Shown here: positions 1 to 64,000 of the stretch, piece by piece
How the letters are laid out: each line of letters opens with the position of its first letter
How positions within the stretch are numbered: the first letter of the stretch is position 1
NCBI GenBank assembly: GCA_026387335.1
Contig: JAPLLX010000004.1
Location: 189,485-253,484 of the forward strand
Source: Candidatus Omnitrophota bacterium
GTDB lineage: Bacteria > Omnitrophota > Gorgyraeia > Gygaellales > Profunditerraquicolaceae
DNA length: 64,000 nucleotides
Direction: 5' to 3'
Program-made: the position numbers and the translations under genes
The notes under the pieces: generated by a model
The model's input: the letters and a program-made list of their open reading frames with translations, nothing else
Databases searched by the model: none
Told to the model about the DNA's origin: nothing

Positions 1-3000
1 TTCTATTATATTTAATATTGCCATGTCAAGCGCCTTATTGGCCGAGCTGGAGGAAGATTCTTCTAAAGTTTCTTTAATGGAATTTAATGTCTGAATATAT
101 ATTCCGTCCACCTTCACCGGACTTGTATCTGAATGGAATAACCTTGCAAGCCCTCTATACATTGTCTTGATTGTCTTCTTACTCGCGTCAGGCTCAAGAC
201 CAAGCGCCTTTGATGCTTCAGCCTTTCGGGCTTCTGCTGAGAGCTTAGTTATCCCTAGAAAATCAAACTCCTCTAAATTCTTCTTTATGCGCGCCGTTTC
301 TGCTAATACCTCACTTGCCTGTTTTGTTATAGTAATAACCTCTATACCGTCAATAGTTTCTGTAATAGCTTCTCCGGATGCATACTTAACTAGTCTCCCT
401 TGACTATTATATGTTACATTAACCGAGCTGGAGGCGGCGGGACTGGAAGAAGTCCAGGTAAATTTGATAATTTTCAGCCCTAACGCAACTCTGATATTTT
501 CGATAGTCTCAAGATACTCACCGCCGGCTTGAACAAATATGTCCTGATAAATGCCATTATGGTCTTCTTCGGAAGTATGCTCCTTTAATAAATCCATAAA
601 CTTACCTAAGTATTTCTCTTCGCTTACTTTTTTACCGCGCCTTAATGCCTCGGCCTGGTTCCCGGCCCTTTCAAATATGCCTCTAAATTTATTGTGCTTT
701 TCTTTATGTTCATCCTTAAACACGAGAACTTCATCGGGAGAGACAATAATGCTTTGACGGTTGAGAGTACTGTACAAATCTTCTAAAGAAAGCTCTCCGT
801 TCGAGGTGTGAAAATGCAATAGAATGCTCCCCGGGATATTCTTAATAACAACGCCATCTTCCTCCCCTATAGCCCCAATCTTAAGGTGCCAGCCATCCTT
901 GCCTAAATAACAATAATCAGCGCCTAATTCCAGGTTGCGATTTACCCGGGCAATCTCCATTAAATATTTAACTAACGATTTAAAATCCTTGAAGACTTTA
1001 TCTTCTTTGGTGAATATCGCCGGGTCTGCCTTGCGTAATGCTTCAATAGTAGGCTGGATCCTCTCATGCCTGCCGTGTATGTGATATATGGCAGTAAACG
1101 CACTGATAACAAGCAAAGCGACTACAGTAACAATCTTGAGCCAATAAGTCTTGCTGGACTTTTTAATCGGGCTGGAGAAGACCGGACTGGAGCCAACCGT
1201 AAGGGACGGCTCTCTGACTGAACCGTCCCTGTTCTTAGTTGTGCGTGCCGTTGACTTTGTAGATGGGAACACATCCCCTTGCATCGCTAATCTTGACACG
1301 GATGAGCTCGCTCTTAACGCCGATGATCTCCTCCCAACTATCGGCACGGCCGTTGCGCGTGTAGATAGTTCCCATAACATCGTTAATGAGGAAGATCCTG
1401 AGATGACCGCTGGCGTTCTCACGAGCTGCGGCAAAAGTAGTGTGGTCCTTGGCGAAGTCAACAATGTGATCAATCCTAATATCATCAACATTGATAGGAC
1501 ACATGGTACACCTCCTTCTATTATTGTTGTAATGGCGGCAACAAGAGGGGTCAATCCCTGGAGGAGGGCTCCTGCGCCGCCATTAACAACAACATAGGCC
1601 GCAAGCTCTCCTGCCACGGAAAAAGCTAACGGCCGGGTTAAATTTATAAGATTATTTATATCGGAATTTGTAAAGGATAAGACGAGTAATAAGGAAATAA
1701 CTACTGCGGAATTGAGCAGTATAGCTATTAAGGCTGCACAAGGCGGAGAAAGCCCGTTGTAACCTTTGGCGTGATTACTGACTGGTTTGACGAATCTAGC
1801 TTCTAATAATCTTAATGAGGGAGTTTCGGTTCTATAATGCCCCTGTCCTCTAAGCTCATTTGAATAGCTCTTAAGCGACGAGCGGCTAATTCTTCCCTCA
1901 AATACTCTGATTCGATCCTTTTCATTTCTTCCTGAAATTTCAACATTAGGTTTCCCATTTTTCCCTCCTCCAATTATGACCCTGTACATTTGAATCAAGA
2001 AGTTGCTCACAGATGCAGCAATGCGGGCTAATGGAGGAGCGAGGGAAAGATTGGTGACGCCTACGCCGGTTTCTTTCGGCTGGGCTGTTATTGAAGCTTC
2101 TAACCTGAAATAGCTGCGGCCTTTTTCAAGGATATTCCTTAATGTGCCTAAGAATGAAGTGGTGACTAATTTGTTAATAGGCGAGCTGGATACTGTTACA
2201 GTTTCTATGGGTATGTTGGCAGAGACTGGTAATTCCCTGACCGGAGAAGAACCGCCATTTGCTTTACCAGGATTAATTTGATTGGCAAAGTTCGTTGCTT
2301 CAGATGTAATCTTTGAAGAACATCCAGCTATCTTAACCTCAATTTCGTATAATTTGTTATTCAACTCAAGGGCTTGCTTAATAAGAGCTGCTTTGGATTC
2401 TTCAGAGATTACTGCATTAGTTAATTGATCCTTAACCTCAAGGGAATACTTAATAAGTATGCCTTCAACTTTCTGATATGTGGCGAGCGCCTTAAAATAT
2501 TCTTCAGCGTCATATTCACTATTCCCTAAGATAAGTAAATCGTTAGCGGTAGAGAAAAGATCTTTGCTTGCTGTTGCATTCACAGGATCTTGTTTATTTT
2601 CTGCGGTTACTTCAGCCTGAACCCCTGCGTTATCTTTTGCAGAAACATGGCCTTTTTCATCCACTATCTTCTCATCTTTAATTCCTTCTACATTAGCCTT
2701 ATCCGCAGCTTCCGGAGTTTTCTTGGCATCCTCTGTAACTTTCTTCGTAACTGTTTCTTTTGCTAATCTATCTCTCTCTTCGGCTGCTTTACGTTCAGCT
2801 TCTTGCTGAGTAGCGAGTTTGGCTGCTTCTTCAGCTGCTTTGCGTACTTTTTCTGCCCTATGATTAAGATAAATCTTAACTGCTATGAGGCCGAGAATAA
2901 TAATTGCCACAATAGCAATAGCCCAGATCATCTTGGGGTTGGTAGTAAAATAGTCTAAAATTTTGCTTAAAATTGATTCTTCGCCTTTAGGGGCTTGGGG

Positions 3001-6000
3001 CGCAGGAGGAACGCCAGGAACTGTTAATATCTTAGAAACATCAATCTGCTGGCCGGCATTAATGTGATCCATCGCGCTATAGGACTGATTTGCGCCTTTA
3101 ACCTGTCTCCAAGTTTCAATTGCCCGGCCTTTTTCACCCCATAATTTCATGCCTGATTTGCCAAAATACTCTAATACTATATGGCCCCAGGTATCGCCTT
3201 TTCCTACGGTAAGAATATTATTCGCTGCGGTAGCGGCAAATGACTGGATAGGAAGAACTAGAGAGACAAATAGGAAAATTCCGGCTGTAAGATATGCGTT
3301 GCTTATATTAGAAAGGATGTTTTTAATATTTACTGCAGAGCTCGAGCTAAGAATAACTGTTGGAGGAGCAAGGCCACTGACTCTCTTTCTATCTTCACTA
3401 ATAATATTCAACCAATCTACTATTCCGTAAGCTTCGCTTGCTCCATTTGTGAGGTTAAAATTCGCAGCTTCCGGCCCTTCACCAAAGCCACCCTTACCTT
3501 TACCTGTACCTTTTGGACCAGCAGCTGCTCCGCCATTACCTGCCGCAGCACCAGTTCCAGTTCCACCCTGCGCTGATCCGCCGCCGCTGGAACCATTTAG
3601 CTCTTGAATATAACCAATGACACCAGAAACCTCATCCATTTCTTCTTTCTTAATTTCTCTAATATCTTTGTCATCTAAATTATTTTCTTTCTTATAATTT
3701 TCTACTGCAGAAACGTTGTTCCAATGAATTATGCTCACAATTTTTCCATTGTAAAGAGCTACGCTTTCTATAGAAACCGGTCTTGTCTCGGTAACTTCTC
3801 CTTTATTATTATATTCTGTAACCATCAAATCTCCATTGGCGTATTTCCCTCTAACAAGAAAAGCATGTCCACTTTGAACAACTATAAGATTCAAGTTACC
3901 CAGGGTATTAGAATCCATAGACTCTATAATCTTTGGAGATAATAAATAATACTGCAATCTACCTTTTGCAATCTGGTTTAATTCGTTCAATAATAAACCT
4001 CTTCCTAGCTTTCTTTCCGCCTCTTCTATTTCTGCTGCCAATACAGAATCTACGGTATAAAAACTTCCAGGTAAACAATCGGCTGGTTGAATACCTCTCT
4101 TTCCTTCTGCTATTCTCAAACGGCCATCAAAACCTTGAATAATACCTTCTACTGCGCGAAGAACGCTTTTATCTCCGTCATCGATTGCTTTCCTTAAATT
4201 TACAATTTCCTCCCCCTGGTCATTTACCTTAGTACTTAATCCCCTTACTTCTTCTTTTACTACACCTTGCATCTTAGAGAAAAATCCTGCTAACTCTTCT
4301 TTCGCTTTCTTATGAGTTCTTTCATTATTCTCTTCTAGTTCTTGTATTTCCTTGCGCACAATCTTCTGCACTGCTGCTACTATATTCCCGTTTGCAATTC
4401 CATTAAATAATTCGCGGATTATTTCTTCCGACAGGCCTTCTTGTAATTCCGGATGTAACTGCGCGGTTTTCACATAATTAGCAATAATACTTAAACCTAT
4501 TACGTATCTATTCGTTATATCTTCATCAGTAATGCTGTTCACTGTTGTATCCTCGAAATATGAATCATTAAACCATCTCATTAATACTGCTTTCAAGTGT
4601 GGGATATTATCTTCTACGTTCATAATTCCCTTAACCGCTGACCTTATTAAGCCATACATTTCACTTCTCGCTTTTTCAAAGTCGCGATCCTGTATTGCTC
4701 TAAGAACCGTGCCATAGGCGGTTGGGTCTTTTTGCCTTAAACCTTCCAGCATCATACGGTCATCCTTGTTATTGCGGAAATAATCCTGGCCTAACAAGCG
4801 ATTTAATAACTTAATTGCTTTTTCTAAATCTGTTATTGTACTATTATTTGCGGGAGAAGATGAGGTTTTGGTGGGAATTCCAGAGACAAAAACGCCGCTA
4901 TTGAGCGGACTTGAGGTTGCACGAATCGAACCACTGGTTTCTTTATTTGCACTCTGGGAACCTGCCAAACTCTTAAATTCATTTGCTTCAATTACGCCTA
5001 ATTTATACGCTCTGATGTCCTTGACACCAACAAACTTTGAGTCAGAGTTCGTCGGTGAGCTGGCAGGCGGCGCAACGCCGGTTCCGGTTCCAACAACTGG
5101 ATTAGGAGTAGCAATCGTATTGAATTGTATGACTTTACCGGCATAGAGTAGGCTTGCCGGGCTTAAATCTAAGGCTGTTAAGGCTCTGGTAACCGAACTG
5201 GAAGCGCCTACACCGCTAACCACAGTTCCAGCCACTGGCAAAGGCATTGGTGACCGCCTTTCTAAAGGCGAAGTAGTCTGATCTGGCTTCTGTCCACCCA
5301 ACATTCTTGCTACAGCCCCAAATAATCTATTTACAATCTTACCTATATACTCTAATGCCGCGCCGGTTTCTGCAATCGACGAAGAGACAATCCTTGCGCC
5401 GGTTAAAGCGCTCAATGCGCCGGCTAATATCTGCACTTTGGCATTAGGGCCGCTAATTGAACTTGATCCACCGGTATTATCGTTCACTGCGGCCTTCTCT
5501 TCCACTGGAGCAGCCGTATCCATCTGTTTCTTCATCTTTTCCAATAAATCATTCAGCTTTAAGTCTACTAGTGATTTTTCTTCAGTAACATCAGAATGAA
5601 TCTTGCCCAACAACTCACCTTTCTTAAATAGTTCTGTAATGTCATTTAAAACCTTATCCACTGTCTGCTCTGTCTTTAGAACTTTATTGGCATGCCCGGT
5701 AAATCCACCAAGGGTTGTGGATTCTGTCGCTAATAAATTCTGTCTTTCTGTATCTTCGGCAGAATTTAAAGAATTAATGAGGGCACGCATACTTAAGAAA
5801 CGCGTTAATCCTTCATTAACGCCTAACTCTGAAATGCTAAAGTCTGATTCACTGAGCTCTCTATTTTCAAGGGTGCCCATTTCGGCAAGCAAATTAGCGT
5901 AATTCTGTTGAGCTGTAACAGTGGCTTCCGCATCAATATCCCTACCGTTAGGGCTTAAAATAACGATATTACTGGGATTACTACCAATATTCTTTACGGC

Positions 6001-9000
6001 GATATGGAATGCCTCATGCGCGCCTCTGCCGAAATTATAATGGCCAGCGAGATTCAACCTAATAGAAAGCTTACCTTGGGCATCTTTCGTAATAACAAAA
6101 TTATCTACGCTATCAGCTTTTATTGTGTAATTCTTTTCTCCTACCGAAGGTTCATATACTTGGGCGCTTGTATTCTTAGTTTTATCCGGCCCACGCAAAA
6201 ATCCGGAAGGACCTATTTCAACCTGAACACCTTCATATCCCTTATCCTTGCCGTACCAATTGCTTCCCATTTCTTTTTCTACAGCAGTGCTTCCTTGTGC
6301 CTTAAATTCCTGCTCAGCAATAAAGGTTTGGGCTGGCTGTAATGCCCTAAAAACAAGATAGAGCGAAGCATCGTCAGTTAACCCGTTAAGTATTTTGAGG
6401 GAATTGTCTAAGCGGGCATCATCAGGATTCGCAGATTGAATATTATTAATGAATTCTAAGGCCTGCTGGCGGGTAAACAAGCTTGAACCATTGCCTAAAA
6501 GCCGGCTGGCTATATCCGGGCCTAATAAACGGAAGAATGCATTTTCATGCTCTTGAGGATTGATTAATATATCCTCAAATTTCACATTCTCCTGGCCTTG
6601 GGATGTTCTTTGAGCAACCAAAGCATTTTCAGCATCATTGAACCTTAAGCCGTACTCAAATTGAGGATTAATACCCAACTTTCTAAGCCCTGTATGAATA
6701 TCCTTACTATTAACTAAATTTTTGTTTTTGAGAGTCTCAACGACCAACGCATATTGAACAGTCTTACCTGAAGTACTGTTTAAAAGTTCACGGAAAGCGG
6801 CCGCGACATTTTCTATTTCTTTCGGTGGAAGGCCTAAACGCTGCGCTTCCTGCTGGGGATTATCAACAAAACGTCTTAATACGTCGCGCTTAACAACGCC
6901 CTGAGTCTGCATAAATGTATTCATTAAATCTGCTGCCTGACGGGTTGCCGCGTTTGTAGAGGTGGCAAATAACTGTCCGCGGGCCAAAGGATCAGAATTC
7001 AAGAATAAGTAGTCGGCTATGCTTAATCTCCCTAAAACCTTAGAAGATATCCCTGAAAGATTCAATTGCCTATAAGCTTCAACCTGTGTAGGCCCAAGCG
7101 GTAAAACTAACGGCATTAAATCTATTAAAGACTGCGTTTTGCCCATAGCCACAGCTACCTGCTGAAGGCCGCCCATGGTCCGCTTGTCTTTAAATATACT
7201 GCTATGGCGCTGGGCATTAAATTTAATCAACGCGCTTTCCAAAGAGCTATTGCCTTTTTGCAGATTGCGTGTTAAGAATTCTACGGGATTATCCAAGCCA
7301 AGCTGTAATCTCTCCACCTCTGTGGGTGTAAAAGCTGTGCCGGCTAATTTATCCGCAGCAAGCGAAGTTAATGTAGCAACTCTTACTATAGAATCTACCC
7401 CGCGATAAGGATTAGAAACATCAATATAACCTCTCTGGGCTAAATTTACAGCAAGATCGAATGATTGTTCAGGGGTGATCAATATGTCGGCTTCCGGCAA
7501 TGCTAATTCCGGTAAACCAATGCGATTTAAGAATACATTCACTTCTTTGCGTTCTCTTTCATCCCAAAGCTGCACTGTTTGCATAGCGAGATTAAGACCG
7601 CCTCTTCCAACCATATACCCGCCGCGCACAAACAAGGCTTGTGTCTCAGCAGGAAGATTATTGAACTTTTCCGCTAAAGCAGGCTGCCCCTTGGCAAAAT
7701 TCTCAAAAGTCACAGGGCCAAGTTCTTCGCTGGGTACGGCGGAAGGAACCCCTCTCTTTTCTCCGCGAACAGTAACTCCATACTCCATGTTAGCCGACGT
7801 AAATTTAGGATAATCCTTTCCTGTAAATTCTTTTGCAAAAATAGCTCTAACCTGTTCGGGAGTCAATTGTTTATAGGCTGGTTTACCCTCATATTCATTT
7901 TTTAACTCTGCGCGTAAGGCTTTTTCTATCTTTGAATACGCATCGCGAAAAAGAATAAATTCATCAACAATAGCCTTGGCTTTCATTTCCTGCGCAGTCT
8001 TTGGTTTTTCAGGATACAGTTCCCTTAAATCTCCCTGCCCCCATTGATCACGCAGGAATTTCATACCATGATCTCTTTCGGTATCCAAATGCTCAACAGT
8101 CAAATCTGCCTGTCCGCGGACATTTTGTAACTGGCGCACAGAATCATTGCCTTGTTCTAATCTATTTACTTGGGCAATTTTCTCCATTGCCTTTGGCCCA
8201 AGCAAAGAGCCAAGCAATAAATTAATCTTGAATTTCGCGTCCCTGATTAAATCTCTTTCTTTATGAAGAAGATCTTGTTTATCCGCCTGGTCTTGATTTT
8301 TACCAAAAAGCTTTTCTAATTCTTTTACGCCTTCCAGGCTCTTAACATCTACACCGCTTAAGTCGCGAACAATAAGAACACGGTCAACTGAATCAAAATC
8401 AGAACCGGAAACAGGCCTTAACCTGCGAGAACCCTGAAAAATCGGCAAAAGCTCGCTCTTGGAATCAGCAATAGCAACTAATACAGCCTTATCGGAAACG
8501 CCGTTTATATCAATACCGTATGTATTAGGACGGGATATTAATACTTTAACACCCTTTCCGGACGCAATTTGTTCTGTTACATATTCAATCGGGCTATTGT
8601 TTCTGCCGCTATTTTTAATTACTTCTGAAACTGGCTTTGCGTCCTTTAATTCTCTACCGACTTCTACCATTTGCCAAATTCCGCGCTGATCAAGAATAAA
8701 ACGGGTGTTATCTTTATAAAACGCGCTAAAATCTCCTATGGAAAGCTGAGAATCACCATGCTGCTCGCTCTTCTGCGTATCTACATAGATAGTTACATCT
8801 TTACCTTTATTAGATGTCTCTTTGCTGCCTAACTCAAAAATTGCGTTATTATTAACGTTATTCACCCCGACTACATTTAAATTTGCATCAAGGATTGGCT
8901 TACTCACTTCACCTACTGAATCCATGCCAAAAACTATTCTCATCGTATCCTTCTGCCGATCGGTCATTGCTCCGGCAAAAAGTACAGTAGCTACCGCGCC

Positions 9001-12000
9001 CATTTTTTCTGCTGTATCCAACATCTTCGCGAAAGAAACCATGGCATGGCCAGCTCCCTGAATCTCAACTTGTTCGTAATTAAGAGGAATTTCGACATTC
9101 TCTGGTCTTGATGTATCACGTACCCTGGCATTATGAATCACAACATCGGCAATAGCCTGTAAGCTGTTGGCAACGCGTAAATCATGCGCGCGGCCGCTGG
9201 GATTAAGCGGGATTATAACCCACTTATTACGTTCGGCATCAAAAGCAGTAAGTTTATCTAAGCCGGTAACTTCTGCTCTGGCCACCATAGACGCTTTCAA
9301 CGCAGCTACGAGACGCTCTCCTTCAGGAGTTTTCCTCAGTGCATCTAAATCCAATCTTTCTTGCTCTAATTTTTCTCCCGCGCTATACCTTAAAAATGCT
9401 TCGATTAACGCATCGTTACCGGCAGGATCAACTATAGTTTCTCCGTCTTTATCTCTGCTGCGGGTAATCTCGTATTTATCATCTAAACTTTTTAAGGAAA
9501 GTTCGCCATTAAGTGTTTCTGTTAAGAACTTGTGCGCCCTTTCAACTAAGGCTTTTTGAGAATCAAATTCTTCTTTGCTTATTTTGTCAAATCCATCGCT
9601 AATTTGAAGAGAAGGATTATCCAAATAATCCGTATTGGTAAGCACCGCTTTATCTAATAATTCTGTCAGGGCTTTATCGTGCGCGGATAATTGCTCTCTG
9701 GGCATTTCACGTAAACCCATTAGATACTGTAAATCGTGTTCGGATACAATAACCGCACTTTTATCCGCAAAATTTATAGCCGGTTGGTCGCTATCTTTAA
9801 CTCTCCAGCGGACTATACGGTCTGCATCTACAATTGATTTCGCGAAAGCATTTCCTTTCTCGGCTGCCCTTCTTACATCACCCATAGTTTTATCGTAAAC
9901 CTGATCAGCATGTGTATCGCTTTGCTCAACAACAACTAACATTTTTGCTTTAGGACCATAGGTACCGTTTTGTATAAGCCCTAACTCGGCAATAATACCG
10001 GCGGTACTCTTGCCTGCTGAAGGAGGAGCAAAAATTGATAAGACTAAAGGTTTAACAGAACCAGCGACATAGCGGGCTCCCAAAACCATTTTTTCAAGCA
10101 TATTAGCCTGATCTTTATCCTTAACTCCTCCATATATATTTATTACCGGGTCTGCAGCTACATTATAATAATCTGACTTTATGCGCGTTTCCGCAGCCCG
10201 CTTAATTTCAGGAGTAACTTCAAAACTATTAACCCTTCTGCCCAAGAAACCATCTCTATAAAATACCTTGCTACCTTCTTTAGCATAAGCAACCTGTCCT
10301 ACAATAAGAGAGTCAATCTTCCCTGTAGCTGTAACTTCTGCAGCTTTATCTACCGGAATTATACGCTCTGAGGCGCCTGGTTTCATCCAATCAGGACGAA
10401 CATTTGACTTAGCCTCTTCCGGAGAAATTATAGTAGCGCGGCCGCGCTTAGTGAGCATCTCTGTTATTCCGCCAAAAATAGAACGCTCGTTTTTACTCAT
10501 TACAGGCGCAGCTGCAGGAACCCTAAAGAATCCTGCCCACTGTATAAACTCACTTTCAGGTGTACTGAATACGGCGCGGTCTTTAGGTGTTAAACCATTA
10601 CCATCAATTAAATTGCTTAAGGAGGCTAAAGAATATTTACCTGTATTACCAAAATAATTTACGGATTCTTTTAATCCAGTAACTACGCCGGGCATAAAAA
10701 CGCCTAAAGACCACGCATGATTTAAGGTTTCATTGGAGAACGGCTTTTGAATACTTAACGCTGCATTCTCACTTATCGAAAGTTTTTCAGAAGCCCTTGT
10801 TTGTAGAATACCTATCGCGGGAGCCATCCAGACACCAGAACGCGGGCCATAAACAAAACTGGATAATAATTCTGTCTGTCCTTGCTTAGAAGAGAATAAA
10901 TCTACATACTCACCTTTTACAATATTATTACTCGCATCTCTCTTCTCTATGGCAAACCAGGGCACGGATGGTTTCCCGTCTATGGCATGCTCCATATTAA
11001 CAAGGGCGCCACGCCATAAAGCGCCACTGACAGTAAATGACGGGCTAACATATAACCATGTTAAAGCGCCTCTGACAGAAGAATTAAATAACTTGGTCGG
11101 AACGGAATACAGAGCCTGTAAAGAAAAATCGCGTTCAGCCATATACCCGGCTCTTGAGGTAGGAGAAAATATATTCTTGGTTGTTCCCAGATAAGAAGCA
11201 GCTAACGTGCCAATTGCCGCTCCACCAAAGACACTTGCTACGGCCTGTCCAAAAGTATAATTATTTCCAGACCTATACGCGTCTAAAGAATCATGGGTAA
11301 GCTTAATCCCTGCTCCGGTAATAGCCCCATACTCTGCCCTCGCCAAATTTAAACCTGCTGGCGTAGCAGCGGGAAGACCTTTTATTCCTAACCCGATCAG
11401 GCCTCCGGTAAGCACATTAACCCAAGTATAGCTACTCTGAATATTATCTAAGAGATAACCTTCCCCAGACATTGTTTTTAGCCCAGTGGAAAGTAACGGT
11501 AGGCTGACTGCTCCTAAGGCAAAAGAGGTACCATAACGGACTATACTGCTTTCAGTATTAATTCTAAGCGCTGTACTCAAATTATTAATAGTATTTTTTA
11601 TAATTCCGCCATTAGCTACTAACGCGCCTGCGCCAGTCAAAGCTAAACCAAACGCAGCGCCATCACGCAAACCTTCTCCGTAGATACCAAGCCCTTCTCC
11701 AAAACTTAATGCCCTTGCCGTACCGGTTTCATTTAATCCCACAAGATTACCAATAACAGCAGTAGTTAGATTTATCTGGCCCCATAGAGGAGCTTGAGTT
11801 CCCATCGCATATCCAACCTTGGCTAAAAATGGACTGGCCAAAGTAGCCCCTTCGACAATCAAAGATGAGAGAACCTTTGACGCTACAGGAGTAGCTAATC
11901 CAGCAATGGCAAGCAAAGCATTTGTTTCTCGCGGTAGAAATTCACCAGTTGTGCACAGAGAAACAACGTTTGGTACTACTAAGGTAACTACTTCGGAAAT

Positions 12001-15000
12001 CGTATATGGATTTGCTAATAAATTTATAGCGGCTTTCCCTGCTTGACTCTCAACTCCAAATCTTGCGGCTAAACGCGAACCTAAAGAAGGGGCAATTTCT
12101 TTTGCTGTAGCTACTACACCTCTCCCTAAAGAACCTACTGGATAACCCAACATAGCCCAGAATAATGCATCCTTTGCCAGATCTCCCCCGGATGCCTGTA
12201 TCTCGCCGTTAAGCAACTGGTCTCTTTGTTTAATAAGGTTATCGGCTTTCTCCCATAAACGGTTTCTCCAATAATTTGGTTCTGCCCCTAGCCATTCATT
12301 CGGTTTATCTATAAGATAAGCTAAAGGCGCGCCTAATATATCTATCATTGCAGCATACCCGCTGGAGCCCGCTTTAAGATAATTCTTAATTTTACCCTCA
12401 GAGGTATCCTCTAGGGGAATTGAAATTCCGGCAATACTAAGCTTACCTTTAAATTCTTCTCCTTCAATGGCTTTATTGAGATTGTTGATAGCGGTATTTA
12501 ATTTTTCTCCATTCACACCGGGATCAAACCTGGAATCGCCTGTATCATTATGAATTTTTGTGATTCGTTGTAGCACTGCGCTTCTTTGCGCGTCACTATG
12601 CTGTTGATAAATATCCGCTACCCATTTTTCAAAACCTGCAAAATTAGAAGGTAAGGTAGCTATTTTACCCGAACGATAATCATCAACCCATTGATTCCAA
12701 CCCAATTTTTTAGCATTTTCTTGATAATACTCAGAATAGGATGTAGTATTTTCTTTGTCTGTTTTATTTAAAGCGTCAACGCGGGTTAATAATTCGGCTT
12801 TCTTAATAACTGCCTTTTGTTCATCATTAAGCTTACCCTTAACATAAACTTCTTCAGTTAATCCTGCTTTTTCAGCTTCTGCTTTATTAAACCCCTTAAG
12901 CTGGCTGATATCGTAAAACCCAATTTTCTTAGAATAAGTGCGCATATACTCAGCCAGGCCTGTTTTGCTGTTCAAATCAGCTATATCTGATTTAATTTCA
13001 TCTTCTGTTGCCCATCCTTTATTTACCAGGTCTTGCATAAAGGCTATCCTTACTTTATCATCCTGGGGACGAGCCTTAAAATTAAGGAAGGCGTCAATTG
13101 CAATCGCGCTATTCAAAAGTTTGCTTGTGCCATTAAAATCTTCTTTATCAAGCGATTTCCGCGCTTTCTCTAAAAGGCCTTTAATTTTTTCGTCTTTTTT
13201 AGTCTCGTTTGATTTTTCTAATTCCTTCAGCGGCTTCTCTAAATTCTCCCTCATTTCCTTCTTTGTAACAAATTTCTCTTTGCCATCCTCCTTCGTAAAA
13301 TAAACTTCTTCACTAGTCTTTAACGAATAGTTCTTTTGGCTCATCTCATTCTTAGAAGGCTGGCCGTTAGGAAAATCAATCGTTCCCGAAGCCTTAGTGG
13401 ATTGAAGATAAGTTATACTGGCTACTCCTTTTTTCTCATCCGTGCTTAAAGACCAGGGCATCTTAAATCCCTTAGGAGCGGCATAAGCTAAACCTTCAGC
13501 CTGAGTAATAACCTTGTATTGCACATCGCCGTTAATACCCACGCCCAACATTACCGGAACGGAACTCTCTTCAGAAGGAAGAATAACTGCCCCTAATCTA
13601 TCTTTGACTTTTACCACCTGGGTTTCGCCTTTTTCGCCCAAGACAAAATATTTATCTTTATTCAGCGCGGCATCGGTTTTCTGACCCCAAATGCCATCTG
13701 TTTTTACTTTTAAGTCCGCCTGTAATTTCTCTACCGCTGTTTTATACAGCGGATCTTTATCGCCTTTTATAACAGCGGCTTTATCTAAATAACCTTTCTC
13801 CTTTAAAATACCTACCTTATCCTTAAAGGCTTTATCAGCTGTTGACCCTTCCATACCTTCATTCATAAACGGCAAGGCCTTAATTAAAAGAGCTGGGCGC
13901 GCTATGCCGTCTTCCTTATTCACCAGCAGCTCTTGGCCGATAATCGGCGATGTGCCTACCCCTGCTTTTCCTCCGTCTTTCACATTAGTCAAAGCCCAGA
14001 TAACTTGATGCCTGTCCTGCAATTCAGAATCAAATAAAATCTTATCTTTCGGAGTAACCCAATTCCATACGCCGGCCTTATCCTTTTCCTGAACCGCGTA
14101 ATTAGCGAAAGATGAAACGATATGCAGAACGCCGGCTTTGCTGCCTACTCCATTAATAATAATTCTATCTTTATTCTTGGTATCTATTTTGCTACCCGGC
14201 TCAGAATCTTTCAGGTAAGGTTTGGCGAGAAAAGTTTCGGTGAGTTGGCCAACGCCTTCAATTTCACCATTTGCCTTAAAGGAAATCTCCGCCTCTTTTT
14301 GATTATAGTTAGCGCCTATCCAATGAAGGTTTACATGGCTAATCTTGCCGTCCGGGCCTAAATTTATTGCCACATTACGAAGCAGACTCATACCATCAGG
14401 GAAATCTAAACCCGCGACTATAACTCTCCCCTTAGAAACATCTACATTATCGTAAATGACTACTTTACTTGCAGGGTCAATAAGGTTATATTTCTTGGTT
14501 TTTTGGTCTTGCACTAATTTATAAACGCCTTCATATGTCTCCACAGTCTTATCTTTATTAATCTCATAGGATTTGGAGGTCCTGGCGCCGCTATACTTTA
14601 TCCCCTGCGCTTCGGTAACCAGGTCAAATTTAAATTTATCCTCCTTATCAAAATCCATACCCGTCAATATTCCGCTTTTACTAAAATATACCGGGCCGGT
14701 TGGATTTTGCTGATAACGTTCATGATCTATTTCATAAGTAAAGTCTCTGGATAATTTAGGGAGAGACTCGGAATTATTTTGAACTCTTAGTTCGTTTTTA
14801 CTGTCATCCCAGGGAACAGAAATAATATCTTTTCCCGCCTGATCCTTAGCCACAGTTACTTTAACCTTTTTCTCCTTATCATTATCATTAATAAGGTAGC
14901 TCTCTTTTACTCCGTCTTTAGTTGATTCTTGTAATTTCCAACCTTCTAGAGGACCATTTTTCTCATATAAAGAAGCGCTATTCTCAAGGCCACGGGATAG

Positions 15001-18000
15001 TGAAGGATTAACTGCGCCGGAAAAAACTAAAGGAGCTGGACCGCCCCAATGCTGGATAGGCCTGATATTAAATTCTTTGCTCGTTGCAGCGTCTGTTCCC
15101 TTGAACGCTAACTGGCCGACTAAAGGTGAGTTGCCTTTTAAAACTACTTCGGAGGTATCTTTACCTGTTTGCCTGGCTACTTCCCAATCAAGACTATGCC
15201 CCTTTTGCACAGCATTCCCAAAGATTACCTCATCGGGAATTTCATTTCCGATTCTATACGCAGCCCAAGAACTTATAATATAGCTAACGCCGTTACTGAG
15301 AAACTCTTTAAGTTTTTCGGCTGAGTTTATATTCTTGATTTCCCCTATTAGTTTAGCCTGAAGCCGGGAGTCTTTTATCTTCCCGCCTTTTGCATCAGTA
15401 AACTCTCCTTTTTCTGCTGCTTCTATTAATACAGTCTTACCTGTTTCAAAATCTTTGTCTATCTTCTTTATTAACTCCGGGTTAAAGTATAATCTTTCTG
15501 TTATTTTCTCCTTGAGATATGTTTCCGAAAGCGTACTATCATTTACGCCAATTGTAAGAATACCTTTATTCTCTTTGTCGCCTCCCGGCCTTATGCCTAA
15601 AGAATTAAAAGTAATGCTTCCGTCTTTATGCACAGAGTAAGAAGTAACCAGGCGCGTATTCCTATCTCCTTCTGCAATCGGAGTATTATCGCCTTTTGAG
15701 TTATCTCGGACCATCTCAAATCCGTTTTCTCCCGACCATTTTGCTCCTTTGGCAAAATTAAGGCTGCTTAAATCCAACCCTACAATATTACCATTCTGGT
15801 GATCAATGTTGGCCACCCAGCCGCCAAAACCCCTGGCAGTAGTCATGGGTATTTTGTTAGAATCTTGAAAAGAACCTGCTCTTGTTAACGCTACCATATC
15901 AGTCTGCGGAGATTCTTTCCCCTCGCCGCCGGCTTTGGGCGTTGGTATAATTAAGTCTCCGTTTACAAGCAAAACAGGGTTGCCGCCAAACTCACCTAAG
16001 TCATAAATAGTGCCTTTTGTCTTTGCAACTATTGATTTATTATCAAACAGTGCGCTGAGAACGTCTTGCTTAGGGACTGGAGTCATAAGAGATTCGCCAC
16101 CTAGTTTACTTTCTAGAAAGTTATCAGCAGGCTTAGAAGACATAATTTCCTGTCTATAACGCTGCTCATATTCTCCCCGGGCATAAGAAAGCTTGGCATC
16201 AAAAGTCTGCTTGCCAAGCACATCAAAGGTGTATAGATAATCTAACTGTCTTAATGTAAGGTCGTTCTCAACGCCGTTTACATCTTTAATTTTTTCAAAC
16301 TTCTTGGTGTCGCCGGGATTAATTATTTCTTTTATAAAAGCTCCGTCGCCGTAAAAATTACCGTCGCCAATGGTAATCTCTCCGGATTGTTCTTTTCGAT
16401 GTCCCAGATACGTGCTGCTATCAAAACGCACGCCCGTATATTTGTCGGCGTAATAAGCCTGGCCTTTTATATTGTCTTTACCCCTAATTGCAAATTCCGG
16501 CACTTTCCATTGAGCGCCCTTGGCATAGTTTAAAGAATTAGGATCTAAACTTAACTGGCCGTCTTTATTATGCACCAAAACCCCTACGGTCCCGGTCATC
16601 TTGTTAACTTCGGCTGACGCGGATTCAACATTCACTACCACACCAGACCCAGGCCCATAAAGGCTCTTAGCATAATCTAAGAATGGCGATCCTGCGTTCT
16701 TTACAACCCAAGTTAACCACTTTTCTGTTTCAGTTGCTTCAACACCCGCCGCCGGCCCAGAATTTTGTAGAGATGTTTTAAATTTTTTGGCCCTATCAAG
16801 ATAATCAGCAGCAGGATAGCTATCTTCCGACAGCTTTTTATTTCCTGCTTGATCTCGGGGTTTAGAATTGGCATTAGTATTATAAGCACTAGTCTCTGGA
16901 AGCAGCAGCTTTAAGCTAACGCTCTCATCGATATTAGAGCTAATGGATATATTCTTCTTTATGAAATCCTTATTTGCTTGTGAGTCATATTTATTAGAAA
17001 GCGGGTTACCGTTAAATTCACTGCGATACCCTGAAACATACTCCACAATATCCTTTTCGTTAAAATATTGATATAAGCCTGTATCTCCCCATAAAACTGC
17101 CGGAACCATCTTGATGTTAATAGTAGAAGTAATGCCTGATTCCTTAGCCTTGATTACCGTAGGAAAGAAGGTCGGATAGATTATGTCCCTGCCTAAGCCG
17201 ACCAGGTTATTTACTGAGGCAAAATGCAAGGTAGACTTGGCGTAATTAACTAAAGAATAAGAGGCGGAAGGTAAAAGCGAGCTGAGGTTCCCATCATCAA
17301 TGAACTTACCCCAGTCAGTATAACCTTTTTGTTTCATTAAATAATCGGCATTGGCTTTGAAATCAGAGGTTCCGGCAAGCTGGGCAATCTTTTCTATATA
17401 TTGAATTTCAGACCAGCCGCCTGCGCCTTTGGTGTATACCGGAGAGGTGCCGCCTAAAGAAACATAATTGGTGGCGAATTCTTCAAATCGCTTATTAAAT
17501 AATCTTCCTGCATACCCTGCCCAAGATTTTTCGCCTAATTCTGCAGTTGATTTATTCGCAGCGATAATTGTGCCGGCTGCAGAATAAAGAGTGGCTGTTC
17601 CTAACCAGTTAACCCCCTCCATTTGTAATCGGGTCAGGCCCCATTTATTCTTATCTGTAACTTTATCAAAATCTCCGCCTAAAGCATTCAGCCCGGCTGA
17701 AACGCCGCCGGATAGAAGGCCGTTAAAAGCCGCTTGATCCCAAGTCAGTTTGTTGGCATTTGCTCCGGCTATGCCTCCTAAGGGCTCGCCTAATAAACGG
17801 CTATAATTAGGATGTTTCTTAAGCTCGCTGCCAAACACTCCCTGAGAAGCAGCATATTCAACAGCCAAACCTACGCCCTGAGAGATTAAAGAACCTTTCA
17901 TATCCTGTAGGGCATATAGAGCGCCCTGATAAGCTGTCGAAGGAGCCACGTAGGCGGAAGATTTTCCTCCTTCTTGAATAATATTTCCGGATATATTCTT

Positions 18001-19551
18001 TGTCACATCCATACCACCATCTCTGTAACTACCAAACGCGTAATAATGCGTCTCCGTCTTTATATTACTAATATCGTCAGGCCCGTTTTCATCTATTAAT
18101 GTTGCTACTTCTCTCGGTGTTACTTCAGTCTTGGCTTGATGTCCCATATCGAAAACAGTGCCAGAGGCAGCACCCATTGCGATGCCAAACGCTTCATAAC
18201 CTATAACGTTCCCGGCGAGATTAGCAAACTGCCGGCCAACATAAGGATTATTCTTAAATAAACTGGTATCTTTCAGCGCCTCATAGGCAAATACGCTGGC
18301 GCCGGCTTTGGCAGCGCCTAAAAGTGTTCCTCTTAAGGCACCCATCCCAATTGTAGAAAGAGTACTGTTTGGCTGGTAATAAGCAGTGGTTGCTCCGGAT
18401 AAGGCGGCGATTGTCACAGTACTTAATATTCCGGCGGAAGTAGGATCCATCCCGAAGTTCTGCACTGCTACGTTAGTCGCTGCCTGGGCAATTTGGCTAT
18501 AGAGCATTGCCTGGCCAAAAGAAGTAACTCCTTTACTTAATGCCTCGCCAGCACTAAGAGCAGATGCTGTTCCGGCTACTGAGAAATAGGAGTAGGCGGC
18601 TGGTATGGCGACAGAAGCAACCGTAATCCCTAACCCCAGCCACATATCCCCGTCAGAAGGTTCTTTAAATAAAGCAGAGACATCGGCATAGCCTTGCTTG
18701 TTGGATCTGGCGCCTAAGACTTGTTTGGCTTCGGCATCAGTCAAAGGGACAGTCCCCTGCGGGGACAGTCCCTGTATTAAGGCATAACCGGAAAAATCTT
18801 TAAGGAATTTCTCTATTGGCAGGAATTCTTCTTTATGTTCATCTAAGAAGTAAATTTTTTCACCGCTAATTTTAGTGATTAAAACATAGTGGTCGCCGTT
18901 TAGGTGAGCAATGAAAGGAGTTAAATCTGCGGATAACTCGGATAACTTAACCGGGTAAAGTTTAAGGCCGAAAAACTCTGAAGCTTTGGATAAGGCGTAA
19001 AGGGAATTTTTAATAACTTTGGGATTACCTTCCGGCTTGACTACGTCATTTAAGATATCTATGGTTAAGGCAAAAACCGCGATATCCTGCTCTTCTACCT
19101 TAACCCCTTTATAGCTTAAGTAGTCATAAAGCGACTTGGTACCGCATGGTTTACACACCAGCCAGTTAAACAACTCATCTATCCTCTGATTGGACATTTT
19201 CAGTGGTTTATCCAGGGTTATGGTCAGATTCTCTGAAACTTTTATAGCAGTTATGGGTTTATTGGCTATATCTTTGAGGATACTTTTTACTGCCTGAGGA
19301 ATGTTAAGATTTTGGACATTTTTAAGGTAATTTGGGGCAAATACGTTGTTGGAAGGAAGGCCAATAGCGGGTTTATTCCAGATTACGCGCCAGTCATATT
19401 CTACTGCCTGAGCTGCCTGTTCAGGCAAGAAGACTACGGCAACAACAAAAGCTGCCACGCGGATCCAAGGCTTAAAACTGGAGTGGAACTTTTCCTTGGC
19501 CGCTTCTTTGGTAACTGCCTTGTCTTCTATATTGGCTCTTGGCTTTATCAT
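1..19551 (-). CDS. Giant multi-domain membrane/surface protein, 5' part of the gene in window (start ATG about 19549-19551; ORF continues past position 1; at least 6,516 aa in window). Domains seen: N-terminal signal anchor + C39-like Cys peptidase, multi-TM Gly/Ala block, P-loop kinase-like domain, second papain-like segment, Gly-rich linker, LysM between TM helices, K/E-rich charged region, further TM helices
   Basis: Manual reverse-complement translation in the phase whose + triplets start at positions congruent to 1 mod 3. No TTA/CTA/TCA (minus-strand stops) were found across lines 1-1620 or in spot checks at 7.0, 9.7-10.2, 12.0, 15.0, 17.5 and 18.7-19.55 kb, while in-frame + strand TAA/TGA/TAG are frequent, the signature of antisense. 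The ORF track lists no minus ORF of 60 aa or more between 1505 and 19551, consistent with one ORF lacking an in-window stop. N-terminus reads MIKPRANIEDKAVTKEAAKEKFHSSFKPWIRVAAFVVAVVFLPEQAAQA... then ...NWLVCKPCGTKSLYDYLSYKGV...TPFIAHLNGDHYVLITKISGEKIYFLDE (C39-like Cys/His pattern). Confidence 0.85.
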   Translation of the reverse strand, partial: MIKPRANIEDKAVTKEAAKEKFHSSFKPWIRVAAFVVAVVFLPEQAAQAVEYDWRVIWNKPAIGLPSNNVFAPNYLKNVQNLNIPQAVKSILKDIANKPITAIKVSENLTITLDKPLKMSNQRIDELFNWLVCKPCGTKSLYDYLSYKGVKVEEQDIAVFALTIDILNDVVKPEGNPKVIKNSLYALSKASEFFGLKLYPVKLSELSADLTPFIAHLNGDHYVLITKISGEKIYFLDEHKEEFLPIEKFLKDFSGYALIQGLSPQGTVPLTDAEAKQVLGARSNKQGYADVSALFKEPSDGDMWLGLGITVASVAIPAAYSYFSVAGTASALSAGEALSKGVTSFGQAMLYSQIAQAATNVAVQNFGMDPTSAGILSTVTIAALSGATTAYYQPNSTLSTIGMGALRGTLLGAAKAGASVFAYEALKDTSLFKNNPYVGRQFANLAGNVIGYEAFGIAMGAASGTVFDMGHQAKTEVTPREVATLIDENGPDDISNIKTETHYYAFGSYRDGGMDVTKNISGNIIQEGGKSSAYVAPSTAYQGALYALQDMKGSLISQGVGLAVEYAASQGVFGSELKKHPNYSRLLGEPLGGIAGANANKLTWDQAAFNGLLSGGVSAGLNALGGDFDKVTDKNKWGLTRLQMEGVNWLGTATLYSAAGTIIAANKSTAELGEKSWAGYAGRLFNKRFEEFATNYVSLGGTSPVYTKGAGGWSEIQYIEKIAQLAGTSDFKANADYLMKQKGYTDWGKFIDDGNLSSLLPSASYSLVNYAKSTLHFASVNNLVGLGRDIIYPTFFPTVIKAKESGITSTINIKMVPAVLWGDTGLYQYFNEKDIVEYVSGYRSEFNGNPLSNKYDSQANKDFIKKNISISSNIDESVSLKLLLPETSAYNTNANSKPRDQAGNKKLSEDSYPAADYLDRAKKFKTSLQNSGPAAGVEATETEKWLTWVVKNAGSPFLDYAKSLYGPGSGVVVNVESASAEVNKMTGTVGVLVHNKDGQLSLDPNSLNYAKGAQWKVPEFAIRGKDNIKGQAYYADKYTGVRFDSSTYLGHRKEQSGEITIGDGNFYGDGAFIKEIINPGDTKKFEKIKDVNGVENDLTLRQLDYLYTFDVLGKQTFDAKLSYARGEYEQRYRQEIMSSKPADNFLESKLGGESLMTPVPKQDVLSALFDNKSIVAKTKGTIYDLGEFGGNPVLLVNGDLIIPTPKAGGEGKESPQTDMVALTRAGSFQDSNKIPMTTARGFGGWVANIDHQNGNIVGLDLSSLNFAKGAKWSGENGFEMVRDNSKGDNTPIAEGDRNTRLVTSYSVHKDGSITFNSLGIRPGGDKENKGILTIGVNDSTLSETYLKEKITERLYFNPELIKKIDKDFETGKTVLIEAAEKGEFTDAKGGKIKDSRLQAKLIGEIKNINSAEKLKEFLSNGVSYIISSWAAYRIGNEIPDEVIFGNAVQKGHSLDWEVARQTGKDTSEVVLKGNSPLVGQLAFKGTDAATSKEFNIRPIQHWGGPAPLVFSGAVNPSLSRGLENSASLYEKNGPLEGWKLQESTKDGVKESYLINDNDKEKKVKVTVAKDQAGKDIISVPWDDSKNELRVQNNSESLPKLSRDFTYEIDHERYQQNPTGPVYFSKSGILTGMDFDKEDKFKFDLVTEAQGIKYSGARTSKSYEINKDKTVETYEGVYKLVQDQKTKKYNLIDPASKVVIYDNVDVSKGRVIVAGLDFPDGMSLLRNVAINLGPDGKISHVNLHWIGANYNQKEAEISFKANGEIEGVGQLTETFLAKPYLKDSEPGSKIDTKNKDRIIINGVGSKAGVLHIVSSFANYAVQEKDKAGVWNWVTPKDKILFDSELQDRHQVIWALTNVKDGGKAGVGTSPIIGQELLVNKEDGIARPALLIKALPFMNEGMEGSTADKAFKDKVGILKEKGYLDKAAVIKGDKDPLYKTAVEKLQADLKVKTDGIWGQKTDAALNKDKYFVLGEKGETQVVKVKDRLGAVILPSEESSVPVMLGVGINGDVQYKVITQAEGLAYAAPKGFKMPWSLSTDEKKGVASITYLQSTKASGTIDFPNGQPSKNEMSQKNYSLKTSEEVYFTKEDGKEKFVTKKEMRENLEKPLKELEKSNETKKDEKIKGLLEKARKSLDKEDFNGTSKLLNSAIAIDAFLNFKARPQDDKVRIAFMQDLVNKGWATEDEIKSDIADLNSKTGLAEYMRTYSKKIGFYDISQLKGFNKAEAEKAGLTEEVYVKGKLNDEQKAVIKKAELLTRVDALNKTDKENTTSYSEYYQENAKKLGWNQWVDDYRSGKIATLPSNFAGFEKWVADIYQQHSDAQRSAVLQRITKIHNDTGDSRFDPGVNGEKLNTAINNLNKAIEGEEFKGKLSIAGISIPLEDTSEGKIKNYLKAGSSGYAAMIDILGAPLAYLIDKPNEWLGAEPNYWRNRLWEKADNLIKQRDQLLNGEIQASGGDLAKDALFWAMLGYPVGSLGRGVVATAKEIAPSLGSRLAARFGVESQAGKAAINLLANPYTISEVVTLVVPNVVSLCTTGEFLPRETNALLAIAGLATPVASKVLSSLIVEGATLASPFLAKVGYAMGTQAPLWGQINLTTAVIGNLVGLNETGTARALSFGEGLGIYGEGLRDGAAFGLALTGAGALVANGGIIKNTINNLSTALRINTESSIVRYGTSFALGAVSLPLLSTGLKTMSGEGYLLDNIQSSYTWVNVLTGGLIGLGIKGLPAATPAGLNLARAEYGAITGAGIKLTHDSLDAYRSGNNYTFGQAVASVFGGAAIGTLAASYLGTTKNIFSPTSRAGYMAERDFSLQALYSVPTKLFNSSVRGALTWLYVSPSFTVSGALWRGALVNMEHAIDGKPSVPWFAIEKRDASNNIVKGEYVDLFSSKQGQTELLSSFVYGPRSGVWMAPAIGILQTRASEKLSISENAALSIQKPFSNETLNHAWSLGVFMPGVVTGLKESVNYFGNTGKYSLASLSNLIDGNGLTPKDRAVFSTPESEFIQWAGFFRVPAAAPVMSKNERSIFGGITEMLTKRGRATIISPEEAKSNVRPDWMKPGASERIIPVDKAAEVTATGKIDSLIVGQVAYAKEGSKVFYRDGFLGRRVNSFEVTPEIKRAAETRIKSDYYNVAADPVINIYGGVKDKDQANMLEKMVLGARYVAGSVKPLVLSIFAPPSAGKSTAGIIAELGLIQNGTYGPKAKMLVVVEQSDTHADQVYDKTMGDVRRAAEKGNAFAKSIVDADRIVRWRVKDSDQPAINFADKSAVIVSEHDLQYLMGLREMPREQLSAHDKALTELLDKAVLTNTDYLDNPSLQISDGFDKISKEEFDSQKALVERAHKFLTETLNGELSLKSLDDKYEITRSRDKDGETIVDPAGNDALIEAFLRYSAGEKLEQERLDLDALRKTPEGERLVAALKASMVARAEVTGLDKLTAFDAERNKWVIIPLNPSGRAHDLRVANSLQAIADVVIHNARVRDTSRPENVEIPLNYEQVEIQGAGHAMVSFAKMLDTAEKMGAVATVLFAGAMTDRQKDTMRIVFGMDSVGEVSKPILDANLNVVGVNNVNNNAIFELGSKETSNKGKDVTIYVDTQKSEQHGDSQLSIGDFSAFYKDNTRFILDQRGIWQMVEVGRELKDAKPVSEVIKNSGRNNSPIEYVTEQIASGKGVKVLISRPNTYGIDINGVSDKAVLVAIADSKSELLPIFQGSRRLRPVSGSDFDSVDRVLIVRDLSGVDVKSLEGVKELEKLFGKNQDQADKQDLLHKERDLIRDAKFKINLLLGSLLGPKAMEKIAQVNRLEQGNDSVRQLQNVRGQADLTVEHLDTERDHGMKFLRDQWGQGDLRELYPEKPKTAQEMKAKAIVDEFILFRDAYSKIEKALRAELKNEYEGKPAYKQLTPEQVRAIFAKEFTGKDYPKFTSANMEYGVTVRGEKRGVPSAVPSEELGPVTFENFAKGQPALAEKFNNLPAETQALFVRGGYMVGRGGLNLAMQTVQLWDERERKEVNVFLNRIGLPELALPEADILITPEQSFDLAVNLAQRGYIDVSNPYRGVDSIVRVATLTSLAADKLAGTAFTPTEVERLQLGLDNPVEFLTRNLQKGNSSLESALIKFNAQRHSSIFKDKRTMGGLQQVAVAMGKTQSLIDLMPLVLPLGPTQVEAYRQLNLSGISSKVLGRLSIADYLFLNSDPLARGQLFATSTNAATRQAADLMNTFMQTQGVVKRDVLRRFVDNPQQEAQRLGLPPKEIENVAAAFRELLNSTSGKTVQYALVVETLKNKNLVNSKDIHTGLRKLGINPQFEYGLRFNDAENALVAQRTSQGQENVKFEDILINPQEHENAFFRLLGPDIASRLLGNGSSLFTRQQALEFINNIQSANPDDARLDNSLKILNGLTDDASLYLVFRALQPAQTFIAEQEFKAQGSTAVEKEMGSNWYGKDKGYEGVQVEIGPSGFLRGPDKTKNTSAQVYEPSVGEKNYTIKADSVDNFVITKDAQGKLSIRLNLAGHYNFGRGAHEAFHIAVKNIGSNPSNIVILSPNGRDIDAEATVTAQQNYANLLAEMGTLENRELSESDFSISELGVNEGLTRFLSMRALINSLNSAEDTERQNLLATESTTLGGFTGHANKVLKTEQTVDKVLNDITELFKKGELLGKIHSDVTEEKSLVDLKLNDLLEKMKKQMDTAAPVEEKAAVNDNTGGSSSISGPNAKVQILAGALSALTGARIVSSSIAETGAALEYIGKIVNRLFGAVARMLGGQKPDQTTSPLERRSPMPLPVAGTVVSGVGASSSVTRALTALDLSPASLLYAGKVIQFNTIATPNPVVGTGTGVAPPASSPTNSDSKFVGVKDIRAYKLGVIEANEFKSLAGSQSANKETSGSIRATSSPLNSGVFVSGIPTKTSSSPANNSTITDLEKAIKLLNRLLGQDYFRNNKDDRMMLEGLRQKDPTAYGTVLRAIQDRDFEKARSEMYGLIRSAVKGIMNVEDNIPHLKAVLMRWFNDSYFEDTTVNSITDEDITNRYVIGLSIIANYVKTAQLHPELQEGLSEEIIRELFNGIANGNIVAAVQKIVRKEIQELEENNERTHKKAKEELAGFFSKMQGVVKEEVRGLSTKVNDQGEEIVNLRKAIDDGDKSVLRAVEGIIQGFDGRLRIAEGKRGIQPADCLPGSFYTVDSVLAAEIEEAERKLGRGLLLNELNQIAKGRLQYYLLSPKIIESMDSNTLGNLNLIVVQSGHAFLVRGKYANGDLMVTEYNNKGEVTETRPVSIESVALYNGKIVSIIHWNNVSAVENYKKENNLDDKDIREIKKEEMDEVSGVIGYIQELNGSSGGGSAQGGTGTGAAAGNGGAAAGPKGTGKGKGGFGEGPEAANFNLTNGASEAYGIVDWLNIISEDRKRVSGLAPPTVILSSSSAVNIKNILSNISNAYLTAGIFLFVSLVLPIQSFAATAANNILTVGKGDTWGHIVLEYFGKSGMKLWGEKGRAIETWRQVKGANQSYSAMDHINAGQQIDVSKILTVPGVPPAPQAPKGEESILSKILDYFTTNPKMIWAIAIVAIIILGLIAVKIYLNHRAEKVRKAAEEAAKLATQQEAERKAAEERDRLAKETVTKKVTEDAKKTPEAADKANVEGIKDEKIVDEKGHVSAKDNAGVQAEVTAENKQDPVNATASKDLFSTANDLLILGNSEYDAEEYFKALATYQKVEGILIKYSLEVKDQLTNAVISEESKAALIKQALELNNKLYEIEVKIAGCSSKITSEATNFANQINPGKANGGSSPVRELPVSANIPIETVTVSSSPINKLVTTSFLGTLRNILEKGRSYFRLEASITAQPKETGVGVTNLSLAPPLARIAASVSNFLIQMYRVIIGGGKNGKPNVEISGRNEKDRIRVFEGRISRSSLKSYSNELRGQGHYRTETPSLRLLEARFVKPVSNHAKGYNGLSPPCAALIAILLNSAVVISLLLVLSFTNSDINNLINLTRPLAFSVAGELAAYVVVNGGAGALLQGLTPLVAAITTIIEGGVPCVLSMLMILGLITLLTSPRTTLLLPQLVRTPAVISGSSSLTMLWELSTRATAVPIVGRRSSALRASSSVSRLAMQGDVFPSTKSTARTTKNRDGSVREPSLTVGSSPVFSSPIKKSSKTYWLKIVTVVALLVISAFTAIYHIHGRHERIQPTIEALRKADPAIFTKEDKVFKDFKSLVKYLMEIARVNRNLELGADYCYLGKDGWHLKIGAIGEEDGVVIKNIPGSILLHFHTSNGELSLEDLYSTLNRQSIIVSPDEVLVFKDEHKEKHNKFRGIFERAGNQAEALRRGKKVSEEKYLGKFMDLLKEHTSEEDHNGIYQDIFVQAGGEYLETIENIRVALGLKIIKFTWTSSSPAASSSVNVTYNSQGRLVKYASGEAITETIDGIEVITITKQASEVLAETARIKKNLEEFDFLGITKLSAEARKAEASKALGLEPDASKKTIKTMYRGLARLFHSDTSPVKVDGIYIQTLNSIKETLEESSSSSANKALDMAILNIIE

Positions 19552-19715
19552 TTTATTTTTATATTACTATATACATAAAATGCAAAATAAAAGTTCCCCT
19601 TTACCCCATTACTCTTTTTAGCTTGCGAGTGAGAGTCTTTCATATTTTGTTTTATAAAGCGTTTGTAAAATCCCTTACTAAGCTTCTAAAAAGAAAAACC
19701 GAACTGTCAAATTTC

Positions 19716-19825
19716 CGTCGGTAATTCGGCAGCCCGGCTATCCTTTGATAGGCACTATTTTTGTTTCTTTGGGACCCGCGGCTTTGCGCCCCCGGATTTC
19801 TCCGGGTTTGCCATTTCGTTACTTA
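19716..19825 (-). ncRNA. c-di-GMP-I (GEMM-I) riboswitch aptamer in the 5' leader of the giant gene
   Basis: Minus-strand sequence ...AAAUGGCAAACC-CGGA-GAAA-UCCG-GGGGCGCAAAGCC-GCGGGUCCC...GGAUAGCCGGGCUGCCGAAUUACCGACGG matches the hallmark GEMM-I elements as I recall them from V. cholerae Vc2: GGCAAACC, a P1b hairpin with GAAA tetraloop, GGGACGCAAAGCC, and the 3' ...GUUACCGAUGG closing segment. A U-rich tract (UUUUUCUUUUU, + coords about 19690-19705) follows as a possible expression platform. Confidence 0.7.
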
Positions 19826-19841
19826 CCTCAACTACAAGCAG

Positions 19842-19869
19842 AGTATAACACATAGCTCGTCGCTGTCAA
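19842..19869 (-). promoter_or_regulatory. Sigma70-type promoter for the giant gene and riboswitch (-35 TTGACA, 16-nt spacer, -10 TATACT)
   Basis: Minus-strand read: TTGACAgcgacgagctatgtgtTATACT. + strand tgtcaa at 19864-19869 and agtata at 19842-19847. Predicted TSS about 19834, immediately upstream of the riboswitch. Confidence 0.55.
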
Positions 19870-20056
19870 GCTAAAAAAGGGCTTATTTTGGTACCGCTTT
19901 CAATATCAAAAACCGGCCTAATTATGGTTAAAAAAGTGGGCTAAAATCGCACTTTTTGAAGCGTACTTAATCCCTAAAAACGCGATTATTTTGCCATTTT
20001 AATGGCTCGTAATGACGAAAATGAGTAGTTTGCGCAACGCCACAAATATTAGTAAT

Positions 20057-20121
20057 TAGACTGGACATTTTTAGGTGATTCTCGATATAGAATGGACATT
20101 AGGAAGTACTAGATTGGACAA
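20057..20121 (+). repeat. Three direct repeats of TAGAnTGGACA(T/A)T with 30- and 22-bp spacing; candidate transcription-factor binding sites
   Basis: tagactggacattttt, tagaatggacattagg, tagattggacaatcta seen in sequence. A fourth copy, agattggacattt, lies at about 32896-32908 next to the promoter of the 31003..32883 gene. Confidence 0.5.
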
Positions 20122-20199
20122 TCTAATGAGATATAAATGCTCATTTATTTATGTTAGACTTTATGATTTATAACGTCAATTATAGTAGAAAGTAGATTA

Positions 20200-20567
20200 A
20201 TGACTAATATCCAAGCCCCAATGACGAATAAAATCCCAATGACTCAAATTCCAAGTAAGAAATACGACCTGCGAGAAAGAACTGCTAAGTCGAGAATAGC
20301 CTGACCAGGCCATTAATAAGTCAACTGGTCAGGGCTGGCACAAGCGTAGGAGCTAATTATTGCGAAGCAGATGATTCTACAACAAAGAAAGATTTCGTGT
20401 ACAAGATTGGTACTTGTAGAAGAGAATCTAAAGAATCAAAATACTGGTTAAGAATACTCACGGCAGCAGCACCTTCTCTAGCGGAAGAAACAAAACCATT
20501 GTTATCTGAAGCTCAAGAACTAAATTTAATATTTTCTGCGATTATTAATAGATCTCAAAATAAATAA
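20200..20567 (+). pseudogene. Four-helix-bundle protein (TIGR02436, 23S rRNA intervening-sequence protein family), disrupted by a frameshift and internal deletion
   Basis: ORF1 (20200..20304) reads MTNIQAPMTNKIPMTQIPSKKYDLRERTAKSRIA* and ORF2 (frame -1, ending 20567) reads ...LISQLVRAGTSVGANYCEADDSTTKKDFVYKIGTCRRESKESKYWLRILTAAAPSLAEETKPLLSEAQELNLIFSAIINRSQNK*. ORF2 matches the family core (QLLRSGTSIGAN...SKKDF..K...E..ET.YWLELL...ELVKILTSII). About 12 codons expected between TAKF and ISQL are missing, and all three frames carry stops at 20286-20304. Confidence 0.6.
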
Positions 20568-20628
20568 TTGTAACTTGGAATTTGGAACTTCATTCGTCAT
20601 TGGGATTTGGTGATTGGGATTTTGGGTG
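20211..20628. mobile_element. Mini-element bounded by imperfect terminal inverted repeats of about 45-55 bp (20211-20255 and 20574-20628), carrying the degraded four-helix-bundle gene. IVS-like or MITE-like
   Basis: The left arm ccaagccccaatgacgaataaaatcccaatgactcaaattccaag matches the reverse complement of the right arm (cacccaaaatcccaatcaccaaatcccaatgacgaatgaagttccaaattccaag). Shared blocks are cccaatgacgaat, aaatcccaatgac and caaattccaag. AT-rich relative to flanks. Confidence 0.5.
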
Positions 20629-20634
20629 TATTTA

Positions 20635-21849
20635 TTAAAAGCTAAGTAGGAACCTTAGGCCGCAGACTATCTCAGTGCCTTCTGCCTTATCAACACTGGG
20701 ATGAGTAACTACTTGGAGGTTGGGAGTCAGAGCCATACATCCGTTTAGATAATAGCTGTAATAGGCTTCGTACATAGTTTCAGCGCGCCAGGTTTCATCG
20801 TAGCCATTTGCTTCCCGGTAGTCATCACCAACAATAGATTGGGCTACTCCTATTCCCAGGCAGTCAAATTTACGCCCTGGAAAAGGTTCAGTAACTTGAG
20901 CGCCGCAAGACCAGAAATACTCAATATCCCTGACCTTGGGGTCAGCAACTCCGTAGCGGAAAAAGAGGGTTGCGTTCTTAGTTATTGCCTGGTCAAAACT
21001 CAAAGCAAACCCGGAATCATTCTTTTTGGTTTCGTCAGAATTAAGGTAGTCTAGCTTTTGATGATTAGTATAAAAGATAAAACGGTAATTACCCTGCAAG
21101 GAGCCGAACTTAGGGGTTAAACCGAGCTCATTGATAAAAAACGCGCTGTTGAACGCATCGCTTAAGCCTGTTTTTGTGTAACTGACCTTGGCCGTGCCTG
21201 TGCCGGACTGAAAATAGAGCCATTCGTAGGGTTCAAAATTTACCAACGCGGCTATCCCTATATAAGGAAAAGGAATAGTCGGGTTATTTACCAGCGCGCT
21301 GGATGAAAATTGCGTATCCCCGCAACCCGCGACTTCATTATAATCAAACCAATCGGACAGATTCAGTTTACCGGCGGTAAAAGTTATCTCATCTTTAAAA
21401 AGTTTCTGCTCTATATACAACGCAGGTAAATAAAACCAGGCGCTTTCGCCTGCATTATCACTAAATACTGAATAGGTAGGTAAAAACTTGTCCACGCCCT
21501 TTCCTTTATCCATCTCAAACTCGGCGAAGAGCGCTCCTCCCGGCCAAAGCTTCTGTTCAATTTCAAGATCCCAATACCAGGGGCCGCGGGACTTGCCTTC
21601 ATCGTGTTTACTCTTGATTATCGCCTGTTGAGCGTAGTTAAAAAGGAAAGCGAATCTTGTCCCGTATTTTTCGGCAAAGCTCTCCCTTTGCGCGTCAAAA
21701 TCTTTAAGCCAACTATCTACGGGGGATATTTCGACTTTCTCTTCTTCCTGCTCAGATACCTCTAAAGGTGTACGCGCTGCTTGAGAAGATGGGATGGCAA
21801 CGGATAGGGTTAAGGTGACGAGGAGAATATAAACATTATTTAAGCACAA
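20635..21849 (-). CDS. Outer-membrane beta-barrel porin (carbohydrate-porin/OprB-like); signal peptide, C-terminal ...GLRFLLSF
   Basis: ORF track translation. N-terminal signal peptide, alternating amphipathic beta-strand pattern rich in Y/F/G, C-terminal Phe typical of OMP barrels. Confidence 0.55.
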   Translation of the reverse strand: MCLNNVYILLVTLTLSVAIPSSQAARTPLEVSEQEEEKVEISPVDSWLKDFDAQRESFAEKYGTRFAFLFNYAQQAIIKSKHDEGKSRGPWYWDLEIEQKLWPGGALFAEFEMDKGKGVDKFLPTYSVFSDNAGESAWFYLPALYIEQKLFKDEITFTAGKLNLSDWFDYNEVAGCGDTQFSSSALVNNPTIPFPYIGIAALVNFEPYEWLYFQSGTGTAKVSYTKTGLSDAFNSAFFINELGLTPKFGSLQGNYRFIFYTNHQKLDYLNSDETKKNDSGFALSFDQAITKNATLFFRYGVADPKVRDIEYFWSCGAQVTEPFPGRKFDCLGIGVAQSIVGDDYREANGYDETWRAETMYEAYYSYYLNGCMALTPNLQVVTHPSVDKAEGTEIVCGLRFLLSF

Positions 21850-22255
21850 TTATATTTTCCTTCAAAAATTTCTGTATCGCCCTTAGGATTTCCTTCTTAA
21901 ATTTCGGAGGGCTCTGGGCGATCCACATCGTAAAATTATAAAGTTCCTGCGTGTCAACCTTCAGCCATTTCCTGTTTTTATGCAGGAAAACAAATAGGGC
22001 GGTCATAGCGATTCTTTTGTTCCCGTTTTGAAAAGGATGATTTTTAATCATCAGATAAAACAGAATACCGGCTTTAGCGACAAGACCGGAATAAAGAGAT
22101 TTCCCGGTAAAGGTCTGGAAAGGTGCGGCTAAAGAGCTTTCTAGGACGTTAGGGTAGCGCGTAGAAAATCCGGGTATAGGCTCATTAAAAGATAGTAATT
22201 CCTTGGCCAACCGGAAGGCAATATACTCTACTTCTTTTACATTTAATTTTTTCAT
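21836..22255 (-). CDS. Fic/Doc family toxin
   Basis: Motif HPFQNGNKRIAMTALFVFL = Fic/Doc signature HxFx(D/N)GNKR. 139 aa. Its start overlaps the stop of the upstream HTH gene. Confidence 0.8.
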   Translation of the reverse strand: MKKLNVKEVEYIAFRLAKELLSFNEPIPGFSTRYPNVLESSLAAPFQTFTGKSLYSGLVAKAGILFYLMIKNHPFQNGNKRIAMTALFVFLHKNRKWLKVDTQELYNFTMWIAQSPPKFKKEILRAIQKFLKENIIVLK

Positions 22256-22536
22256 TAATTCTTCCCTAGAAGCTTCAAAGTCTGGCCATACTCAGAGACT
22301 GTCTTTCTTACGGCAGCCTCTATTTCCCTTTTATCTTCCGCATTCAAACTCTTGCCTAGAATAGAGTCAAAATGTTTCCTGGAAATAGCGTAATTCCTAC
22401 CTATCTTTACCGCTTTAATTTCACCGCTCTTAACCTTCTTAAAAATAGCGATCCTACTTAAACCTAAAATTTTAGCCACCTGCGGAATAGTAAGGTGCTC
22501 TCTTTGTCTACTGCCGACCATCATTTTCACCTCCAA
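22255..22536 (-). CDS. HTH (excisionase/MerR-like) DNA-binding antitoxin partner of Fic/Doc
   Basis: 93 aa. LTIPQVAKILGLSRIAIFKKVKSGEIKAVKIGRNYAISRKH is an HTH_17-like motif. Translationally coupled upstream of the Doc gene. Confidence 0.65.
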   Translation of the reverse strand: MEVKMMVGSRQREHLTIPQVAKILGLSRIAIFKKVKSGEIKAVKIGRNYAISRKHFDSILGKSLNAEDKREIEAAVRKTVSEYGQTLKLLGKN

Positions 22537-22542
22537 TTAACC

Positions 22543-22580
22543 TATGTTAACCTGTTAGCATTAAGTTAACATAGAAATAG
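22543..22580 (-). promoter_or_regulatory. Palindromic operator in the TA promoter region (ctatgttaac-N14-gttaacatag)
   Basis: Seen in sequence directly upstream of the antitoxin RBS (ggaggtgaaaatg). A 10-bp perfect inverted repeat. Confidence 0.5.
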
Positions 22581-22613
22581 TTAAAATCAAGTTTTATTTA
22601 TATTGTCTTTTGG

Positions 22614-23480
22614 TTAAAACCCCTGGAACATCTTACCTTGGGTAAACTGCAGGAATATGGGCCCGCCGATAATAATGCCTATGACCGGCAGGATACAAAA
22701 AATCAAAGGAAGGAGAATTTTAATTGGAGCTTTCATGGCAAAACGCTCGCCGCGGTGAAAACGCTGCAGACGGGCATCTTCAGAAAGCGTCGCAAAAGCT
22801 TCGGCAACCGGGGTCCCCATGCGTTCAGCCTGAACCAAAGTCTGGATAAAAGAGTTCACTTCCTGAATATTTAGCCTTTTGGCCATATCTTTTAAGGCCT
22901 GGGTGCGGGATTTTCCCCACTGGATTTCTTCCAAAACAAAGGCCAACTCTTGGATCATCGGGTTAGTCGAAACTCCCTTTTTAATTAACCATTCTATTGC
23001 CGCGACAAAATCTAGCCCTGCGTCCACGCACAAACTCAATAAATCTATTGTTTCGGGAAGCACCCTGGCAATAGCATATTTACGCTGGCCTATTCTTTTG
23101 TTCAGCCATATTTCCGGCAGCAGATACCCTAAGACAAGCGCTACAACAAATCCTATTGGCCCAATCTTGCCCAAGACAAAAGGGACAAGCATAACTAACG
23201 CCGCGGTAAACAATAATTTGAAATTGATAAACTCCGTCGGAGAAAGCCTTAAATGGGCGGCAGTCAATCTCAATTTAATCTTTGCATCTAAGTTTAATTT
23301 ATCCAGAATAACCGCGGTAAAAGGAATGACGCCGGCCAGAAAACTGGTCTTAAAGCTTTTGCTCCTGGTTGTTTCCGGGGTAAAAGCCGGCTTTGCCCCG
23401 CCTACCCGAGGCATAGACCTTATCCCAATCACTATAAGTACAACCGCAGCCACTAAAAATAAGAAAATCAAAAAAAGCAT
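22614..23480 (-). CDS. tadC: Tad pilus inner-membrane platform protein TadC-like (T2SS F domain)
   Basis: 288 aa, 3 TM regions, GspF-type domain (…LPETIDLLSLCVDAGLDFVAAIEW…TLVQAERMGTPVAEAF…). Confidence 0.75.
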   Translation of the reverse strand: MLFLIFLFLVAAVVLIVIGIRSMPRVGGAKPAFTPETTRSKSFKTSFLAGVIPFTAVILDKLNLDAKIKLRLTAAHLRLSPTEFINFKLLFTAALVMLVPFVLGKIGPIGFVVALVLGYLLPEIWLNKRIGQRKYAIARVLPETIDLLSLCVDAGLDFVAAIEWLIKKGVSTNPMIQELAFVLEEIQWGKSRTQALKDMAKRLNIQEVNSFIQTLVQAERMGTPVAEAFATLSEDARLQRFHRGERFAMKAPIKILLPLIFCILPVIGIIIGGPIFLQFTQGKMFQGF

Positions 23481-23490
23481 CTATTCTCCT

Positions 23491-24366
23491 TTAGACATCT
23501 ATTTTGCTGAATTTATAGATTAAAAATATCCCCACTGCCTGCAAACAAACTGCTGTTATTAAGAGTGTCCGGCCTAACTCCGAGTTAAACATAATATCAA
23601 AGTGATTACGGTTAAAACTTAAAACCCAGGCCACAAAGATAAACGGCAAAGCCGACATAATTATCCCCTGAAGTTTGCCCTGGAGAGTAAGGGTTTTAAT
23701 GCTTTCCTTTAATTTCCGGTTGTCCCGCAGGGTAATGGATAGATGGGCTAAAACCTTGGTTAAATCTCCGCCGGTCTCTTTAGACACAAGAATGGAATTA
23801 ATGATTAAATCCAACTCTTCCAGGTGCATCCTATCATGTAAATGCTTAAGGCTCTCTTCCAGAGGAACTCCGATTTTATTTTCTCTTAAGACCAACCCGA
23901 ATTCCTGAGAAAAAGGCGCCGGGACCTCTTCTACTACTACTTCAAGAGCCTGCATTAAAGAAAGCCCTCCTTTGAGCGAAGAAGAAAGGACCATTATCCC
24001 GTCAGGAAGCTGGTTTTGAAAACGCAAGCGGCGTTGGTTTTTTAAATTCTTGATAATTATTGAAGGAATGATAAAACTGACTAGTCCGGCAAGCAGGGAT
24101 AAACCTAAATTTCTTAAGAAAAAAAATGCCAACATACCGATAACCAGAGGCGTAACTGTATACCACAAGACCAATTTCTGGCGGTTGACCTCAATAAACA
24201 TTTTATCCAGCTGCTTCTCTGCTTCCGCTACCTTTTGAGTATGCAAGATGCTAGCCCGCTGCAGAAATGCAGGAAGAAGCTGGCTGCCGATTAATACCAT
24301 TGCGGCGGCGATTAATCCTAAAATAATCAATAGTTGCATAAACAAATCTCCAGGGACGGTTCTCAA
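23491..24366 (-). CDS. tadB: Tad pilus platform protein TadB-like (T2SS F domain); the true start is probably the ATG at about 24339 (MQLLIILG...)
   Basis: GspF-type domain (…GIMVLSSSLKGGLSLMQALEVV…KETGGDLTKVLAHLS…). The track start is a TTG inside an upstream hairpin. Confidence 0.75.
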   Translation of the reverse strand: MRTVPGDLFMQLLIILGLIAAAMVLIGSQLLPAFLQRASILHTQKVAEAEKQLDKMFIEVNRQKLVLWYTVTPLVIGMLAFFFLRNLGLSLLAGLVSFIIPSIIIKNLKNQRRLRFQNQLPDGIMVLSSSLKGGLSLMQALEVVVEEVPAPFSQEFGLVLRENKIGVPLEESLKHLHDRMHLEELDLIINSILVSKETGGDLTKVLAHLSITLRDNRKLKESIKTLTLQGKLQGIIMSALPFIFVAWVLSFNRNHFDIMFNSELGRTLLITAVCLQAVGIFLIYKFSKIDV

Positions 24367-24420
24367 GTTAATCTTAAAGTGTCCCCTAATTAAGGGACAC
24401 TTTTGCTTTGAGTTGAGAAC
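24352..24420 (-). terminator. Nested stem-loop immediately downstream of an flp pilin gene and upstream of tadB; candidate attenuator/terminator
   Basis: Outer inverted repeat agggacggttctcaa / ttgagaaccgtccct with inner inverted repeat aaagtgtccc-ctaattaa-gggacacttt. Confidence 0.5.
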
Positions 24421-24425
24421 CGTCC

Positions 24426-24587
24426 CTATTTACTGTATTGCCGGCCAAAACCAAAATTATCCCCGGCATCCCGCCATTTTCCGCTTAAAGAGCGCTGGAA
24501 ATAAAGCGCCATTCCGATTAATGCCGCTATGACTATCGCTATTAGAAGCGCATATTCCAGGGATAGAAAACCAGTTTTTTTATTCAT
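24426..24587 (-). CDS. flp: Flp-type pilin (53 aa), MNKKTGFLSLEYALLIAIVIAALIGMALYFQRSLSGKWRDAGDNFGFGRQYSK
   Basis: Unlisted (under 60 aa). G/FLSLEY processing motif with E+5/Y+6, then a hydrophobic helix. ATGAATAA overlap with the stop of the upstream gene. Confidence 0.7.
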   Translation of the reverse strand: MNKKTGFLSLEYALLIAIVIAALIGMALYFQRSLSGKWRDAGDNFGFGRQYSK

Positions 24588-25155
24588 TATTCAAAGCGTC
24601 ATTGCGACTACGAGGTGAAACTGAAACAGGAAGTAATTTTGCTTTTAAGGTGATTGCTTCGCCGGACTTCGTCCTTCTCGCAATGACATCTGGATAACTA
24701 CCTTTCCATTGCAAGGAGGTCAATCTCTTTTTTCCCGAGTCTGAGAGGGTAAATAATAAAGTTTTATTGTGGCCTTGATAATCCGCGGCGACAATTGTCT
24801 GGTTATCAACCTTATTGTAAATACGCCAATTAACAAATGCTCTAAATTTCCCTCCTGCTCCTTGAAAACCCCGGGAAAAACTCTGAATAAATGCCTTTTT
24901 ATAACCTACCCTTTGTTTCTCGCCGGTAGACTGTTGATATTCCCGGCTGACATCTACCTGTAAGGCATTGAGGTTTTCCCAATCAATATATTTCTGGACC
25001 CCATAACGGCCATTCACTAAGTCGCTAAAGATAGCCCGGCATAGGTTGACATCCCCGGTTTTTAGCTGGAAGATAAACAAAAGGAAAACAATGATAATTC
25101 CGGCCAGAATTGTGTATTCTAAAATCGGGGTATCTTTTTTGTCTTTATTTATCAC
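24580..25155 (-). CDS. TadE-like pseudopilin/pilus assembly protein
   Basis: N-terminal ...TPILEYTILAGIIIVFLLFIF (TadE-like N-terminal segment), 191 aa. Confidence 0.6.
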   Translation of the reverse strand: MINKDKKDTPILEYTILAGIIIVFLLFIFQLKTGDVNLCRAIFSDLVNGRYGVQKYIDWENLNALQVDVSREYQQSTGEKQRVGYKKAFIQSFSRGFQGAGGKFRAFVNWRIYNKVDNQTIVAADYQGHNKTLLFTLSDSGKKRLTSLQWKGSYPDVIARRTKSGEAITLKAKLLPVSVSPRSRNDALNNE

Positions 25156-27356
25156 TGTGTTAATCCCACTGTATCGTAACTATAATAGGCCTTGCTCTTT
25201 TTAGTAATTATACCACTAAAGAAGGGATTCCACATCCCTAAACTTACTCTTCCGGATTTTAGCTCTTTGTCTTTAGGCTCCTGCTTGGTTATCTGTACCC
25301 AACAATTACCATCATCAGTATAATCTACCATGCGTATACAAATTGTCTTTGACCATCTGCCTCCGCTTTCCGTTTTAATCGTCCTGGCTAACTGGTAAGG
25401 GCCGACTCCGACTTTTATACTGTGGTCGCCCCGGCTATCCGTCCAACTGTAAGTTGCCGGGTTCAGGCCGCCGTAACCGCTTTCTAGCGCGCTATAAGCA
25501 TTCTCCATATCCTTAACGTATTGTTTAATCGCATCCTGAAAACCGCTAATCTTGCTAATCAAACTATCAATGTCATTTAAAGCAGGGGTAACTTCATCAT
25601 CTATATTATAATCCAAGCTGCCTCCCTGAAGAGTAAAGTTCAATTTACAGGGTAGGGGGCTGATTTCCGGCCCGGAACTGACAATACAATCGTTGGCGCA
25701 GTAAGTGCTGTTGCAGGGCTGGCACGTTGGACTTTCATCTCCTATAGAGCCAAAAGTTCCTACTTTGCAGGAAGGGAGCTGGTTTCTTTTTGCTATAATT
25801 TCCGTTTTCCAATCTGAAAGGTACCCCTTTACTTCTCCTAAAGTATAATAATAATCCGTAATTGTATTGCCATCTTCGGTTTTCTTCCCGGTATCTTGAT
25901 TATAGAAAATCTTGATGTAAGTCTGCCACTGGGCGGTTAACTGGTTAATATCTATTTTTTCTATTGCTTCGCTGTCGGCGATAAAGCTTTTAAACCCGCT
26001 GACTATAGCGTCAAAAGAGCCGTCATTTTTAGGATTCCAGAAATCCGGGTTTAAGGCCCGGGCTATTCTGGCAATGGAGCCGTCCTGTGTAATATCCTTT
26101 GTGTCCCCTAACTTGGAAAGCGGACCTTGGATTTCAGTTTGAATATAATCCTCAGAATCTTTTAGGGTTCCGTTAAAAAAGGAACTGGTGATACTCTGTA
26201 AAGTAGGAATAACGCTTTTTAAATATTTCATCCGGCCGTTCCAATAATATAGAAAATGCGATACCTTGTCATCAATTTTGCCATCCCCGCTTAAATCATC
26301 GAAATCTATATCTTTGTTCGGGTCATCCACGGTCTGGGAAAAAACCTGCAATAATATGCTCTCCCGAAAATGGTCATAATCCGGCAAACCGTTTAACATC
26401 CGGACTGCCGCGGAAAAAGCTGCGGCCTGATTCTGCTCAGCAACGTAGGCATTGTAAAGATTTGAACTAGCAGATAATGTCATAGCGGCTGCTGCGCTAA
26501 GACTTGGAGCTATAGCAACACCTCCTGCTATTACGGTTGAACCTGTAGGTATGGCTGTACCTGCAGCCACTGTAGTTATCGGTACATTAGCAGGAACGAT
26601 CGTTACTCCCGCAGCTGTATAACTAGTCCCTGCTTCTAGAGTTAACTGACTATTCGCTGCCATAGTTATTTCCGATCCTCCCACAACTTCTGCTCCTCCA
26701 TTTACTGCTACTACACCTCCTTCGGAACCAGCTACTATAGTTTCCCCTCCTTCAGCTACCAGTGTTCCTTCCGCTACCTCTGTTAATTCTGCACCTTCGA
26801 GAACAATTGCACCGTCCTCCGCGGCCACCGCCGTACCAAAAGAACCATATGCAGCTCCAATTGCTGCGCCAATCATAAAACCAGTAATGGCTCCTGTTGC
26901 AATATTCCCTCCTGTTGCAGCAGCGCCAACAGCGCCTCCAACAAGACCTCCAGCAGCGCCTATAGCGGTGAACGCTGCTAATAAACCTGCAGCGGACCAA
27001 CCTACAGGATTCCAACACATAGCTACGGCAACTACAGCTAAGACTGCTCCGACAATAGCGCCTATAATACCGCCAAACCCCCCAGCGCCGCTTTGGCACT
27101 TGCAAGTAGTATTGCCTAATGATTTGTATAAACCATAAGAACGGGTGGCTAATTGCGAGGCTAAAGAAAGGCTGGCAGAATCCGCGACATTAGAAAGATT
27201 AGTGCTGGAAAGAGAAAGCTGGCCTAAATTTACCGTAGTTAAGATCATAATCAGGATAACCACAATCATTAAAATAAGCAGGGTGGAGATCTGGCCTTGG
27301 GGCTTGTCGTCTTTTAAGTTACCGAGAGAAAATTTTTTATAAAAACTATTGAGCAT
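25152..27356 (-). CDS. Large TadG-like pilus-associated protein with N-terminal TM anchor, long Gly/Ala-rich repeat region and Cys-rich C-terminal region
   Basis: 734 aa. N-terminal ...ISTLLILMIVVILIMILTTVNLGQ. The 26400-27100 region is G/A-rich low-complexity. C-terminal ...CKVGTFGSIGDESPTCQPCNSTYCANDC. Confidence 0.55.
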   Translation of the reverse strand: MLNSFYKKFSLGNLKDDKPQGQISTLLILMIVVILIMILTTVNLGQLSLSSTNLSNVADSASLSLASQLATRSYGLYKSLGNTTCKCQSGAGGFGGIIGAIVGAVLAVVAVAMCWNPVGWSAAGLLAAFTAIGAAGGLVGGAVGAAATGGNIATGAITGFMIGAAIGAAYGSFGTAVAAEDGAIVLEGAELTEVAEGTLVAEGGETIVAGSEGGVVAVNGGAEVVGGSEITMAANSQLTLEAGTSYTAAGVTIVPANVPITTVAAGTAIPTGSTVIAGGVAIAPSLSAAAAMTLSASSNLYNAYVAEQNQAAAFSAAVRMLNGLPDYDHFRESILLQVFSQTVDDPNKDIDFDDLSGDGKIDDKVSHFLYYWNGRMKYLKSVIPTLQSITSSFFNGTLKDSEDYIQTEIQGPLSKLGDTKDITQDGSIARIARALNPDFWNPKNDGSFDAIVSGFKSFIADSEAIEKIDINQLTAQWQTYIKIFYNQDTGKKTEDGNTITDYYYTLGEVKGYLSDWKTEIIAKRNQLPSCKVGTFGSIGDESPTCQPCNSTYCANDCIVSSGPEISPLPCKLNFTLQGGSLDYNIDDEVTPALNDIDSLISKISGFQDAIKQYVKDMENAYSALESGYGGLNPATYSWTDSRGDHSIKVGVGPYQLARTIKTESGGRWSKTICIRMVDYTDDGNCWVQITKQEPKDKELKSGRVSLGMWNPFFSGIITKKSKAYYSYDTVGLTQ

Positions 27357-27370
27357 TATTTATCCCTTAT

Positions 27371-27754
27371 TTATTGCCCGAAAATATTTAATTTCGGATA
27401 TTTGCTTTGGTCAGACTCATCTACCTGGACTTCGCTTCCGCTATTTCCGGCATTCACCCTTTGGGCTTCGTAGTCCTTTTGCCTTTGCACCAGGCTTCTA
27501 TTCATCCAGAGAAATAACTGCAATGCCCCGAATAATAAGATAAAAACCACTACTAAACTGGCAGCTAATTCCAAAGAGACTTGCGCAGCTTTACCACCCA
27601 GAGTTGCGGGAATCAACTTTTTCCTGCGAAACTTCACTAACAACCTCCTCAGTATTGGTAGCGGCGCTGGTTGAACCATAAGGCTTAGTAATAATTTTTC
27701 TTTTGGTCTGCGTCTTCCAGTCAATATTATCCGTCGTGGTAATGCCTGACGCAT
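27371..27754 (-). CDS. Short TadE-like protein; the true start probably lies internal at about 27610 (the track ORF overlaps the upstream gene)
   Basis: ...AAQVSLELAASLVVVFILLFGALQLFLW. The N-terminal 50 aa of the track ORF overlaps 27591..28619 in another frame. Confidence 0.45.
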   Translation of the reverse strand: MRQALPRRIILTGRRRPKEKLLLSLMVQPAPLPILRRLLVKFRRKKLIPATLGGKAAQVSLELAASLVVVFILLFGALQLFLWMNRSLVQRQKDYEAQRVNAGNSGSEVQVDESDQSKYPKLNIFGQ

Positions 27755-28619
27755 CTTCGGTCTTTCTTAAGGTATTATCGGTTAAGGTCTTCTGTTCATA
27801 ATCCTGCTGTAACCCCATAGCTTTTAAGCCGCCAAAACTAAAGAGCTGCTCTAATGCCGGGAAATTATATGTGTGGTTTACGCTATCTGTTTCCTGATAA
27901 TTGGCGCAATACCAGGGAATGTTCATTGGTTGAGCGCAGGCGCTGCAGCTTGCTGAAGGGTCCCGGCTGCATTCTTTTACGCAGGCATCCGAATCCACAA
28001 TCATCCGGCACTGTTTAACCGCGCTGCCATAATCTACGATTTCTCCGGCGCAGGAATCAATGATACGGATATTTTTACTAGGTTGGGAGCAGATGGTGTC
28101 TTCCGGTTCTCCGGTATTAGGATTAATTGACGTATTCTCTTCTCCTAAACACTCTCCGTCACCTGTATTCCAGACATTTCCGCCGCCGTAGATCACTTGA
28201 TACCTGCCTAAGCTGCCTTCCGGGACATTAGTTTCATCCCTAAACCCGGCAGTGGTATAGGTAAATTCCTTGCCGTTGATATTTACCGTTACCCGGGGTA
28301 ATTCGCTCTCCGTATCAGCGGTTTCGCCTAATCTATAGTCGCGGGCAATGCCTCCGGCTGAGCCGGTCATCGGAGTAACCGAACCTACGCCAAAAGTATC
28401 GGAAGGATTAGGGATATGTTTATCGCTGATTACTATATTAGAAATAGAGGTGCCCGGCTGGTTTACTGCGTGGGTTAAAGACTTCCTAAATGCCTGCTGC
28501 ATCATTTTCTGCTGGTAATTATACCTTAAGCCGTAACTAATAAGAACACCTAAAAGCATAATGATTATTGCCCCAAAAATCGCTACTTCTAATAAAGATT
28601 CTCCCTCTTTTTTCATCAT
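27591..28619 (-). CDS. TadE/TadF-like pseudopilin (342 aa)
   Basis: MMKKEGESLLEVAIFGAIIIMLLGVLISYG... N-terminal pilin-like segment followed by a Cys-containing globular domain. Confidence 0.55.
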   Translation of the reverse strand: MMKKEGESLLEVAIFGAIIIMLLGVLISYGLRYNYQQKMMQQAFRKSLTHAVNQPGTSISNIVISDKHIPNPSDTFGVGSVTPMTGSAGGIARDYRLGETADTESELPRVTVNINGKEFTYTTAGFRDETNVPEGSLGRYQVIYGGGNVWNTGDGECLGEENTSINPNTGEPEDTICSQPSKNIRIIDSCAGEIVDYGSAVKQCRMIVDSDACVKECSRDPSASCSACAQPMNIPWYCANYQETDSVNHTYNFPALEQLFSFGGLKAMGLQQDYEQKTLTDNTLRKTEDASGITTTDNIDWKTQTKRKIITKPYGSTSAATNTEEVVSEVSQEKVDSRNSGW

Positions 28620-28927
28620 TCCTCCGGCGAGATATGCTCGGTTCCGGAACGGTGCTCTTCCTGAGAATTAATATCAGTAGTTGTTGTAGTTTTATATCTA
28701 TCGTCCACCTCAACAGTATTAGTCTGCGTAGTTATATCGCTTTTCTGCGTAATGGTAATATCTGAAACCGTATTTTTAGGTTCATAATGCTGCGCGCTTA
28801 ACTCATCCGCGCCCTGGCGCAACCTTCCCTGAAGGCCCCGGCGGATATAAACCTGCATTGCCAATAACGCGGCAATAATAGCAAATATGACTATGGCGTA
28901 TTCCAGGACACTTTGGGCTTTGCGCAT
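28616..28927 (-). CDS. Flp-type pilin paralog with Thr-rich C-terminal extension
   Basis: MRKAQSVLEYAIVIFAIIAALLAM...TTTTDINSQ. Confidence 0.65.
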   Translation of the reverse strand: MRKAQSVLEYAIVIFAIIAALLAMQVYIRRGLQGRLRQGADELSAQHYEPKNTVSDITITQKSDITTQTNTVEVDDRYKTTTTTDINSQEEHRSGTEHISPEE

Positions 28928-28928
28928 T

Positions 28929-29255
28929 TTATTTCTCCCGGGTGGAAACTGAAGCCGAGCTTCCGCTGCCTGTAGTAACCGCGCTGAAATCGCTACTCTG
29001 GCCGCCGCCCTTTTCTATTCTCTTCCTCTGGGTTATCTCTGACTGCCGGCTCACCGCCGAAGAGGTCTTAATCCCTTTAAGCGGGTCTATTTCTTCAGCA
29101 TCTTTTTGGTTGCCTGCTTCATCTGCTGCTATCTTGACCACGGATTGTATCCCCCGGCGAAAATACATGGCCATACCTGCTAAAGCCAGGGCTACCAAAC
29201 CCAATACTATGGCATATTCTAAAATACTCTGGGCTTTGCGCATTTTAATCCGCAT
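28929..29255 (-). CDS. Flp-type pilin paralog
   Basis: MRKAQSILEYAIVLGLVALALAGMAMYF... Confidence 0.65.
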   Translation of the reverse strand: MRIKMRKAQSILEYAIVLGLVALALAGMAMYFRRGIQSVVKIAADEAGNQKDAEEIDPLKGIKTSSAVSRQSEITQRKRIEKGGGQSSDFSAVTTGSGSSASVSTREK

Positions 29256-29592
29256 CCGGCGCTGAGCCGGTCTTTTCCCATCCGCTACGGGTAGTTGTCT
29301 GGTCTATGGATGTATCCGGAAAGCCTGTAGCAGAGGACCCGCTTTTAACCTCAATAGTATCTGACTCCCGGTAATAAGGATCATATTGTTGTTTGATCTT
29401 CGTAAAATTAGGAACACCTTTATCTATAGCAGTATTTTTTATCTCGGAGATCAAATAATCTGCGCCCCCTTTATATCTAGCCTGGAGGCTGCGTTGGATA
29501 TAGATACGCACGGTCATAATTATCGCTACTACCGCAGCCAAACACAAAGCAACTTCCGTTAAACTCTGCCCCCGAGTTTTTACTCTGCGCAT
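29245..29592 (-). CDS. Flp-type pilin paralog
   Basis: ...RGQSLTEVALCLAAVVAIIMTV... Confidence 0.55.
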   Translation of the reverse strand: MRRVKTRGQSLTEVALCLAAVVAIIMTVRIYIQRSLQARYKGGADYLISEIKNTAIDKGVPNFTKIKQQYDPYYRESDTIEVKSGSSATGFPDTSIDQTTTRSGWEKTGSAPDAD

Positions 29593-29598
29593 TTTTTA

Positions 29599-29910
29599 CT
29601 ATTTCGCTTCAGTATTCCAGGTTTCGTTTTCTGACCTGGTCACTGTTTCCCCTTGGGATACCTGGCTGGTAGTGCTTCCGGTAGAGGTATCTCGTGTCTC
29701 AGTAGTTACAGTAGTGCCGCCACCCACTGTCGTACGGGTAGAATTAAAATTTGAAGCATCAAACTGCTTGCCGATCTGGTCGCTAGACTCCCTTAGCCTT
29801 CCCTGGACCCCTCTTTTCATATAAGCATTTATTGCCAATAAGGCGCCGATTACTGCCGCGATAACCAAGGCGTATTCCAAGGTGCTTTGGGCTCTTTTTC
29901 CCCTAAACAT
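29599..29910 (-). CDS. Flp-type pilin paralog with Thr/Ser/Gly-rich C-terminal region
   Basis: MFRGKRAQSTLEYALVIAAVIGALLAINAY...GGGTTVTTETRDTSTGSTTSQ. Confidence 0.65.
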   Translation of the reverse strand: MFRGKRAQSTLEYALVIAAVIGALLAINAYMKRGVQGRLRESSDQIGKQFDASNFNSTRTTVGGGTTVTTETRDTSTGSTTSQVSQGETVTRSENETWNTEAK

Positions 29911-29934
29911 TGTTCACCCCCTGCTCGCTAAATT

Positions 29935-30321
29935 TTATTTACTTGGGCTTATGTCCTCTTCCGCGCCGGTGATCTGCTGGGTGCCGGTGCGCTTAATGGT
30001 TGCGCCGCTGACTTCTTTTTTACCGCCGGTGCTGGAAGCTGTTTCTGTTTCTGTCCCTTCGCTGGACTCAGTATTAAATTGATATTCGCCTTTTCTGATA
30101 TAGTATGGCTCATATTGTTTTTCCGTGCCGAATAAAGTCGCGGTTTTAGCTTCGGCCTCTGTTCCCTGCAAGGCTACAGTAGCCGCATTGTCTGAGCCGG
30201 ACTTTATCTTAGCCTGCATGGACCTGCGCATATAAATCTGCATGGCGCTGAAAACACCGATAACCACCGCGATTAAAAGCGCGTATTCCATAGTACTCTG
30301 GGCTCTTTTCCCCCTTAACAT
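29935..30321 (-). CDS. Flp-type pilin paralog
   Basis: MLRGKRAQSTMEYALLIAVVIGVFSAMQIYMRR... Confidence 0.65.
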   Translation of the reverse strand: MLRGKRAQSTMEYALLIAVVIGVFSAMQIYMRRSMQAKIKSGSDNAATVALQGTEAEAKTATLFGTEKQYEPYYIRKGEYQFNTESSEGTETETASSTGGKKEVSGATIKRTGTQQITGAEEDISPSK

Positions 30322-30343
30322 CTTTCACCTCCCTTAAAAACTA

Positions 30344-30580
30344 TCACTTCGCTTGGGTAAAATTACTGCTGGCGTCGGTGATCTTGGTCGCCGAAGAATC
30401 CATCACCTTTTCTACCGCCGGTTTTAATTTAGCGTAAGCGAAAACAATGATTGCCCCGACAATAGCCGCAAATACCGCGATATATTCTAATGTGCTTTGG
30501 GCCTTATTTCTCCGCGACATCTTTCTACCTCCTTGATTATTTATTGGTAACAACCGGTTGAGCATTGATCTGGTCTTCAA
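30344..30580 (-). CDS. Flp-type pilin paralog; the true start is probably the internal M (MSRRNKAQSTLEY...) at about 30520, which follows a GGAGG
   Basis: ...NKAQSTLEYIAVFAAIVGAIIVFAY... The track ORF overlaps the next pilin gene. Confidence 0.6.
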   Translation of the reverse strand: MKTRSMLNRLLPINNQGGRKMSRRNKAQSTLEYIAVFAAIVGAIIVFAYAKLKPAVEKVMDSSATKITDASSNFTQAK

Positions 30581-30695
30581 TTATTTTAAGGTTGGCCTGG
30601 GCCGAGCGCTGCACATAGATGCTCATCGCCGCCAGTGCCGCCACCACTACGGAAATAATCAATGCGTATTCTAAAATACTCTGCGCCTTTTTCAT
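30537..30695 (-). CDS. flp: Flp-type pilin (52 aa), MKKAQSILEYALIISVVVAALAAMSIYVQRSAQANLKIIEDQINAQPVVTNK; candidate major pilin
   Basis: Unlisted small ORF found by manual translation. Canonical short Flp architecture. Confidence 0.7.
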   Translation of the reverse strand: MKKAQSILEYALIISVVVAALAAMSIYVQRSAQANLKIIEDQINAQPVVTNK

Positions 30696-30711
30696 CTCTA
30701 TACCTTCTCGC

Positions 30712-30885
30712 TTATTTAGTTATCTGCGTCGCTGCTTTCTGGAAAAGGCCTTCTTTTTCACTTGAGCCCTGGATCGCCTCTTTAACCTTAGGCAAAAAAG
30801 TGCTGAAAGATAAAATCGTTAAACACGCTATTATGGCGAATAAAATGAAGTATTCTACCGCAGCCTGCCCCGTAGCCATACGCAT
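30712..30885 (-). CDS. flp: Flp-type pilin (57 aa), MRMATGQAAVEYFILFAIIACLTILSFSTFLPKVKEAIQGSSEKEGLFQKAATQITK
   Basis: Unlisted. G/QAAVEY motif. RBS ggaggtatcaggATG, partly within a cctgata/tatcagg hairpin. Confidence 0.6.
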   Translation of the reverse strand: MRMATGQAAVEYFILFAIIACLTILSFSTFLPKVKEAIQGSSEKEGLFQKAATQITK

Positions 30886-31002
30886 CCTGATACCTCCATA
30901 TCAGGGTTAACCCCTGCCGTCATTATTTAAGCGTTATATTTAAATAATATCACCTTGCCCAACAAGCGTCAAGACTATTAAAACCTGCACGGAAAACGCT
31001 TT

Positions 31003-32883
31003 CTATTCAGTAGTCAGATATAACTTGTGCCCGCTGGATAAAACAACCTCTTTCTCGTTTATCCGGCGGCATAAATAGCTTAAGTCTTTGTCAAAAGCAT
31101 ACGCCGGAGGTAGGACAAATTTCATTAAACAGCTTCTTTTCTTTCGGGTTGGTTCCGCGATCAAATTATAGAACCGTTCTCTGGTGGCTGTAAACTCCTT
31201 ATCTTCATATCCTGAGGGCAATAGATGCCAGCGCACATAGGCATCTATTGCCGCCAGGTAGCTGGCGAACAAGTCTTTAACCGTTGAAACCTGAGCCAGC
31301 CCTAAGTTTATATTTTCCGCGCTAAAATAACGCTGGGAATTGGCAGTATAAGTAAAAAGCTCTATTTTACGGCTGTAATCCTGAAAGGCCTCTTCCAGAT
31401 TAGGCCAATGATTAAAATATAGAGCAACCAGCTCTTCGGCCTTTTTAGTCCCGACGCTAAAATTGCTTAATAAGACCAAGCGGGTTTTTTCAGTAAGGCT
31501 TGTTTTTAGAACGCAGCCGTTAAGGACTATCTGTTTAGCTTTAGTGGGTTGCCTTAACTCCATCTCTATATCGGCGATATAAAGATCTTTATTCTGCTCC
31601 TCCAGGCGAAAGAGTCTAAACTCGCCTAGATTCTTGACTCTGCGGCATTCGGTAAATTGCCAGGGCCAGACGCCGAAAACAAAAAAACGTTTTTTAGCCT
31701 GATTTACCGGCAAAACCTCTAACTCTTCAAATTTGTTTCCCGAAATCACCAGGTTAGTGATCGCATTCCCTCGACCATCCAGCGCTTCCAAAAGATTAAA
31801 GAATTCCTGCGAAGGCATATCATATCCGGGGGCGTTAAAAATTACCAGAGGATAATCTTCGTTGAAATATTGGTTGATATACTTTTTTAGGTTATGGATA
31901 GGAGAGGCAAAATCATACGGGATGTGCGGGGAAGACCAGACCGAATACATTGAGGCATCCAGATAGAGATTGGCTCCGTCGGAGAGGATGACCTTGACGC
32001 ATCTGGCCTCTTGTAAGCTTGAGGCGATGATCCGGGAAATATCCAGATTAATGACTTTGATATTCTCTATCTTTTCTAAATAACCGGATAATTTATCTAT
32101 AAATGCTTTTTCGGCTTTTTCCTGAAACAAGGGCAGATAAATGAGGTTTTCCACTAAATCTTCCAGATTGCCTGGCGCATCAGGAAGCCGGCTTTTAATT
32201 GCTGCGGCAATGAGTTTGCTTGCGCCTATAATATAGTCTGCCGCCTCCAGCAATATAATTCCGCTGTCTTCTATTTGATGAAATTTTTCAACATTGGCTA
32301 CTGGATGGGCTGTTGCTTCTACTTGCGCTTTCCTCTCTTCCTCTTCCCGAGCCTTGCTTAATTCTTCTTCTTTAGCTTTTCGCTCTGCTTCTTCCCGGGA
32401 TTCTTTAGCTAATCTTTCCTCTTCAGCAATCCTCGCCCATTTCTCTTCTTCAATCTTTCTGGCTACTTCTTCCTCGGATTTGAGTTTTTCTTCTTGCGCC
32501 AAAAGCTCTTCTTGTTCTTTTTTGACTACTTCCTCTCTAGCCTTTTTTTCAGTTTCTTCTTTTACTTTCCTCTCTTCTTCTTCCCGAGCTTTTTCCTCTT
32601 CTTCCTGGCCTGTTCTCTCTACTTGCCGGACAGATGCATCCTCAAGCAGAATAGGTAAATTAGGCATAGCAATATGGCGCCTCTTCTTTTTAGGAGTCCT
32701 ACCTACGGGCGCGCTTAACCCGGCTTCTTTTATAATCATATTGATGCTGGATTTAGATAGTTCTATCTTGAAATTATCCAAAACAAGCGCGGTCAACTTA
32801 CGGCAGCTTAAGGAAGGGCTATTGTTCTTTTGCTCTAGAATAAAATCTCTTACTTCCGGTTTAATTTTGTAAATTACACCCAT
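31003..32883 (-). CDS. Hypothetical protein: N-terminal transposase-like HTH, long E/K/R-rich coiled-coil segment, large C-terminal domain of unknown function
   Basis: MGVIYKIKPEVRDFILEQKNNSPSLSCRKLTALVLDNFKIELSKSSINMIIKEAGL (HTH), then about 120 aa of EEERKAKEE repeats, then roughly 400 aa with no family recognisable by eye. Confidence 0.5.
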   Translation of the reverse strand: MGVIYKIKPEVRDFILEQKNNSPSLSCRKLTALVLDNFKIELSKSSINMIIKEAGLSAPVGRTPKKKRRHIAMPNLPILLEDASVRQVERTGQEEEEKAREEEERKVKEETEKKAREEVVKKEQEELLAQEEKLKSEEEVARKIEEEKWARIAEEERLAKESREEAERKAKEEELSKAREEEERKAQVEATAHPVANVEKFHQIEDSGIILLEAADYIIGASKLIAAAIKSRLPDAPGNLEDLVENLIYLPLFQEKAEKAFIDKLSGYLEKIENIKVINLDISRIIASSLQEARCVKVILSDGANLYLDASMYSVWSSPHIPYDFASPIHNLKKYINQYFNEDYPLVIFNAPGYDMPSQEFFNLLEALDGRGNAITNLVISGNKFEELEVLPVNQAKKRFFVFGVWPWQFTECRRVKNLGEFRLFRLEEQNKDLYIADIEMELRQPTKAKQIVLNGCVLKTSLTEKTRLVLLSNFSVGTKKAEELVALYFNHWPNLEEAFQDYSRKIELFTYTANSQRYFSAENINLGLAQVSTVKDLFASYLAAIDAYVRWHLLPSGYEDKEFTATRERFYNLIAEPTRKKRSCLMKFVLPPAYAFDKDLSYLCRRINEKEVVLSSGHKLYLTTE

Positions 32884-32888
32884 ACAAC

Positions 32889-32945
32889 CCCCAGATTGGA
32901 CATTTCCCTATACGAATAATATAGTTTATGAACCAGATTATGTCA
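32889..32945 (-). promoter_or_regulatory. Sigma70-like promoter (TTGACA-17-TATATT) for the 31003..32883 gene, with a TGGACA motif copy between -10 and the RBS
   Basis: Minus-strand read: TTGACAtaatctggttcataaacTATATTattcgtatagggaaatgtccaatctgggggttgtATG. Confidence 0.5.
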
Positions 32946-32950
32946 AGTTA

Positions 32951-32997
32951 AATAGGGACAGCGACCGTTTTTTAAACGGTCGCTGTCCCTATTAAAG
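32951..32997. repeat. Hairpin repeat family copy 1 (AATAGGGACAGCGACCGTTT-loop-AAACGGTCGCTGTCCCTATT); terminator-like, downstream of the DUF192 gene
   Basis: Perfect 20-bp stem seen in sequence. Copies 2 (33345-33410) and 3 (43186-43248) share the same stem sequence. Confidence 0.7.
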
Positions 32998-32998
32998 G

Positions 32999-33340
32999 TT
33001 ACTTTAAAATTAGTTGGTCGCCGAGGCCGGTGGAAGTGAATTTTATTGTGCCAAGGGGAAGCTCGATAACAAACCTGCTTTGCGCAGAGATAGGGCTTAA
33101 ACGAAACGGCATAAGCTTAGGAATCGCCTTAATTACTGTATTGTTTTTACTTACAAACAGGAGATCGATCGGAAAACGCATAAAACAGGTGTGCACTGAA
33201 TTACAGGGGTTCAGCACAAGGGCCTGGCCATAATGAAATTCTCTCTTGCCCAATAAACCCTTAGCCCGTTTTAAGAAAGTATCAGCCATAATGGCGTTGT
33301 CAGCCAATAGGGTTTTGCGCGTCGCGTTAAATATTTTCAT
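32999..33340 (-). CDS. DUF192 (COG1430) family protein
   Basis: ...GLLGKREFHYGQALVLNPCNSVHTCFMRFPIDLLFV..., characteristic of DUF192. Confidence 0.65.
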   Translation of the reverse strand: MKIFNATRKTLLADNAIMADTFLKRAKGLLGKREFHYGQALVLNPCNSVHTCFMRFPIDLLFVSKNNTVIKAIPKLMPFRLSPISAQSRFVIELPLGTIKFTSTGLGDQLILK

Positions 33341-33344
33341 TTTT

Positions 33345-33410
33345 ATTAGGGACAGCGACCATTTTTCCCAGTTAACCTTAGAAGAAAAATGGTCGCTGTC
33401 CCTATTTATC
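33345..33410. repeat. Hairpin repeat family copy 2 (TAGGGACAGCGACCATTTTT...AAAAATGGTCGCTGTCCCTATT, loop about 27 nt)
   Basis: Seen in sequence between the cpaEF stop and the DUF192 start. Its translation yields the DSDHF...EKWSLSLFI artefact ORFs. Confidence 0.7.
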
Positions 33411-35570
33411 CTAAGGAGCCTGGAAAATATTATCTGAAAGCTTGATGCCTTTTATTTTGATTTCTTCAATTACGGAAGGTTTATATCCGCTAGCCTGGAA
33501 GTTACCTAATACATTGCCTTGGGAGTCAATACCGGTCTGCTTAAAAACAAAGATGTCGCTTAAATTTATATGCAGTTCGTCCTTCATCCCGGTTACCTCG
33601 GTTACCTGTATAACTTTTCTTGAGCCGTCGGATAATCTGGCAGTATGAATAATCAGGTCTATTGCCGAAGCGATCATCTCCCGTATCGCTCGCATCGGCA
33701 GCTCTACCCCACCCATTAGAATCATCGAATCAAGCCGGGATAAGACATCTTGCGTGGAATTAGAGTGGATTGTGGTCATTGAACCGTCATGCCCGGTATT
33801 CATCGCCTGAAGCATATCCAGCGCTTCAATGCCGCGGCATTCGCCTATGATTATACGGTCAGGCCGCATCCTGAGCGTATTCCTGAAAAGGTCTCTTATG
33901 CTTACGCCTCCCCTGCCTTCAATATTGGGAGAACGGGACTCCAGCCTGATCCAATGGCGCTGGTCAAGTTTTAATTCCGCCGCGTCTTCTATCGTGATAA
34001 TGCGTTCGCTCTCGGGGATAAACCCGGAAAGGACGTTTAATACCGTAGTTTTTCCACTTCCTGTCCCGCCGGAGACAATTATATTTTTTCTGCAAAGGAC
34101 GCAGGCCCGGATAAATTCCGCCATATCGGAACTTAAGGCCTTAAGCTGGATTAAATCTTCAATCTTAAATTTTTCTTTCCGGAATTTCCTTATTGTCAGG
34201 CTTGGGCCGGTTAAGGCCAAAGGCGGGATTATGGCGTTGACGCGGGAACCGTCGGGAAGGCGGGCGTCCACCATCGGCACAGATTCATCTACCCTTTTAC
34301 CGATGGGAGCGATGATTCTTTCAATAATGGTTTTGACCTGATCATTGGAAATAAACTTTTTACTGGTTAACTCTATCTTACCCTTTCTCTCAATATATAT
34401 TTCATCTTTATTATTGACCATGATATCGGTAATATCCGGCATCATTAACAGGTCTTCCAACGGGCCAAACCCCAAGGCTTCATCCAGGATCTCCTTCACC
34501 AGTTTTCTGCGCACCTCCGGGGAAGAAATGAAACTTCCTGCTTCTTCTACTAAAAAGCGGCTGACCATAGCCTCGGCCCTGCTCCTTAATCCTTGCGCTT
34601 TTTTAGTATCGCTAAAAACTTTTAAATCCAGCCTCTTAATGTTCAGTTCATCTATAAGCCGGCTATGTATTTTGCTCTTAAGAATTATTATATCGTCTGC
34701 GCGCTCATCTTTGGCGGCCAGCTCTTCAATCAAAGGCTCGGTTAAGCCTTGCTCTTCCCATAATTTTGCCGGTTTTTCCAAGGCCAGCTGCTGCACGCGT
34801 AACTGGTCTATCTCCTGATTTTGGGTAAAGATATTCTTATCCTTGACCAACTGTTCGCTAAGTTTATTTATTGCCTGGCTAAATCTTGAGCGGGGAGCAT
34901 CGACTATCACGGGTATACCCCGGTTTACGGCTAGCCCGACGGCTTTGCCTTCGGAAGGGATCTGATAAAGAATATCGCAAGCTAAGTTTACCCTTATCTC
35001 CTGCCAGCTGATACTAGAGATAGATTCTGCCCTATTCAGGATTATCTTCACCATAGACAAAGGAAATTGCAGAAACTGCAGCGTATCTATGGTCCATTCG
35101 GCCTGGTATATGGAAAGTATGTCGGGGGTGACTACTAAAATAATGAGGTTGGCCTGGTTTAAGGTAGCGATGAGGACATCGCTAAAACTCTTTCCGGCAT
35201 CAACAACTATATAATCATAATCTTTTTCCAGTAAGCTAAACGCCTCTTTGACATTCTCTGGCTTAAGGTGTGGGGCCTGGGGCGGCTTGGTTATTCCGCA
35301 TAATAAATCAACCCCCGCATAACTGTGGCTCAAAAAATCATTCTTATTTGCTCCCGACGGATCTTTCCTATAAGACTGGATAAGGTCAACCATATTCTTA
35401 TCCGGTTTAATATCCAGCATGCGCGCCATATCGCCGACGGCCTGCAGATCCAAATCCACCAAGCAAACTTTTTGCGCCTGTTCTTTGGCTAAAGAAACAG
35501 CGAGGTTAGTGGCGATCAGGGTCTTGCCTACTCCGCCTTTAGTGCTGAATATTACTATTTTCCTGGACAT
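33411..35570 (-). CDS. cpaF: Fused CpaE/TadZ-like (ParA/MinD-type) domain and CpaF/TadA secretion ATPase
   Basis: N-terminal KIVIFSTKGGVGKTLIATNLAVSLA (deviant Walker A of the ParA/CpaE family). C-terminal ...IVSGGTGSGKTTVLNVL...GECRGIEALDMLQAMNTGHDGSMTTIHSNS (VirB11/CpaF ATPase). Confidence 0.8.
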   Translation of the reverse strand: MSRKIVIFSTKGGVGKTLIATNLAVSLAKEQAQKVCLVDLDLQAVGDMARMLDIKPDKNMVDLIQSYRKDPSGANKNDFLSHSYAGVDLLCGITKPPQAPHLKPENVKEAFSLLEKDYDYIVVDAGKSFSDVLIATLNQANLIILVVTPDILSIYQAEWTIDTLQFLQFPLSMVKIILNRAESISSISWQEIRVNLACDILYQIPSEGKAVGLAVNRGIPVIVDAPRSRFSQAINKLSEQLVKDKNIFTQNQEIDQLRVQQLALEKPAKLWEEQGLTEPLIEELAAKDERADDIIILKSKIHSRLIDELNIKRLDLKVFSDTKKAQGLRSRAEAMVSRFLVEEAGSFISSPEVRRKLVKEILDEALGFGPLEDLLMMPDITDIMVNNKDEIYIERKGKIELTSKKFISNDQVKTIIERIIAPIGKRVDESVPMVDARLPDGSRVNAIIPPLALTGPSLTIRKFRKEKFKIEDLIQLKALSSDMAEFIRACVLCRKNIIVSGGTGSGKTTVLNVLSGFIPESERIITIEDAAELKLDQRHWIRLESRSPNIEGRGGVSIRDLFRNTLRMRPDRIIIGECRGIEALDMLQAMNTGHDGSMTTIHSNSTQDVLSRLDSMILMGGVELPMRAIREMIASAIDLIIHTARLSDGSRKVIQVTEVTGMKDELHINLSDIFVFKQTGIDSQGNVLGNFQASGYKPSVIEEIKIKGIKLSDNIFQAP

Positions 35571-35574
35571 TTTT

Positions 35575-37233
35575 TTATTTTAACTGAAAGGTTACCGGAA
35601 CATCGATCCAAAGCTCCCTCTCTTCTATAGAGGCAGGGAAGGGAGGGTAAGAACTTATCTCCTTGGCCATAGCAACTGCCTGGTCATTCAGAAGCTGATA
35701 ATCCGAAGGCTCTTTGATAGCGACATCCAAAAGTTCACCGGTATATAAAACATGCAGCCTTAATTTTACTGTCCCCTGATAACCGCTATCTTTGATCTCC
35801 TGAGGATAAGTAAAATTGGCCAATATGCGTTCTTGGATAATCTTAGCGTATTGCGTGGTGGGATCAACCGGCTGTTCTTCCTGCGCAGGGGCTTTGGTTG
35901 TTTCCTGCGGAATATTTTGGGGCTGCGTTTTAGGCGCCTTATCCTTTTCCAGAGAGGCTATCGTCGGTGTAAGGATAATAAAGAGTTCGGTATCCACTTT
36001 TTGGCCCGTACCTCCGCCTGTTTTAGTAACTTTTTGCCTAAAGAAAGCGCCTAAAATAGGGACATCGCTTAAGAAGGGGGTCCGGGTGACTGTTTCTTCT
36101 TTCTTTTTCCGGATTAAACCTCCGATAACCATACTTTGTCCGCTATCCAGAAAAAGTTCGGTGGAAGCGCTGCGCTTGGACAAAGGATAAGCCTGGGCAG
36201 TAGTAGTGGTAGTGCTAGCGCTGGTTGTCCCGATTGTCTGGACTGTCCCTATATCGCTGACTTCTACATTCACGCCCAATTTTATCCGTTTATCGTCGGT
36301 TAAGACGGGTTTTATCTTCAGTTTAATCCCATACTCTTTATATTCAACGCTGGTTCCCTGATTACCTGTAGTCGCGGCTATTTGAGTAGTAAATATCGGC
36401 TGTTCTCCTCCGACGATCAATTCCGCTTCTTTGCCGCTCTGGCAGGCGATACGCGGACGGGAAAGAAGCTGGGCCTTACCTTCCTGAATCAAAGCATCCA
36501 GCTTAAGCGTAAAAGGCGTGGCTGTTCCGCCTGAGGAGCGCATAATATCAGCTACCTTAAATACCTTGCCCCAGGTTGTCCCGGCTGCGGCAAGCGCGGG
36601 AGAGCCGATTTCCGTAAAAGTAATTGAGCCGGGCCAGGTAAAGCCTAAGGTATTGGTCGCGTCTTTGTTTAGTTCCATGATCTGCACATCTATATCTAAT
36701 AATGCTTCTTCCTCTTTGACCTGGACTAAATCTACCAGCTTGTCTTTTAAACCGGCTAAAACAGTAAAGATCCTTTCCCTATCCTGTGATGTCTTAACCC
36801 TGCCTAAAATAAGGATCTTCCCTTCATCTTCTTCCGCCTGAGAATAAACCTCAGGGAGATCGAGTTTCCCCAACAGATTATCTGCCCGCATTTTTAACGC
36901 GTTAACATCTTCGGCTAATACTTTTATCTTATATGACTGTTCGCCAAAATTATCCCAATATACCAAAGTAGTGGTCCCCGGAGATTTAGGAGTTAAGGTT
37001 ATACCTTGTTTAGTTACATTAGCAACGTCAACTATGGCGGGGTTACCGATAACAATACGGCTGGGGTTGTTTGTAGACATAGTTCTAAATCCGCCCATAT
37101 ATATTCTGATGGTTTCGGAGGTATTATCTACAGCAGTATCTAAAGTATAAATATTCCCCGGCTGAATAACGCAAGCCGCGCCGGCTAAAAAAAGGAACAA
37201 AAATATCTTCTTCATTATCCTTCCTTCTCTCAT
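35575..37233 (-). CDS. cpaC: Secretin (RcpA/CpaC-like) with C-terminal TonB-C-like domain
   Basis: Secretin core ...SGQSMVIGGLIRKKKEETVTRTPFLSDVPILGAFFRQK...ELFIILTP... C-terminal 90 aa ...GYQGTVKLRLHVLYTGELLDVAIKEPSDYQLLNDQAVAMAKEISSYPPFP... resembles the TonB C-terminal fold. Confidence 0.7.
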   Translation of the reverse strand: MREGRIMKKIFLFLFLAGAACVIQPGNIYTLDTAVDNTSETIRIYMGGFRTMSTNNPSRIVIGNPAIVDVANVTKQGITLTPKSPGTTTLVYWDNFGEQSYKIKVLAEDVNALKMRADNLLGKLDLPEVYSQAEEDEGKILILGRVKTSQDRERIFTVLAGLKDKLVDLVQVKEEEALLDIDVQIMELNKDATNTLGFTWPGSITFTEIGSPALAAAGTTWGKVFKVADIMRSSGGTATPFTLKLDALIQEGKAQLLSRPRIACQSGKEAELIVGGEQPIFTTQIAATTGNQGTSVEYKEYGIKLKIKPVLTDDKRIKLGVNVEVSDIGTVQTIGTTSASTTTTTAQAYPLSKRSASTELFLDSGQSMVIGGLIRKKKEETVTRTPFLSDVPILGAFFRQKVTKTGGGTGQKVDTELFIILTPTIASLEKDKAPKTQPQNIPQETTKAPAQEEQPVDPTTQYAKIIQERILANFTYPQEIKDSGYQGTVKLRLHVLYTGELLDVAIKEPSDYQLLNDQAVAMAKEISSYPPFPASIEERELWIDVPVTFQLK

Positions 37234-38132
37234 TTAGATAAAGGCATCTTTTCTTTGCTTAAGCCTCTGTATATTTCAACATACTCTGTAGCCGGTGCGT
37301 CTTTGTCCTGGAACTTAGCTAATTCATTCTGGGCCGGCATAACATATCTGAATAATGTCTCCCAACTGGCGGGTTGGGTTGCCTGCATTTGAGAATCCGC
37401 CGGTGAACGCAGGGTGAGCCTCAACTTACCCTGTTCCTGGACAAAAGCAATGAGATTGGCTTCTTGAGGACCAAGGGCAAGGGTGATCAGCGGAGAATTT
37501 TCGCTTCTTCTCTCCGTCTCTTTCTTCCCGGCGCTGGCTGCGGAGATCGAACCTGTATCCTGTCCGACGGCCAAAACCAGGACATTCTGGAATAAAGGCA
37601 TCACCGCCATCTGACTTACCTGTTTACCGTCGGCAGTCTGCACCGGCACAGGGACAAGCGCCATTACATCAACATAATCTCCGGGTTTGATCATTCCGCC
37701 CAGTGCCGAAATATTATCTACTGATATGGTGATCGCCCTTTTGCCGACTGGCGTGCCTTCGGCTAAACCGCCTAATTGCCTGGGTTGGACTAATTTGCTT
37801 AAAGATATCTGTTCGCCTTTGGATATGGCTACAACCGCGACCATCCCTAAAATCCTATCTGCCGAAGAAACTGCCTGCGGCTGGAGATATTGGTCGGGGA
37901 TAATAATTGTCTCCAGGCTTTCCGCCGCGATAGCTGCGCCGCGGGGGATGTCTTTATTGGCTATCAATACCTTGACTTCGTGCTTGGATATATTTTTTTC
38001 CAGGCTGGCTATCTTTTTTTTGGACTCATCAATCACCTGCTGGCGCTGCTGGTCAATATAGGCCTTAGTCATAAATACGGCCATTAAAGCCAGGACAACA
38101 CCGATTATTATGATGATCTTTTGCCTTTGCAT
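37230..38132 (-). CDS. cpaB: Flp pilus assembly protein CpaB/RcpC-like (SAF domain)
   Basis: N-terminal TM anchor; ...VKVLIANKDIPRGAAIAAESLETIIIPDQY...; positioned next to the secretin. Confidence 0.65.
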   Translation of the reverse strand: MQRQKIIIIIGVVLALMAVFMTKAYIDQQRQQVIDESKKKIASLEKNISKHEVKVLIANKDIPRGAAIAAESLETIIIPDQYLQPQAVSSADRILGMVAVVAISKGEQISLSKLVQPRQLGGLAEGTPVGKRAITISVDNISALGGMIKPGDYVDVMALVPVPVQTADGKQVSQMAVMPLFQNVLVLAVGQDTGSISAASAGKKETERRSENSPLITLALGPQEANLIAFVQEQGKLRLTLRSPADSQMQATQPASWETLFRYVMPAQNELAKFQDKDAPATEYVEIYRGLSKEKMPLSK

Positions 38133-39038
38133 TTACTTTATCTCTCCCTCGTAAAATTCCAATTTTGAGTCGCGGGAAAGTTTCCCCAGCAGATCTTCAA
38201 TTTTTTTCTGTTGCTTTAAAAACGTCAGGCCTCTTTTGATATCATCCCACATTTCATTAAGGGATTTTTGTTTTCCGCCGCGCTTGACTTCCAGCTTGAC
38301 GATACAATAACCTTCAGGGCTTTTAAAAATACTGCTGATTTTACCTGTCTCCAACGAATCGGAAAAAGCTACGGCATCAAATTGAGCGGACTTTTGGCCC
38401 TTTTTAATAAACCCTAAATCCCCCGCGTCTTTGGCGCTGGCGGATTTAGAGCGATCTTTGGCTAAAGTAGCAAAATCTGTTCCCTGTAAAAGCAGGATCA
38501 GGATATCTTTGGCATCCTGCTCAGAACTAACCACTATTTCGCGTAACTGCCTCTCTTCGGGCTCCTTAAGCTGATCTTTATAATTATTATAATAATCCTC
38601 TATTTCTTTGGAACTTACCTCTACTTTTTCCGCTTCCTTACGGACCAGTTCCATCACTAAAAGATCCTGTTTGGTTTTTTCCAGCGCCTGAACAATTTCT
38701 TCGTTGCGTTCCAGGCCCCTGTTTAAAGCTTCCTGATAAAGAAGTGTGCGGCGGACCATTTCATTCTTAAGGTATTCTATTTTTTTATCCCGGGTGGTGA
38801 TCTTGGCTTCCGGCTTATCGTCGGGAACCACGGAATTGTAAGCTTCTATTTCCTTATTTAAATCATCCAAGGTTATAGGTTGATTATTGACTTTGGCTAC
38901 CACTGTCCCCTTAACCGAGGCGGTAGGAATAAAGGCCTCTTTAAGTTTAGGCTTAGCGAGACCGATTTTATCGCAGCCTATTAAAAGCGCTAAAATAAAA
39001 ATGCAGATTGACGGCAGAACTATCCGGTATTTCATCAC
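38133..39038 (-). CDS. SurA-like periplasmic chaperone / parvulin-type peptidyl-prolyl isomerase
   Basis: Lipoprotein-like N-terminus (LLIGCDK). PpiC domain ...DLGFIKKGQKSAQFDAVAFSDSLETGKISSIFKSPEGYCIVKLE... Confidence 0.65.
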   Translation of the reverse strand: MMKYRIVLPSICIFILALLIGCDKIGLAKPKLKEAFIPTASVKGTVVAKVNNQPITLDDLNKEIEAYNSVVPDDKPEAKITTRDKKIEYLKNEMVRRTLLYQEALNRGLERNEEIVQALEKTKQDLLVMELVRKEAEKVEVSSKEIEDYYNNYKDQLKEPEERQLREIVVSSEQDAKDILILLLQGTDFATLAKDRSKSASAKDAGDLGFIKKGQKSAQFDAVAFSDSLETGKISSIFKSPEGYCIVKLEVKRGGKQKSLNEMWDDIKRGLTFLKQQKKIEDLLGKLSRDSKLEFYEGEIK

Positions 39039-39045
39039 CCCTCCT

Positions 39046-39288
39046 CTATTCTTTTTTTATTTCGTTAATTATACGGATCAATAAATCAGCGATCTTAGCA
39101 ATAAGGAAAAGAAAAAAGAAGAAAAAGGTGTACACTACCAAGACTATAGCGCCCATCCAACGGGAACTGCCGGGTGCCGCGCCAAAAATAATGGACAAAC
39201 CCCCTAAAATTCCGAAAAATAAAAAAATCCAGGCAGCGACTTTCACCACTGTACTGGAAGCTTTCAAAAAACCTAAATGTTCACGCAT
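39046..39288 (-). CDS. Small two-TM membrane protein (80 aa)
   Basis: Hydrophobic ORF, first gene of the Tad-locus transcription unit. Confidence 0.4.
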   Translation of the reverse strand: MREHLGFLKASSTVVKVAAWIFLFFGILGGLSIIFGAAPGSSRWMGAIVLVVYTFFFFFLFLIAKIADLLIRIINEIKKE

Positions 39289-39399
39289 TGACCCTCCTGG
39301 TTATATAATTTTTTATCATAAACGCCGGGAAATAGCAAGAGAAATCTTCATTTTATAGCCCCAACCATGCCCCCTGCGGGGGCCGGTTGAGAATTTCTA

Positions 39400-39474
39400 T
39401 AGCCCCAACCGGATTTGAACCGGTGTTTACAGCCTGAGAAGCTGACGTCCTAGACCAGGCTAGACGATGGGGCC
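39400..39474 (-). tRNA. tRNA-Glu (anticodon CUC)
   Basis: Minus-strand read GGCCCCATCGTCTAGCCTGGTCTAGGACGTCAGCTTCTCAGGCTGTAAACACCGGTTCAAATCCGGTTGGGGCTA. Cloverleaf with anticodon loop uuCUCag; CCA not encoded. Confidence 0.7.
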
Positions 39475-39527
39475 ATTCTAAAATATAAGGTATTCTACTA
39501 TAGCCAAGGATTTAGTCAATAATTTTA

Positions 39528-40751
39528 TTGACCCTGGATTTAAAAGCGCTTATAATACAAAACATGCAAGCAGGAGTTGGCGTAAGCACGCAACAGGACC
39601 ACCTAAAAGCTGTTCGGGAAGCTGTCGGAAAAGCCAGGCTGAGCTTGAATGCGGGAAAGGTGGATTTTGCGCTTCTGTTTACTACGGGAGAATTTAGCCA
39701 CCCCCTGGTATTACAGACAATCGCCGGCATAATCGGGCCTGTCCCGCTGCTGGGCGCAAGCAGCCCAACAATAATATCTAGTCAGGGCCCCTTAAAACAT
39801 GGGCTGGTTATTATCCTGTTTAGCGTTACCGAGGGCGTTTATTTTAACGCTGGCTTAGTCAAGGATATCGCCGCAAAAAGCACCTTAACCGCAGGGATTG
39901 AACTGGGAGAAAAACTTCTTTACGGCTGCAAAAATGTCCGCCGTAACCTAAGCGTTATATTTTCGAATACTGAAGCGGCCCAGAGTTCAGGACTTATCAC
40001 GGGGCTACAGGAAAAATTGGGAAAAAGTTTTCCTTTAATCGGGGCGTCTATACCCAGAAATGTCGACCATCAAGAAAACTCGCTTTATTTTAATTCGGAA
40101 ATATTAAATAACGCCTCCTGCGGCATACTCTGGGGAGGAAAACTCAACTTTAATTTAGGTATTGAGCATGGCTGGCAACCGCTGGGTAAACCCCGTTATG
40201 TCACCAAGGCAACGGCAGACGTTGTGCATGAAATAGACGGCCAGGCAGCGGTCGATTTATATAAAGAATATTTTGCCAAAGAAATCCCCGAGTTAAAAAG
40301 AGAACTAAAGCGCATTTCAGTATTTTATCCGCTGGGTATAAGTATTTCCGAGAAAAAAGAGTACCTCTTAAGAAGCGTTGTAGCAATAAGAAACGACGGT
40401 TCCCTGGTTTTTCAGGGAGAAGTCCCACAGGGGAGCGCGGTAAGGCTAATGATCAGCTCCAAGGAATCCTGTTTAGCCAGCGCGCGCAAAGCGGCTGAAG
40501 CAGCGGTAAAGAATATGGAGGGCAAAAAAATAAAATTTGCGCTTGTATTAGACTCTTTATCCAGGTACACTCTCTTGGGCAGACAGGCAACTCAAGAGAT
40601 TAAAATTGTCCGGGAGATTCTTGGAGAGAATGTGCCGATGGCCGGCCTATACACCTCTGCGGAAGAGGCGCCCCTGGGCTTTATTAGTTACTCTTTGGGG
40701 AAAACCTATTTTCATAATAATTCCATTGCTGTATTAACTATCGCCAACTAA
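39528..40751 (+). CDS. FIST-domain sensory protein (FIST_N + FIST_C)
   Basis: ...VDFALLFTTGEFS... and ...MAGLYTSAEEAPLGF..., characteristic of FIST. The true start is probably the MQAGVG... at about 39564. Confidence 0.65.
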   Translation: MTLDLKALIIQNMQAGVGVSTQQDHLKAVREAVGKARLSLNAGKVDFALLFTTGEFSHPLVLQTIAGIIGPVPLLGASSPTIISSQGPLKHGLVIILFSVTEGVYFNAGLVKDIAAKSTLTAGIELGEKLLYGCKNVRRNLSVIFSNTEAAQSSGLITGLQEKLGKSFPLIGASIPRNVDHQENSLYFNSEILNNASCGILWGGKLNFNLGIEHGWQPLGKPRYVTKATADVVHEIDGQAAVDLYKEYFAKEIPELKRELKRISVFYPLGISISEKKEYLLRSVVAIRNDGSLVFQGEVPQGSAVRLMISSKESCLASARKAAEAAVKNMEGKKIKFALVLDSLSRYTLLGRQATQEIKIVREILGENVPMAGLYTSAEEAPLGFISYSLGKTYFHNNSIAVLTIAN

Positions 40752-40771
40752 GGAATTTTATTTTAATAAAT

Positions 40772-42244
40772 ATGCTTATGCTCTTGATCTACGCCTTAAC
40801 CGTCATACCTCTATCCCTCCTGCTGATTTATAAGGCCCAGGGCCTAAACCAGTTACAATCGCAGGTCAACTCTTTAAAGAAATCCCTGGATGATATGGAT
40901 GAACAGGCCAAGCTTATTGTGCGCACGGATATGGAACTAAATAAGCTGCAGGAAGAGCTGGATAAGAAAATAGTCGGCCTCTACGCGCTGCAAAGATTAT
41001 CCCGCATAATCAGTATGACCCTGGAAGAAGAACAGATCTTTAAAAGGATACAGCCGGAGTATTTAAGCGACTTAGGGTTTGAAAAGGCATTCGGTTTTCT
41101 CTGGGATGATACAAAGAAACAATTTATCCTGCATTTTTGCCTAGGCTATTCTGATGACGAAACCAAAGAGATACAACTGTTCATTAATAATAACAAGGAG
41201 CGCTGCCTTAATTTTATAACCAGCGAGAAAACCCTCTCTTCGATATCGGAATCCAATAATTTAATTACCCCCCAACAGTTAAGCGATATTTTTAAGGCGC
41301 ACGCGTTTATTGTCTCCCCTCTTGCGCCTCAGAAAGATAACCGAGGATTGATTTTTGTCGGAACAAAAAATGTTGAGATGCTGGTCACTGAAGGAGACGA
41401 GGAATTAATCAAAATACTGGCTACGCAGCTGGCGCAGGCCCTGGAAAATGCCCGTTTATTTGAAAAAACCTGGAGGGCGCAGCAGGAGTTAGAGAAAAAG
41501 GTAACCGAAAGGACCCACGAACTGACCGTAGCCATGGAAGAAGTCAAAAAGATAAGCGCCCGTAAAACAAACTTTGTCTCCAGTGTCTCCCATGAATTAA
41601 GGACTCCCCTTACTTCCGTAAAGGGCTACGCCGCGATATTACTTACCGGGAAATTAGGCGAACTCCCTAAAGAGGTGCGGGAGCGCCTGGAGAAAATAAA
41701 CCGGCACAGCGATGAGCTGGTACACATGGTTAATGACCTGCTGGACATATCCCGTATTGAATCGGGAAAAGTAACCATGAAAACAGAGATCTGTAACCTA
41801 CGGGAAATCACGAGCAAAGCAGAAGACTTATTAAGCGGGCAATTAAAAGAAAGAAAACTATCTTTAAATATAGAGATCCCTCCCGAAGCCAACCTGGTTA
41901 TGGCTGACCGGACACAAATAGAGCGCGTATTTATTAACCTTATCGGCAACGCGATGAAATTCACTCCTGCCGAAGGTAAAATAACTATTCATGCCCGTAA
42001 AACGGAGAAAATGGCAGAAGTAAATGTTTCCGATACGGGCTGCGGTATACCCGAAGAAGCCCAGGAAGCTATATTTGAGGAATTCTACCGGGTGGATAAC
42101 GCGATAAACCAGGAAGTAAAAGGCACGGGTCTGGGGCTGTCTCTAGTAAAATATATAGTTGAAGCTCACGGAGGAAAAATTTGGGTCAAGAGTAAGGTCA
42201 GCTTAGGGTCAACCTTTAGTTTCACCTTACCCCAAACATCATAA
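40772..42244 (+). CDS. Sensor histidine kinase (N-terminal TM, coiled coil, GAF-like, HisKA, HATPase_c)
   Basis: H-box SHELRTPLTSVKGYAAILL; G-boxes ...GTGLGLSLVKYIVEAHGGKIWV... Confidence 0.85.
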   Translation: MLMLLIYALTVIPLSLLLIYKAQGLNQLQSQVNSLKKSLDDMDEQAKLIVRTDMELNKLQEELDKKIVGLYALQRLSRIISMTLEEEQIFKRIQPEYLSDLGFEKAFGFLWDDTKKQFILHFCLGYSDDETKEIQLFINNNKERCLNFITSEKTLSSISESNNLITPQQLSDIFKAHAFIVSPLAPQKDNRGLIFVGTKNVEMLVTEGDEELIKILATQLAQALENARLFEKTWRAQQELEKKVTERTHELTVAMEEVKKISARKTNFVSSVSHELRTPLTSVKGYAAILLTGKLGELPKEVRERLEKINRHSDELVHMVNDLLDISRIESGKVTMKTEICNLREITSKAEDLLSGQLKERKLSLNIEIPPEANLVMADRTQIERVFINLIGNAMKFTPAEGKITIHARKTEKMAEVNVSDTGCGIPEEAQEAIFEEFYRVDNAINQEVKGTGLGLSLVKYIVEAHGGKIWVKSKVSLGSTFSFTLPQTS

Positions 42245-42248
42245 ATAT

Positions 42249-43184
42249 ATGGCGATAAAAATACTTATTGTTGACGATGACCCGGATATCCGGGATGTAT
42301 TAAAACTGACCCTCTCCGAAGAGAATTACGAAATACTTGAGGCGGCTGACGGAGAAGAAGCCCTGAAGATTATCCACGCTAACCAGCCGGACCTGATATT
42401 ACTGGATTATAAAATACCCAAGATCGACGGCCGGGAAGTCTGCCGCAGAATAAAGAAAGATTTACTCCTTAGGCACCTGCCTATAATTATGGTAACCGGC
42501 AAAGGCGATATAAGCGATAAAGTTGACGGGATTGACGCCGGCGCGGATGATTATGTAGTCAAACCCTTTGAGCCTAAGGAATTACTGGCGCGCATACGCA
42601 TGATCTTAAGGCATACTGAACGCGACCTTGAGGCCAATCCCTTGACCCGGCTGCCCGGAAACATCTCTATCTTAAAGGAACTATCCAAATACATAGAAAA
42701 TAAATCTTCGCTAGCCGTATGCTACCTGGATTTAGATAAATTTAAGTCTTATAATGATAAGTACGGGTTTGAACACGGGGATGAAGTAATCCGGGAGACT
42801 GCCCGCCTTCTTATACGCGCGACCCAGGAGTACGGCAACCACGGCGATTTTGTCGGCCATATCGGCGGGGATGATTTTGTGATTATCACTACCCCTGATA
42901 AAACCGACACTCTCTGCCAAAAGGTAATCCTGGATTTTGAAAACCTGGCCCCCTCTTTCTATAATGAAAAAGACAGGAAAAACGGCTATATAGTCGGCAA
43001 AGACCGGCAGGGGCAAGAGCAGAAAATTCCGCTTTTATCTATATCCATAGGTATAGTGACTAATCAATACCGGACAATAACCCACGTGGCTCAAATCGGC
43101 GAGATAGGCGCAGAATTAAAATCCTACGCCAAGAGCCTGGAAAGAAGCAATTACGTAAAGGACAGGCGCGTAGAGGATAGATAA
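42249..43184 (+). CDS. Response regulator: REC domain + GGDEF-family domain with variant GGDDF motif
   Basis: MAIKILIVDDDPDIRDVL...DLILLDYKIP (REC). ...LDLDKFKSYNDKYGFEHGDEVI...HIGGDDFVIIT (GGDEF fold, RxGGDEF replaced by HIGGDDF). Confidence 0.75.
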   Translation: MAIKILIVDDDPDIRDVLKLTLSEENYEILEAADGEEALKIIHANQPDLILLDYKIPKIDGREVCRRIKKDLLLRHLPIIMVTGKGDISDKVDGIDAGADDYVVKPFEPKELLARIRMILRHTERDLEANPLTRLPGNISILKELSKYIENKSSLAVCYLDLDKFKSYNDKYGFEHGDEVIRETARLLIRATQEYGNHGDFVGHIGGDDFVIITTPDKTDTLCQKVILDFENLAPSFYNEKDRKNGYIVGKDRQGQEQKIPLLSISIGIVTNQYRTITHVAQIGEIGAELKSYAKSLERSNYVKDRRVEDR

Positions 43185-43185
43185 A

Positions 43186-43248
43186 TAGGGACAGCGACCA
43201 TTTTTCAATCAGGTGACGATTAAAAAAATGGTCGCTGTCCCTATTTAT
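43186..43248. repeat. Hairpin repeat family copy 3; terminator-like after the RR-GGDEF gene
   Basis: aatagggacagcgaccattttt-caatcaggtgacgatt-aaaaaaatggtcgctgtccctattt. Confidence 0.7.
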
Positions 43249-43332
43249 TGGTGCGCGAGGGGGGAGTTGAACCCCCAAGCCTTGCGGCGCAAGCCCCTCA
43301 TGCTTGTGCGTCTGCCATTCCGCCACCCGCGC
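43249..43332 (-). tRNA. tRNA-Leu (anticodon GAG), long variable arm, CCA encoded
   Basis: Minus-strand read GCGCGGGTGGCGGAATGGCAGACGCACAAGCATGAGGGGCTTGCGCCGCAAGGCTTGGGGGTTCAACTCCCCCTCGCGCACCA. Confidence 0.7.
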
Positions 43333-43388
43333 GTAATTTAATATATCAAGGAGTGATTATACAATAGCCGCCTAAATTATCAAGGACA

Positions 43389-44525
43389 TTACAGGTGTTT
43401 CCTGCTTAGTTGTAAAAAGGAGTTGAACGCGTTTCTTTTTTGGAAGTTTTTTATCAACCTTAGGGTTTCAATCAGGGACCAGGCGCCATAAACCCAAATA
43501 ATTCCTCCGCGTGTCCCGGGGATAAGGAACTGTACCAGCCATAATAAAAATAAAGCCGCGGCTTCAAATAATTGAAAATCCATACTTACCAGGAATAAAA
43601 ACCCTAAATAAGACTGAATGATAGTCAGGAGTATCTCTACTTTCTGGTGCCCGTCAAAGACAACGCAGGAAACCTTACCCATGCCGAAAGAATAAATAAA
43701 CGGGATGAGCGCCACAAGTATGGTCCACTGGTTAATTGAAGAAGAGACAAAATTAACCAACGCCATAGACGCTTTATTCACTTTTCTCGCCCAATAAAAA
43801 GCCGAAAGCTTCTCGGGGAATTCGCTTAAGAACGGCGCTACCCACTGCACAAAAACAAACTGGGAAACCCCCAGGGATATAGCTATAGCCAGCATGGAAT
43901 TAAGGAACGGATGCGCTGAAAAATAGAGGATTAGCGCGCCTAAAATGAAAAACCCCGCAATCCAGGCTATATTCAAAGGATATTTATTACGCATTACGTA
44001 TTTCGATATCCTACCTAAGTCCTCTATCTCTTCGGCGTCATGAGGAGGCATTTTTGACAAAATATAAAGGTAACCGAAATAAATAACGCTTAAAACTACC
44101 CCGTCAAAAATATTCAAAGTGCCTTTAAAATAAATGATTAGGAAATATAACAGCGCGGGCAATAACGAAAGGACAGCTACGGAATGCTCGTCTTCCAGCT
44201 CTATACTCCAGGGCTCCTTACTGCCGTCCTTAAGCCTCCTGGAGAAATAGGATACAAAATAAACCATCGGCCAGCCTAAGCCGACAAATAATCTTAAAGA
44301 ACCTGTGTAGTTAGCGGTAATAAGATGTAACTTGGACGGGTCTTTGGCAGCGGTTAAAGCGATTACCCCTTCAACGGCAAATTCCGGAAGGGTCTGCACC
44401 CAGGCGAGCACAGCCAGAGCCAGGCCTTGCGAAATAAAAAACTGGCCGCATTCCGCCCCCCAGGAGATTAGCAGGGCAGCTAAGATTATTGCCGGAAATG
44501 TCCATAACGCGCTTAAAGCTTCCAT
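43389..44525 (-). CDS. Ca2+/cation antiporter (CaCA family) membrane protein
   Basis: Two alpha-repeat-like segments (...QTLPEFAVEG..., ...APFLSEFPEKL...) and about 10 TM helices. Confidence 0.55.
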   Translation of the reverse strand: MEALSALWTFPAIILAALLISWGAECGQFFISQGLALAVLAWVQTLPEFAVEGVIALTAAKDPSKLHLITANYTGSLRLFVGLGWPMVYFVSYFSRRLKDGSKEPWSIELEDEHSVAVLSLLPALLYFLIIYFKGTLNIFDGVVLSVIYFGYLYILSKMPPHDAEEIEDLGRISKYVMRNKYPLNIAWIAGFFILGALILYFSAHPFLNSMLAIAISLGVSQFVFVQWVAPFLSEFPEKLSAFYWARKVNKASMALVNFVSSSINQWTILVALIPFIYSFGMGKVSCVVFDGHQKVEILLTIIQSYLGFLFLVSMDFQLFEAAALFLLWLVQFLIPGTRGGIIWVYGAWSLIETLRLIKNFQKRNAFNSFLQLSRKHL

Positions 44526-44545
44526 ATAATCAGGTAGGACAAAAG

Positions 44546-44881
44546 CTACTCATTCGCATCGTTTAAATCCGAAAGGTGCCTAATCTTCAAACCGCTTAAA
44601 TCATCGCGGTAATAGGTAACCGTAACCGGATCGCTCTGTTCAATGTCGCCTAGAGAGATGGATTCACTGCCTCTGGAAAGTTCAGAATCGCTGGTAACCC
44701 TAAGACTAAGCTCATCCGTATTTCCGGTGTAAGGGATAGAGCAACGAACAATTACCACTGATTTTACCCAATCCACAGAAGATACTGTTCCGGAAATATT
44801 CTTTTCATCGCCATCTTCGGCTGATGCCGGGACAACCGCAGCAAAAGCTAAAATCAGGAAAGCTAGGACTACTCTATGCAT
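44546..44881 (-). CDS. Small secreted hypothetical protein
   Basis: Signal peptide MHRVVLAFLILAFAAVVPASA; no recognisable domain. Confidence 0.4.
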   Translation of the reverse strand: MHRVVLAFLILAFAAVVPASAEDGDEKNISGTVSSVDWVKSVVIVRCSIPYTGNTDELSLRVTSDSELSRGSESISLGDIEQSDPVTVTYYRDDLSGLKIRHLSDLNDANE

Positions 44882-44988
44882 TCTTTTTCCTTTCTAAAAT
44901 AAATGCTTGCTTAAAGAACTCAACTTTTCTAATCATTATAATACAATAAACGAAATGGATATCAAGAGATTATATATCCTATTAATTC

Positions 44989-46095
44989 CTAATATGCGGT
45001 TTTCTCTTCCAAAATATTAACCAAGCTGGGATTTTCAAGCAAACTATTGTAATGAAAGACTGTATAGCTGCCAGCACCGGCAGACCTGGCAATTTGGAGC
45101 TCATCTCTAAAAACTTTAGCTGCGTGCACCAATTTATAAGCTGGTAACCCGATATATACATTCTTAAAATCTCTTACCTTCTCTTTCGCCTCCTGAATGT
45201 TTTTGTTGAATTCCGCGGCATCTTTAGGATAGCTCATCAGCAGAACAAAATCAACCCGTCCCTCATTTACCCATACCGGCCAATTCTGATAGGCTTCATA
45301 ATACGCCCGGACAAATGGAACGCAGCCGGTTGAGCCTATCCGCATATCCGGGCGCATTGAGCGCACCTTATTCACAAGCAAAGTAAGCAACTCATCTACC
45401 TGCGTTCTTTTCCAATCATTCCAAATTGACAGGCTCTTACTGATATCCTTAACTCCTGTTGCCTTTTTAAAACGCTCAATGTTTGTTTTTGTATAACCAT
45501 AATCAGGGTCTTTATCCGGATAACGTATATAATCAAATAATATCCCGTCTAATCCGGGATAAGCGCTGATCAATTCTTGCGTTATAGAGCAAAGCTCCTG
45601 CCGAACGCGCGTATCTCCCGGCTCAAGAAAAAACTGATCATCTATTTTATAATCATCCAGGCTCTTCTTTTCTTTAAGATTCCTGGTTAAAACATCAACC
45701 CCATACTTCTGCAAAATAAATGCACTCTTATTATCGCTAAGGCTAAGCAGGTTAAGCCACGCGTATACCTTTATGCCTTTGCTGTGGGCTTGTTTAATGA
45801 GAAGATTGAGCGGGTCCTCCCGTAGTTTATCCAAACAGGCTGTATAAGGTTTGGAATCGGCAAACCTTGAATAAAACCAGGCTTTGTTGGCGCGATAAAC
45901 CTGGACAAAAAGAATTCTTGCCTCTACTTTACCGGATAAATCAACTAATTTTGATATTTCATCCCGGGTGGAAAGCGGACCGGGTTCCTGTAATTGAGCT
46001 ACTAAAATTGAAATCGGGGATGCTTCCTGGCAATGGGCGGGTAATTGAATAAAAGAGAGTACACACAGAACGCAGAAAATTATTCTCTTCTTCAT
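44989..46095 (-). CDS. YddW/UPF0748 family glycoside-hydrolase-like lipoprotein (GH10-like TIM barrel)
   Basis: ...GIKVYAWLNLLSL...ILFDYIRYPD..., characteristic of COG1649. Confidence 0.55.
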   Translation of the reverse strand: MKKRIIFCVLCVLSFIQLPAHCQEASPISILVAQLQEPGPLSTRDEISKLVDLSGKVEARILFVQVYRANKAWFYSRFADSKPYTACLDKLREDPLNLLIKQAHSKGIKVYAWLNLLSLSDNKSAFILQKYGVDVLTRNLKEKKSLDDYKIDDQFFLEPGDTRVRQELCSITQELISAYPGLDGILFDYIRYPDKDPDYGYTKTNIERFKKATGVKDISKSLSIWNDWKRTQVDELLTLLVNKVRSMRPDMRIGSTGCVPFVRAYYEAYQNWPVWVNEGRVDFVLLMSYPKDAAEFNKNIQEAKEKVRDFKNVYIGLPAYKLVHAAKVFRDELQIARSAGAGSYTVFHYNSLLENPSLVNILEEKTAY

Positions 46096-46127
46096 AAATA
46101 AACTGCCGGCTTTGGACGATTAGAGAA

Positions 46128-46874
46128 TTATCTACCAGTAACGTTGAGCAATTTTGTTTTCTTTTTTAAGATATAAAATGTTAAATATATACCTAAACTT
46201 ATAATAAAGAATATTATCCAAGAACTATTTACCGTAAATCTTTTTTTGGTTAAGAAATTAGTTGAAATTTCTAAGAAAAAGAACGTTGTCACAATGGAAA
46301 AATAGGTAGAAAACTCTCTCCTAAGAACGGTTTTGAATGAAAACCCTAACTCCGGTTTTTTCCAATTTTTAAAACAAGGAATTACGATAGGCGTTTTTGC
46401 AGCCCATTGCAAGAACTGATCTTTAAATTTACTTCTTAAAAATTCTTCTTCGGTAAAAATAATCCGTTCATAATAGAGCCAAAATCCAAACCAAACTAAT
46501 AAAGCTAACCACCATACTTGAATAAATAAGGTAATGCCTAAAACAATGATAAAATTACCCAAGTAAAGCGGATTCCTCGAGATAGAATACATGCCGGTTG
46601 TATTAAGCATTTCTGCTACTTGCGACTTTGTATTTCTCCCTGATGTACCACGGGGAGCATACCCTGCAGTAATACAACGGACAATAAGGCCTAAAAATGA
46701 TACTATAATTGCACAAGCCCCCCAAGAATCACCTACAGCATCGCCAAATCTTCTTTCCAGCGCTCCTGACTGTCTTAAAGCAATAATAAAAATCGGAATG
46801 CCTAAAAGCGGCAAATAACTTCTCCACCTAAAAAGCCAACTACCTTGTTTTTCCATATCTTCTCGTAGCGCCAT
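46128..46874 (-). CDS. Membrane methyltransferase (isoprenylcysteine carboxyl methyltransferase / phospholipid MT family)
   Basis: ...SISRNPLYLGNFIIVLGITLF..., multi-TM. Confidence 0.5.
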   Translation of the reverse strand: MALREDMEKQGSWLFRWRSYLPLLGIPIFIIALRQSGALERRFGDAVGDSWGACAIIVSFLGLIVRCITAGYAPRGTSGRNTKSQVAEMLNTTGMYSISRNPLYLGNFIIVLGITLFIQVWWLALLVWFGFWLYYERIIFTEEEFLRSKFKDQFLQWAAKTPIVIPCFKNWKKPELGFSFKTVLRREFSTYFSIVTTFFFLEISTNFLTKKRFTVNSSWIIFFIISLGIYLTFYILKKKTKLLNVTGR

Positions 46875-46927
46875 TTTTGCTTTTTAATTCTCCTTATCTT
46901 ATAAAATCAACTGATTTATAAAAATAA

Positions 46928-46999
46928 CTGCCCCGCATGGAATCGAACCATGATAGTCAGATCCAGAATCTGAAGTCCTACCGATTAGACGACAGGGCA
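46928..46999 (-). tRNA. tRNA-Gln (anticodon CUG)
   Basis: Minus-strand read TGCCCTGTCGTCTAATCGGTAGGACTTCAGATTCTGGATCTGACTATCATGGTTCGATTCCATGCGGGGCAG. U1-A72; anticodon loop uuCUGga. Confidence 0.7.
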
Positions 47000-47085
47000 A
47001 ATGATTCCCAGGAATGGATTAGCCGGGAGTAAACCCGGCTTTAATTAATTGAGGAAGAACCGACGTTAATTTATTCTTTTAGGGG

Positions 47086-47250
47086 CTACCAAAGATTATC
47101 CTTGAACCAGCCATCGGATTTCTTTAGCCACGCCCAATCTTCTTTAGCTCCCTCTTTCATCCCTTGAGCGCCTTTATACAATGTCCCGCAGCCGCTGCTC
47201 AAGAAAACAAAAACTAGAAGAACAGCCGACAAAAATGCTTTTTTAAGCAT
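47086..47250 (-). CDS. Small putative lipoprotein (54 aa), MLKKAFLSAVLLVFVFLSSGCGTLYKGAQGMKEGAKEDWAWLKKSDGWFKDNLW
   Basis: Unlisted. Lipobox LSSGC. ATGCTTAA overlap with the gltX stop; GGAGG 6 nt upstream. Confidence 0.4.
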   Translation of the reverse strand: MLKKAFLSAVLLVFVFLSSGCGTLYKGAQGMKEGAKEDWAWLKKSDGWFKDNLW

Positions 47251-48553
47251 TGCTTCCTCCATTTATCCAACGGCCTAATCTCTTCTGGGTGAGTTCTTTC
47301 CCTAAATAATATATCACTTCAAAGAGCCCCGGGCCTATGGTCTTTCCGGTAAGGGCCACCCTTATCGGGTGAATTAACGCTTTAGACTCAATATTCAATT
47401 CCTTAACTACTTCCCGGAATCCTGCTTCTATGTTAAGAATATCAAATTTTTCCAATTTATCAAGCTTTTCTATAAAAAGCCGGAATTCCCGCGACAGATC
47501 ACCACCCAAAAACTTCTTCTCTGCTTCTTCTTCAATTTTAAGTTCCTTAACAAAGAAAAAATCCGCCCAATCGCAAAAATCGTTTAGCGTGGTCAGGCGC
47601 GGCTGGAATAGCTTTACTAAAGAAACCAGGTAATCCCTGTCAAAACCATCCGCACTGATATAATTTTTCTCAATAAGCAAGGGGATCAATACATCCGTAA
47701 GTTTTTCGGAATCCCCGTTTTTAAGATACTGATTGTTCATCCAGTTAAGTTTCTTCAGGTCAAATGTAGCCGAGGTTTTATTTACCTGCGTAACATCAAA
47801 TAATTTTAGCGCTTGGTTAATATCAATAAGTTCAACATTGCCTCCCGGAGCCCAGCTTAAGAGCAACAGATAGTTTACTAATGCCGAAGCCAGATAACCC
47901 ATTTTACGGTAATCGCTTATAGCGGTAGCCCCGGTCCTCTTAGAAAGCCTACCCCCTTCCATCCCCATAATCAAGGGCAGATGCGCAAACTTAGGGACAC
48001 TAAAACCCAACGCCTCATATAAAAGCGCCTGCTTAGGCGTATTGGATATATGGTCATCTCCTCTTATCACATGGGTGATCTTCATATCCGCGTCATCAAC
48101 CACGCAGGCAAAATTATAAGTCGGCGTTCCGTCGGATTTTATTAAAACCTGGTCCTTAATCACGGCGGTGTCAAATTCAATCTCGCCGCGGATTAAATCC
48201 TGGATTTTGATTTTTTGCGGCGGGACCTTAAAGATTATTGCTTCTCGGGGTTTATCTATTGCCTTTTCCTTATAAGCTTTACCTTCTTTAAGCAATTTTT
48301 GAGCGTATTCATTATAAATATCCAACCTCTTGCTCTGATAATAAATCTCATCCCAATTAAAACCCAGCCAGCTCAAGCTGTTTAAAATCTCATCCACGAA
48401 TTCCTGTTTTGAGCGGGCGCTATCCGTATCTTCTATCCTTAAAATAAATTTTCCGGACTTGGCCCGGGCATAAAGCCAATTGAATAAAGCTGTGCGCGCT
48501 CCGCCGATATGCAGATTCCCGGTCGGGCTAGGAGCAAATCTGACTCTAACCAT
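47243..48553 (-). CDS. gltX: Glutamyl-tRNA synthetase
   Basis: HIGH motif (PSPTGNLHIGGARTALFNW) and the KMSKS motif in its RLSKR form. Confidence 0.9.
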   Translation of the reverse strand: MVRVRFAPSPTGNLHIGGARTALFNWLYARAKSGKFILRIEDTDSARSKQEFVDEILNSLSWLGFNWDEIYYQSKRLDIYNEYAQKLLKEGKAYKEKAIDKPREAIIFKVPPQKIKIQDLIRGEIEFDTAVIKDQVLIKSDGTPTYNFACVVDDADMKITHVIRGDDHISNTPKQALLYEALGFSVPKFAHLPLIMGMEGGRLSKRTGATAISDYRKMGYLASALVNYLLLLSWAPGGNVELIDINQALKLFDVTQVNKTSATFDLKKLNWMNNQYLKNGDSEKLTDVLIPLLIEKNYISADGFDRDYLVSLVKLFQPRLTTLNDFCDWADFFFVKELKIEEEAEKKFLGGDLSREFRLFIEKLDKLEKFDILNIEAGFREVVKELNIESKALIHPIRVALTGKTIGPGLFEVIYYLGKELTQKRLGRWINGGSNA

Positions 48554-48555
48554 TT

Positions 48556-49083
48556 TTATAATTCCCGACCTTTCTTTAGGGCTTCAATGTTCACTTTAAG
48601 TAATTCAGGTTTGTCTTTAGGCGCCATTTTCTTCATAACCCTTAATATATTTTCCTTAGAAACGGTTTTTTTCATAGCCAGGTAGCTGCCTAAAGCTATC
48701 ATATTCGCTACTTTAATATTGCCTAAATCTATTGCTATATCCGTGAATTTTCCCGCCACAGTTTTAGCTTTAATATTATTATCCGGTTTTGTAAGAGAAC
48801 TGTTAACCAGCATAAGCCCGGTATTTTTCAGGCGGTCTTTGAACTTATCCAGCGACATTTGGTTCATCGCGATCAGGGTATCGGCTTTATGGATATGCGG
48901 AGAGCCGATTTCATCGTCTGATATCGTTACCATGCAATGCGCAGCTCCCCCTCGGACCTCCGGCCCGTAAGCAGGAAGCCAGGTGACAAATTTATTCTCC
49001 AGCAGCGCGCCTTCAGCCAAAACCTTTCCCAGTAGCATTATGCCCTGCCCGCCGCTGCCAGCTATGATAACCCGCTCGGTCAT
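48556..49083 (-). CDS. porG: 2-oxoacid:ferredoxin oxidoreductase, gamma subunit
   Basis: Family similarity from the track translation; operon position after the alpha and beta subunits. Confidence 0.75.
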
Positions 49084-49808
49084 TTAATTACTCCTAGAGG
49101 AAATTCTTTGGCCATAGTGTTTTGAATCCAATCCAGCGACTCTTTAGGGGATAAGCCCCAATAAGTCGGGCAAGGAGAAAGCATTTCAACTAAGGAAAAA
49201 CCGACTCCTTCCATCTGATTTACCAACGCCTTCTTTATTGCCTTTTTCGCTTTTATAATATCCGGCGCGGAACCCAGCGAAACGCGCTCTATATATTTAA
49301 CTCCGGGTAGCAAAGCTAACATCTCGGAAATCTTTAAAGGGTAACCTTGAGATTGCGCGCATCTTCCGGAAGGAGTAGTGGAGGTTTTTTGGTTTAATAA
49401 AGTTGTGGGGGCCATCTGGCCGCCGGTCATCCCGTAAACAGCGTTATTGATGAAGAAAACCGTGAGATTTTCTCCGCGGTTAGCCGCATGGATTGTTTCG
49501 TTAGTCCCGATAGCCGCTAAATCCCCATCGCCCTGATAAGTAAAAACAATATTTTGCGGCCTGACTCTTTTTATCGCGGTTGCGACTGCCAGTGCCCGGC
49601 CATGCGCGGCTTCCGAACAATCAAAATCCCAATAGTCGTAGGCGATTACCGCGCAGCCAACCGGAGCCACCGCGATGACCCGCTCTCTTATTTTTAATTC
49701 ATCTACTACTTCAGCGATAAGCCTGTGGGCCAGGCCATGGCCGCAACCCGGGCAATAGTGCGTAGAGACATCTCTTAATGATTGAGGATGCGAATATATT
49801 TTATCCAT
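49080..49808 (-). CDS. porB: 2-oxoacid:ferredoxin oxidoreductase, beta (TPP-binding) subunit
   Basis: ...[11 protein letters not shown]...[14 protein letters not shown]... TPP motif. Confidence 0.8.
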
Positions 49809-50859
49809 TGTATATTTTATTTACCTTCAAGATTATCTCTTCTTCCGAAGGCACTCCTCCACCGGAACGGCCTAAAAAATCAACCTTCGCCCTGCCGCCA
49901 AGAGTCAACTGCACATCTTCCAGCATCTGGCCGTAAGACATTTCAATTACCAGGTATTTATTTTTTGGCCTGGCGAACGCTTTTTTCGGAAACGGCCAAA
50001 GCGAAATCGGACGGATCAATCCAACGCGCTTACCCTTACCTCTTAAGACTTTTAGCGCAGCCCGGGCAATCCGGCTCATGCTTCCGTAAGCGACTAAAAC
50101 AACCTTGGCGTCATCTAAAAATAATTCTTCCCAGCGCTGCTCTTTCGCGGCTATCTCTTTATATTTTTTCTGTAATTTAAGGTTTAACTTTTCTAAATCT
50201 CCTTCTCCTAAATAAAATGATTTTACAACATTGGCTTTTCTTCCTTTACAGCCGGTCAGGGCCCAGGGCTTGGCTTTAAGCTTAGGGCCTTGAGTTGTAA
50301 GTTTAAGAGGTTCCATCATTTGCCCAAGCATTCCATCCCCGAGGATTATAGCCGGCGCGCGGTATTTATCCGCCAGATTAAACGCCAGGTAAGTTAAATC
50401 ATAACTCTCCTGCACGCTGGAAGGCGCCAAAACTATACAGTGATAATCGCCGTGGCCTCCTGAACGCGTGGCCTGAAAATAATCCGCCTGGGAAGGAGCA
50501 ATATTCCCTAATCCCGGGCCGCCGCGCATAACATTTACAATGACTGCCGGTAACTCTGCTCCGGCTATATAAGAGATCCCTTCCTGTTTCAGGCTTATCC
50601 CGGGACTGGAAGAGGAAGTCATTGCCCGGGCTCCCGCAGCCGAAGCTCCGAAGACCATATTTATCGCGGCCACCTCTGCTTCTGCCTGGATAAATACTCC
50701 GCCTCTTTTTTCCATATTATTAGCCATGTAAGCCGTGAGTTCGTTTTGCGGAGTAATCGGATATCCGGCGTAAAAAGAACATCCTGCCTGGATTGCTCCT
50801 TCAGCAATGGCGTCATTCCCGCTCATTAATATTTTTGGCATTTTATTTATACACCTCAA
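49801..50859 (-). CDS. porA: 2-oxoacid:ferredoxin oxidoreductase, alpha subunit
   Basis: [34 protein letters not shown]... Confidence 0.8.
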
Positions 50860-51046
50860 TACAGCAATCCGGACAAATCAGGGCGCACAGCGCGCAGCCT
50901 ACGCATTTACCTTCGGATTTAAATTTCACCGGTTTTATCCCGCGTAAATTAAGCTCTTCGTTAATAACGATTGCCCCTTGCGGGCAAACGCTAACGCATA
51001 AAAGGCAACCTTTACATTTATCTTTATCAATGGTTATCTTGGGCAT
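50843..51046 (-). CDS. porD: 2-oxoacid:ferredoxin oxidoreductase, delta subunit (2x[4Fe-4S] ferredoxin)
   Basis: Two CxxCxxCxxxCP motifs. Confidence 0.8.
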   Translation of the reverse strand: MPKITIDKDKCKGCLLCVSVCPQGAIVINEELNLRGIKPVKFKSEGKCVGCALCALICPDCCIEVYK

Positions 51047-52890
51047 ACTATTCCTTTAATCTTATCCGCAATTCTGGCCGCGGTCAATCCGTATTTTTCC
51101 AGTAATAGATCTCTCTTCCCGTGGCTGATAAAACTGCACGGTAACCCAATTTTTACTACCGGCTTGCCTAACGCATCTTCGACCGAGCTTCCAAAACCGC
51201 CAGCAGTAATTCCTTCTTCAAGCGTAAAAATATGTTTTTGCTTCGCGCATATCTCCAGGAATAATTCCCTATCTAAAGGCTTGGCAAAGCGGCTGTTTAT
51301 TATCGTCCCGGATAAACCCTCTTTTTTAAGCAACTCCAGCGCTTCCCAGGCAGGCGCGACCATGCTTCCTAAAGATAAAATAATAAAATCTTTTCCCTGC
51401 GCTAAAATCTCGGATTTGCCCAATTCAATTTTCTGGATCTTATTCCCCAAATTCTCTGCCTTGCCCTTAGGATATCTTATTGCCACAGGTTTATTTAACC
51501 CGAGGGAAAACTCCAGCATCATCTCCAGTTCTTGCGCATCCTTGGGGGCCATAATCACCAGGTTCGGGACCGTATTCAGGAAACTTATATCAAATATGCC
51601 CTGATGCGTCGCGCCATCCTCTCCGACGATCCCGGCGCGGTCAATGCAAAAGATGACCGGCAAGTTTTGTAAAGCCACGTCTTCGATGATCTGATCATAG
51701 GCTCTCTGTAAAAAAGTAGAATATACCGCGATCACCGGTTTGAAACCACCCCTGGCTAATCCGGCAGCAAAGCAGGTAGCGTGAGCCTCAGCAATGCCGC
51801 AATCAAAAAATCTGTCCGCAAAGACGTTACGAAATTTCTCCAGTCCTGTCCCTTCAGGCATCGCCGCGGTTATGGCAACAATCCGCTTGTCCTTAGCCGC
51901 TAATTCTACCAATTTATCGCCGAAGGTTTCGGTATAAGTCTTAGCTCCCGAAGATTTAGCTAAATCTCCTCCGGTCTGGATATCAAAAGGGCCCGTGCCG
52001 TGAAACCTTACCGGTTCATTCTCAGCCGCGAAATAACCTTTGCCTTTTTTAGTAACCACGTGCACAATCCGCGGTCCCTTCATGCCAATAATGTTTTTCA
52101 GGGCGGGAATTAACAGTTCAATATTGTGGCCGTCCAAAGGCCCAAAATAACGAAAACCCAATTCTTCAAATAAGACCCCCGGAATAAATAAACCCTTAAG
52201 CCCTTCTTCAAACTTATTTACCAGGTTAAATAGCCGGTTGGCGCGCGGGCCGCGCGAAGTAAGAAAATTTGCCAGGGATTCTTTAAAACGGTTATAGACA
52301 GGTAAGGATATTATTTTATTCAAATAGTTGCTTATGGCTCCGACATTGGGAGAAATACTTAACTCATTGGTATTTAAAATCACCAAAATGTCTCTCTTTA
52401 AGTGCCCGGCATTATTCAAACCTTCAAAACATAATCCCCCGCTTAAAGACCCGTCGCCGATTACCGCCACGACTTTAAAATGTTCAGATGAGGCCAGCTG
52501 GTCGCGGGCACAAGCCAACCCTAAAGCTAAAGATACCGCGCTGGAAGAGTGGCCTGTAGTAAAACAATCAAAAACTGATTCATCTTTGGACGGAAATCCG
52601 GAGAGGCCCTGGTATCTCCTAAGAGTCGAGAATTCTTTGTTTCTGCCGGTCAGTATTTTATGGGCGTAAGCCTGATGCCCGACATCAAAGATAATTTTAT
52701 CCGCAGGCAGGTTTAAACAGTAATGCAGGGCAATAATCAATTCTACCGCGCCCAGGCTTGAGGCAAGATGCCCGCCGTTAACCGCCACGACTTCGGTCAT
52801 CCTCTGCCTTACTTCTAGAGCAAGCTTCGGCAGTTCCTCTATTTTAAGCTTCTTTAAATCCTGCGGCGAATTAATCCCATCCAATAGCAT
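51034..52890 (-). CDS. dxs: 1-deoxy-D-xylulose-5-phosphate synthase
   Basis: ...GGHLASSLGAVELIIALHY...GDGSLSGG... transketolase-like TPP enzyme, 618 aa. Confidence 0.9.
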   Translation of the reverse strand: MLLDGINSPQDLKKLKIEELPKLALEVRQRMTEVVAVNGGHLASSLGAVELIIALHYCLNLPADKIIFDVGHQAYAHKILTGRNKEFSTLRRYQGLSGFPSKDESVFDCFTTGHSSSAVSLALGLACARDQLASSEHFKVVAVIGDGSLSGGLCFEGLNNAGHLKRDILVILNTNELSISPNVGAISNYLNKIISLPVYNRFKESLANFLTSRGPRANRLFNLVNKFEEGLKGLFIPGVLFEELGFRYFGPLDGHNIELLIPALKNIIGMKGPRIVHVVTKKGKGYFAAENEPVRFHGTGPFDIQTGGDLAKSSGAKTYTETFGDKLVELAAKDKRIVAITAAMPEGTGLEKFRNVFADRFFDCGIAEAHATCFAAGLARGGFKPVIAVYSTFLQRAYDQIIEDVALQNLPVIFCIDRAGIVGEDGATHQGIFDISFLNTVPNLVIMAPKDAQELEMMLEFSLGLNKPVAIRYPKGKAENLGNKIQKIELGKSEILAQGKDFIILSLGSMVAPAWEALELLKKEGLSGTIINSRFAKPLDRELFLEICAKQKHIFTLEEGITAGGFGSSVEDALGKPVVKIGLPCSFISHGKRDLLLEKYGLTAARIADKIKGIVCPR

Positions 52891-52892
52891 TG

Positions 52893-53135
52893 CTAATCTT
52901 TCCCTTCCGCGTTTTCTGCAAATTCTTTTAAAGAAAGCTTCCCGTCCTTTTTCATTAATGACTCTACTCTACGCTCTGCCTCTTGCAAGACCCGGGAGCA
53001 GCTTTCGGCGAGCTTAATCCCTTCCTCATATTTTTTAAGCGACTCTCCGAGGGTAAGCTTTCCCGCGGATAATTCTTCCACGATCTTTTGTAATTTTTTT
53101 ACGTCATCTTCAAACGGCTGTCTTTCTTTTGTCAT
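52893..53135 (-). CDS. xseB: Exodeoxyribonuclease VII small subunit
   Basis: 80 aa coiled-coil protein; overlaps the xseA stop. Confidence 0.7.
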   Translation of the reverse strand: MTKERQPFEDDVKKLQKIVEELSAGKLTLGESLKKYEEGIKLAESCSRVLQEAERRVESLMKKDGKLSLKEFAENAEGKD

Positions 53136-54336
53136 TTATGACCTCCTCGACTGAACTGATAAAACCGCCGGCGCCTAAAATTGTTTTAACCTTATCGCTT
53201 TTTTTAATCTGGGCCGCATTTTTAATCACCGAAGAATCGGTCATCAGCAGGCTTAAGCTGTAGCCGCGGGATAAAACCGCTAACGGGCTAAGCGCCTGTA
53301 ATCTCTGGATAAGCGAAGAGAACCTTTCGCGGGTAAGATTAACCAACTGGCGCATATTCTGGCTTAACCCCGAAGATAAATCGTCAAGCATCTGCGCCTT
53401 CTCCTGCAGCCGGTCAAGCGGACTCTTAAGCGCATGAGCTAAACCGGTGAGATTATTTTTAAGCGCGCTGATAAAATCTAGAAGAATAAAACCGGACTCT
53501 CTCTTCAGACTGCCAAGTTCAGCCAATAAAGCGGCTCTTTTATCCGCGATTATTTTAGCTGCTGCCGTGGGAGTCTCCACAAAGACATCCGCGACTAAAT
53601 CACAGAGGCTGGTATTGATCTGGTGGCCGACTGCTGAAATGATCGGAATCCGGGAATTATAGACTGCCCTGGCCACAATTTCTTCATTAAAAGACCAGAG
53701 ATCCTCGGTACTTCCGCCGCCGCGACTTACAATAATCAGGTCAACTTTATTAAATTGGTTGAGCTCTTCAATACCCAGAGCTATCTCTTGGGAAGCGCCT
53801 TCTCCCTGCACGCGCGCTGAACGGATCACTACATCCACGCAAGGAGCGCCTTTTTCCAGTATTCCCAGGATATCGCGCAATGCCGCTCCCGCGCTGGAAG
53901 TAACTATCCCTACCCTAAAAGGCATAAACGGTAGCTGGCGTTTATGAGCCGCGTCAAATAACCCTTCTTTAAGTAATTTTCCCTTTAACTGCTCAAAGGC
54001 CAGCGCTCGAGCGCCAATACCTTTGGGCTCCATCTTCTCAACGATCATTTGGTATTGCCCGCGCGGGCCGTAAACATCAATTTTACCGAAACAAATTACT
54101 TTAATCCCGTCCTCAAGCTTAAATTTTAATTCCCGGTTCGCCCGGACAAACATCGCGGCAGCCAAAACAGCGCTGCTATCTTTAAGCGAAAAATAAAAAT
54201 GCCCCGAAGTTGCCGCCTTAAAATTGGATACCTCTCCTTCGACCCAGACTCCGTTGCCAAAAGTATTCTCAAAGATTACCCCGATCTCTTGAGTTATCTG
54301 AGAAACGGTATAAATATGCTTAAGTTCTTGCGGCAT
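53110..54336 (-). CDS. xseA: Exodeoxyribonuclease VII large subunit
   Basis: N-terminal OB fold ...VWVEGEVSNFKAATSGHFYFSLKD... Confidence 0.85.
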   Translation of the reverse strand: MPQELKHIYTVSQITQEIGVIFENTFGNGVWVEGEVSNFKAATSGHFYFSLKDSSAVLAAAMFVRANRELKFKLEDGIKVICFGKIDVYGPRGQYQMIVEKMEPKGIGARALAFEQLKGKLLKEGLFDAAHKRQLPFMPFRVGIVTSSAGAALRDILGILEKGAPCVDVVIRSARVQGEGASQEIALGIEELNQFNKVDLIIVSRGGGSTEDLWSFNEEIVARAVYNSRIPIISAVGHQINTSLCDLVADVFVETPTAAAKIIADKRAALLAELGSLKRESGFILLDFISALKNNLTGLAHALKSPLDRLQEKAQMLDDLSSGLSQNMRQLVNLTRERFSSLIQRLQALSPLAVLSRGYSLSLLMTDSSVIKNAAQIKKSDKVKTILGAGGFISSVEEVINDKRKTAV

Positions 54337-56071
54337 CCGGCTCCTTAGGAGGTTCTTCCTTGGGTAAATCTGGTTTAGGCGGTTCCGGTTTCTTCTTTAA
54401 GATTATAAGGTTAACCGAATATGGGCTTAAAAGAAATTCTTCCTGATAAGACTCTTGAGCGGTTATTTCTTTTTCCGCGCTCGCCTTGAATTCGCAATTC
54501 AGGCTGCAGGTTGAATCCACCGCAAAAAGGCTGTAAAGATATTCCCCTTTTAAGTTCTTTAAGCTAATCTTTATTTTTCTCTTTTCCTGCTCCCAACGTT
54601 TAGCTTGAATACTGAGCTCCTGCGCATTCTTTAATAAAGACTTTACCCTGTTAGTGGTAGGCAACTTGCCCATCTCTTCAGGCTGCGCGATAATCTTAAA
54701 CAGCTCGTCAGAGCGGATAATGCCCAGCAAGAATTTTGTCTCCGCGGGAGTCAACCCGGCAATATTTTCTGAGAGGGAATTCCTTACTATCTCAGGGTCA
54801 ATGTAATTATAAATTAAAATGGTTATCTTGTCTTCGGATTTGCCCGCGATTACCCCTACAAATTCATCATTAAATTTAACCGGGAAGGTATCCGCGCCTA
54901 AACTTTTAAGCATCTTAAAAACATTATAGGCTGCTTTCGGGCCGCCCTTACCCTGGGCATGATTAGCGCCAAAATAAAAAACTCCGACATTGCGGGTCAC
55001 CCCTTCTTTATTATTCTGGAAATCCTCTAAACAAAAATATACCTGGTTATCTATCCCGGCTTCATACATATTTTTTATGCGGCTGGGTATGTAGCTGGCT
55101 GAAATGTAAGATTTATCTTTACGTTCCGGCAGAAGATTGGCGTGGCGATCGTAATTCCATTCATCAATAATCAGGGGCGTGTTTTTGTCAAAGCTAAAAT
55201 AGGACAACCAATCGCGCACTAAATCCACCGCGCTTTTGTTATAGACGGTCATCTCTTTCTCCGCCTTAGGATCAGTAGAGAAACCGTGCCAGGTTATAAA
55301 ATCCAGGCTTAAGCGGTTACGATAACAAAATTTGATTAACCCGTAAATAAGGCTGTCCTCGGGGGTAAGTAGGGTATTCCCCTCAATATTATGGAACCAC
55401 CAACTGGCGCCCGGTGCGCCAACGGGTAGGCGCACTTTATGCTGGGATTCCAGCTCTTTTGCGCTTTCGCTCACCGCGCGGTAAAGATTAAAATACTCCT
55501 GCTGGCCCCCTAAAAAGAAACCCTCTAAATCCGGGGCATTCCACACTTCATACCATATATTATATTTCTTATCGCAGCTTAGATCTTTCATTGTATTCTT
55601 GATCAGCTCTTTAAATGCCGGAATGTTCACCGGCGCGCTTTTTTTGTCTAAAATCTTACCCATTCCCGCGGGTGTGCCGAATATATTCAAAATCACCGTT
55701 CCGCCGGAATCACTGATGTTTTTAATCACGCTTTCGTAATTAGCCAGGATTTTTTCTTTGGCCCCTTTCTCTTTTTCCAACTGAGTAATATCCCAAAGGT
55801 TAAACTGGAGGCGGTAAAAACCGTCAAAGCCAATATCTTTTTTCCAGGTTTCCAGGGTTTCTCTAGAAGCCAGGGCTTGGGGCCAGGCGCTTTCGTGGTG
55901 AAAACCCCGGCCGCTTAAATCCAGGTTGGGTTTAAAGATCTTAGGGGTAGGAATGGTGTTGGAAGCGACATCCAATGTAAATTCTAAATCGTCGGTTTGC
56001 TGGCAGGAGCCGCGATCGGCTAATGCGCATACGCTTAAACCCAGAACTACGGCTAAAATAAATTTATTCAT
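54320..56071 (-). CDS. Secreted glycoside-hydrolase-like protein (GH5/GH39-type TIM barrel)
   Basis: Signal peptide; ...YNIWYEVWNAPDLEGFF..., reminiscent of the GH clan-A W-E-V-W-N-E-P acid/base motif. Confidence 0.5.
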   Translation of the reverse strand: MNKFILAVVLGLSVCALADRGSCQQTDDLEFTLDVASNTIPTPKIFKPNLDLSGRGFHHESAWPQALASRETLETWKKDIGFDGFYRLQFNLWDITQLEKEKGAKEKILANYESVIKNISDSGGTVILNIFGTPAGMGKILDKKSAPVNIPAFKELIKNTMKDLSCDKKYNIWYEVWNAPDLEGFFLGGQQEYFNLYRAVSESAKELESQHKVRLPVGAPGASWWFHNIEGNTLLTPEDSLIYGLIKFCYRNRLSLDFITWHGFSTDPKAEKEMTVYNKSAVDLVRDWLSYFSFDKNTPLIIDEWNYDRHANLLPERKDKSYISASYIPSRIKNMYEAGIDNQVYFCLEDFQNNKEGVTRNVGVFYFGANHAQGKGGPKAAYNVFKMLKSLGADTFPVKFNDEFVGVIAGKSEDKITILIYNYIDPEIVRNSLSENIAGLTPAETKFLLGIIRSDELFKIIAQPEEMGKLPTTNRVKSLLKNAQELSIQAKRWEQEKRKIKISLKNLKGEYLYSLFAVDSTCSLNCEFKASAEKEITAQESYQEEFLLSPYSVNLIILKKKPEPPKPDLPKEEPPKEPDAART

Positions 56072-56852
56072 CTAAAAGGCTCTTCTGAATCCTGGTGATT
56101 GCATTAGCCCGGCCTGTTTTTTCATCTATATCCACTACCACGGCGCAGAGCTTAATATTCTTATCCGCTACTTCAAACCTGACCGGCAAACCGGTTAAAA
56201 ACCTCTCTAAGACATTATCTACGTTCCTACCGATAACTGAATCGTAGGGCCCGCACATACCTACATCGGTCAGATAGGCTGTGCCCTGCGGGAGGATCCT
56301 TTCATCCGCGGTCTGAATATGGGTGTGCGTACCTAAGACTGCCGAAACCTTGCCATCAAGATACCAACCCAAGGCTACCTTTTCAGAAGTAGCTTCGGCA
56401 TGGATATCCACAATAATTATCTTTGTTTCCTGAATAATCTCCTGTTGGGCGGCCAGCGTTGTTTTGAAGGGGCACTCCAGGGCATCCATAAAAACCCGGC
56501 CATTAACATTGATTACTCCGACCGGCTTAGCGCCTTTAGTTTTAAAAACTCCGCTACCCCGTCCGGGGGCTAAAGCCGGAAAGTTTAAAGGCCTTAATAT
56601 TCTTTTTTCATGGCTGATTAATTCATATATTTCTTTTCTCTTCCAGATATGGTCCCCGGAAGTAAGCACATCGACTCCGGAATCAAATAATTCATCCGCT
56701 ACCTTAGGGATGATCCCGGAACCGCCGGAAGCATTTTCAGCGTTAGCAATAACAAAATCCAGCGCATATTCCTCTTTTAGGCCCGGGAGGAGTTTATTAA
56801 TCGCCCTTCTTCCGGGGCTACCCACTATGTCGCCGATAAATAATATTTTCAT
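56064..56852 (-). CDS. ymdB: YmdB-like metallophosphoesterase (TIGR00282)
   Basis: [47 protein letters not shown]... Confidence 0.85.
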
Positions 56853-58405
56853 TTTGCGTACTCTATCGCCCTGGTTTCACGGATAACCGTGACTTTGATC
56901 TGTCCCGGATATTCCATGCCCTCTTCTATTTTTTTACGGATCTCTCTGGACATATTAATAGCTTCGGCGTCAGTAATCTTTTCCGGTTGGACTATCACGC
57001 GTATTTCGCGTCCAGCCTGGATGGCAAAAGATTTTTCTACTCCCTTAAAAAGATTAGCGATAGACTCCAGCTTTTCTAAACGCTTAATATAAGTTTCTAA
57101 GGTTTCCCGCCGGGCTCCGGGACGGGCAGCGCTGATAGCGTCTGCGGCTATTGCTAACACCGCATATAAGCTCTGGGGAGCCGTCTCTTCATGATGCGCT
57201 TCAATAGCCATAACTACATCCGGGGATTCCCCGTATTTCCTGGCTAAATCCGCTCCCAACTTAGCGTGCGTGCCTTCAACCTGATGATCAACCGCCTTAC
57301 CTATGTCATGCAGGAGGCCGATTCTACGGGATAACTTAAAATCCAAACCCATCTCAGAAGCCATGGCTCCCAATAAGAATGACGCTTCCTTGGAGTGTTG
57401 CAAGGCGTTCTGCCCAAAGCTGGTGCGGTATTTCAGACGGCCAAGTAATTTAATCAACTCCGGATGCAAACCGTGCACACCTGCCTCAAATGCCGCGCGT
57501 TCTCCTTCTTCGCGGATCTTCTCATCCATTTCCTTTTTTGTTTTTTCCACAATTTCTTCGATTCTTCCCGGATGTATCCTGCCGTCGGCAAGAAGTTTCT
57601 CCAGGCTTAAGCGCGCGATCTCGCGGCGCACAGCGTCAAAAGCAGAAATAGTTACCGCTTCCGGGGTATCGTCAATGATCACATCTACACCCGTGGCCAT
57701 TTCCAGGGCGCGGATATTCCTTCCTTCGCGGCCAATGACCCGGCCCTTCATCTCATCGTTCGGTAAAGTCACTACACTCACCGTAGATTCCACGGTATGC
57801 TCTGCCGCGCACTTTTGTATGGCCAAGCTTAATATCTCCCTGGCTTTTTTATCAGAGAGGCTGCGCACCTCTTCCTCCTGCTTCTTAATCAAAGCTGCCT
57901 TTTCGTTATTTAATTCTTCGCTGACCCGGTTTAGTAAGATCTGCTTTGCCTCATCCGCCGATAAAGAAGAAATCTTCTGCAGCCTTTCTTTTTCCTCGCC
58001 AATGAGCGCGTGCAATTGCGCGTCTTTTGCTTTTAGCGCTTCGTCCTGCTTCCGGATATTCTCATGCTTGGACTCCAGCTCTTTTTCTTTTTTCTCCAAA
58101 AGATCCAGTCTGCGGTCAATGTTTTCTTCTTTTTGGGCCAACCTTTTCTCCATATTGGAGATTTCCTGGCGCCTATCTTTTGTTTCGCGCTCAAAATCCT
58201 GACGCACGCGATAAAGCAGGTCTTTGGCTTCCAGCTCTACTTCCCGGCGCTTATCCTGAGCTTCTTTTCTAGCCTGCTCCAGGATATGCTGGGCCTTAGA
58301 CTCGGCATCCTGAATTTTTTTCTCAGCTACATGCTTTCTAAAAACATAGCCCGCAAAAATAGAAGCGCAGGCGACAACTAAAACTATCAATATGGTTAAT
58401 AACAT
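56849..58405 (-). CDS. rny: Ribonuclease Y
   Basis: N-terminal TM, coiled coil, KH domain (...[22 protein letters not shown]...), HD domain (...[11 protein letters not shown]...). Confidence 0.9.
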
Positions 58406-58545
58406 AGACTACCTCCTTAAACGGCTGTCATTACGAGGAGGGCTTTAGCCCGACGAAGTAATCTCTTTTTTCAGGGATTGCTTCGCCACCGCCTCCGGCG
58501 GGGCTCGCAATGACTATGAACGATTTGAAAACTGAACTTTTGTTT

Positions 58546-59091
58546 TTAAGCGAAGAGTACTTTTTTAACGCTCACATCGTGGAGTGAAGTGGGGATAACG
58601 CGCAAGATCTGAAGATTAAATGCCAAACCGATAGAAGGAGTGTCTTTAGGGATTTTGCTTAAGAAACGGTCATAATAACCTTTTCCTCTGCCCAGGCGGT
58701 TGCCTTTTTTATCAAAAGCGACTCCCGGTGTAATCACTAGATCCAAATCCTCGGGCCTGATAAATCTGCTGATCACAGGCTCAGGCACTCCATAAGGGCC
58801 TTTTTTCAAGTGGGCATGACTATCTAATATAGCTGGCCTTAATGACGCTCTATTTTTCACACAAACTGGCACGGCAATAATCTTACCTAATCTTTTCGCT
58901 CTCTCTATCATTTCGCGCGTATCCACCTCGCCCTTCATGGCGATGTAAAACATTATCTTCTTCGCTTTTCTAAATTCCGTTTGTCTTAAAAGTTTACCTT
59001 TAATTAACCTGCTTTTTTGTTTACGGTCCTCCTCCTTCTGTGTTTGAAGCTTATGTAGAATTTTACTACGTAATGCTCGCTTTGTCAACAT
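58546..59091 (-). CDS. 5-formyltetrahydrofolate cyclo-ligase
   Basis: ...MFYIAMKGEVDT...GNRLGRGKGYYDRFL... Confidence 0.8.
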   Translation of the reverse strand: MLTKRALRSKILHKLQTQKEEDRKQKSRLIKGKLLRQTEFRKAKKIMFYIAMKGEVDTREMIERAKRLGKIIAVPVCVKNRASLRPAILDSHAHLKKGPYGVPEPVISRFIRPEDLDLVITPGVAFDKKGNRLGRGKGYYDRFLSKIPKDTPSIGLAFNLQILRVIPTSLHDVSVKKVLFA

Positions 59092-59100
59092 ACCTAAATC

Positions 59101-59553
59101 CTATAAACAGGTTTCGCTTTCATGCTTATGCTCCTTAGAATCAAAAGGAATAGGCAATCCCCGCTTAGTATAATAATCTTTTAATGCCGAACGTAAGGCT
59201 TCTTCCGCTAAAACCGAACAATGCATTTTAATCGCCGGTAAACCCCCTAACGCCTCAGCTACCGCCTTATTGGTAATCTTTAATGCTTCCGCAATCGGTT
59301 TTCCTTTGACCATCTCGGTGACCATGGAACTCGTGGCGACCGCCGCTCCGCAGCCGAAGGTCTTAAACTTGATATCTATAATTATATTGTCTTTTATTTT
59401 AAGGTACATTTTCATAACATCACCACAGATTGCGTTGCCGACTGTTCCAATGCCATCTGCATCGGGAATCTCCCCACAATTTCTTGGATTCAGGAAATGC
59501 TCCATAACCTTTTCTGAATATGGGCCGCGGAATTTATCTTTCTCTTCTGACAT
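59101..59553 (-). CDS. iscU: Fe-S cluster assembly scaffold NifU/IscU
   Basis: ...NPRNCGEIPDADGIGTVGNAICGDVMKMYLKI... Confidence 0.85.
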   Translation of the reverse strand: MSEEKDKFRGPYSEKVMEHFLNPRNCGEIPDADGIGTVGNAICGDVMKMYLKIKDNIIIDIKFKTFGCGAAVATSSMVTEMVKGKPIAEALKITNKAVAEALGGLPAIKMHCSVLAEEALRSALKDYYTKRGLPIPFDSKEHKHESETCL

Positions 59554-60588
59554 TTAACCCATCCTTAGATTATCAAACCTATTATTTCTCTCAACGATAT
59601 TCTTTTCTGCTTTCTTTAATGCTATCTTTAGTCTTTGATGTTTGATATAAGGAGCGATACATTTGAATAAACTTAATAGGTCTTTTTTTCTATACACTGC
59701 GATCCGCCAAAAATCATGTTTTGTTTTATATGTTTTCTTAATCCCTCTCTGCCTATCCCTTAGGGATAAGTTAACTTTTGCTCCTTTTGGTTGATCCAAA
59801 TTAAATTTTGATTTTATCCCATATTTTTCTAATTCATTCTTGATTTGGATTAAAATATTTTTGTCATAAGTACCAACTCTTAAATAAGCAAAACCACCGG
59901 AATGGATATTTATCTCTCCTTCGGCATCAAGATAGCCTGCAAAAAACGCAAAAAATAGCTTACGATTTCGTAAGATCCACTTTTTAATCAAATCTTGCTT
60001 GGGTAGTAAAAAATTAAACGAAGGATTCAACGCGCATTGAATCCTAATAATATCTGTCTTATCAGATTTTGTTATACGTACGTACCCATATTTAATAAAT
60101 AAACCGCGGATTAAATTAATCTGCTCTAGGTGAGTAGATGCGCACTCAACGGAAAGTATCTTTCCGTTTTTCTCATATTTTCTTACATGTAAATCCCCCA
60201 AGCGAAACCCAATAAGATAAGATTTCTCAATTAGATCTTCGCTAAAATCATATTTAGGGTATCTTATATGTGATGCGGAAAAATCTCGGATCTTTATATC
60301 ATATTCTTTCAATCTATTTAAGATCGTACCTGACGTGCATGAATACATTTTAGCTATTTGTACACTGGACTTTCCATCATCCACATATAAACAATTTAAC
60401 CTGTCTTTTGGAATTCTAATTTTTACTGACATGGAAAGCCGAACATGAACGCCATATTTATGTAAACTTCTCTGGATAGTCGTCTTACCGCAAGTAAAAA
60501 ACTTTGCTAATTCTCCTATAGAAAACCTCTTTTTCTCATAAAAATATCTTAATTGACCTTTGGGTATTCCAACTTTACTCTTTCCCAT
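59554..60588 (-). CDS. Free-standing LAGLIDADG homing endonuclease with N-terminal HTH modules
   Basis: Two LAGLIDADG-type motifs: ...SYLIGFRLGDLHV... and ...FFAFFAGYLDAEGEI... AT-rich compared with the flanking genes. Wedged with zero spacing between iscU and the MTHFR-C-like gene. Confidence 0.7.
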   Translation of the reverse strand: MGKSKVGIPKGQLRYFYEKKRFSIGELAKFFTCGKTTIQRSLHKYGVHVRLSMSVKIRIPKDRLNCLYVDDGKSSVQIAKMYSCTSGTILNRLKEYDIKIRDFSASHIRYPKYDFSEDLIEKSYLIGFRLGDLHVRKYEKNGKILSVECASTHLEQINLIRGLFIKYGYVRITKSDKTDIIRIQCALNPSFNFLLPKQDLIKKWILRNRKLFFAFFAGYLDAEGEINIHSGGFAYLRVGTYDKNILIQIKNELEKYGIKSKFNLDQPKGAKVNLSLRDRQRGIKKTYKTKHDFWRIAVYRKKDLLSLFKCIAPYIKHQRLKIALKKAEKNIVERNNRFDNLRMG

Positions 60589-60600
60589 CTTAACCTCAAT

Positions 60601-61257
60601 CTATATTTTATTTAAAATTAACTTATGCGGTTTGCCGGATTTCTTAAAATCTTTTGGGCCGCGGATTTCTTTTAAGGATTCTAATTTATTCTTTTTCTCT
60701 AATTCCTTATAGATTAAAACCCAGGCGCAATCTCTATCCTTATCTACTTCGCATTTGCCTTTATTCATCCCACCACAAGGCCCGTTAAGCAGGCCTTTGG
60801 CGCAAAGCGTAATCGGACAGATGCCGCCGGTCACCTGCAAAACACACTCGGCGCACAAAGAGCACTTTTCGTAAAAATCGCCTTTTGCGTCCATTACCGC
60901 GCCGAAAATACTATTACAGGCAGGATAAACCGCTAAGCCCAACCGGTCATTATCTTTAACTGATTGCGCTCCCAGGCCGCAAGATAAAACTAAAATAGCT
61001 TCTGCCTCCCGCAAAACAGACATATTTTTAGCCAGTTCTGTTTTAAGTTTAGCGGCTACGCAGGGCGCGGATGGTATGCAAAAACCTACAACAATCTTGC
61101 CTTGAGCCTCTAAATCCTGCTTCATCTTCAGGATTTCCGGCTCTCCTCCTGTTTTACAGGTGGTCGCGCACTCGCCGCAGCCAACTAGAAAGATTTTGGT
61201 ATAACCTTTTAAGCTATCTATAATATCCTGAATGGGTTTTAGCTCTGTTATAATCAT
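60601..61257 (-). CDS. Cys-rich protein resembling the methylene-tetrahydrofolate reductase C-terminal domain (MTHFR_C, MetV-like)
   Basis: Multiple CxxC / CGxC motifs (VGCGECATTC, CSLCAEC, CPITLCAKGLLNGPCGG). Confidence 0.5.
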   Translation of the reverse strand: MIITELKPIQDIIDSLKGYTKIFLVGCGECATTCKTGGEPEILKMKQDLEAQGKIVVGFCIPSAPCVAAKLKTELAKNMSVLREAEAILVLSCGLGAQSVKDNDRLGLAVYPACNSIFGAVMDAKGDFYEKCSLCAECVLQVTGGICPITLCAKGLLNGPCGGMNKGKCEVDKDRDCAWVLIYKELEKKNKLESLKEIRGPKDFKKSGKPHKLILNKI

Positions 61258-61272
61258 GTAAAAATTTTACCA

Positions 61273-63204
61273 CTATTTATAGGCCAGGGCAAGGACAAAC
61301 TTATCCATAATCCCGCCTTCATCCAGGAAACGCGAGAGCTGCGTAAAGACTGTGCCCCCTCCATCCATAAAACTTCTGGGTGAACGGTCAATATGCGGTT
61401 TAAGCAAAAACAGGTTTTCTTTTGCCCGGGTCGCCGCAACATAAAAAAGCCGGCGCTCTTCTTCAATACTCTCTTCATCCTCTAAAGATAAATATGAAGG
61501 CAGGTGTCCTTCGGCAACATAGATAAGAAATACCGTATGCCACTCTAAGCCCTTGGCAGAGTGAATTGTTGAAAGTGTAAGTGAAGAGTCGCCTTTATCT
61601 TTTAAACCCGCCTCAAAAATACTGCGCTCCGGAGGCTCTAAAGCCATATCCGTTAAAAACTGCTCTAAAGATTTATACCGCGATGAAATACGCAATAATG
61701 AATCCAGGTCATTTATCCTTTTGTGAAAATCATCGTATTTATGTTTAAGCAACGGCTGATAATATTCCAAGAATTTTTCAATGATTTTAGCGGGACCTTG
61801 CTGGATAGGATCAATTTGTTTTAATATCTCAAAAAGCTTGTTTAACTCATCCCTGTTTTTTATGATGCCACCCTGACCAGCCTTATTTTTGTCTATAGCG
61901 AGACTGTTTATTATTTTCTCTGCGCTTTTAGGCCCTATCCCGGGGATTAATAACAGCGCGCGCAGCCAGCTTACCTGATCAGAAACATTATAGACGATGC
62001 GTAAATATGAGATAATATCCTTAATGTGCGCAGCCTCCACAAATTTTTGCCCGCCGTATTTAACAAACGGGATATTGCGGCCGGCTAATTCTACTTCCAA
62101 GTCATTTGAATGCCAGCCTGAACGGAATAATACCGCCATATCTTTTAAATCAACCCCTTCTTCCCTCAACTCCAATATTTTATCCGCGATATAACGGGAT
62201 TGGGCGTTTTCATCATCGGCGTCAATGAAAACCGGCTGTTCTCCTCCTTTTTTTCTGGTATAAAGGTTCTTCTCAAATTTTTCTTTTGCTCTTCCAATCA
62301 CCTCATTCGTCAGGTTTAGAATGGCTTGAGTTGAGCGATAATTCTCTTCCAGAGTTATGACCTTAGTATTCTTAAAGAGCCGGGGGAAATCCATTATATT
62401 CCTGAAGTTTGCGCCCCTGAAAGAATAAATACTCTGCGCATCGTCGCCGACAACCATGATGTTTTTATGGACCGCGGCCAGAAGACAGGTAATCTGCGCC
62501 TGAAGTTTATTGGTATCCTGATATTCATCAACCATGATATATTTGTATTTGCGGGAAAGGTAGAAACGGACATCTTCGTGATCACTTAAAAGGTTTTTTA
62601 AATAAACCAGGAGGTCATCATAATCTAAAAGTGATTTTGCGGCCTTATATTTGCGGTATTCTGCGCGGATTTTCTTAATCTCATCGCCAAATTCCAGAAA
62701 CTGCGGGTATTCATCGTACAAGACATCTTCCAGCTTTTCGGATTTATTGATACTCTTAGAAATCACCTCTAAAATGGCTCTTTTTCTGGGAAAGCGCTTT
62801 TCAGTTTTATTAAAACCCAATTGGGTGCGGATTAAATTTATTGTATCTTCGGCGTCAGATTCATCCAGAATAGAAAAACTGCTTGAGAGGCCCAATACTC
62901 TGGCGTGCCTTCTCAAGGTAGCGTTGGCAAATGAATGAAAGGTGCCTCCTGAAACCCGCGAGCAGCGCTCATCCAAAAGCAGAGTCGCCCGGCGCAACAT
63001 CTCTTCGGCTGCCCGGCGGGTAAAGGTCAGCAGCAGGATCTCATCCGGCTTCACCCCTTTTTCCACCAGATGCGCCACCCGGTGCACCAATACACGCGTC
63101 TTTCCGCTGCCTGCTCCGGCAATCACCAGGTATGAGCCGTCAATTGATTCCACGGCTTCCAGCTGCGCCGGATTCAGTTCGTTTTTATAGTCTATTTTTT
63201 TCAC
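61273..63204 (-). CDS. pcrA: UvrD/PcrA-family ATP-dependent DNA helicase
   Basis: Walker A AGAGSGKTRVLVHRVAHL; helicase motifs throughout. Confidence 0.9.
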   Translation of the reverse strand: MKKIDYKNELNPAQLEAVESIDGSYLVIAGAGSGKTRVLVHRVAHLVEKGVKPDEILLLTFTRRAAEEMLRRATLLLDERCSRVSGGTFHSFANATLRRHARVLGLSSSFSILDESDAEDTINLIRTQLGFNKTEKRFPRKRAILEVISKSINKSEKLEDVLYDEYPQFLEFGDEIKKIRAEYRKYKAAKSLLDYDDLLVYLKNLLSDHEDVRFYLSRKYKYIMVDEYQDTNKLQAQITCLLAAVHKNIMVVGDDAQSIYSFRGANFRNIMDFPRLFKNTKVITLEENYRSTQAILNLTNEVIGRAKEKFEKNLYTRKKGGEQPVFIDADDENAQSRYIADKILELREEGVDLKDMAVLFRSGWHSNDLEVELAGRNIPFVKYGGQKFVEAAHIKDIISYLRIVYNVSDQVSWLRALLLIPGIGPKSAEKIINSLAIDKNKAGQGGIIKNRDELNKLFEILKQIDPIQQGPAKIIEKFLEYYQPLLKHKYDDFHKRINDLDSLLRISSRYKSLEQFLTDMALEPPERSIFEAGLKDKGDSSLTLSTIHSAKGLEWHTVFLIYVAEGHLPSYLSLEDEESIEEERRLFYVAATRAKENLFLLKPHIDRSPRSFMDGGGTVFTQLSRFLDEGGIMDKFVLALAYK

Positions 63205-64000
63205 GAATCTTTCTTTTGCTTCTGCTTTTCTTCAAGAAGTTTCTGGGTGATCTCCTGCGGGACTTGCTGGTATTTAGAAAACTCCATCGTGGCATTGGCC
63301 CGGCCGCTGGATAGAGAGCGGAAAGCCGTGGCGTAACCAAACATCTCGGATAAAGGGGCTTCGGCGCTTATAACTTCCTGTTTGCCTTTGGCAGTCATAC
63401 CCAGGATCTTGCCGCGGCGCGAACAGATATAGCCGATACAGGCGTTAAGATATTCTTCGGGGGTCACAACTTCCAGGGACATATACGGCTCAAGCAATAT
63501 CGGGGACGCCTTCATAAACGCCTCTTTAAAACCAAAGATGCCGGCCATTTTAAAAGCCAGCTCCGAGGAATCTACTTCATGGAACGAGCCGTCATACAAC
63601 TCTACTTTCACATCTACCACCGGGAATCCTACATACACGCCATTTTGCATAGCTTCAATCACGCCTTTTTCTACTGCCGGGATAAATGAACGGGGTATCG
63701 CCCCTCCTTTTATATTATCAATAAACTCAAAACCCTCACCTGTTTGAGCGGGAATCAATCTTAATAGAACATGGCCGTATTGGCCGCGGCCGCCGGATTG
63801 CTTAATATACTTACCCTCGCCTTCGGATTTTTCGAGTATGGTCTCCCTGTACGCGACTTTAGGCTGGCCAACAATCGCTTCCACTCCGAATTCGGTTTTT
63901 AACCTGTCCACGACAATCTCTAAGTGCAGTTCGCCCATTCCGGTAAGGACAACTTCTTTAGTTTCAGCGTCGGTATTCACTAAAAATGTCGGGTCCTCTT
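63201..64000 (-). CDS. fusA: Elongation factor G, C-terminal part (gene continues beyond the window end)
   Basis: ...GELHLEIVVDRLKTEFGVEAIVGQPKVAYRETI... Confidence 0.9.
   Translation of the reverse strand, partial: EDPTFLVNTDAETKEVVLTGMGELHLEIVVDRLKTEFGVEAIVGQPKVAYRETILEKSEGEGKYIKQSGGRGQYGHVLLRLIPAQTGEGFEFIDNIKGGAIPRSFIPAVEKGVIEAMQNGVYVGFPVVDVKVELYDGSFHEVDSSELAFKMAGIFGFKEAFMKASPILLEPYMSLEVVTPEEYLNACIGYICSRRGKILGMTAKGKQEVISAEAPLSEMFGYATAFRSLSSGRANATMEFSKYQQVPQEITQKLLEEKQKQKKDS

What the first reader, a model, noticed from the sequence alone, without database searches (positions are those of the whole stretch)
1..19551. Giant gene absent from the ORF track: one open frame of at least 19.5 kb running off the window
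The minus-strand phase is free of stop codons from the ATG at about 19549 through position 1. All other frames are closed, and the listed + ORFs are antisense. The product is at least 6,500 aa with more upstream of the window, placing it among the largest bacterial proteins. Its domain mix suggests a membrane-anchored, cell-envelope-directed effector or adhesin. Domains: N-terminal C39-like peptidase, a P-loop kinase-like module, a second papain-like module, LysM between TM helices, multiple distant TM helices, a charged K/E-rich region and a possible J-like segment. This is similar in spirit to the giant genes reported from Omnitrophota, but this architecture is not a characterised family.
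Basis: partly seen in the sequence, partly recalled or inferred. Interest (0 to 1): 0.92.

Follow-up and report, generated by a model that had tools for sequence, protein, structure and literature searches.

The report
Riboswitch-gated Omnitrophota giant gene hiding nested genes
The 19.5-kb open frame is a real but fairly ordinary member of the giant-gene family already described in Omnitrophota bacteria; what appears to be new is that a c-di-GMP-type riboswitch precedes it and that two conserved small genes sit inside it in other reading frames.

Summary
The minus-strand frame is open from the ATG at 19551 to position 1 (6,517 codons). An identical public contig extends it to at least 7,177 codons, still with no stop.

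The "uncharacterised architecture" reading is only partly right. This is a member of the Omnitrophota giant genes with an N-terminal C39 peptidase, described in two preprints. I found 76 homologous loci, and the frame runs off the end of the fetched sequence in 71 of them. It lies next to a Tad/type II secretion-like cluster, as reported for the family.

- **Borderline:** the peptidoglycan-binding and J-like segments.
- **Unsupported:** the P-loop, second papain-like and LysM calls.

Two features seem undescribed:
- **Riboswitch:** a c-di-GMP-I-GGC riboswitch with a competing terminator lies 170 nt upstream, and in 61 of 70 assessable homologous loci.
- **Nested genes:** two small genes (48 and 89 aa) with strong Shine-Dalgarno sites lie inside the giant frame in the +1 and -1 frames. 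Selection acts on their frames, yet their codon choice keeps the giant frame open (at most 0.1% of synonymous recodings would).

The parts
1..19551 (-). Giant ORF. Its 5' end is the ATG at 19551 and its 3' end lies beyond the window. It spans 6,517 codons here and at least 7,177 with the identical contig L083.
   Evidence: Homologous ORFs run off the end of the fetched sequence in 71 of 76 loci.
19842..19869 (-). Sigma-70-like promoter: TTGACA, 16 nt, TG-extended TATACT (11 of 12 matches). It lies about 20 nt upstream of the riboswitch.
   Evidence: This is a consensus match only.
19724..19821 (-). c-di-GMP-I-GGC riboswitch aptamer (Rfam RF03167).
   Evidence: 66.9 bits against a gathering score of 59; conserved upstream of the homologous gene; 98.6% of cells paired, 11 pairs with compensatory changes.
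19688..19738 (-). Expression platform: a terminator hairpin plus U-run. Its 5' arm (GCCGGGCUGCCGAAUU) is the 3' side of the aptamer.
   Evidence: fold; the same competing hairpin plus U-run follows the aptamer in most loci, with compensatory changes between loci.
19402..19476 (-). N-terminal signal anchor or signal peptide (aa 26-50), ending in the conserved EQ(V/A)AQA|VEYDW.
   Evidence: The cleavage site is inferred from the A-x-A motif.
18688..19284 (-). C39 (double-glycine type) cysteine peptidase domain, aa 90-288, with Cys136 and His221.
17152..18651 (-). Family-conserved bundle of long helices (aa ~300-800), rich in Gly/Ala/Ser. Fold unassigned.
13663..13806 (-). Borderline peptidoglycan-binding (PG_binding_1) segment, aa 1916-1963.
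   Evidence: 21.6 bits against a threshold of 23. Homologue P0009 carries PF01471.
1812..1971 (-). Nested gene orf49: Shine-Dalgarno GGAGGAGGG, ATG at 1958, 48 codons, stop at 1814-1812. It lies in the +1 frame of the giant ORF.
   Evidence: 19 synonymous and 17 non-synonymous codon changes in its own frame against 1 and 36 in the giant frame; the giant frame stays open in only 1-10% of synonymous recodings.
1522..1594 (-). Nearly invariant long RNA hairpin between orf49 and orf89. It ends 5 nt before the orf89 Shine-Dalgarno site, and the giant frame reads through it.
   Evidence: z-score -5.3; about 95 nt almost invariant in 6 loci; 31 predicted pairs, one pair seen as G-C, U-A and A-U.
1235..1517 (-). 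Nested gene orf89: Shine-Dalgarno AAGGAGGTG, ATG at 1504, 89 codons, stop at 1237-1235. It lies in the -1 frame of the giant ORF.
   Evidence: 79 cluster representatives, most about 90 aa and matched over nearly their full length. AlphaFold pLDDT 91.9; always nested, always the same relative frame; 36 synonymous and 10 non-synonymous changes in its own frame against 0 and 47 in the giant frame; the giant frame stays open in at most 0.1% of recodings.
1202..1230 (-). 8-bp hairpin (AGGGACGG, 13 nt, CCGTCCCT) just after the orf89 stop. DNA similarity to the close relative L080 ends about 20 nt further on (~1181).
61..207 (-). Weak J-domain-like segment (aa 6449-6497), with HSD in place of HPD.
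   Evidence: 21.6 bits against a threshold of 27.8.
20638..38132 (-). Upstream neighbours on the same strand: OprB porin, Fic, two TadB/C-like genes, a TadE/G-like gene, a CpaE-CpaF-like ATPase, a secretin with TonB_C, and RcpC/CpaB. Together they form a Tad/type II secretion-like cluster.

Best explanation
This is the 5' 19.5 kb of a genuine chromosomal giant gene of a Candidatus Omnitrophota bacterium. It belongs to the family whose products start with a signal anchor and a C39 cysteine peptidase.

**Shown**
- The frame is coding throughout the window.
- It continues to at least 7,177 codons on an identical contig.
- Homologues are equally open-ended.

**Inferred: regulation.** Transcription starts at a sigma-70-like promoter and meets a c-di-GMP-I-GGC riboswitch. 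The 3' half of the aptamer can instead form the 5' arm of an intrinsic terminator. A bound ligand, most likely c-di-GMP or a close cyclic dinucleotide, would therefore prevent termination and let the polymerase enter the gene. That makes it an ON switch gating a very expensive gene.

**Inferred: product.** The protein is exported or anchored through its N-terminus. It is a mosaic polyprotein: C39 peptidase, helical bundle, a peptidoglycan-binding-like segment, and long orphan stretches. Its last third is a chain of modules separated by recurring (S/T/A/G)SSP linkers. Beyond the window this chain includes a lipoprotein-signal-like segment, an HExxH motif and a receiver domain. It probably acts at the envelope alongside the adjacent Tad/type II secretion-like machinery. 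Host or prey contact is the role proposed for this family in the literature, and I did not test it.

**Shown: nested genes.** About 5,860 codons in, the same mRNA strand carries two small conserved genes in the other two frames. Each has a strong Shine-Dalgarno site, an ATG and its own stop, and a nearly invariant long hairpin lies between them. Purifying selection acts on the small genes' frames. The giant frame there evolves freely at the amino-acid level, but selection keeps it free of stops.

**Inferred: role of the overlap.** The giant protein reads through this cassette as a tolerant linker, because its downstream modules have no start of their own. The small proteins are made by internal initiation. 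Sequence downstream of the cassette differs completely between relatives, so the cassette marks a recombination junction.
For: **Giant ORF and coding signal:**. N-terminal 2,146 aa against L001 and L002: third-position mismatches are never outnumbered in any scored 40-codon window. Extension to 7,177 codons. A receiver domain in the same frame about 800 codons beyond the cassette scores E 5e-19.

**Family:** 39 homologues, nearly all named as Omnitrophota C39 proteins. 76 loci in species-representative genomes. 71 of 76 run off the end of the fetched sequence. C39 is supported by Pfam, invariant Cys/His and fold. The family is described in the preprints read. Tad/type II secretion neighbours.

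**Riboswitch:**. Model R1 hits 61 of 70 assessable loci within 600 nt upstream. Covariation. Conserved competing terminator. 58 aptamers carry the variant UGCC and 9 the canonical UACC, mostly upstream of orthologous genes.

**Nested genes:**
- Conservation at 87-98% (orf89) and 70-100% (orf49), while the giant frame is about 50% identical there.
- Mismatches fall on codon positions 2 or 1 of the giant frame instead of 3.
- Synonymous versus non-synonymous counts favour the small frames.
- These are the only two Shine-Dalgarno-plus-start sites followed by a long ORF in the whole 19.5 kb.
- orf89 belongs to a family with 79 cluster representatives, most about 90 aa and matched over nearly their full length, and has a confident fold.
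- All 8 instances are nested in the same relative frame, including a 37%-identical one in L084.
- A recoding simulation shows the giant frame would almost never stay open by chance.

**Variable downstream parts:**
Against: - There are no expression data of any kind, so transcription, anti-termination, full-length translation and translation of the nested genes are all inferred.
- To my knowledge (from memory; the defining paper could not be read) the ligand of the GGC variant has not been established.
- The SecA_DEAD domain said to be in most full-length Omnitrophota giants was not found in the 7,177 aa available.
- Transmembrane calls come from a hydropathy scan only.
- The role in host or prey contact rests on literature proposals and gene neighbourhood.
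- Internal in-frame initiation downstream of the cassette cannot be excluded. In L077 the downstream part begins with M-D-R-R-G-F-L-K, which looks like a separate Tat-signal protein.
- The nested cassette was seen in only 7 independent loci. None of the 76 N-terminal loci reaches far enough to show it.
- orf89 has no confident structural or family match, so its function is unknown.
Confidence: 0.8

Rival explanations
1. The long frame is not one gene. It is a string of formerly or currently separate cistrons that happen to share a frame. The cassette (Shine-Dalgarno sites, small genes, hairpins, then a signal-like start) would be a true gene boundary, and the part downstream of it would be translated from its own internal start.
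For: The cassette looks like an intergenic region with small genes. Downstream parts differ between relatives and begin with signal or TM-like segments; in L077 this is M-DRRGFLK, which is Tat-like. A Tat/lipobox-like segment also occurs inside the frame further on. The giant frame's amino-acid sequence in the overlap is not under purifying selection.
Against: No stop exists in the giant frame in any of the 7 independent loci. Synonymous recoding of orf89 would close that frame in at least 99.9% of cases, so its openness is selected. That only makes sense if ribosomes read through. In this window no ATG, GTG or TTG with a Shine-Dalgarno site lies between the cassette and the next TM helix. The same frame stays open for 7,013 codons in L080 and L081.
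Confidence: 0.12
2. orf49 and orf89 are not translated. Their apparent conservation reflects constraint on RNA or DNA, such as a structured processing, recombination or regulatory element inside the giant gene.
For: A 95-nt almost invariant stretch forming a long hairpin lies between them and shows no wobble pattern in any frame. The cassette sits at an apparent recombination junction.
Against: Within orf89, 36 of 46 changed codons are synonymous in its own frame and none of 47 in the giant frame. RNA structure would not produce that pattern. Shine-Dalgarno site, ATG and stop are conserved in all loci. The family has 79 cluster representatives, and all 50 members aligned begin with Met. AlphaFold gives pLDDT 91.9. 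A 34-37% identical homologue keeps the same arrangement.
Confidence: 0.06
3. The open frame is an assembly artefact: a chimera of several genes, or a collapsed or mis-joined region.
For: The sequence comes from a metagenome and I have no read-level data. Architectures differ sharply between relatives.
Against: An independently assembled contig is identical over 1,516 nt and continues the frame. Homologous ORFs in 71 of 76 other genomes are open to the end of the fetched sequence. There are no internal DNA repeats that could mislead an assembler. Codon usage is uniform.
Confidence: 0.02

Closest known systems
Omnitrophota giant genes with an N-terminal C39 peptidase (West-Roberts et al. 2023, bioRxiv 10.1101/2023.11.21.568195; the PF03412 architecture cluster of Nielsen & Lui 2026, bioRxiv 10.64898/2026.06.07.730766)
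   Same: Same phylum. An N-terminal region with few recognisable domains apart from a C39 peptidase near a signal peptide. TM segments, mostly orphan sequence, and proximity to type II secretion-like genes.
   Different: Only 7,177 aa are visible, whereas the papers use thresholds of 10,000 or 30,000 aa. No SecA_DEAD, glycosyltransferase, methyltransferase, NUDIX or dockerin domains occur in the visible part. Neither paper mentions a riboswitch, and I saw no mention of nested genes in the sections I read.
c-di-GMP-I (GEMM-I) riboswitches and their GGC variant (Rfam RF01051, RF03167)
   Same: The covariance-model score exceeds the gathering threshold. The helices are supported by covariation. 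The terminator-type expression platform overlaps the 3' side of the aptamer. As with many GEMM examples, the downstream gene encodes a large envelope protein (review read).
   Different: The aptamer carries the variant binding-site nucleotide (UGCC instead of UACC) in 58 of 70 cases. To my knowledge its ligand is unproven. The regulated gene is tens of kilobases long.
C39 peptidase domains of bacteriocin and RTX ABC exporters (PCAT1, ComA, LahT, the HlyB C39-like domain)
   Different: It is not fused to an ABC transporter. It sits behind a signal anchor at the start of a giant protein, and its substrate is unknown. West-Roberts et al. propose self-processing of the polyprotein, which is untested.
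Long same-strand or antisense overlapping genes in bacteria and viruses, i.e. overprinting (for example the Pseudomonas aeruginosa overlapping genes, PMC8850804; designed alternate-frame insertions, bioRxiv 10.1101/2024.11.07.622342)
   Same: Two proteins are encoded in different frames of the same DNA, with evidence of selection on both readings.
   Different: Here the small embedded genes carry the amino-acid constraint, and the huge host gene is constrained only to avoid stops. The arrangement recurs in the same relative frame down to 34-37% identity. It resembles a natural version of inserting a gene into a tolerant linker.
Polymorphic toxin loci (CDI and Rhs type): a conserved body, a junction, a variable C-terminal part and a small cognate gene
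   Different: No toxin domain or known junction motif was identified. The small genes lie inside the large ORF rather than after it. The structural similarity is too weak to count as evidence. This is an analogy only.

Membership tests
Omnitrophota C39-type giant genes | Encoded in a Candidatus Omnitrophota genome | tested here: met
   The named homologues are almost all from Omnitrophota or Omnitrophica MAGs. 76 loci were found in GTDB species genomes, most titled Omnitrophota and 13 titled 'uncultured Planctomycetales/Planctomycetia'.
Omnitrophota C39-type giant genes | A single ORF of giant length (at least 10,000 aa in Nielsen & Lui; more than 30,000 aa in West-Roberts) | tested here: inconclusive
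   At least 7,177 codons with no stop reached. Relatives carrying the same cassette are open for more than 7,013 codons at both ends. The true end is not available.
Omnitrophota C39-type giant genes | C39 peptidase close to an N-terminal signal peptide | tested here: met
   TM/signal at aa 26-50 and C39 at aa 90-288.
Omnitrophota C39-type giant genes | Numerous transmembrane segments | tested here: inconclusive
   The hydropathy scan finds about 7 strong candidates. Three of these lie in the stretch where the giant frame's amino-acid sequence is not under its own selection. No dedicated topology predictor was available.
Omnitrophota C39-type giant genes | Divergent SecA_DEAD or preprotein-binding domain (said to be in most full-length giants) | tested here: not met
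   No Pfam or NCBIfam hit in the 7,177 aa. It could lie further downstream.
Omnitrophota C39-type giant genes | Proximity to type II secretion-like genes | tested here: met
   A Tad/type II secretion-like cluster lies at 22.6-38.1 kb on the same strand.
Archaeovorin and Dockerin-type subclasses (West-Roberts 2023) | Glycosyltransferase, methyltransferase, glycoside hydrolase and NUDIX domains, or dockerin and TSP3 repeats | tested here: not met
   None were detected in the visible part, so I do not file it under either subclass.
Peptidase family C39 (PF03412) | Profile score above the gathering threshold | tested here: met
   31.7 bits against 22.
Peptidase family C39 (PF03412) | Catalytic Cys and His present | tested here: met
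   Cys136 (in PCGTKSL) and His221 (in GDHYVLI) are invariant in 24 family members. Their assignment as the catalytic pair is by motif position, not by experiment.
Peptidase family C39 (PF03412) | C39 fold | tested here: met
Peptidase family C39 (PF03412) | Cleaves after a double-glycine leader; fused to an ABC exporter | not testable with these tools
   No ABC domains are present. The substrate is unknown.
c-di-GMP-I-GGC riboswitch (RF03167) | Covariance-model score at or above the gathering score | tested here: met
   66.9 bits against 59, with the full model matched.
c-di-GMP-I-GGC riboswitch (RF03167) | Helices supported by covariation among relatives | tested here: met
   70 sequences, 98.6% of cells paired, 11 of 19 pairs with changes on both sides, and no more than 1 of 500 shuffles reaching the observed value on any measure. 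The alignment was fitted to the model.
c-di-GMP-I-GGC riboswitch (RF03167) | Cis-regulatory position with an expression platform | tested here: met
   Same strand, 170 nt before the ATG, with a competing terminator conserved across loci.
c-di-GMP-I-GGC riboswitch (RF03167) | Binds a defined ligand and switches | not testable with these tools
   This needs in-line probing or transcription assays.
Dual-coding (overlapping) genes | Purifying selection on the embedded frame | tested here: met
   orf89 has 36 synonymous and 10 non-synonymous changes in its own frame against 0 and 47 in the giant frame. orf49 has 19 and 17 against 1 and 36. Codon-position shift.
Dual-coding (overlapping) genes | Selection on the second reading of the same DNA | tested here: met
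   The giant frame is open in all loci, although only 0.1% or fewer (orf89) or 1-10% (orf49) of synonymous recodings keep it open.
Dual-coding (overlapping) genes | Both products are actually made | not testable with these tools
   No ribosome profiling or proteomics data were accessible.

The most novel reading that the evidence does not exclude
Omnitrophota giant genes may be composite expression units rather than simple single-product genes. Under this reading, a cyclic-dinucleotide riboswitch licenses transcription of the whole multi-kilobase message. Conserved small genes are then written into alternative frames of tolerant linker segments and translated by internal initiation. The orf89 family would be one such case: always in the -1 frame, preceded by a nearly invariant long hairpin that could be a processing site. 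The giant frame would be kept stop-free only so that ribosomes can carry on into exchangeable downstream modules. If so, standard gene callers systematically hide a class of small proteins inside the largest bacterial genes, and the orphan GGC riboswitch variant gains a defined regulon.
Probability: 0.55. Interest if true: 0.8.

Novelty: new variant of a known kind. Interest (0 to 1): 0.6.

Why it matters
The two added features could matter to people who work on these genes.

- **Riboswitch.** Nothing is known about when Omnitrophota giant genes are expressed. A riboswitch-terminator leader conserved in about 87% of assessable loci gives a concrete, testable answer: control by a cyclic dinucleotide. 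It also gives a short RNA that can be assayed in vitro without culturing the organism. In addition, it supplies a biological context for a riboswitch variant whose ligand is, to my knowledge, unassigned. Relatives carry GGDEF and receiver domains inside cassette-bearing giant frames, which hints at feedback.
- **Nested genes.** Well-supported dual coding on the same strand is rare in bacteria. Here the evidence comes from substitution patterns, stop avoidance, a family with 79 cluster representatives, and a confident fold. It also shows that annotation pipelines will miss real genes inside giant ORFs. The family's members are mostly called only on very short contigs.

Tried and rejected
- **Homology searches that failed.** I used 1,500-aa pieces instead.
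- **Middle region (aa 3050-3800, Walker-A-like motif).** No homologue, Pfam or PDB sequence match. I could not test the idea that it is the divergent SecA-like domain of the literature.
- **Second papain-like module.** No signal from a family-specific C39 HMM run without filters at E up to 100, and none from Pfam.
- **LysM-like segment.** No Pfam hit.
- **NCBIfam.** Nothing significant on the whole protein.
- **Internal DNA repeats.** None of note, so this is not a repeat-scaffold giant.
- **Rfam on the cassette region.** Nothing found.
- **Programmed -1 frameshifting into orf89.** I considered and rejected it. The orf89 frame is closed 6 codons before its ATG, there is no slippery heptamer, the hairpin lies upstream rather than downstream, and all 50 family members aligned begin with Met.
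- **Alternative genetic code.** Irrelevant, because the frame is open under the standard bacterial code.
- **The paper defining the GGC variant (PMC5358364).** It is not held in the library.
Full report
**1. The observation**

The minus-strand frame has no stop over window 1..19563, a run of 6,521 codons. The first ATG is at 19551. About 6% of random codons on this strand would be stops (my arithmetic from the base counts), so chance is excluded. No ORF in another frame of 1..19600 exceeds 148 aa.

I scored codon usage with a table trained on the other long ORFs of the window. The giant frame wins in every 150-codon block except aa 6001-6150. The N-terminus matches those of homologues residue for residue, so the start is right.

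The frame runs off the window at the gene's 3' end. A public contig, L083, is identical to window 1516..1 and continues for another 1,981 nt with the frame still open. That gives at least 7,177 codons.

**2. What the gene is**

The first 1,500 aa have 39 database homologues. Nearly all are annotated as partial C39-domain proteins of Candidatus Omnitrophota. A scan of species-representative genomes returned 76 loci, most titled Omnitrophota and 13 titled 'uncultured Planctomycetales/Planctomycetia'. In 71 of them the homologous frame is open to the end of the DNA I could fetch, up to 4,146 codons.

Two preprints describe this family:
- West-Roberts et al. 2023 report that full-length Omnitrophota giant genes have N-terminal regions with few recognisable domains apart from C39 peptidases near signal peptides. 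They also report many TM regions, usually a divergent SecA_DEAD domain, and nearby type II secretion-like genes.
- Nielsen & Lui 2026 report proteins up to 147,155 aa and a cluster whose only Pfam domain is PF03412.

The window fits this picture. Directly upstream on the same strand lie an OprB porin, a Fic protein and a Tad/type II secretion-like cluster (TadB/C-like, TadE/G-like, CpaE-CpaF-like ATPase, secretin, RcpC). Housekeeping genes follow. The gene is therefore a new member of a known kind, and its visible length is modest for the phylum.

**3.

| Claim | Result |
|---|---|
| Region after C39 (aa ~300-800) | Family-conserved bundle of long helices with no structural match |
| Peptidoglycan-binding segment (aa 1916-1963) | Borderline, 21.6 bits against 23 |
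| J-like segment (aa 6449-6497) | Below threshold, 21.6 bits against 27.8; reads HSD where J domains have HPD |
| P-loop kinase-like module | Only a Walker-A-like motif in a region with no homologue, Pfam or PDB match |
| Second papain-like module | No support, even from an unfiltered family-specific C39 HMM |
| LysM segment | No support |

There are no internal DNA repeats. Most of the protein is orphan sequence. Beyond aa 784 even the closest relatives diverge.

**4.

Rfam places a c-di-GMP-I-GGC aptamer at 19724-19821 on the gene's strand, scoring 66.9 bits against a gathering score of 59. It follows a near-consensus promoter at 19869-19842.

Conservation is strong:
- Of 19 homologous loci scanned with Rfam, 16 carry the same element just upstream of the gene.
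- A covariance model built from these hits found it within 600 nt upstream in 61 of 70 loci that have enough upstream sequence, and 1.3-3.5 kb upstream in three more.
- The helices are well supported: 98.6% of cells are paired and 11 of 19 pairs show compensatory changes.

Downstream, the 3' side of the aptamer (GCCGGGCUGCCGAAUU) can instead pair with AAUUUGACAGUUCGG, which is followed by a U-run. This competing terminator recurs in most of the loci, with compensatory changes.

I infer a transcriptional ON switch. The ligand-bound aptamer would prevent termination and admit the polymerase to the giant gene.

The variant nucleotide (UGCC) is present in 58 aptamers and the canonical one (UACC) in 9, mostly upstream of orthologous genes. 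That suggests the same or a very similar ligand, but it proves nothing. Neither preprint mentions a riboswitch. Full-text searches pairing riboswitch with Omnitrophota or Omnitrophica found only an unrelated study.

**5. Two genes inside the gene**

The one block with a poor codon score led to a cassette at window ~1200-1975. Comparison with the homologue L077 shows that mismatches there fall on codon position 1 (aa 5871-5910) or position 2 (aa 6001-6123) of the giant frame, not on position 3. Two small ORFs in the other frames of the same strand explain this.

| | orf49 | orf89 |
|---|---|---|
| Frame relative to the giant ORF | +1 | -1 |
| Coding coordinates (minus strand) | 1958..1815 | 1504..1238 |
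| Shine-Dalgarno site | GGAGGAGGG | AAGGAGGTG |
| Length | 48 codons | 89 codons |
| Identity between loci (six loci, both ORFs) | 70-100% | 82-98% in four relatives, 34% in one |
| Synonymous / non-synonymous changes, own frame | 19 / 17 | 36 / 10 |
| Synonymous / non-synonymous changes, giant frame | 1 / 36 | 0 / 47 |

These are the only two Shine-Dalgarno-plus-start combinations in the 19.5 kb that are followed by a long ORF. The giant frame is only about 50% identical across the same DNA.

Further support for orf89 as a real protein:
- It belongs to a family with 79 cluster representatives, most about 90 aa long and matched over nearly their full length.
- AlphaFold predicts a confident fold, with pLDDT 91.9 and pTM 0.80.
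- Its relatives are mostly called only on very short contigs. That is what one expects if long contigs mask them under a giant ORF.
- All eight instances I could inspect lie inside a long same-strand open frame, always at the same relative frame. One of them is a 37%-identical copy in a different genome, L084.

**6. Both readings are selected**

I recoded orf89 with synonymous codons drawn from the window's own codon usage. The giant frame stays open in at most 0.1% of recodings, and in 1-10% for orf49. Yet it is open in every locus.

In this window no start codon with a Shine-Dalgarno site lies between the cassette and the next module. A receiver domain scores E 5e-19 in the same frame about 800 codons further on.

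I conclude that ribosomes read through the cassette in the giant frame. The translation there acts as a linker whose sequence is free to vary. The small genes are translated separately.

Three of the TM helices predicted in this stretch belong to that unconstrained reading and should not be trusted.

**7. Other anatomy of the cassette**

Between the two small genes lies a stretch of about 95 nt that is almost invariant in all six loci. It stays invariant even where orf89 itself has diverged to 34% identity. It folds into a long hairpin ending 5 nt before the orf89 Shine-Dalgarno site, with a z-score of -5.3, and one base pair appears as G-C, U-A and A-U in different loci. A stem of this length could be a processing or stabilising element, but that is speculation.

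An 8-bp hairpin follows the orf89 stop. DNA similarity to the close relative L080 is 93% in the cassette and ends about 50 nt after that stop. Downstream, the giant frames encode unrelated modules in different genomes:
- here: a TM helix, an orphan domain, the J-like segment, an HExxH motif and a receiver domain;
- elsewhere: a Tse3-like muramidase, receiver, GGDEF and GNAT domains;
- or: TPR, a trypsin-like peptidase and a receiver domain.

The cassette therefore marks a junction in front of exchangeable 3' parts.

**8. Function of the small proteins**

I cannot assign a function. A small inhibitor, immunity or assembly factor for the neighbouring modules is a reasonable guess and no more than that.

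**9. Verdict**

- As a giant gene it is an ordinary new member of a described family.
- The conserved riboswitch-terminator leader and the nested dual-coding cassette are well supported by comparative evidence and, as far as I could search, undescribed. They raise the interest above that of the ORF itself.
- Everything about expression, ligand and function remains inference.

Noticed in passing
window 1-5065 (aa 4830-6517) and L083: The motif (S/T/A/G)SSP occurs 10 times between aa 4830 and 7044 and never before. SSP occurs 11 times against about 1.5 expected. It sits just ahead of modules, for example GTSSPVG-ARILIADD at the start of the receiver domain, and SSSP also recurs in the giant frames of L080 and L081. 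It may be a linker or a processing site.
   Followed up: partly
L083 ~1520-1640 (just beyond window position 1): A segment resembling a Tat signal and lipobox (RRNFLAWLAIILASPSLTAC) lies in the middle of the giant frame. An HExxH motif (VHEGSH) follows. It looks like the start of a formerly separate secreted metalloprotease.
   Followed up: no
L077 and L081, downstream of the cassette: Relatives carrying the nested cassette have receiver and GGDEF (diguanylate cyclase) domains inside the giant frame. Their 5' ends, and so any riboswitch, were not recovered. If their genes carry the same c-di-GMP-type leader, that would allow feedback.
   Followed up: partly
window 19870-20634: About 770 nt of apparently non-coding DNA lies between the OprB porin gene and the giant gene's promoter. 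It has no Rfam match and several weak promoter-like sites.
   Followed up: partly
L022:70-209, L009:228-388, L046:8-153, L011:1434-1578: Additional, mostly weaker, matches to the riboswitch model lie 7-10 kb upstream of the giant gene in four loci. They presumably control other genes.
   Followed up: no
window 1-19551: The giant product has only 8 cysteines in 6,517 residues, and one of them is the C39 catalytic Cys136.
   Followed up: no
L009, L013, L015, L021-L023, L028-L030, L047, L051, L054, L060: Several species-representative records titled 'uncultured Planctomycetales/Planctomycetia' carry this Omnitrophota-type gene and riboswitch. Their taxonomic labels look doubtful.
   Followed up: no
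L084 (WOZK01000026.1): In this NCBI record only tiny antisense ORFs and the 91-aa nested gene are on record across 20 kb. Yet one frame is open for at least 5,875 codons. The giant gene seems to have been left unannotated.
   Followed up: partly
window 39516-42241 (+): A FIST-domain protein and a histidine kinase are encoded on the opposite strand just past the Tad cluster. They might be a sensory input for the locus.
   Followed up: no
window 21839-22255 (-): A small Fic/DOC-family gene sits between the Tad cluster and the OprB porin gene, upstream of the giant gene.
   Followed up: no

What the first reader, a model, noticed from the sequence alone, without database searches (positions are those of the whole stretch)
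2880..4140. LysM domain sandwiched between TM helices, Gly-rich linker and a second papain-like Cys/His module
Translation gives ...DCLPGSFYTVDSV...(about 70 aa)...SGHAFLVRGKYANGDLMVTEYN... (Cys/His/Asx spacing of papain-fold hydrolases). It continues with ...GGGSAQGGTGTGAAAGNGGAAGPKGTGKGKGGFG... (flexible linker), then TM (TAGIFLFVSLVLPIQSF), then GKGDTWGHIVLEYFGKSGMKLWGEKGRAIETWRQVKGANQSYSAMDHINAGQQIDVSKI (LysM-like, peptidoglycan binding), then TM (MIWAIAIVAIIILGLIAV), then a KAAEEAAK-rich charged region. A peptidoglycan-binding module next to a hydrolase-like module deep inside a giant membrane protein is unusual.
Basis: partly seen in the sequence, partly recalled or inferred. Interest (0 to 1): 0.65.

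Follow-up and report, generated by a model that had tools for sequence, protein, structure and literature searches.

The report
Protease-like and LysM-like cassette in giant protein
Inside a giant (>6,500-residue) membrane protein of an Omnitrophota-type bacterium sits a conserved cassette: a hidden papain-like protease domain on the predicted cytoplasmic side, then an internal export signal that places a very divergent LysM-like domain in the periplasm. It looks like a junction where the giant precursor may be cut and anchored to the cell wall, not a cell-wall hydrolase.

Summary
The gene is a typical Omnitrophota giant gene: N-terminal signal plus Pfam C39, a Tad/T2SS locus upstream, and relatives found only in Omnitrophota MAGs.

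The positive-inside rule in 7/7 relatives puts the LysM-like loop in the periplasm and the protease module in the cytoplasm, so they are not a binding-plus-hydrolase pair. The first hydrophobic segment looks like an internal signal peptide with a conserved S-F-A|A site.

I also found a recurring xSSP junction motif, often followed by Tat, lipoprotein or Sec signals, which suggests a polyprotein.

The parts
1..19551 (-). Giant gene (partial). Start ATG at 19551; >6,517 aa; the C-terminus runs off the window start.
   Evidence: Stop-free frame 1..19563. Relatives are also embedded in stop-free giant frames: L002 is 7,020 codons, and L001, L003 and L004 are fully open.
18775..19005 (-). N-terminal bona fide Peptidase_C39 domain (the 'first' papain-like module). 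It follows an N-terminal signal-like segment (res 5-53, nt 19405-19551).
   Evidence: Pfam PF03412, 31.7 bits against a cut-off of 22. phmmer hit to the 6mpz double-glycine protease, E 0.0019.
3697..4122 (-). Second papain-like (C39-like) Cys/His module, res 5148-5289. Predicted cytoplasmic.
4075..4077 (-). Codon of the candidate catalytic Cys5163 (DCLPGS).
   Evidence: Invariant in alignment A1. A Cys is present in this segment in 8/8 members. It falls in the low-confidence part of the model, residues 1-20.
3865..3867 (-). Codon of the candidate catalytic His5233 (GHAFLV). An [EDNQ]-x-[NS] motif follows 17-19 residues later (E5250/N5252).
   Evidence: Invariant in 8/8 members. The His-to-third-residue spacing is close to the +16 of papain and C39 enzymes (that spacing is from my own knowledge).
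3619..3666 (-). Acidic amphipathic stretch DIREIKKEEMDEVSGV. It resembles the helix of double-glycine leader peptides (L-S-x-x-E-L-x-x-I-x-G-G).
   Evidence: Aligned [LIVF]-[STK]-x-x-[ED]-[LVMA]-x-x-[LIV] pattern in the seven cassette members printed, and in L003 (LTQGEVEEF). P0002 reads VSNDNLEDIEGA. The resemblance to leader peptides is inference only; no HMM supports it.
3475..3594 (-). Gly-rich flexible linker, res 5324-5363, with 10 G-[GAS] dipeptides from the linker to just downstream.
   Evidence: Conserved in all relatives, including several invariant Gly columns.
3334..3378 (-). SGLAPP motif followed by a degenerate junction motif (LSSSSA). Relatives have SSSP or TSSP here.
   Evidence: Alignment. 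L003, the closest relative, has SSSPAVNIRNIF at this point.
3235..3294 (-). First hydrophobic segment, res 5424-5443. It reads as an internal signal-peptide-like segment or anchor with a conserved P-x-Q-S-F-A|A end, which looks like a signal peptidase I site.
   Evidence: Kyte-Doolittle mean 1.95. The Ala at -1 is kept in all eight sequences compared and a small residue at -3 in all; S-[FY]-A holds in seven, with A-V-A in P0005. 100% identical to L003. Its c-region resembles that of the protein's own N-terminal signal (FLPEQAAQA|VE).
3022..3225 (-). Divergent LysM-like domain, res 5447-5514. Predicted periplasmic.
2983..3024 (-). Pro-rich linker (TVPGVPPAPQAPKG).
   Evidence: Read directly from the sequence; variable Pro-rich linkers occupy this position in relatives.
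2872..2931 (-). Second transmembrane helix, res 5545-5564. Predicted N-out, C-in.
   Evidence: Kyte-Doolittle mean 2.84. The C-terminal flank carries 4-7 K/R per 20 residues, against 1-3 in the N-terminal flank, in 7/7 members.
2455..2871 (-). Cytoplasmic K/E/A-rich charged region (res 5565-5638 onward), followed by a TPR-like stretch at res 5675-5703.
   Evidence: Read from the sequence. The tails of the relatives give sub-threshold TPR-type hits such as MamA and PilW.
4852..4863 (-). SSSP junction motif at res 4901, the nearest intact one upstream of the cassette.
   Evidence: The [AGST]SSP motif occurs 7 times in the giant ORF, against 0.43 expected.
2242..2253 (-). GSSP junction motif at res 5771, the nearest one downstream. 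It is conserved in P0001, P0007 and L002.

Best explanation
The interval is a conserved junction cassette inside an Omnitrophota-type giant membrane protein.

Upstream half. This is a fast-evolving, Pfam-invisible papain-like (C39-like) cysteine peptidase domain with a conserved Cys/His pair. I predict it lies in the cytoplasm. An acidic, leader-like helix and a Gly-rich linker follow it.

Downstream half. This is a strongly conserved export-and-anchor unit, in this order:
- an internal signal-peptide-like hydrophobic segment ending in a conserved S-F-A|A motif;
- a small, divergent LysM-like beta-alpha-alpha-beta domain displayed in the periplasm;
- a Pro-rich linker;
- a true TM helix;
- a cytoplasmic charged coil with a TPR-like tail.

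Proposed mechanism.
1. The hydrophobic segment starts translocation of the LysM-like domain. Signal peptidase I may cut after SFA.
2. The LysM-like domain binds the cell's own peptidoglycan, or another periplasmic glycan or partner. This tethers that part of the giant protein at the envelope, next to the Tad/T2SS-like machine encoded upstream. The arrangement resembles FimV.
3. The Cys/His peptidase cuts the precursor, either at Gly-Gly-type sites in the linker beside it or at the recurring xSSP junctions. The giant ORF would then behave as a polyprotein.

What is shown and what is inferred. Shown: the modules, their order, their conservation, the papain-like fold at moderate confidence, and the distant LysM-like profile similarity. 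Inferred: the topology (positive-inside rule), catalysis, the cleavage sites and the ligand.
For: Giant ORF and lineage.
- The frame is stop-free over 19.5 kb.
- It has an N-terminal signal followed by a Pfam C39 domain.
- Upstream on the same strand lie RcpC, a secretin, a TadZ-like/TadA-like ATPase, TadB/C, a Rotamase_2 PPIase and an OprB porin. This matches the synteny described for Omnitrophota giant genes (Tad).
- The two genome-collection relatives are both Omnitrophota MAGs. Of the three metagenome loci, two are the source contigs of sequences already in hand and one has no taxon label.

Peptidase module.
- Cys is present and His invariant in 8/8 members at 16-23% identity.
- The Foldseek top hit is a papain-like cysteine protease, probability 0.97.

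LysM-like module.
- The hhalign global score is 15.7, against a shuffle mean of 3.1 (sd 2.4); 0/300 shuffles reach it. For the local score, 3/300 do.
- The alignment covers all 42 LysM columns.
- The predicted element order is beta-alpha-alpha-beta.
- One family member reaches Pfam LysM E 0.059, the best family for that set.
- Three Trp are conserved (GDTWG, LWG, ETW); the second and third are invariant and the first is Phe in P0005.

Topology.
- The TM-b C-flank has 4-7 K/R against 1-3 in its N-flank, in 7/7 members.
- No hydrophobic segment lies between res 2570 and 5421.

Two separate units.
- Identity to the closest relative, L003, steps from 18-22% (coiled coil, Cys/His module, leader-like helix) to 62-100% (linker through TM-b), then falls to 31%.

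Junction idea.
- The xSSP motif is enriched about 30-fold.
- Both RRxF[LIV]K twin-arginine motifs in 25.6 k residues lie 3-4 residues after an SSSP.
- Lipoboxes and the starts of REC and glycosyltransferase domains also follow the motif.
- The closest relative has an intact SSSP just before this cassette's signal-like segment.
- Omnitrophota genomes encode intact peptidoglycan synthesis (abstract quoted).
Against: - No HMM (Pfam or NCBIfam) recognises either module in the window.
- Profile searches against PDB sequences find neither LysM nor C39.
- hhalign of the Cys/His profile against the protein's own N-terminal C39 domain is not significant (P 0.53), although Cys-Cys and His-His are co-linear.
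- The catalytic Cys sits in the low-confidence part of the model, residues 1-20 with pLDDT<50. I could not measure Cys-His proximity.
- The hallmark Asn at the end of LysM helix 2 is Lys in the window. It is Asn only in P0003.
- The two insertions fall in the loops that form the LysM glycan groove.
- The topology rests on the positive-inside rule alone. Published TM predictions for these proteins are reported as unreliable.
- The junction motif right before this cassette is degenerate in the window (SSSS-A).
- The Gly-Gly right after the leader-like helix is not conserved.
- No cleavage has been observed.
- FimV models do not match.
Confidence: 0.5

Rival explanations
1. The two modules work together as a cell-wall enzyme: a LysM peptidoglycan-binding domain targets an adjacent NlpC/P60- or CHAP-type Cys/His peptidoglycan hydrolase, used against the bacterium's own or prey walls.
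For: - NlpC/P60 and CHAP enzymes are papain-like and are often fused to LysM (LytE 8i2e and 4uz2/4xcm).
- Giant Omnitrophota proteins are proposed to degrade prey cell walls.
- A weak PG_binding_1-like motif lies elsewhere in the protein.
Against: - A hydrophobic segment lies between the two modules, and the basic flank of TM-b places them on opposite sides of the membrane in 7/7 relatives.
- C39-type peptidases outrank NlpC/P60 by about 2 Z units.
- No NlpC/P60, CHAP or amidase HMM hit appears in any of 6 members.
- The two modules evolve at very different rates, 22% against 88% identity to L003. That fits separate units better than a co-adapted enzyme and anchor.
Confidence: 0.08
2. The Cys/His module is a papain-like toxin or effector domain, similar to CdiA-CT or T6SS papain-like toxins or to AvrRpt2. 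It would be released from the giant protein and act on prey proteins, not process the giant protein itself.
For: - The Foldseek top hit is a 'papain-like cysteine protease toxin/immunity pair' (9l5u; E 0.011, probability 0.97).
- The module evolves very fast, 16-23% identity between relatives whose neighbouring unit is up to 88% identical. This pattern is typical of arms-race effectors.
- The lineage is proposed to be predatory.
Against: - It is predicted to lie on the cytoplasmic side, with no export signal of its own directly upstream.
- No adjacent immunity-like unit was identified.
- The conserved leader-like helix and Gly-rich linker directly downstream suit a processing role.
Confidence: 0.15
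3. The LysM-like stretch is not a glycan-binding LysM. It is a lineage-specific small periplasmic helical domain, for example a protein-protein adaptor for the Tad/T2SS-like apparatus. Its similarity to LysM is either convergent or confined to the GDT-x-x-x-I turn.
For: - Pfam LysM is not matched.
- The default hhalign alignment covers only 15-16 columns, with probability 6-8%.
- The model is low-confidence, and non-LysM hits rank above the LysM hit.
- The LysM Asn is replaced by Lys in the window and in most relatives; only P0003 keeps Asn.
- The 9- and 8-residue insertions fall in the groove-forming loops.
- The module also occurs without TM helices in an 893-residue HEAT-repeat protein, P0006.
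Against: - The global profile alignment is co-linear over all 42 LysM columns and beats 300/300 column shuffles.
- The structure-based alignment to the AtlA LysM is 33% identical over 40 residues.
- The best Pfam family for any member is LysM.
- The conserved Trp residues and the predicted periplasmic location fit glycan binding.
Confidence: 0.3
4. The Cys/His module is a non-catalytic C39-like domain. It would act as a binding or chaperone module, like the C39-like domain of HlyB, and hold part of the giant protein during export.
For: - The oxyanion-hole Gln upstream of the Cys is not consistently placed: Q at -3 to -5 in 4 of the 7 members compared.
- The third catalytic residue varies (E/D/N/Q).
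Against: - The C39-like domain of HlyB lacks the catalytic Cys (from my own knowledge). Here Cys and His are the only residues kept in 8/8 very divergent members. That pattern is expected for catalytic residues, not for a binding scaffold.
Confidence: 0.12

Closest known systems
Omnitrophota giant proteins ('Archaeovorin'-type; West-Roberts et al. 2023, bioRxiv 10.1101/2023.11.21.568195; Seymour et al. 2023, PMC10066038)
   Same: - A huge single ORF with an N-terminal signal followed by a C39 peptidase.
- Several TM segments and few recognisable domains.
- Located next to T2SS/Tad-like genes (rcpC, secretin, ATPase, T2SSF) and a Rotamase_2 PPIase.
- Relatives found only in Omnitrophota MAGs.
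   Different: - No Pfam SecA_DEAD hit in this protein; only a Walker A motif at res 3179-3187.
- The internal Pfam-invisible papain-like module, the LysM-like unit and the xSSP junction motif are not mentioned in either paper checked.
Peptidase C39 / double-glycine peptidase domains of PCAT-type ABC exporters (PCAT1, ComA, LahT-like 6mpz)
   Same: - Cys...His...acidic/amide order with similar spacing.
- Predicted cytoplasmic.
- A leader-like acidic amphipathic helix and G-[GAS] dipeptides lie right next to it.
   Different: - No sequence-level match to PF03412 or NCBIfam C39 models.
- Not fused to an ABC transporter.
- The putative substrate lies in cis, downstream in the same polypeptide.
- The Gly-Gly at the canonical position is not conserved.
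LysM domain (PF01476), e.g. E. faecalis AtlA (2mkx), E. coli MltD (1e0g), B. subtilis LytE (8i2e)
   Same: - G-D-[TS]-x-x-x-I start, an AGQ-x-I-x-V end and a helix-2 'I-E-x-W-x-x-x-x-G' stretch, all co-linear with LysM.
- Predicted beta-alpha-alpha-beta order.
- Predicted extracytoplasmic.
   Different: - About 60 residues instead of about 44, with two insertions of 8-9 residues in the loops.
- Lys replaces the conserved Asn.
- Below all family thresholds.
FimV/HubP/TspA-type pilus-associated peptidoglycan anchors (architecture recalled from my own knowledge)
   Same: - Signal or anchor, periplasmic LysM-type domain, one TM helix, then a long highly charged cytoplasmic region with TPR-like elements.
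- Encoded in an organism and locus with a secretin-based pilus/secretion machine.
   Different: - No match to the NCBIfam FimV models.
- Here the unit is embedded in a giant ORF, not encoded as a separate gene.
- The functional link to the Tad secretin is untested.
Self-processing giant toxins and polyproteins: MARTX and TcdA/B with internal cysteine protease domains; flavivirus/HCV polyproteins cut by their own proteases and by host signal peptidase at internal signal sequences (from my own knowledge)
   Same: - An internal Cys protease within a multi-unit giant precursor.
- Internal signal-like segments with A-x-A-type sites.
- Units that carry their own targeting signals.
   Different: - The protease fold differs (clan CA C39-like here, clan CD C80 in MARTX).
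- No evidence of cleavage yet.
- This is a bacterial chromosomal gene, not a toxin or a virus.

Membership tests
LysM (Pfam PF01476) | Match to the family HMM at or above the gathering score | tested here: not met
   The window segment has no LysM hit at E<=10. One of 7 family members reaches E 0.059. The profile finds no LysM among PDB sequences.
LysM (Pfam PF01476) | Co-linear profile similarity over the whole ~42-residue domain | tested here: inconclusive
   hhalign aligns 42/42 columns with two insertions. P is 0.0044-0.0048 and probability 3-8%. Column shuffles reach the global score 0/300 times and the local score 3/300 times.
LysM (Pfam PF01476) | beta-alpha-alpha-beta fold that superposes on solved LysM domains | tested here: inconclusive
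   [not shown]
LysM (Pfam PF01476) | Conserved Asn at the end of helix 2 (the L-N-x-L motif) | tested here: not met
   The window has K (RQVKGA), as do most relatives. Only P0003 has N (RQVNGA); P0004 has F.
LysM (Pfam PF01476) | Extracytoplasmic location | tested here: met
   By prediction only. The TM-b C-flank carries 4-7 K/R against 1-3 in its N-flank, in 7/7 members.
LysM (Pfam PF01476) | Binds peptidoglycan or chitin (GlcNAc polymers) | not testable with these tools
   Needs a pull-down or ITC with the purified res 5444-5530 domain.
Peptidase C39 (PF03412), clan CA | Match to the family HMM | tested here: not met
   No C39 hit in any of 6 members or in NCBIfam. hhalign against the protein's own N-terminal C39 gives P 0.53.
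Peptidase C39 (PF03412), clan CA | Papain-like fold | tested here: met
   [not shown]
Peptidase C39 (PF03412), clan CA | Catalytic Cys then His, in that order, conserved | tested here: met
   C5163 and H5233 are 70 residues apart. Cys is present and His invariant in 8/8 members at ~20% identity. Their spatial proximity was not measurable.
Peptidase C39 (PF03412), clan CA | Third residue (Asp/Asn) about 16 residues after the His, and an oxyanion Gln before the Cys | tested here: inconclusive
   An [EDNQ]-x-[NS] motif lies at His+17 to +19 in 8/8 members. Gln lies at Cys-3 to -5 in only 4 of the 7 members compared.
Peptidase C39 (PF03412), clan CA | Cleaves after a double-glycine leader; fused to an ABC exporter | not testable with these tools
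   A leader-like helix and a Gly-rich linker lie adjacent. No ABC domain is adjacent. The activity needs experiment.
NlpC/P60 or CHAP peptidoglycan hydrolases | HMM match, best structural neighbours and extracytoplasmic location | tested here: not met
   [not shown]
Omnitrophota giant-gene class (West-Roberts 2023) | Giant ORF with an N-terminal signal and C39, several TM helices, T2SS/Tad and Rotamase_2 synteny, in the Omnitrophota lineage | tested here: met
   The window's own genome was not identified; the lineage is inferred from the relatives.
Omnitrophota giant-gene class (West-Roberts 2023) | Divergent SecA DEAD helicase domain | tested here: not met
   No Pfam SecA_DEAD hit and no PDB sequence hit for res 3100-3800. 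Only a Walker A motif (APPSAGKST) is present.
FimV/HubP family | Match to the FimV N-terminal or C-terminal NCBIfam models | tested here: not met
   No FimV model among the hits for the unit in the window or in 3 relatives at E<=10. Only the architecture is analogous.

The most novel reading that the evidence does not exclude
Omnitrophota giant ORFs are bacterial polyproteins. They would be strings of once-separate proteins joined by a conserved peptide junction, [AGST]-S-S-P, often preceded by G-L-A-P-P.

Many units keep their own N-terminal Sec, Tat or lipoprotein signals. They would be released by built-in papain-like (C39-like) peptidases together with signal peptidase I.

The cassette in this finding would be one such junction: a protease domain, then a cut site, then an exported LysM-like anchor. 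If so, this gives the first concrete, testable cleavage map for these proteins.
Probability: 0.35. Interest if true: 0.85.

Novelty: new variant of a known kind. Interest (0 to 1): 0.58.

Why it matters
Giant genes of Omnitrophota (up to more than 100,000 codons) are known. Whether their products act as one chain or are cut into pieces is an open question. West-Roberts et al. state that the lack of information on cleavage points blocked a unit-by-unit analysis. A 2026 survey discards internal signal-peptide calls as artefacts.

This cassette supplies three things:
- a second, HMM-invisible cysteine-peptidase-like domain with conserved catalytic residues;
- an internal signal-like segment with a conserved A-x-A-type site, in front of a conserved periplasmic LysM-like domain;
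- a recurrent xSSP junction motif that in relatives directly precedes Tat and lipoprotein signals.

Together these give specific predicted cut sites. They can be checked in existing proteomes by searching for semi-specific or neo-N-terminal peptides, and by simple expression constructs.

If the LysM-like domain binds peptidoglycan, it would also explain how part of such a protein is fixed to the envelope beside the Tad-type machine.

Tried and rejected
- Word-indexed homology search. I ran it three times: the single sequence, the full-region alignment A3 and the LysM-like alignment A2. None gave a hit. The Gly/Ala-rich linker probably saturated the candidate list, or the family is not indexed. 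Only the exhaustive representative search found relatives.
- Pfam and NCBIfam scans of both modules and of all relatives gave nothing above threshold. The weak REC114, MutH, PrkA and TolA hits are noise from charged or helical sequence.
- Profile searches against PDB sequences found no LysM and no C39. The CV39L lectin hit is a repeat artefact.
- hhalign of the Cys/His profile against the N-terminal C39 domain was not significant, P 0.53. BLASTP between the two modules gave E 2.9. The second module is therefore not a recent duplicate of the first.
- Internal repeats: local HMMs show both modules are single-copy in the giant protein.
- FimV membership was rejected at sequence level.
- A SecA_DEAD or ATPase assignment for res 3100-3800, which I wanted as an independent cytoplasmic marker, got no Pfam or PDB support. 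I use it only as a motif-level hint.
- A nucleotide-level signal at the SSSP sites was rejected. The codons vary freely, so the motif acts at the peptide level.
- 'xSSP always precedes a hydrophobic signal' is only weakly true: 10/47 against 5.2 expected, p 0.03. Many units after the motif are cytoplasmic-type domains.
- The AFDB50 fold library was unavailable.
- The variant 'LWNVA' modules in P0007 and P0003 are not detected by the A2 HMM, so I did not count them as members.

Full report
**1. What is at the coordinates**

The interval 2880-4140 holds no long plus-strand gene. It lies on the minus strand inside one stop-free frame that spans window 1..19563 (6,521 codons). The likely start is the ATG at 19551, and the C-terminus runs off the window. 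I number residues in this frame, so residue i corresponds to nt 19563-3(i-1).

- DCLPGS, with C5163 at nt 4075-4077.
- GHAFLV, with H5233 at nt 3865-3867, 70 residues after the Cys.
- A Gly-rich linker, res 5324-5363.
- A hydrophobic segment, YLTAGIFLFVSLVLPIQSFA, res 5424-5443.
- The LysM-like stretch, res 5447-5514.
- A strongly hydrophobic helix, MIWAIAIVAIIILGLIAVKI, res 5545-5564.
- A K/E/A-rich tail.

**2. Context: an Omnitrophota-type giant gene**

The protein starts with a basic n-region, a 13-residue hydrophobic core and an A-Q-A|V site. A domain follows that passes the Pfam Peptidase_C39 threshold (31.7 bits against 22). That domain also hits the double-glycine protease 6mpz by sequence.

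Upstream on the same strand lie:
- a PPIase with Rotamase_2;
- RcpC/CpaB;
- a secretin fused to TonB_C;
- a ParA-like/T2SSE ATPase fusion;
- a TadG-like protein;
- two T2SSF proteins;
- an OprB porin.

West-Roberts et al. describe exactly this for Omnitrophota giant genes: a C39 domain near the N-terminal signal, many TM helices, neighbouring gspD/E/F, rcpC and a Rotamase_2 PPIase, and a suspicion of proteolytic processing. Seymour et al. report Tad systems and giant ORFs across the phylum.

The two genome relatives of the cassette are both Candidatus Omnitrophota MAGs. Three metagenome loci also match. One is new: L003, on a 476-kb contig. The other two are the source contigs of sequences I already had. 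In every case the cassette sits in a stop-free giant frame. I did not find the window's own genome. Its lineage is inferred from these relatives.

**3. Relatives of the cassette**

The word-indexed search found nothing. The exhaustive search found 8 proteins. Seven of them (P0001-P0007) are relatives carrying part or all of the cassette; P0008 (E 3.1e-4) is an unrelated internally repetitive protein. The aligned cassette relatives share this order: coiled coil, Cys/His module, acidic helix, Gly-rich linker, G-L-A-P-P, S-S-S-P, hydrophobic segment ending in P-x-Q-S-F-A|A, LysM-like module, Pro-rich linker, 'PDFFT-HPW', TM helix, basic/charged tail.

**4. The Cys/His module (res 5148-5289)**

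No Pfam or NCBIfam model matches it in any member, and neither does any PDB sequence. Even so:
- Among 6 sequences only 15-21% identical to the window, the invariant columns are C, H and one R. With L002 and L003 added, the His stays invariant and a Cys is present in the same segment in 8/8 members. The R is lost in L002.
- An [EDNQ]-x-[NS] motif follows the His by 17-19 residues in all eight. From my own knowledge, papain and C39 enzymes have Asn or Asp at His+16.
- An AF2 model built from the 6-sequence alignment is of moderate quality: pLDDT 68.9 and pTM 0.63. The first 20 residues, including the Cys, fall below pLDDT 50.
- Foldseek independently ranks a papain-like cysteine protease toxin (9l5u) first, with probability 0.97 but E only 0.011.

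I conclude that this is a papain-like domain, closest to C39, that probably retains a Cys/His active site. It is not a demonstrable member of PF03412.

**5. The LysM-like module (res 5447-5514)**

Evidence against:
- Pfam LysM does not match the window at E<=10.
- The 7-sequence profile finds no PDB sequence.
- Default hhalign against true LysM domains taken from PDB entries 8i2e, 4uz2 and 1e0g aligns only the first 15-16 columns, with probability 6-8%.
- The conserved LysM Asn is Lys here.

Evidence for:
- With a permissive or global setting, the alignment runs through all 42 LysM columns. It needs two insertions, 9 residues after helix 1 and 8 residues before strand 2.
- The global score of 15.7 exceeds all 300 column-shuffled versions of the family alignment (mean 3.1, sd 2.4). 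The local score is reached by 3 of 300. The reversed alignment scores 1.9.
- One family member gives Pfam LysM at E 0.059, the top family for the set.
- The AF2 model is poor (pLDDT 54.5), but its element order is beta-alpha-alpha-(short alpha)-beta.
- Seventeen columns are invariant among seven members. Two of the three conserved Trp are among them; the first is Phe in P0005.

My reading is that this is a LysM-derived or LysM-like domain with two loop insertions. I put that at about 0.6. Its ligand is unknown.

**6. Topology**

- The second helix has 4-7 Lys/Arg in the 20 residues after it and 1-3 in the 20 before it, in all 7 members examined. By the positive-inside rule its C-terminus is cytoplasmic, so the ~100-residue LysM-like loop is periplasmic.
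- The first hydrophobic segment is the only such segment between the loop and the Cys/His module. No other hydrophobic stretch occurs back to res 2570. The protease-like module and the linker are therefore predicted to be cytoplasmic.
- The two modules would then sit on opposite sides of the membrane. This argues against a LysM-plus-hydrolase pair.
- The first segment also looks like a signal peptide and not like a plain TM helix. It has a short hydrophobic core, a Pro, then a small residue at -3 and Ala at -1. The Ala at -1 is kept in all eight sequences compared. The S-[FY]-A form holds in seven, with A-V-A in P0005.
- It is 100% identical to L003 and resembles the protein's own N-terminal signal end, FLPEQAAQA|VE.
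- These are predictions. Published TM calls for such proteins are admitted to be unreliable.

**7. Two units, not one**

Against the closest relative, L003, identity by segment is:

| Segment | Identity to L003 |
|---|---|
| Upstream coiled coil | 18% |
| Cys/His module | 22% |
| Leader-like helix | 21% |
| Gly-rich linker | 62% |
| GLAPP region | 83% |
| Signal-like segment | 100% |
| LysM-like domain | 88% |
| Pro-rich linker | 77% |
| TM-b | 70% |
| Charged tail | 31% |

The conserved core is the exported, anchored unit. The protease-like module evolves very fast but keeps its Cys and His.

**8. A junction motif (outside the finding, but it bears on mechanism)**

- [AGST]-S-S-P occurs 7 times in the last 1,700 residues of the window protein, against 0.43 expected from shuffles. 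It occurs 11 times in L002 against 0.40 expected. Across eight sequences there are 47 sites where about 1.5 are expected.
- Its codons vary freely, so the signal is at the peptide level.
- The sequence that follows often reads like a protein N-terminus:
  - twin-arginine signals ('SSSP VKMDRRGFLKLAG', 'SSSP ATTRRQFIKISL');
  - lipoboxes ('...PLLLAC', '...MLNTC');
  - signal anchors, including the window's res 6124;
  - a REC domain start ('ARILIVDDQ');
  - a glycosyltransferase start.
- Both RRxF[LIV]K motifs in the 25,573 residues lie 3-4 residues after an SSSP, although only 2.9% of residues lie that close to a site.
- Enrichment for a following hydrophobic core is only modest: 10/47 against 5.2 expected.
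- In relatives, the signal-like segment of this cassette is itself preceded by SSSP or TSSP. In the window that site has decayed to SSSS-A.
- Neither Omnitrophota giant-protein paper mentions the motif, LysM or a polyprotein model. One of them removes internal signal-peptide calls on principle.

**9. Mechanism proposed**

Shown: the module order, the conservation, the fold-level assignments and the charge asymmetry.

Inferred:
- The signal-like segment inserts and exports the LysM-like domain, and signal peptidase I may cut after SFA.
- The domain then sits in the periplasm on TM-b and binds peptidoglycan or another envelope component. The charged and TPR-like tail stays in the cytoplasm. This arrangement resembles FimV, but the FimV models do not match.
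- The cytoplasmic C39-like peptidase cuts the precursor. One candidate site is the adjacent linker, which follows a conserved acidic helix matching the L-S-x-x-E-L-x-x-I pattern of double-glycine leaders and holds many G-[GAS] dipeptides. The other candidates are the xSSP junctions.

The last is the least likely.

**10. Verdict**

The papain-like call is supported at fold level. The LysM call is supported only as a distant, sub-threshold similarity. The functional pairing is not supported.

The thing belongs to a known kind, Omnitrophota giant proteins with peptidase domains, but it adds a new variant. That variant is a hidden internal peptidase next to an internal export signal and a LysM-like anchor, and it points to concrete candidate processing sites.

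Noticed in passing
window minus strand, nt 5053-5064, 4906-4917, 4852-4863, 2242-2253, 2179-2190, 1183-1194, 439-450 (res 4834, 4883, 4901, 5771, 5792, 6124, 6372); also L002, L003 and P0001-P0007: The peptide motif [AGST]-S-S-P recurs about 30-fold more often than expected, and only in the C-terminal part of the giant ORFs. It often sits directly before N-terminus-like sequences: Tat signals, lipoboxes, signal anchors, and REC or glycosyltransferase starts. Both RRxF[LIV]K motifs in 25.6 k residues lie 3-4 residues after it. Its codons vary, so it acts at the peptide level. It is not mentioned in the two Omnitrophota giant-protein papers I checked.
   Followed up: partly
window 3361-3378 (-) and res 4831, 5841, 5938; relatives P0001, P0003, P0007, L002: A second short motif, G-L-[AS]-P-P (also 'HGPPA' or 'APP'), often lies 0-10 residues upstream of the xSSP motif. 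Examples are 'GVAPPASSP' and 'GLAPPAGLSATSSP'. It may be part of the same junction signal.
   Followed up: no
window 13654-13785 (-), res 1927-1970: A PG_binding_1-like motif (…LQADLKVKTDGIWGQKTDAAL…) scores 20.3 bits, just under the Pfam cut-off of 23. It would be a second possible peptidoglycan-binding element in the N-terminal part of the giant protein.
   Followed up: partly
window 61-207 (-), res ~6453-6501: A weak DnaJ (J-domain) match (17.9 bits, cut-off 27.8) lies near the end of the visible part of the giant ORF, shortly after an SSSP site at res 6372.
   Followed up: no
window 10003-10029 (-), res 3179-3187: A Walker A-like motif (APPSAGKST) lies where published Omnitrophota giant proteins carry a divergent SecA DEAD domain. 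No Pfam or PDB sequence match was found for res 3100-3800.
   Followed up: partly
window 35575-37233 (-) and 33411-35570 (-): The Tad-type locus has unusual fusions. One protein joins a secretin to a C-terminal TonB_C domain. Another 719-residue protein joins a ParA/MinD-like (TadZ-like) ATPase to a T2SSE (TadA/CpaF-like) ATPase.
   Followed up: no
window 24580-25155, 27591-28619, 31003-32883 (all -): Three ORFs of 191, 342 and 626 residues inside the Tad-like locus have no Pfam match at E<=0.001.
   Followed up: no
L003 (Ga0247842_10000011) against window res 4708-6293: Conservation between the window and its closest relative is mosaic. Blocks of 60-100% identity alternate with 18-31% blocks and one non-homologous replacement (window res 4947-5046 against L003 res 367-616). 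This suggests swapping of units or very uneven selection along the giant ORF.
   Followed up: partly
P0006 (893 aa) res 622-691; P0005 res 464-500 and 698-735: In P0006 the LysM-like module occurs without flanking TM helices, in a smaller HEAT-repeat protein. P0005 carries two near-identical copies of the 'SSP-LFSSLNKLYLTAGIFLF…' signal-like segment, and only the first is followed by the LysM-like module.
   Followed up: no
window 39528-43184 (+): A divergently oriented FIST sensor, histidine kinase and REC-GGDEF response regulator operon lies next to the Tad/giant-gene cluster. Relatives of the giant ORF carry REC and GGDEF units inside the ORF itself (P0001 res 1610-1990).
   Followed up: no

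Follow-up and report, generated by a model that had tools for sequence, protein, structure and literature searches.

What a double-glycine-type cysteine peptidase cuts when it stands at the head of a giant bacterial protein is the question raised by this Candidatus Omnitrophota locus, which we analysed within a window of 64,000 nucleotides. The initial annotation had described, at 18700-19260, a C39-like peptidase domain directly behind a signal-anchor transmembrane helix and fused to a giant protein, and had suggested self-processing or processing of prey/host proteins at the membrane. Omnitrophota giant genes with N-terminal C39 domains near signal peptides were reported by West-Roberts et al. 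2023 (bioRxiv 10.1101/2023.11.21.568195), who propose both of these roles; the C39-headed giant protein is an arrangement already described in preprints. Possibly new relative to the text of that work is a conserved motif of the double-glycine type that immediately follows the protease, and the protease may thus sever itself from the giant protein.

The peptides originally noted, NWLVCKPCGTKSLYDYLSYKGV (aa 129-150), LSADLTPFIAHLNGDHYVLITKISGEKIYFLDE (aa 206-238) and the hydrophobic WIRVAAFVVAVVFLPEQAAQA (aa 29-49, 19405-19467), are real, although they are encoded by the minus strand and the hydrophobic one lies outside 18700-19260, which corresponds to aa 98-284 of the giant ORF (Table 1). One frame stays free of stops from 19563 down to base 1 and continues past the left edge of the window; the ATG at 19551 is the start, residue n begins at 19551-3(n-1), and the N-terminus (MIKPR...) is common to the homologues. 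The domain is indeed fused, at the N-terminus, to a giant protein, of which at least 6,517 aa are visible, the C-terminus lying outside the window, left of base 1. All 80 related genome loci came from Omnitrophota MAGs; the giant frame was still open at the end of the DNA examined in 74 of them, and loci with 10 kb examined had more than 3,200 aa beyond the C39 domain. Past residues G280-A281, a Gly/Ala/Ser-rich, poorly conserved stretch leads into at least 6,200 further residues.

Table 1 Coordinates of the features of the giant gene and its surroundings in the window.
Feature	Position	Strand	Basis
Giant ORF, at least 6,517 aa, C39 module N-terminal	1..19551	-	Stop-free frame; shared ATG/N-terminus
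Predicted Sec-type signal peptide, aa 1-49, long, unusually conserved	19405..19551	-	Kyte-Doolittle; alignment
Conserved N-terminal extension, aa 50-125	19177..19404	-	Alignment of 53 homologues
C39 cysteine peptidase core, aa 126-262	18766..19176	-	
Cys136 codon, predicted nucleophile, P-C-G motif	19144..19146	-	Invariant, 169/169 relatives
His221 codon, predicted catalytic histidine	18889..18891	-	Invariant, 169/169 relatives
Asp237 codon, predicted third triad residue	18841..18843	-	Opposite ComA Asp112
Double-glycine-leader-like motif, aa 270-281, LTDAEAKQVLGA	18709..18744	-	Conservation; PSSM
c-di-GMP-I-GGC riboswitch aptamer, 5' UTR of giant gene	19724..19821	-	Rfam RF03167
Sigma-70-like promoter, TTGACA-16-TATACT, TG extension	19842..19869	-	Consensus scan, 11/12; pattern match only
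Tad/T2SS-like pilus-secretion locus, co-oriented, upstream of giant gene	22614..39038	-	Pfam scans; ORF translations

The N-terminal module of this giant protein is a clan CA, papain-like peptidase domain of the C39 family (double-glycine type). It matched Pfam PF03412 (E 1.5e-8, 35 bits vs a cut-off of 22) and, by phmmer, the LahT150 double-glycine protease 6mpz; the AlphaFold2 model had a pLDDT of 80.9 and a pTM of 0.78, and the best 20 Foldseek matches were C39 domains without exception. The absence of a Pfam/Foldseek C39 match, or of the Cys/His pair, had been named beforehand as grounds for rejecting a C39-like domain; matches of both kinds were found, Cys136 and His221 are invariant, and the assignment stands. 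Since HMM and HH alignments cover the C-terminal half of the domain only, that of Cys136 rests on its structural place as the first residue, or cap, of the model's helix 136-147, its invariance and a local match opposite ComA Cys17 (CG..SL.....Y.G), weak alone (p about 0.07), while His221 falls opposite ComA His96 in both hmmsearch and hhalign. Of the Cys, His and Asp noted initially, the first two are thus supported and Asp237 is mostly conserved (among 169 relatives D in 118, E in 24 and Y/S/N/Q in the remainder; conserved, not invariant). Of the two neighbouring cysteines, the second is the conserved catalytic one, C133 being private to this sequence. ComA carries an oxyanion-hole Gln six residues ahead of its Cys, whereas a clear counterpart was not found in the alignment of the relatives, in which an invariant Trp occupies -6 and the residue at -7 varies (N/E/Q/S/A).

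We consider the domain very probably an active C39-family peptidase. C39-like domains without the catalytic Cys exist, as in HlyB, and a binding/chaperone module of that style could recognise part of the giant protein as it is exported and leave it uncut; this is highly improbable here, as invariance of both Cys136 and His221 in 169 of 169 relatives, unlike the situation in HlyB, is hard to explain without catalysis.

Upstream of the protease, aa 1-49 comprise a basic n-region, an 11-residue h-region (V32-L42), Pro43 and the putative cleavage site A47-Q-A49↓V50. Because of this layout and of the conservation at -3 (A/S in 169 of 178 relatives) and -1 (Ala in 174), the segment resembles a Sec signal peptide that can be cleaved, not a 20-residue anchor. 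The alternative reading, that of the initial annotation, is an uncleaved signal-anchor holding the C39 domain at the outer face of the inner membrane. W29-A49 does span 21 residues and its 19-residue hydropathy window barely exceeds 1.6; moreover, the conservation of the segment (F26, W29, A34, F41, P43 and Q45 are near-invariant) is unusual for a common signal peptide and might mean that the helix is retained and functional. We nevertheless find a tethered protease doubtful, given that the hydrophobic core has just 11 residues flanked by Arg31 and Pro43-Glu44, that the -3/-1 residues of 176-177 of the 178 relatives follow the signal peptidase I rule, and that West-Roberts et al. 2023 likewise name these segments signal peptides. 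Nor does the protease follow the hydrophobic segment directly: the two are set apart by an extension of about 75 aa that is conserved and gave no Pfam match. In it AlphaFold2 predicted helix 84-95, strands 102-112 and helix 121-131, while aa 59-79 were modelled at low confidence.

Behind the C39 core, after a variable linker of 7-10 residues, we found the amphipathic sequence L270-T-D-A-E274-A-K-Q-V278-L-G280-A281, followed by R282; it conforms to the pattern L270-x3-E-x3-V-x-G280-A281↓R; the proposed scissile bond, A281↓R282, lies between bases 18709 and 18708. In double-glycine leaders, as known from work on ComA, LctT and LahT, Gly at -2 is invariant, -1 is Gly/Ala/Ser, positions -4, -7 and -12 are hydrophobic and -8 is Glu. 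The giant-protein motif agrees with these determinants: G280 was kept in 159/159 relatives, -4 was I/V in 156/156, -12 was L/V/I in 155/157, -8 was E/Q in 119/157 and -1 was A/S/G in 136/156 (87%); at -7, where classical leaders have a large hydrophobic residue, it was Ala/Ser. Column entropy (0-1.9 bits in the motif vs 3.3-3.8 bits in both flanks) marks it as an island of conservation, which divergent relatives retain (...EAQAIRGA↓Y in P0123, ...MKEIKGA↓D in P0170). A 26-mer containing the motif had as its only family match the lacticin-481 (GA↓K) leader, an insignificant one (E 0.13), and covariation of the motif with residues beside Cys136 or near His221 was weak (z 3-4) and confounded by phylogeny. 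AlphaFold2 placed a helix at 272-277 and an extended segment at 279-280, with a pLDDT of about 95 for aa 270-279, which shows only that these residues are modelled as packing somewhere on the domain; conservation of the motif could be purely structural, or that of an autoinhibitory pseudo-substrate.

How often such a site recurs bears on polyprotein processing as suggested by West-Roberts et al. 2023, in which C39 would divide the giant protein into smaller functional polypeptides by cutting at many places inside it. In its favour, the domain retains its catalytic residues, some relatives (P0123, P0170) carry the two or three C39 copies per protein that a polyprotein might need, and a weak second GA site (...AAKQALGA↓N) is common to loci L039 and L050. 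However, in the 6,517 visible aa (the C-terminal part being outside the window) the family PSSM gave the motif 34.5 bits and the runner-up site 10.2 bits, which is within the range of shuffled controls (mean 6.8, 95th percentile 12.8, maximum 17.9 bits); a strict regular expression matched once, and the internal matches of L039 and L050 scored below 0. Multiple internal cleavage is thus unlikely, while the presence of one candidate site, G280-A281↓R282, favours self-processing.

The 5' UTR suggests how the gene may be controlled. RF03167 matched with 66.9 bits (gathering score 59, E 1.2e-13) about 170 nt ahead of the ATG, with the promoter-like sequence immediately upstream of the aptamer; it exceeded the gathering score in seven of seven related loci tested, and among the 71 loci that include 600 nt or more of upstream sequence nhmmer found the riboswitch in 66, its median distance to the start being 151 nt.

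In the self-cleavage that we propose, transcription would be gated by this cyclic-dinucleotide riboswitch, Sec would export the N-terminus, and the signal peptide would be cut off after Ala49. The exported protease would be extracytoplasmic, in contrast to the C39 domains of PCAT exporters, which are cytoplasmic; it would take its own adjacent leader-like helix into its substrate groove and cut after G280-A281, either in cis or from one molecule to its neighbour. This would free a peptidase of about 26 kDa (aa 50-281) and leave the giant protein with the new N-terminus R282. A thiol protease outside the cytoplasm may be subject to oxidation. The full chain of riboswitch gating, Sec export, signal removal and self-cleavage, all of which we infer, has in our judgement an even chance of being right; if true, the module would amount to a "leader protease" at the N-terminus that unites enzyme and substrate motif in one chain.

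The prey/host role would instead have the C39 domain, freed or attached, delivered to a prey or host cell, where it would cleave Gly-Gly sites in its targets, as the C39 toxin StbD-CT does in GyrB and ParE. Known C39 toxins are C-terminal and are accompanied by an entry domain and a neighbouring immunity gene, whereas the domain is N-terminal here and no immunity-like partner was seen. Moreover, the family shows high conservation between species (55-80% identity) instead of polymorphism, and StbD had lower comparison scores than LahT, PCAT1 and ComA, making an effector or toxin quite improbable.

Further upstream, the Tad/T2SS-like locus comprises two TadB/C-like T2SSF genes, a TadE/G-like gene, a secretin, RcpC, a PPIase, Flp-like small proteins with class III signal peptides and a TadZ-TadA-like ATPase. 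A T2SSF pair likewise precedes the C39 gene in loci L001 and L003, and the locus found here agrees with an already described conserved locus.

An ORF scan delimited one minus-strand frame without stop codons, reaching from 19563 down to base 1 and open at the window edge, in which the giant ORF starts at an ATG with an N-terminus (MIKPR...) common to its homologues. Residue n begins at 19551-3(n-1), and codon coordinates were checked; at least 6,517 aa of the giant protein lie within the window and its C-terminal part lies beyond it. The fusion of a C39-like peptidase domain to a giant protein, which the initial annotation had placed at 18700-19260, was upheld. That interval corresponds to aa 98-284 on the minus strand, the two peptides cited for it to aa 129-150 and 206-238, and the accompanying "TM helix", which falls beyond the interval, to aa 29-49.

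Coordinates of the giant gene, its upstream elements and neighbouring features
Feature	Positions	Strand	Residues of giant protein	Basis or remark
Giant ORF	19551-1	-	1 to at least 6,517	ORF scan
Signal-peptide region	19405-19551	-	1-49	
Helix of the initial annotation	19405-19467	-	29-49	
c-di-GMP-I-GGC aptamer (RF03167)	19724-19821	-		Rfam, 66.9 bits (gathering 59), E 1.2e-13
Near-consensus promoter, TTGACA-16-TATACT	19842-19869	-		Pattern match; precedes aptamer
CCGAA...UUCGG stem and U-run	about 19690-19724	-		After aptamer
Fic/DOC and HTH_17 proteins	21836-22536	-		Between Tad genes and porin/giant gene
T2SS/Tad-like locus	22614-39038	-		Same strand as giant gene
Small Flp/TadE-like genes (at least 8)	27371-30885	-		Class III signal peptides; within Tad-like locus
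PG_binding_1	13660-13810	-	1916-1963	Pfam, sub-threshold, E 0.013
DnaJ J-domain	3-200	-	about 6450-6500	Pfam, sub-threshold, E 0.001, 19 bits (threshold 27.8)
Stretch of deviating GC skew	about 1150-2400	-	about 5720-6130	
Antisense ORF, 148 aa	1151-1597	+		Inside the deviating-skew stretch

Giant genes of this kind have been described. In the preprint by West-Roberts et al. 2023, Omnitrophota giant genes ("Archaeovorin"-type) carry an N-terminal C39 domain close to a signal peptide predicted for them, and C39 domains are suggested to cleave the giant protein or other substrates (10.1101/2023.11.21.568195); in a second preprint, from 2026, 916 long Omnitrophota proteins are clustered by Pfam architecture, the PF03412 group being the largest cluster (10.64898/2026.06.07.730766). 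The window gene shares with the giant genes of both preprints the phylum, the N-terminal C39 domain with signal peptide and the upstream T2SS/Tad-like locus, and here too Pfam detects little besides C39; it is essentially a further member of the C39-headed giant genes of Omnitrophota. The C39 domain is therefore not new in itself, being another case of the reported N-terminal C39, and since both this domain and the locus are already published, the initial annotation was correct in recognizing it and rediscovered a described feature. The significance of our results is moderate and rests only on a candidate self-cleavage site and a conserved riboswitch.

The identity of the peptidase domain (core aa 126-262) was supported by profile, fold and conservation. 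Pfam Peptidase_C39 (PF03412) matched at 35 bits (gathering score 22, E 1.5e-8), the match being limited to profile positions 46-127 of 133, that is the His/Asp half (aa 183-259), and phmmer against PDB sequences led to the LahT150 double-glycine protease (6MPZ). The AlphaFold2 model of aa 50-300 (40 sequences; pLDDT 80.9, pTM 0.78) has a papain-like alpha+beta fold by Foldseek comparison, with C39 domains as all 20 of the 20 best PDB hits. A papain-like amidase outside C39 (NlpC/P60 or CHAP) was rejected, as such enzymes rank far below C39 domains in the structure comparison. Relatives were collected by a word-indexed search (53 hits) and an exhaustive profile search (686 proteins at E<=0.001, 194 at E<=1e-30), and conservation was read from an hmmalign alignment of 189 of them, in which 169 sequences cover the catalytic positions. 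Cys136 and His221 are invariant in 169/169, while position 237 is Asp in 118, Glu in 24 and another residue in 27; His221 and Asp237 align with ComA His96 and Asp112 both in hmmsearch against PDB sequences and in hhalign. Neither the profile and fold searches, which returned significant C39 matches, nor the alignment, in which the catalytic Cys and His are both present and invariant, refutes the C39 identity. We conclude that the domain is very probably an active C39-family peptidase. HlyB-type C39-like domains (CLD) lack the catalytic Cys and do not cleave; a non-catalytic role of this type is very unlikely here, because Cys and His are invariant.

Pfam, hmmsearch on PDB sequences and hhalign with ComA cover aa 183-265 only, leaving the Cys-bearing half unaligned to canonical C39 domains, so that the assignment of Cys136 rests on structure, invariance and a weak local match. 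In the AlphaFold2 model helix 136-147 opens with Cys136, and a nucleophilic Cys as the first residue of a helix is a hallmark of papain-like enzymes. The local match is to ComA Cys17 (CG..SL.....Y.G) and is weak on its own (p about 0.07); for ComA residues 1-52 we used what we take to be the correct sequence, residues 53-144 having been confirmed in the PDB-sequence search. In the C39 family an oxyanion-hole Gln precedes the Cys by about 6 residues. Such a canonical Gln is not evident in the family alignment, where position -6 from Cys136 is the invariant Trp130 and position -7 is N, E, Q, S or A.

That no such Gln is evident is one of several differences from the peptidase domains of PCAT/AMS exporters (LahT150 6MPZ, PCAT1, ComA, LctT, CvaB; MEROPS C39), with which the window domain shares the aligned Cys/His/Asp and a candidate substrate motif of double-glycine-leader pattern. 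Unlike them it also has an N-terminal extension of 75 aa and ~14 residues inserted past the Cys helix. Moreover, no ABC membrane or ATPase domain follows the C39 domain: ABC_membrane and ABC_tran had no match anywhere in the 6,517 aa, the NCBIfam PCAT equivalogs reached 15 bits against cut-offs of at least 500, and no PCAT gene was found in the window. Unlike in PCAT systems, enzyme and putative substrate motif are joined in cis, the motif standing immediately C-terminal to the enzyme.

The helix preceding the protease, which the initial annotation took for a signal anchor, is better described otherwise. Its hydrophobic core comprises only 11 residues (V32-L42), flanked by Arg31 and by Pro43-Glu44 and followed by A47-Q-A49 and then V50; the n-region is long and basic, and the -3/-1 rule is kept, position -3 being A/S/V/G in 176/178 relatives and position -1 Ala in 174/178. 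By its sequence, aa 1-49 is built like a cleavable Sec signal peptide rather than a signal anchor, and would be removed after Ala49. Nor does the C39 core stand directly behind this helix, as had been stated, since a conserved extension of ~75 aa (aa 50-125) intervenes. PCAT peptidase domains are cytoplasmic; if the signal-peptide segment is exported, the protease here would instead be extracytoplasmic, as predicted from the Sec signal peptide that precedes it. West-Roberts et al. 2023 likewise speak of signal peptides (10.1101/2023.11.21.568195). Few parts of the protein are as well conserved as the signal-peptide region, with the pattern FKSSFKxWIRxxAFxxxxxFLPEQxAQA/VEYDWR (the slash marking the predicted cut) and F26, W29, A34, F41, P43, Q45 and A49 near-invariant in relatives. 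Such conservation is atypical for Sec signal peptides and recalls, as an analogy, the dedicated extended ones of other giant secreted proteins. We also considered AQAVEY at the mature N-terminus as the Flp-pilin motif G/XXXXEY and rejected it, as the hydrophobic stretch lies before it rather than behind and the -1 residue does not fit.

Behind the last core strand (F253-I259) and a variable linker of 7-10 residues lies a conserved island, aa 270-281 (L270-T-D-A-E274-A-K-Q-V278-L-G280-A281), followed by R282 and by variable, Gly/Ala/Ser-rich sequence that is hard to align. With A281 numbered -1, the hmmalign alignment of relatives has Gly at -2 in 159/159 and Ile/Val at -4 in 156/156; Leu/Val/Ile occupies -12 in 155/157, Glu/Gln -8 in 119/157, Ala/Ser -7 in 124/157 and Ala/Ser/Gly -1 in 136/156. 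Column entropy is 0-1.9 bits at motif positions versus 3.3-3.8 bits on either flank. In double-glycine leaders (LSxxELxxIxGG), as established in studies of ComA, LctT and LahT, position -2 is always Gly and -1 is Gly/Ala/Ser, while -4, -7 and -12 are hydrophobic and -8 is Glu; judged by sequence, the island fits this pattern except for the small residue at -7. The motif was kept in P0123 and P0170, two divergent relatives with internal C39 copies. In the AlphaFold2 model it forms a helix (272-277) and an extended segment (279-280) at pLDDT about 95, above much of the domain, which suggests that, as modelled, the motif segment packs on the C39 domain. Covariation between motif and domain (MI with APC) gave couplings of z 3-4 at most, to positions 134/135 and 216, and was set aside as evidence because it is confounded by subfamily structure. 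Comparison of aa 255-300 with known leader-peptide families returned a single insignificant match, to the lacticin-481 family (E 0.13). "Double glycine", "leader" and "cleavage site" go unmentioned in the searched passages of the preprints on these giant genes.

A popular idea holds that the C39 domain cuts the giant protein into many pieces. It finds no support here, as the motif occurs only once in the part of the protein within the window: a strict regular expression matched once, and the family PSSM scored 34.5 bits at aa 270-281 versus 10.2 for the next best site in 6,517 aa (shuffled maximum 17.9), neither scan revealing a further cleavage site above the shuffle range. The specificity of the enzyme could be looser than the motif, and the protein continues beyond the window. 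As to substrates in trans, a search of all six frames of the window yielded no small ORF with an N-terminal double-glycine leader, the sole other match to the regular expression being inside the TadA-like ATPase.

These features lead us to propose that the N-terminus would be exported by Sec and its signal peptide removed after Ala49, that the leader-like helix would then dock in the protease's own groove, and that a cut after G280-A281, in cis or between molecules, would set free a peptidase of ~26 kDa and give the giant protein a new N-terminus. The C39 module is intact, and the adjacent double-glycine-type motif, the signal-peptide-like N-terminus and the genomic context are conserved; self-cleavage at G280-A281 itself we consider nearly an even prospect. 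The broader proposal of a self-excising "leader protease" cassette across Omnitrophota, in which a signal peptide, a C39 domain and a cis recognition helix are exported by Sec and cut between G280-A281 and R282, the gene being switched by a c-di-GMP-I-GGC riboswitch, is put forward tentatively, as possible and rather less than evenly likely. Once freed, the extracytoplasmic peptidase may be handled by the Tad/T2SS-like machine or act on prey.

An experimentally demonstrated parallel is StbD-CT, the C39 toxin of a CdiA-like giant protein of Citrobacter rodentium (PDB 8SSK/8SSM), which undergoes cis autoprocessing in the adjoining linker after G157-G158, before A159, needs its catalytic Cys and reducing conditions for this cut, and is part of a polymorphic toxin that has an immunity protein and acts on GyrB and ParE (10.64898/2026.05.07.723447). 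In both proteins the C39 domain lies within a very large protein with a site in the adjacent linker, cutting being experimental for StbD and predicted here. Unlike StbD, where the domain is C-terminal and the site N-terminal to it, the window protein has an N-terminal domain and a C-terminal site. A StbD-like toxin role after release is possible; the N-terminal position, the high conservation of the family and the lack of an immunity gene speak against a polymorphic toxin. This sequence alone has, at 19144-19155 on the minus strand, a CXXC that includes the catalytic Cys (C133-K-P-C136), relatives having mostly Gly, also Asp or Lys, in place of C133, and by analogy with the redox-dependent autoprocessing of StbD-CT it is conceivable that a redox-sensitive C133-C136 disulfide masks the nucleophile. 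The FMDV Lpro and potyvirus HC-Pro proteases, which are cytoplasmic, are papain-like, lie at or near the N-terminus of a very long polypeptide and release themselves at their own C-terminus, often at Gly-containing sites. The likeness to them is a functional analogy only, with no homology beyond the clan CA fold, and holds insofar as the putative self-cleavage does.

How Omnitrophota giant proteins, tens of thousands of residues long, are exported and whether each acts as a single chain or in fragments are questions raised in both preprints. The new element is a precise hypothesis, a single invariant Gly-Ala/Ser/Gly site, 10 residues past the protease and with a double-glycine signature. If true, this site would be the first to be defined for processing in any Omnitrophota giant protein, and the bacteriocin-leader protease system would here be used outside the cytoplasm and independently of a transporter.

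A second handle, bearing on the timing of expression of these very costly genes, is provided by a conserved cyclic-dinucleotide riboswitch before the giant gene. The c-di-GMP-I-GGC aptamer lies about 170 nt before the ATG; RF03167 scored above gathering in 7/7 related loci tested, and nhmmer found the element in 66 of the 71 loci with sufficient DNA upstream, the median distance to the start being 151 nt. The word "riboswitch" is absent from the accessible text of the West-Roberts preprint, which notes PilZ genes downstream of giant genes (10.1101/2023.11.21.568195).

The nearest proteins, at 78-80% identity, are annotated Candidatus Omnitrophota, and a scan of one genome per species gave 80 related loci, all in Omnitrophota MAGs (a few with other automated labels). 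The module lies at most 100 residues from the protein start in 183/190 relatives; its frame is open to the end of the DNA examined in 74/80 loci, and more than 3,200 aa follow the C39 domain in loci with 10 kb of DNA examined. Three shorter proteins (P0004, P0010 and P0024, 407-482 aa) were considered as stand-alone C39 genes and rejected, locus L001 having an in-frame TAA and loci L002 and L003 fragmented giant genes. At L001 (ena:ERZ27250208:k141_217469, 10001-21443) a 480-aa C39 ORF and a single TAA are followed by a 14,858-aa ORF in the same frame; the TAA may stem from a sequencing error or a nonsense mutation, or may be read through. P0123 (3,237 aa) and P0170 (2,535 aa) have 2-3 C39 copies each (about aa 606-801, 1630-1790 and 1858-2003), with a clear ...[IV]xGA motif behind the first copy only. 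Several Omnitrophota have 2-3 paralogous C39-headed giant genes per genome (L016 and L039 in JBAZKC01; L044, L054 and L079 in JAQUSM01; L024 and L032 in CAIRWO01; L009 and L065 in PCRK01), and locus L036 holds two copies of such a gene.

Upstream of the giant gene and on its strand, Pfam scans and ORF translations identified an OprB porin, a Fic/HTH pair, two TadB/C-like T2SSF genes, a TadE/G-like protein, several small Flp-like class III signal peptide proteins, a TadZ-TadA-like ATPase, a secretin, RcpC and a Rotamase_2 PPIase. GspE/F-like, secretin, RcpC, Rotamase_2 and class III genes were thus all found in the T2SS/Tad-like locus, and the remainder of the window is ordinary chromosome. Examples of the small Flp/TadE-like proteins are MRKAQSVLEYAIV..., MKKAQSILEYALI... 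and ...GQAAVEYFILF.... In L001 and L003 a Y1 transposase replaces the Fic/DOC and HTH_17 genes, which suggests a variable insertion spot.

Both preprints report a SecA-DEAD-like domain in Omnitrophota giant genes (10.1101/2023.11.21.568195; 10.64898/2026.06.07.730766), which in those of West-Roberts et al. 2023 is divergent and accompanied by many transmembrane segments. Unlike in the genes so published, no SecA-DEAD-like domain was detected by Pfam here, aa 3100-3800 having neither a Pfam SecA match at E<=1 nor a PDB sequence match. A Walker-A-like P-loop (APPSAGKST) occurs near aa 3170, the surrounding 700 aa being without Pfam or PDB sequence match. Clear hydrophobic helices lie at aa 5425-6158, and Gly/Ala-rich semi-hydrophobic blocks at 300-680 and 2400-2800. 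Pfam also gave the sub-threshold PG_binding_1 and J-domain matches listed in the table. The stretch of deviating skew has a GC skew of about 0 to +0.04, versus -0.1 to -0.3 elsewhere in the gene, and the protein segment it encodes is odd in composition, being Ser/Pro/Leu-rich with repeated "SSSP"-like motifs and several strongly hydrophobic helices.
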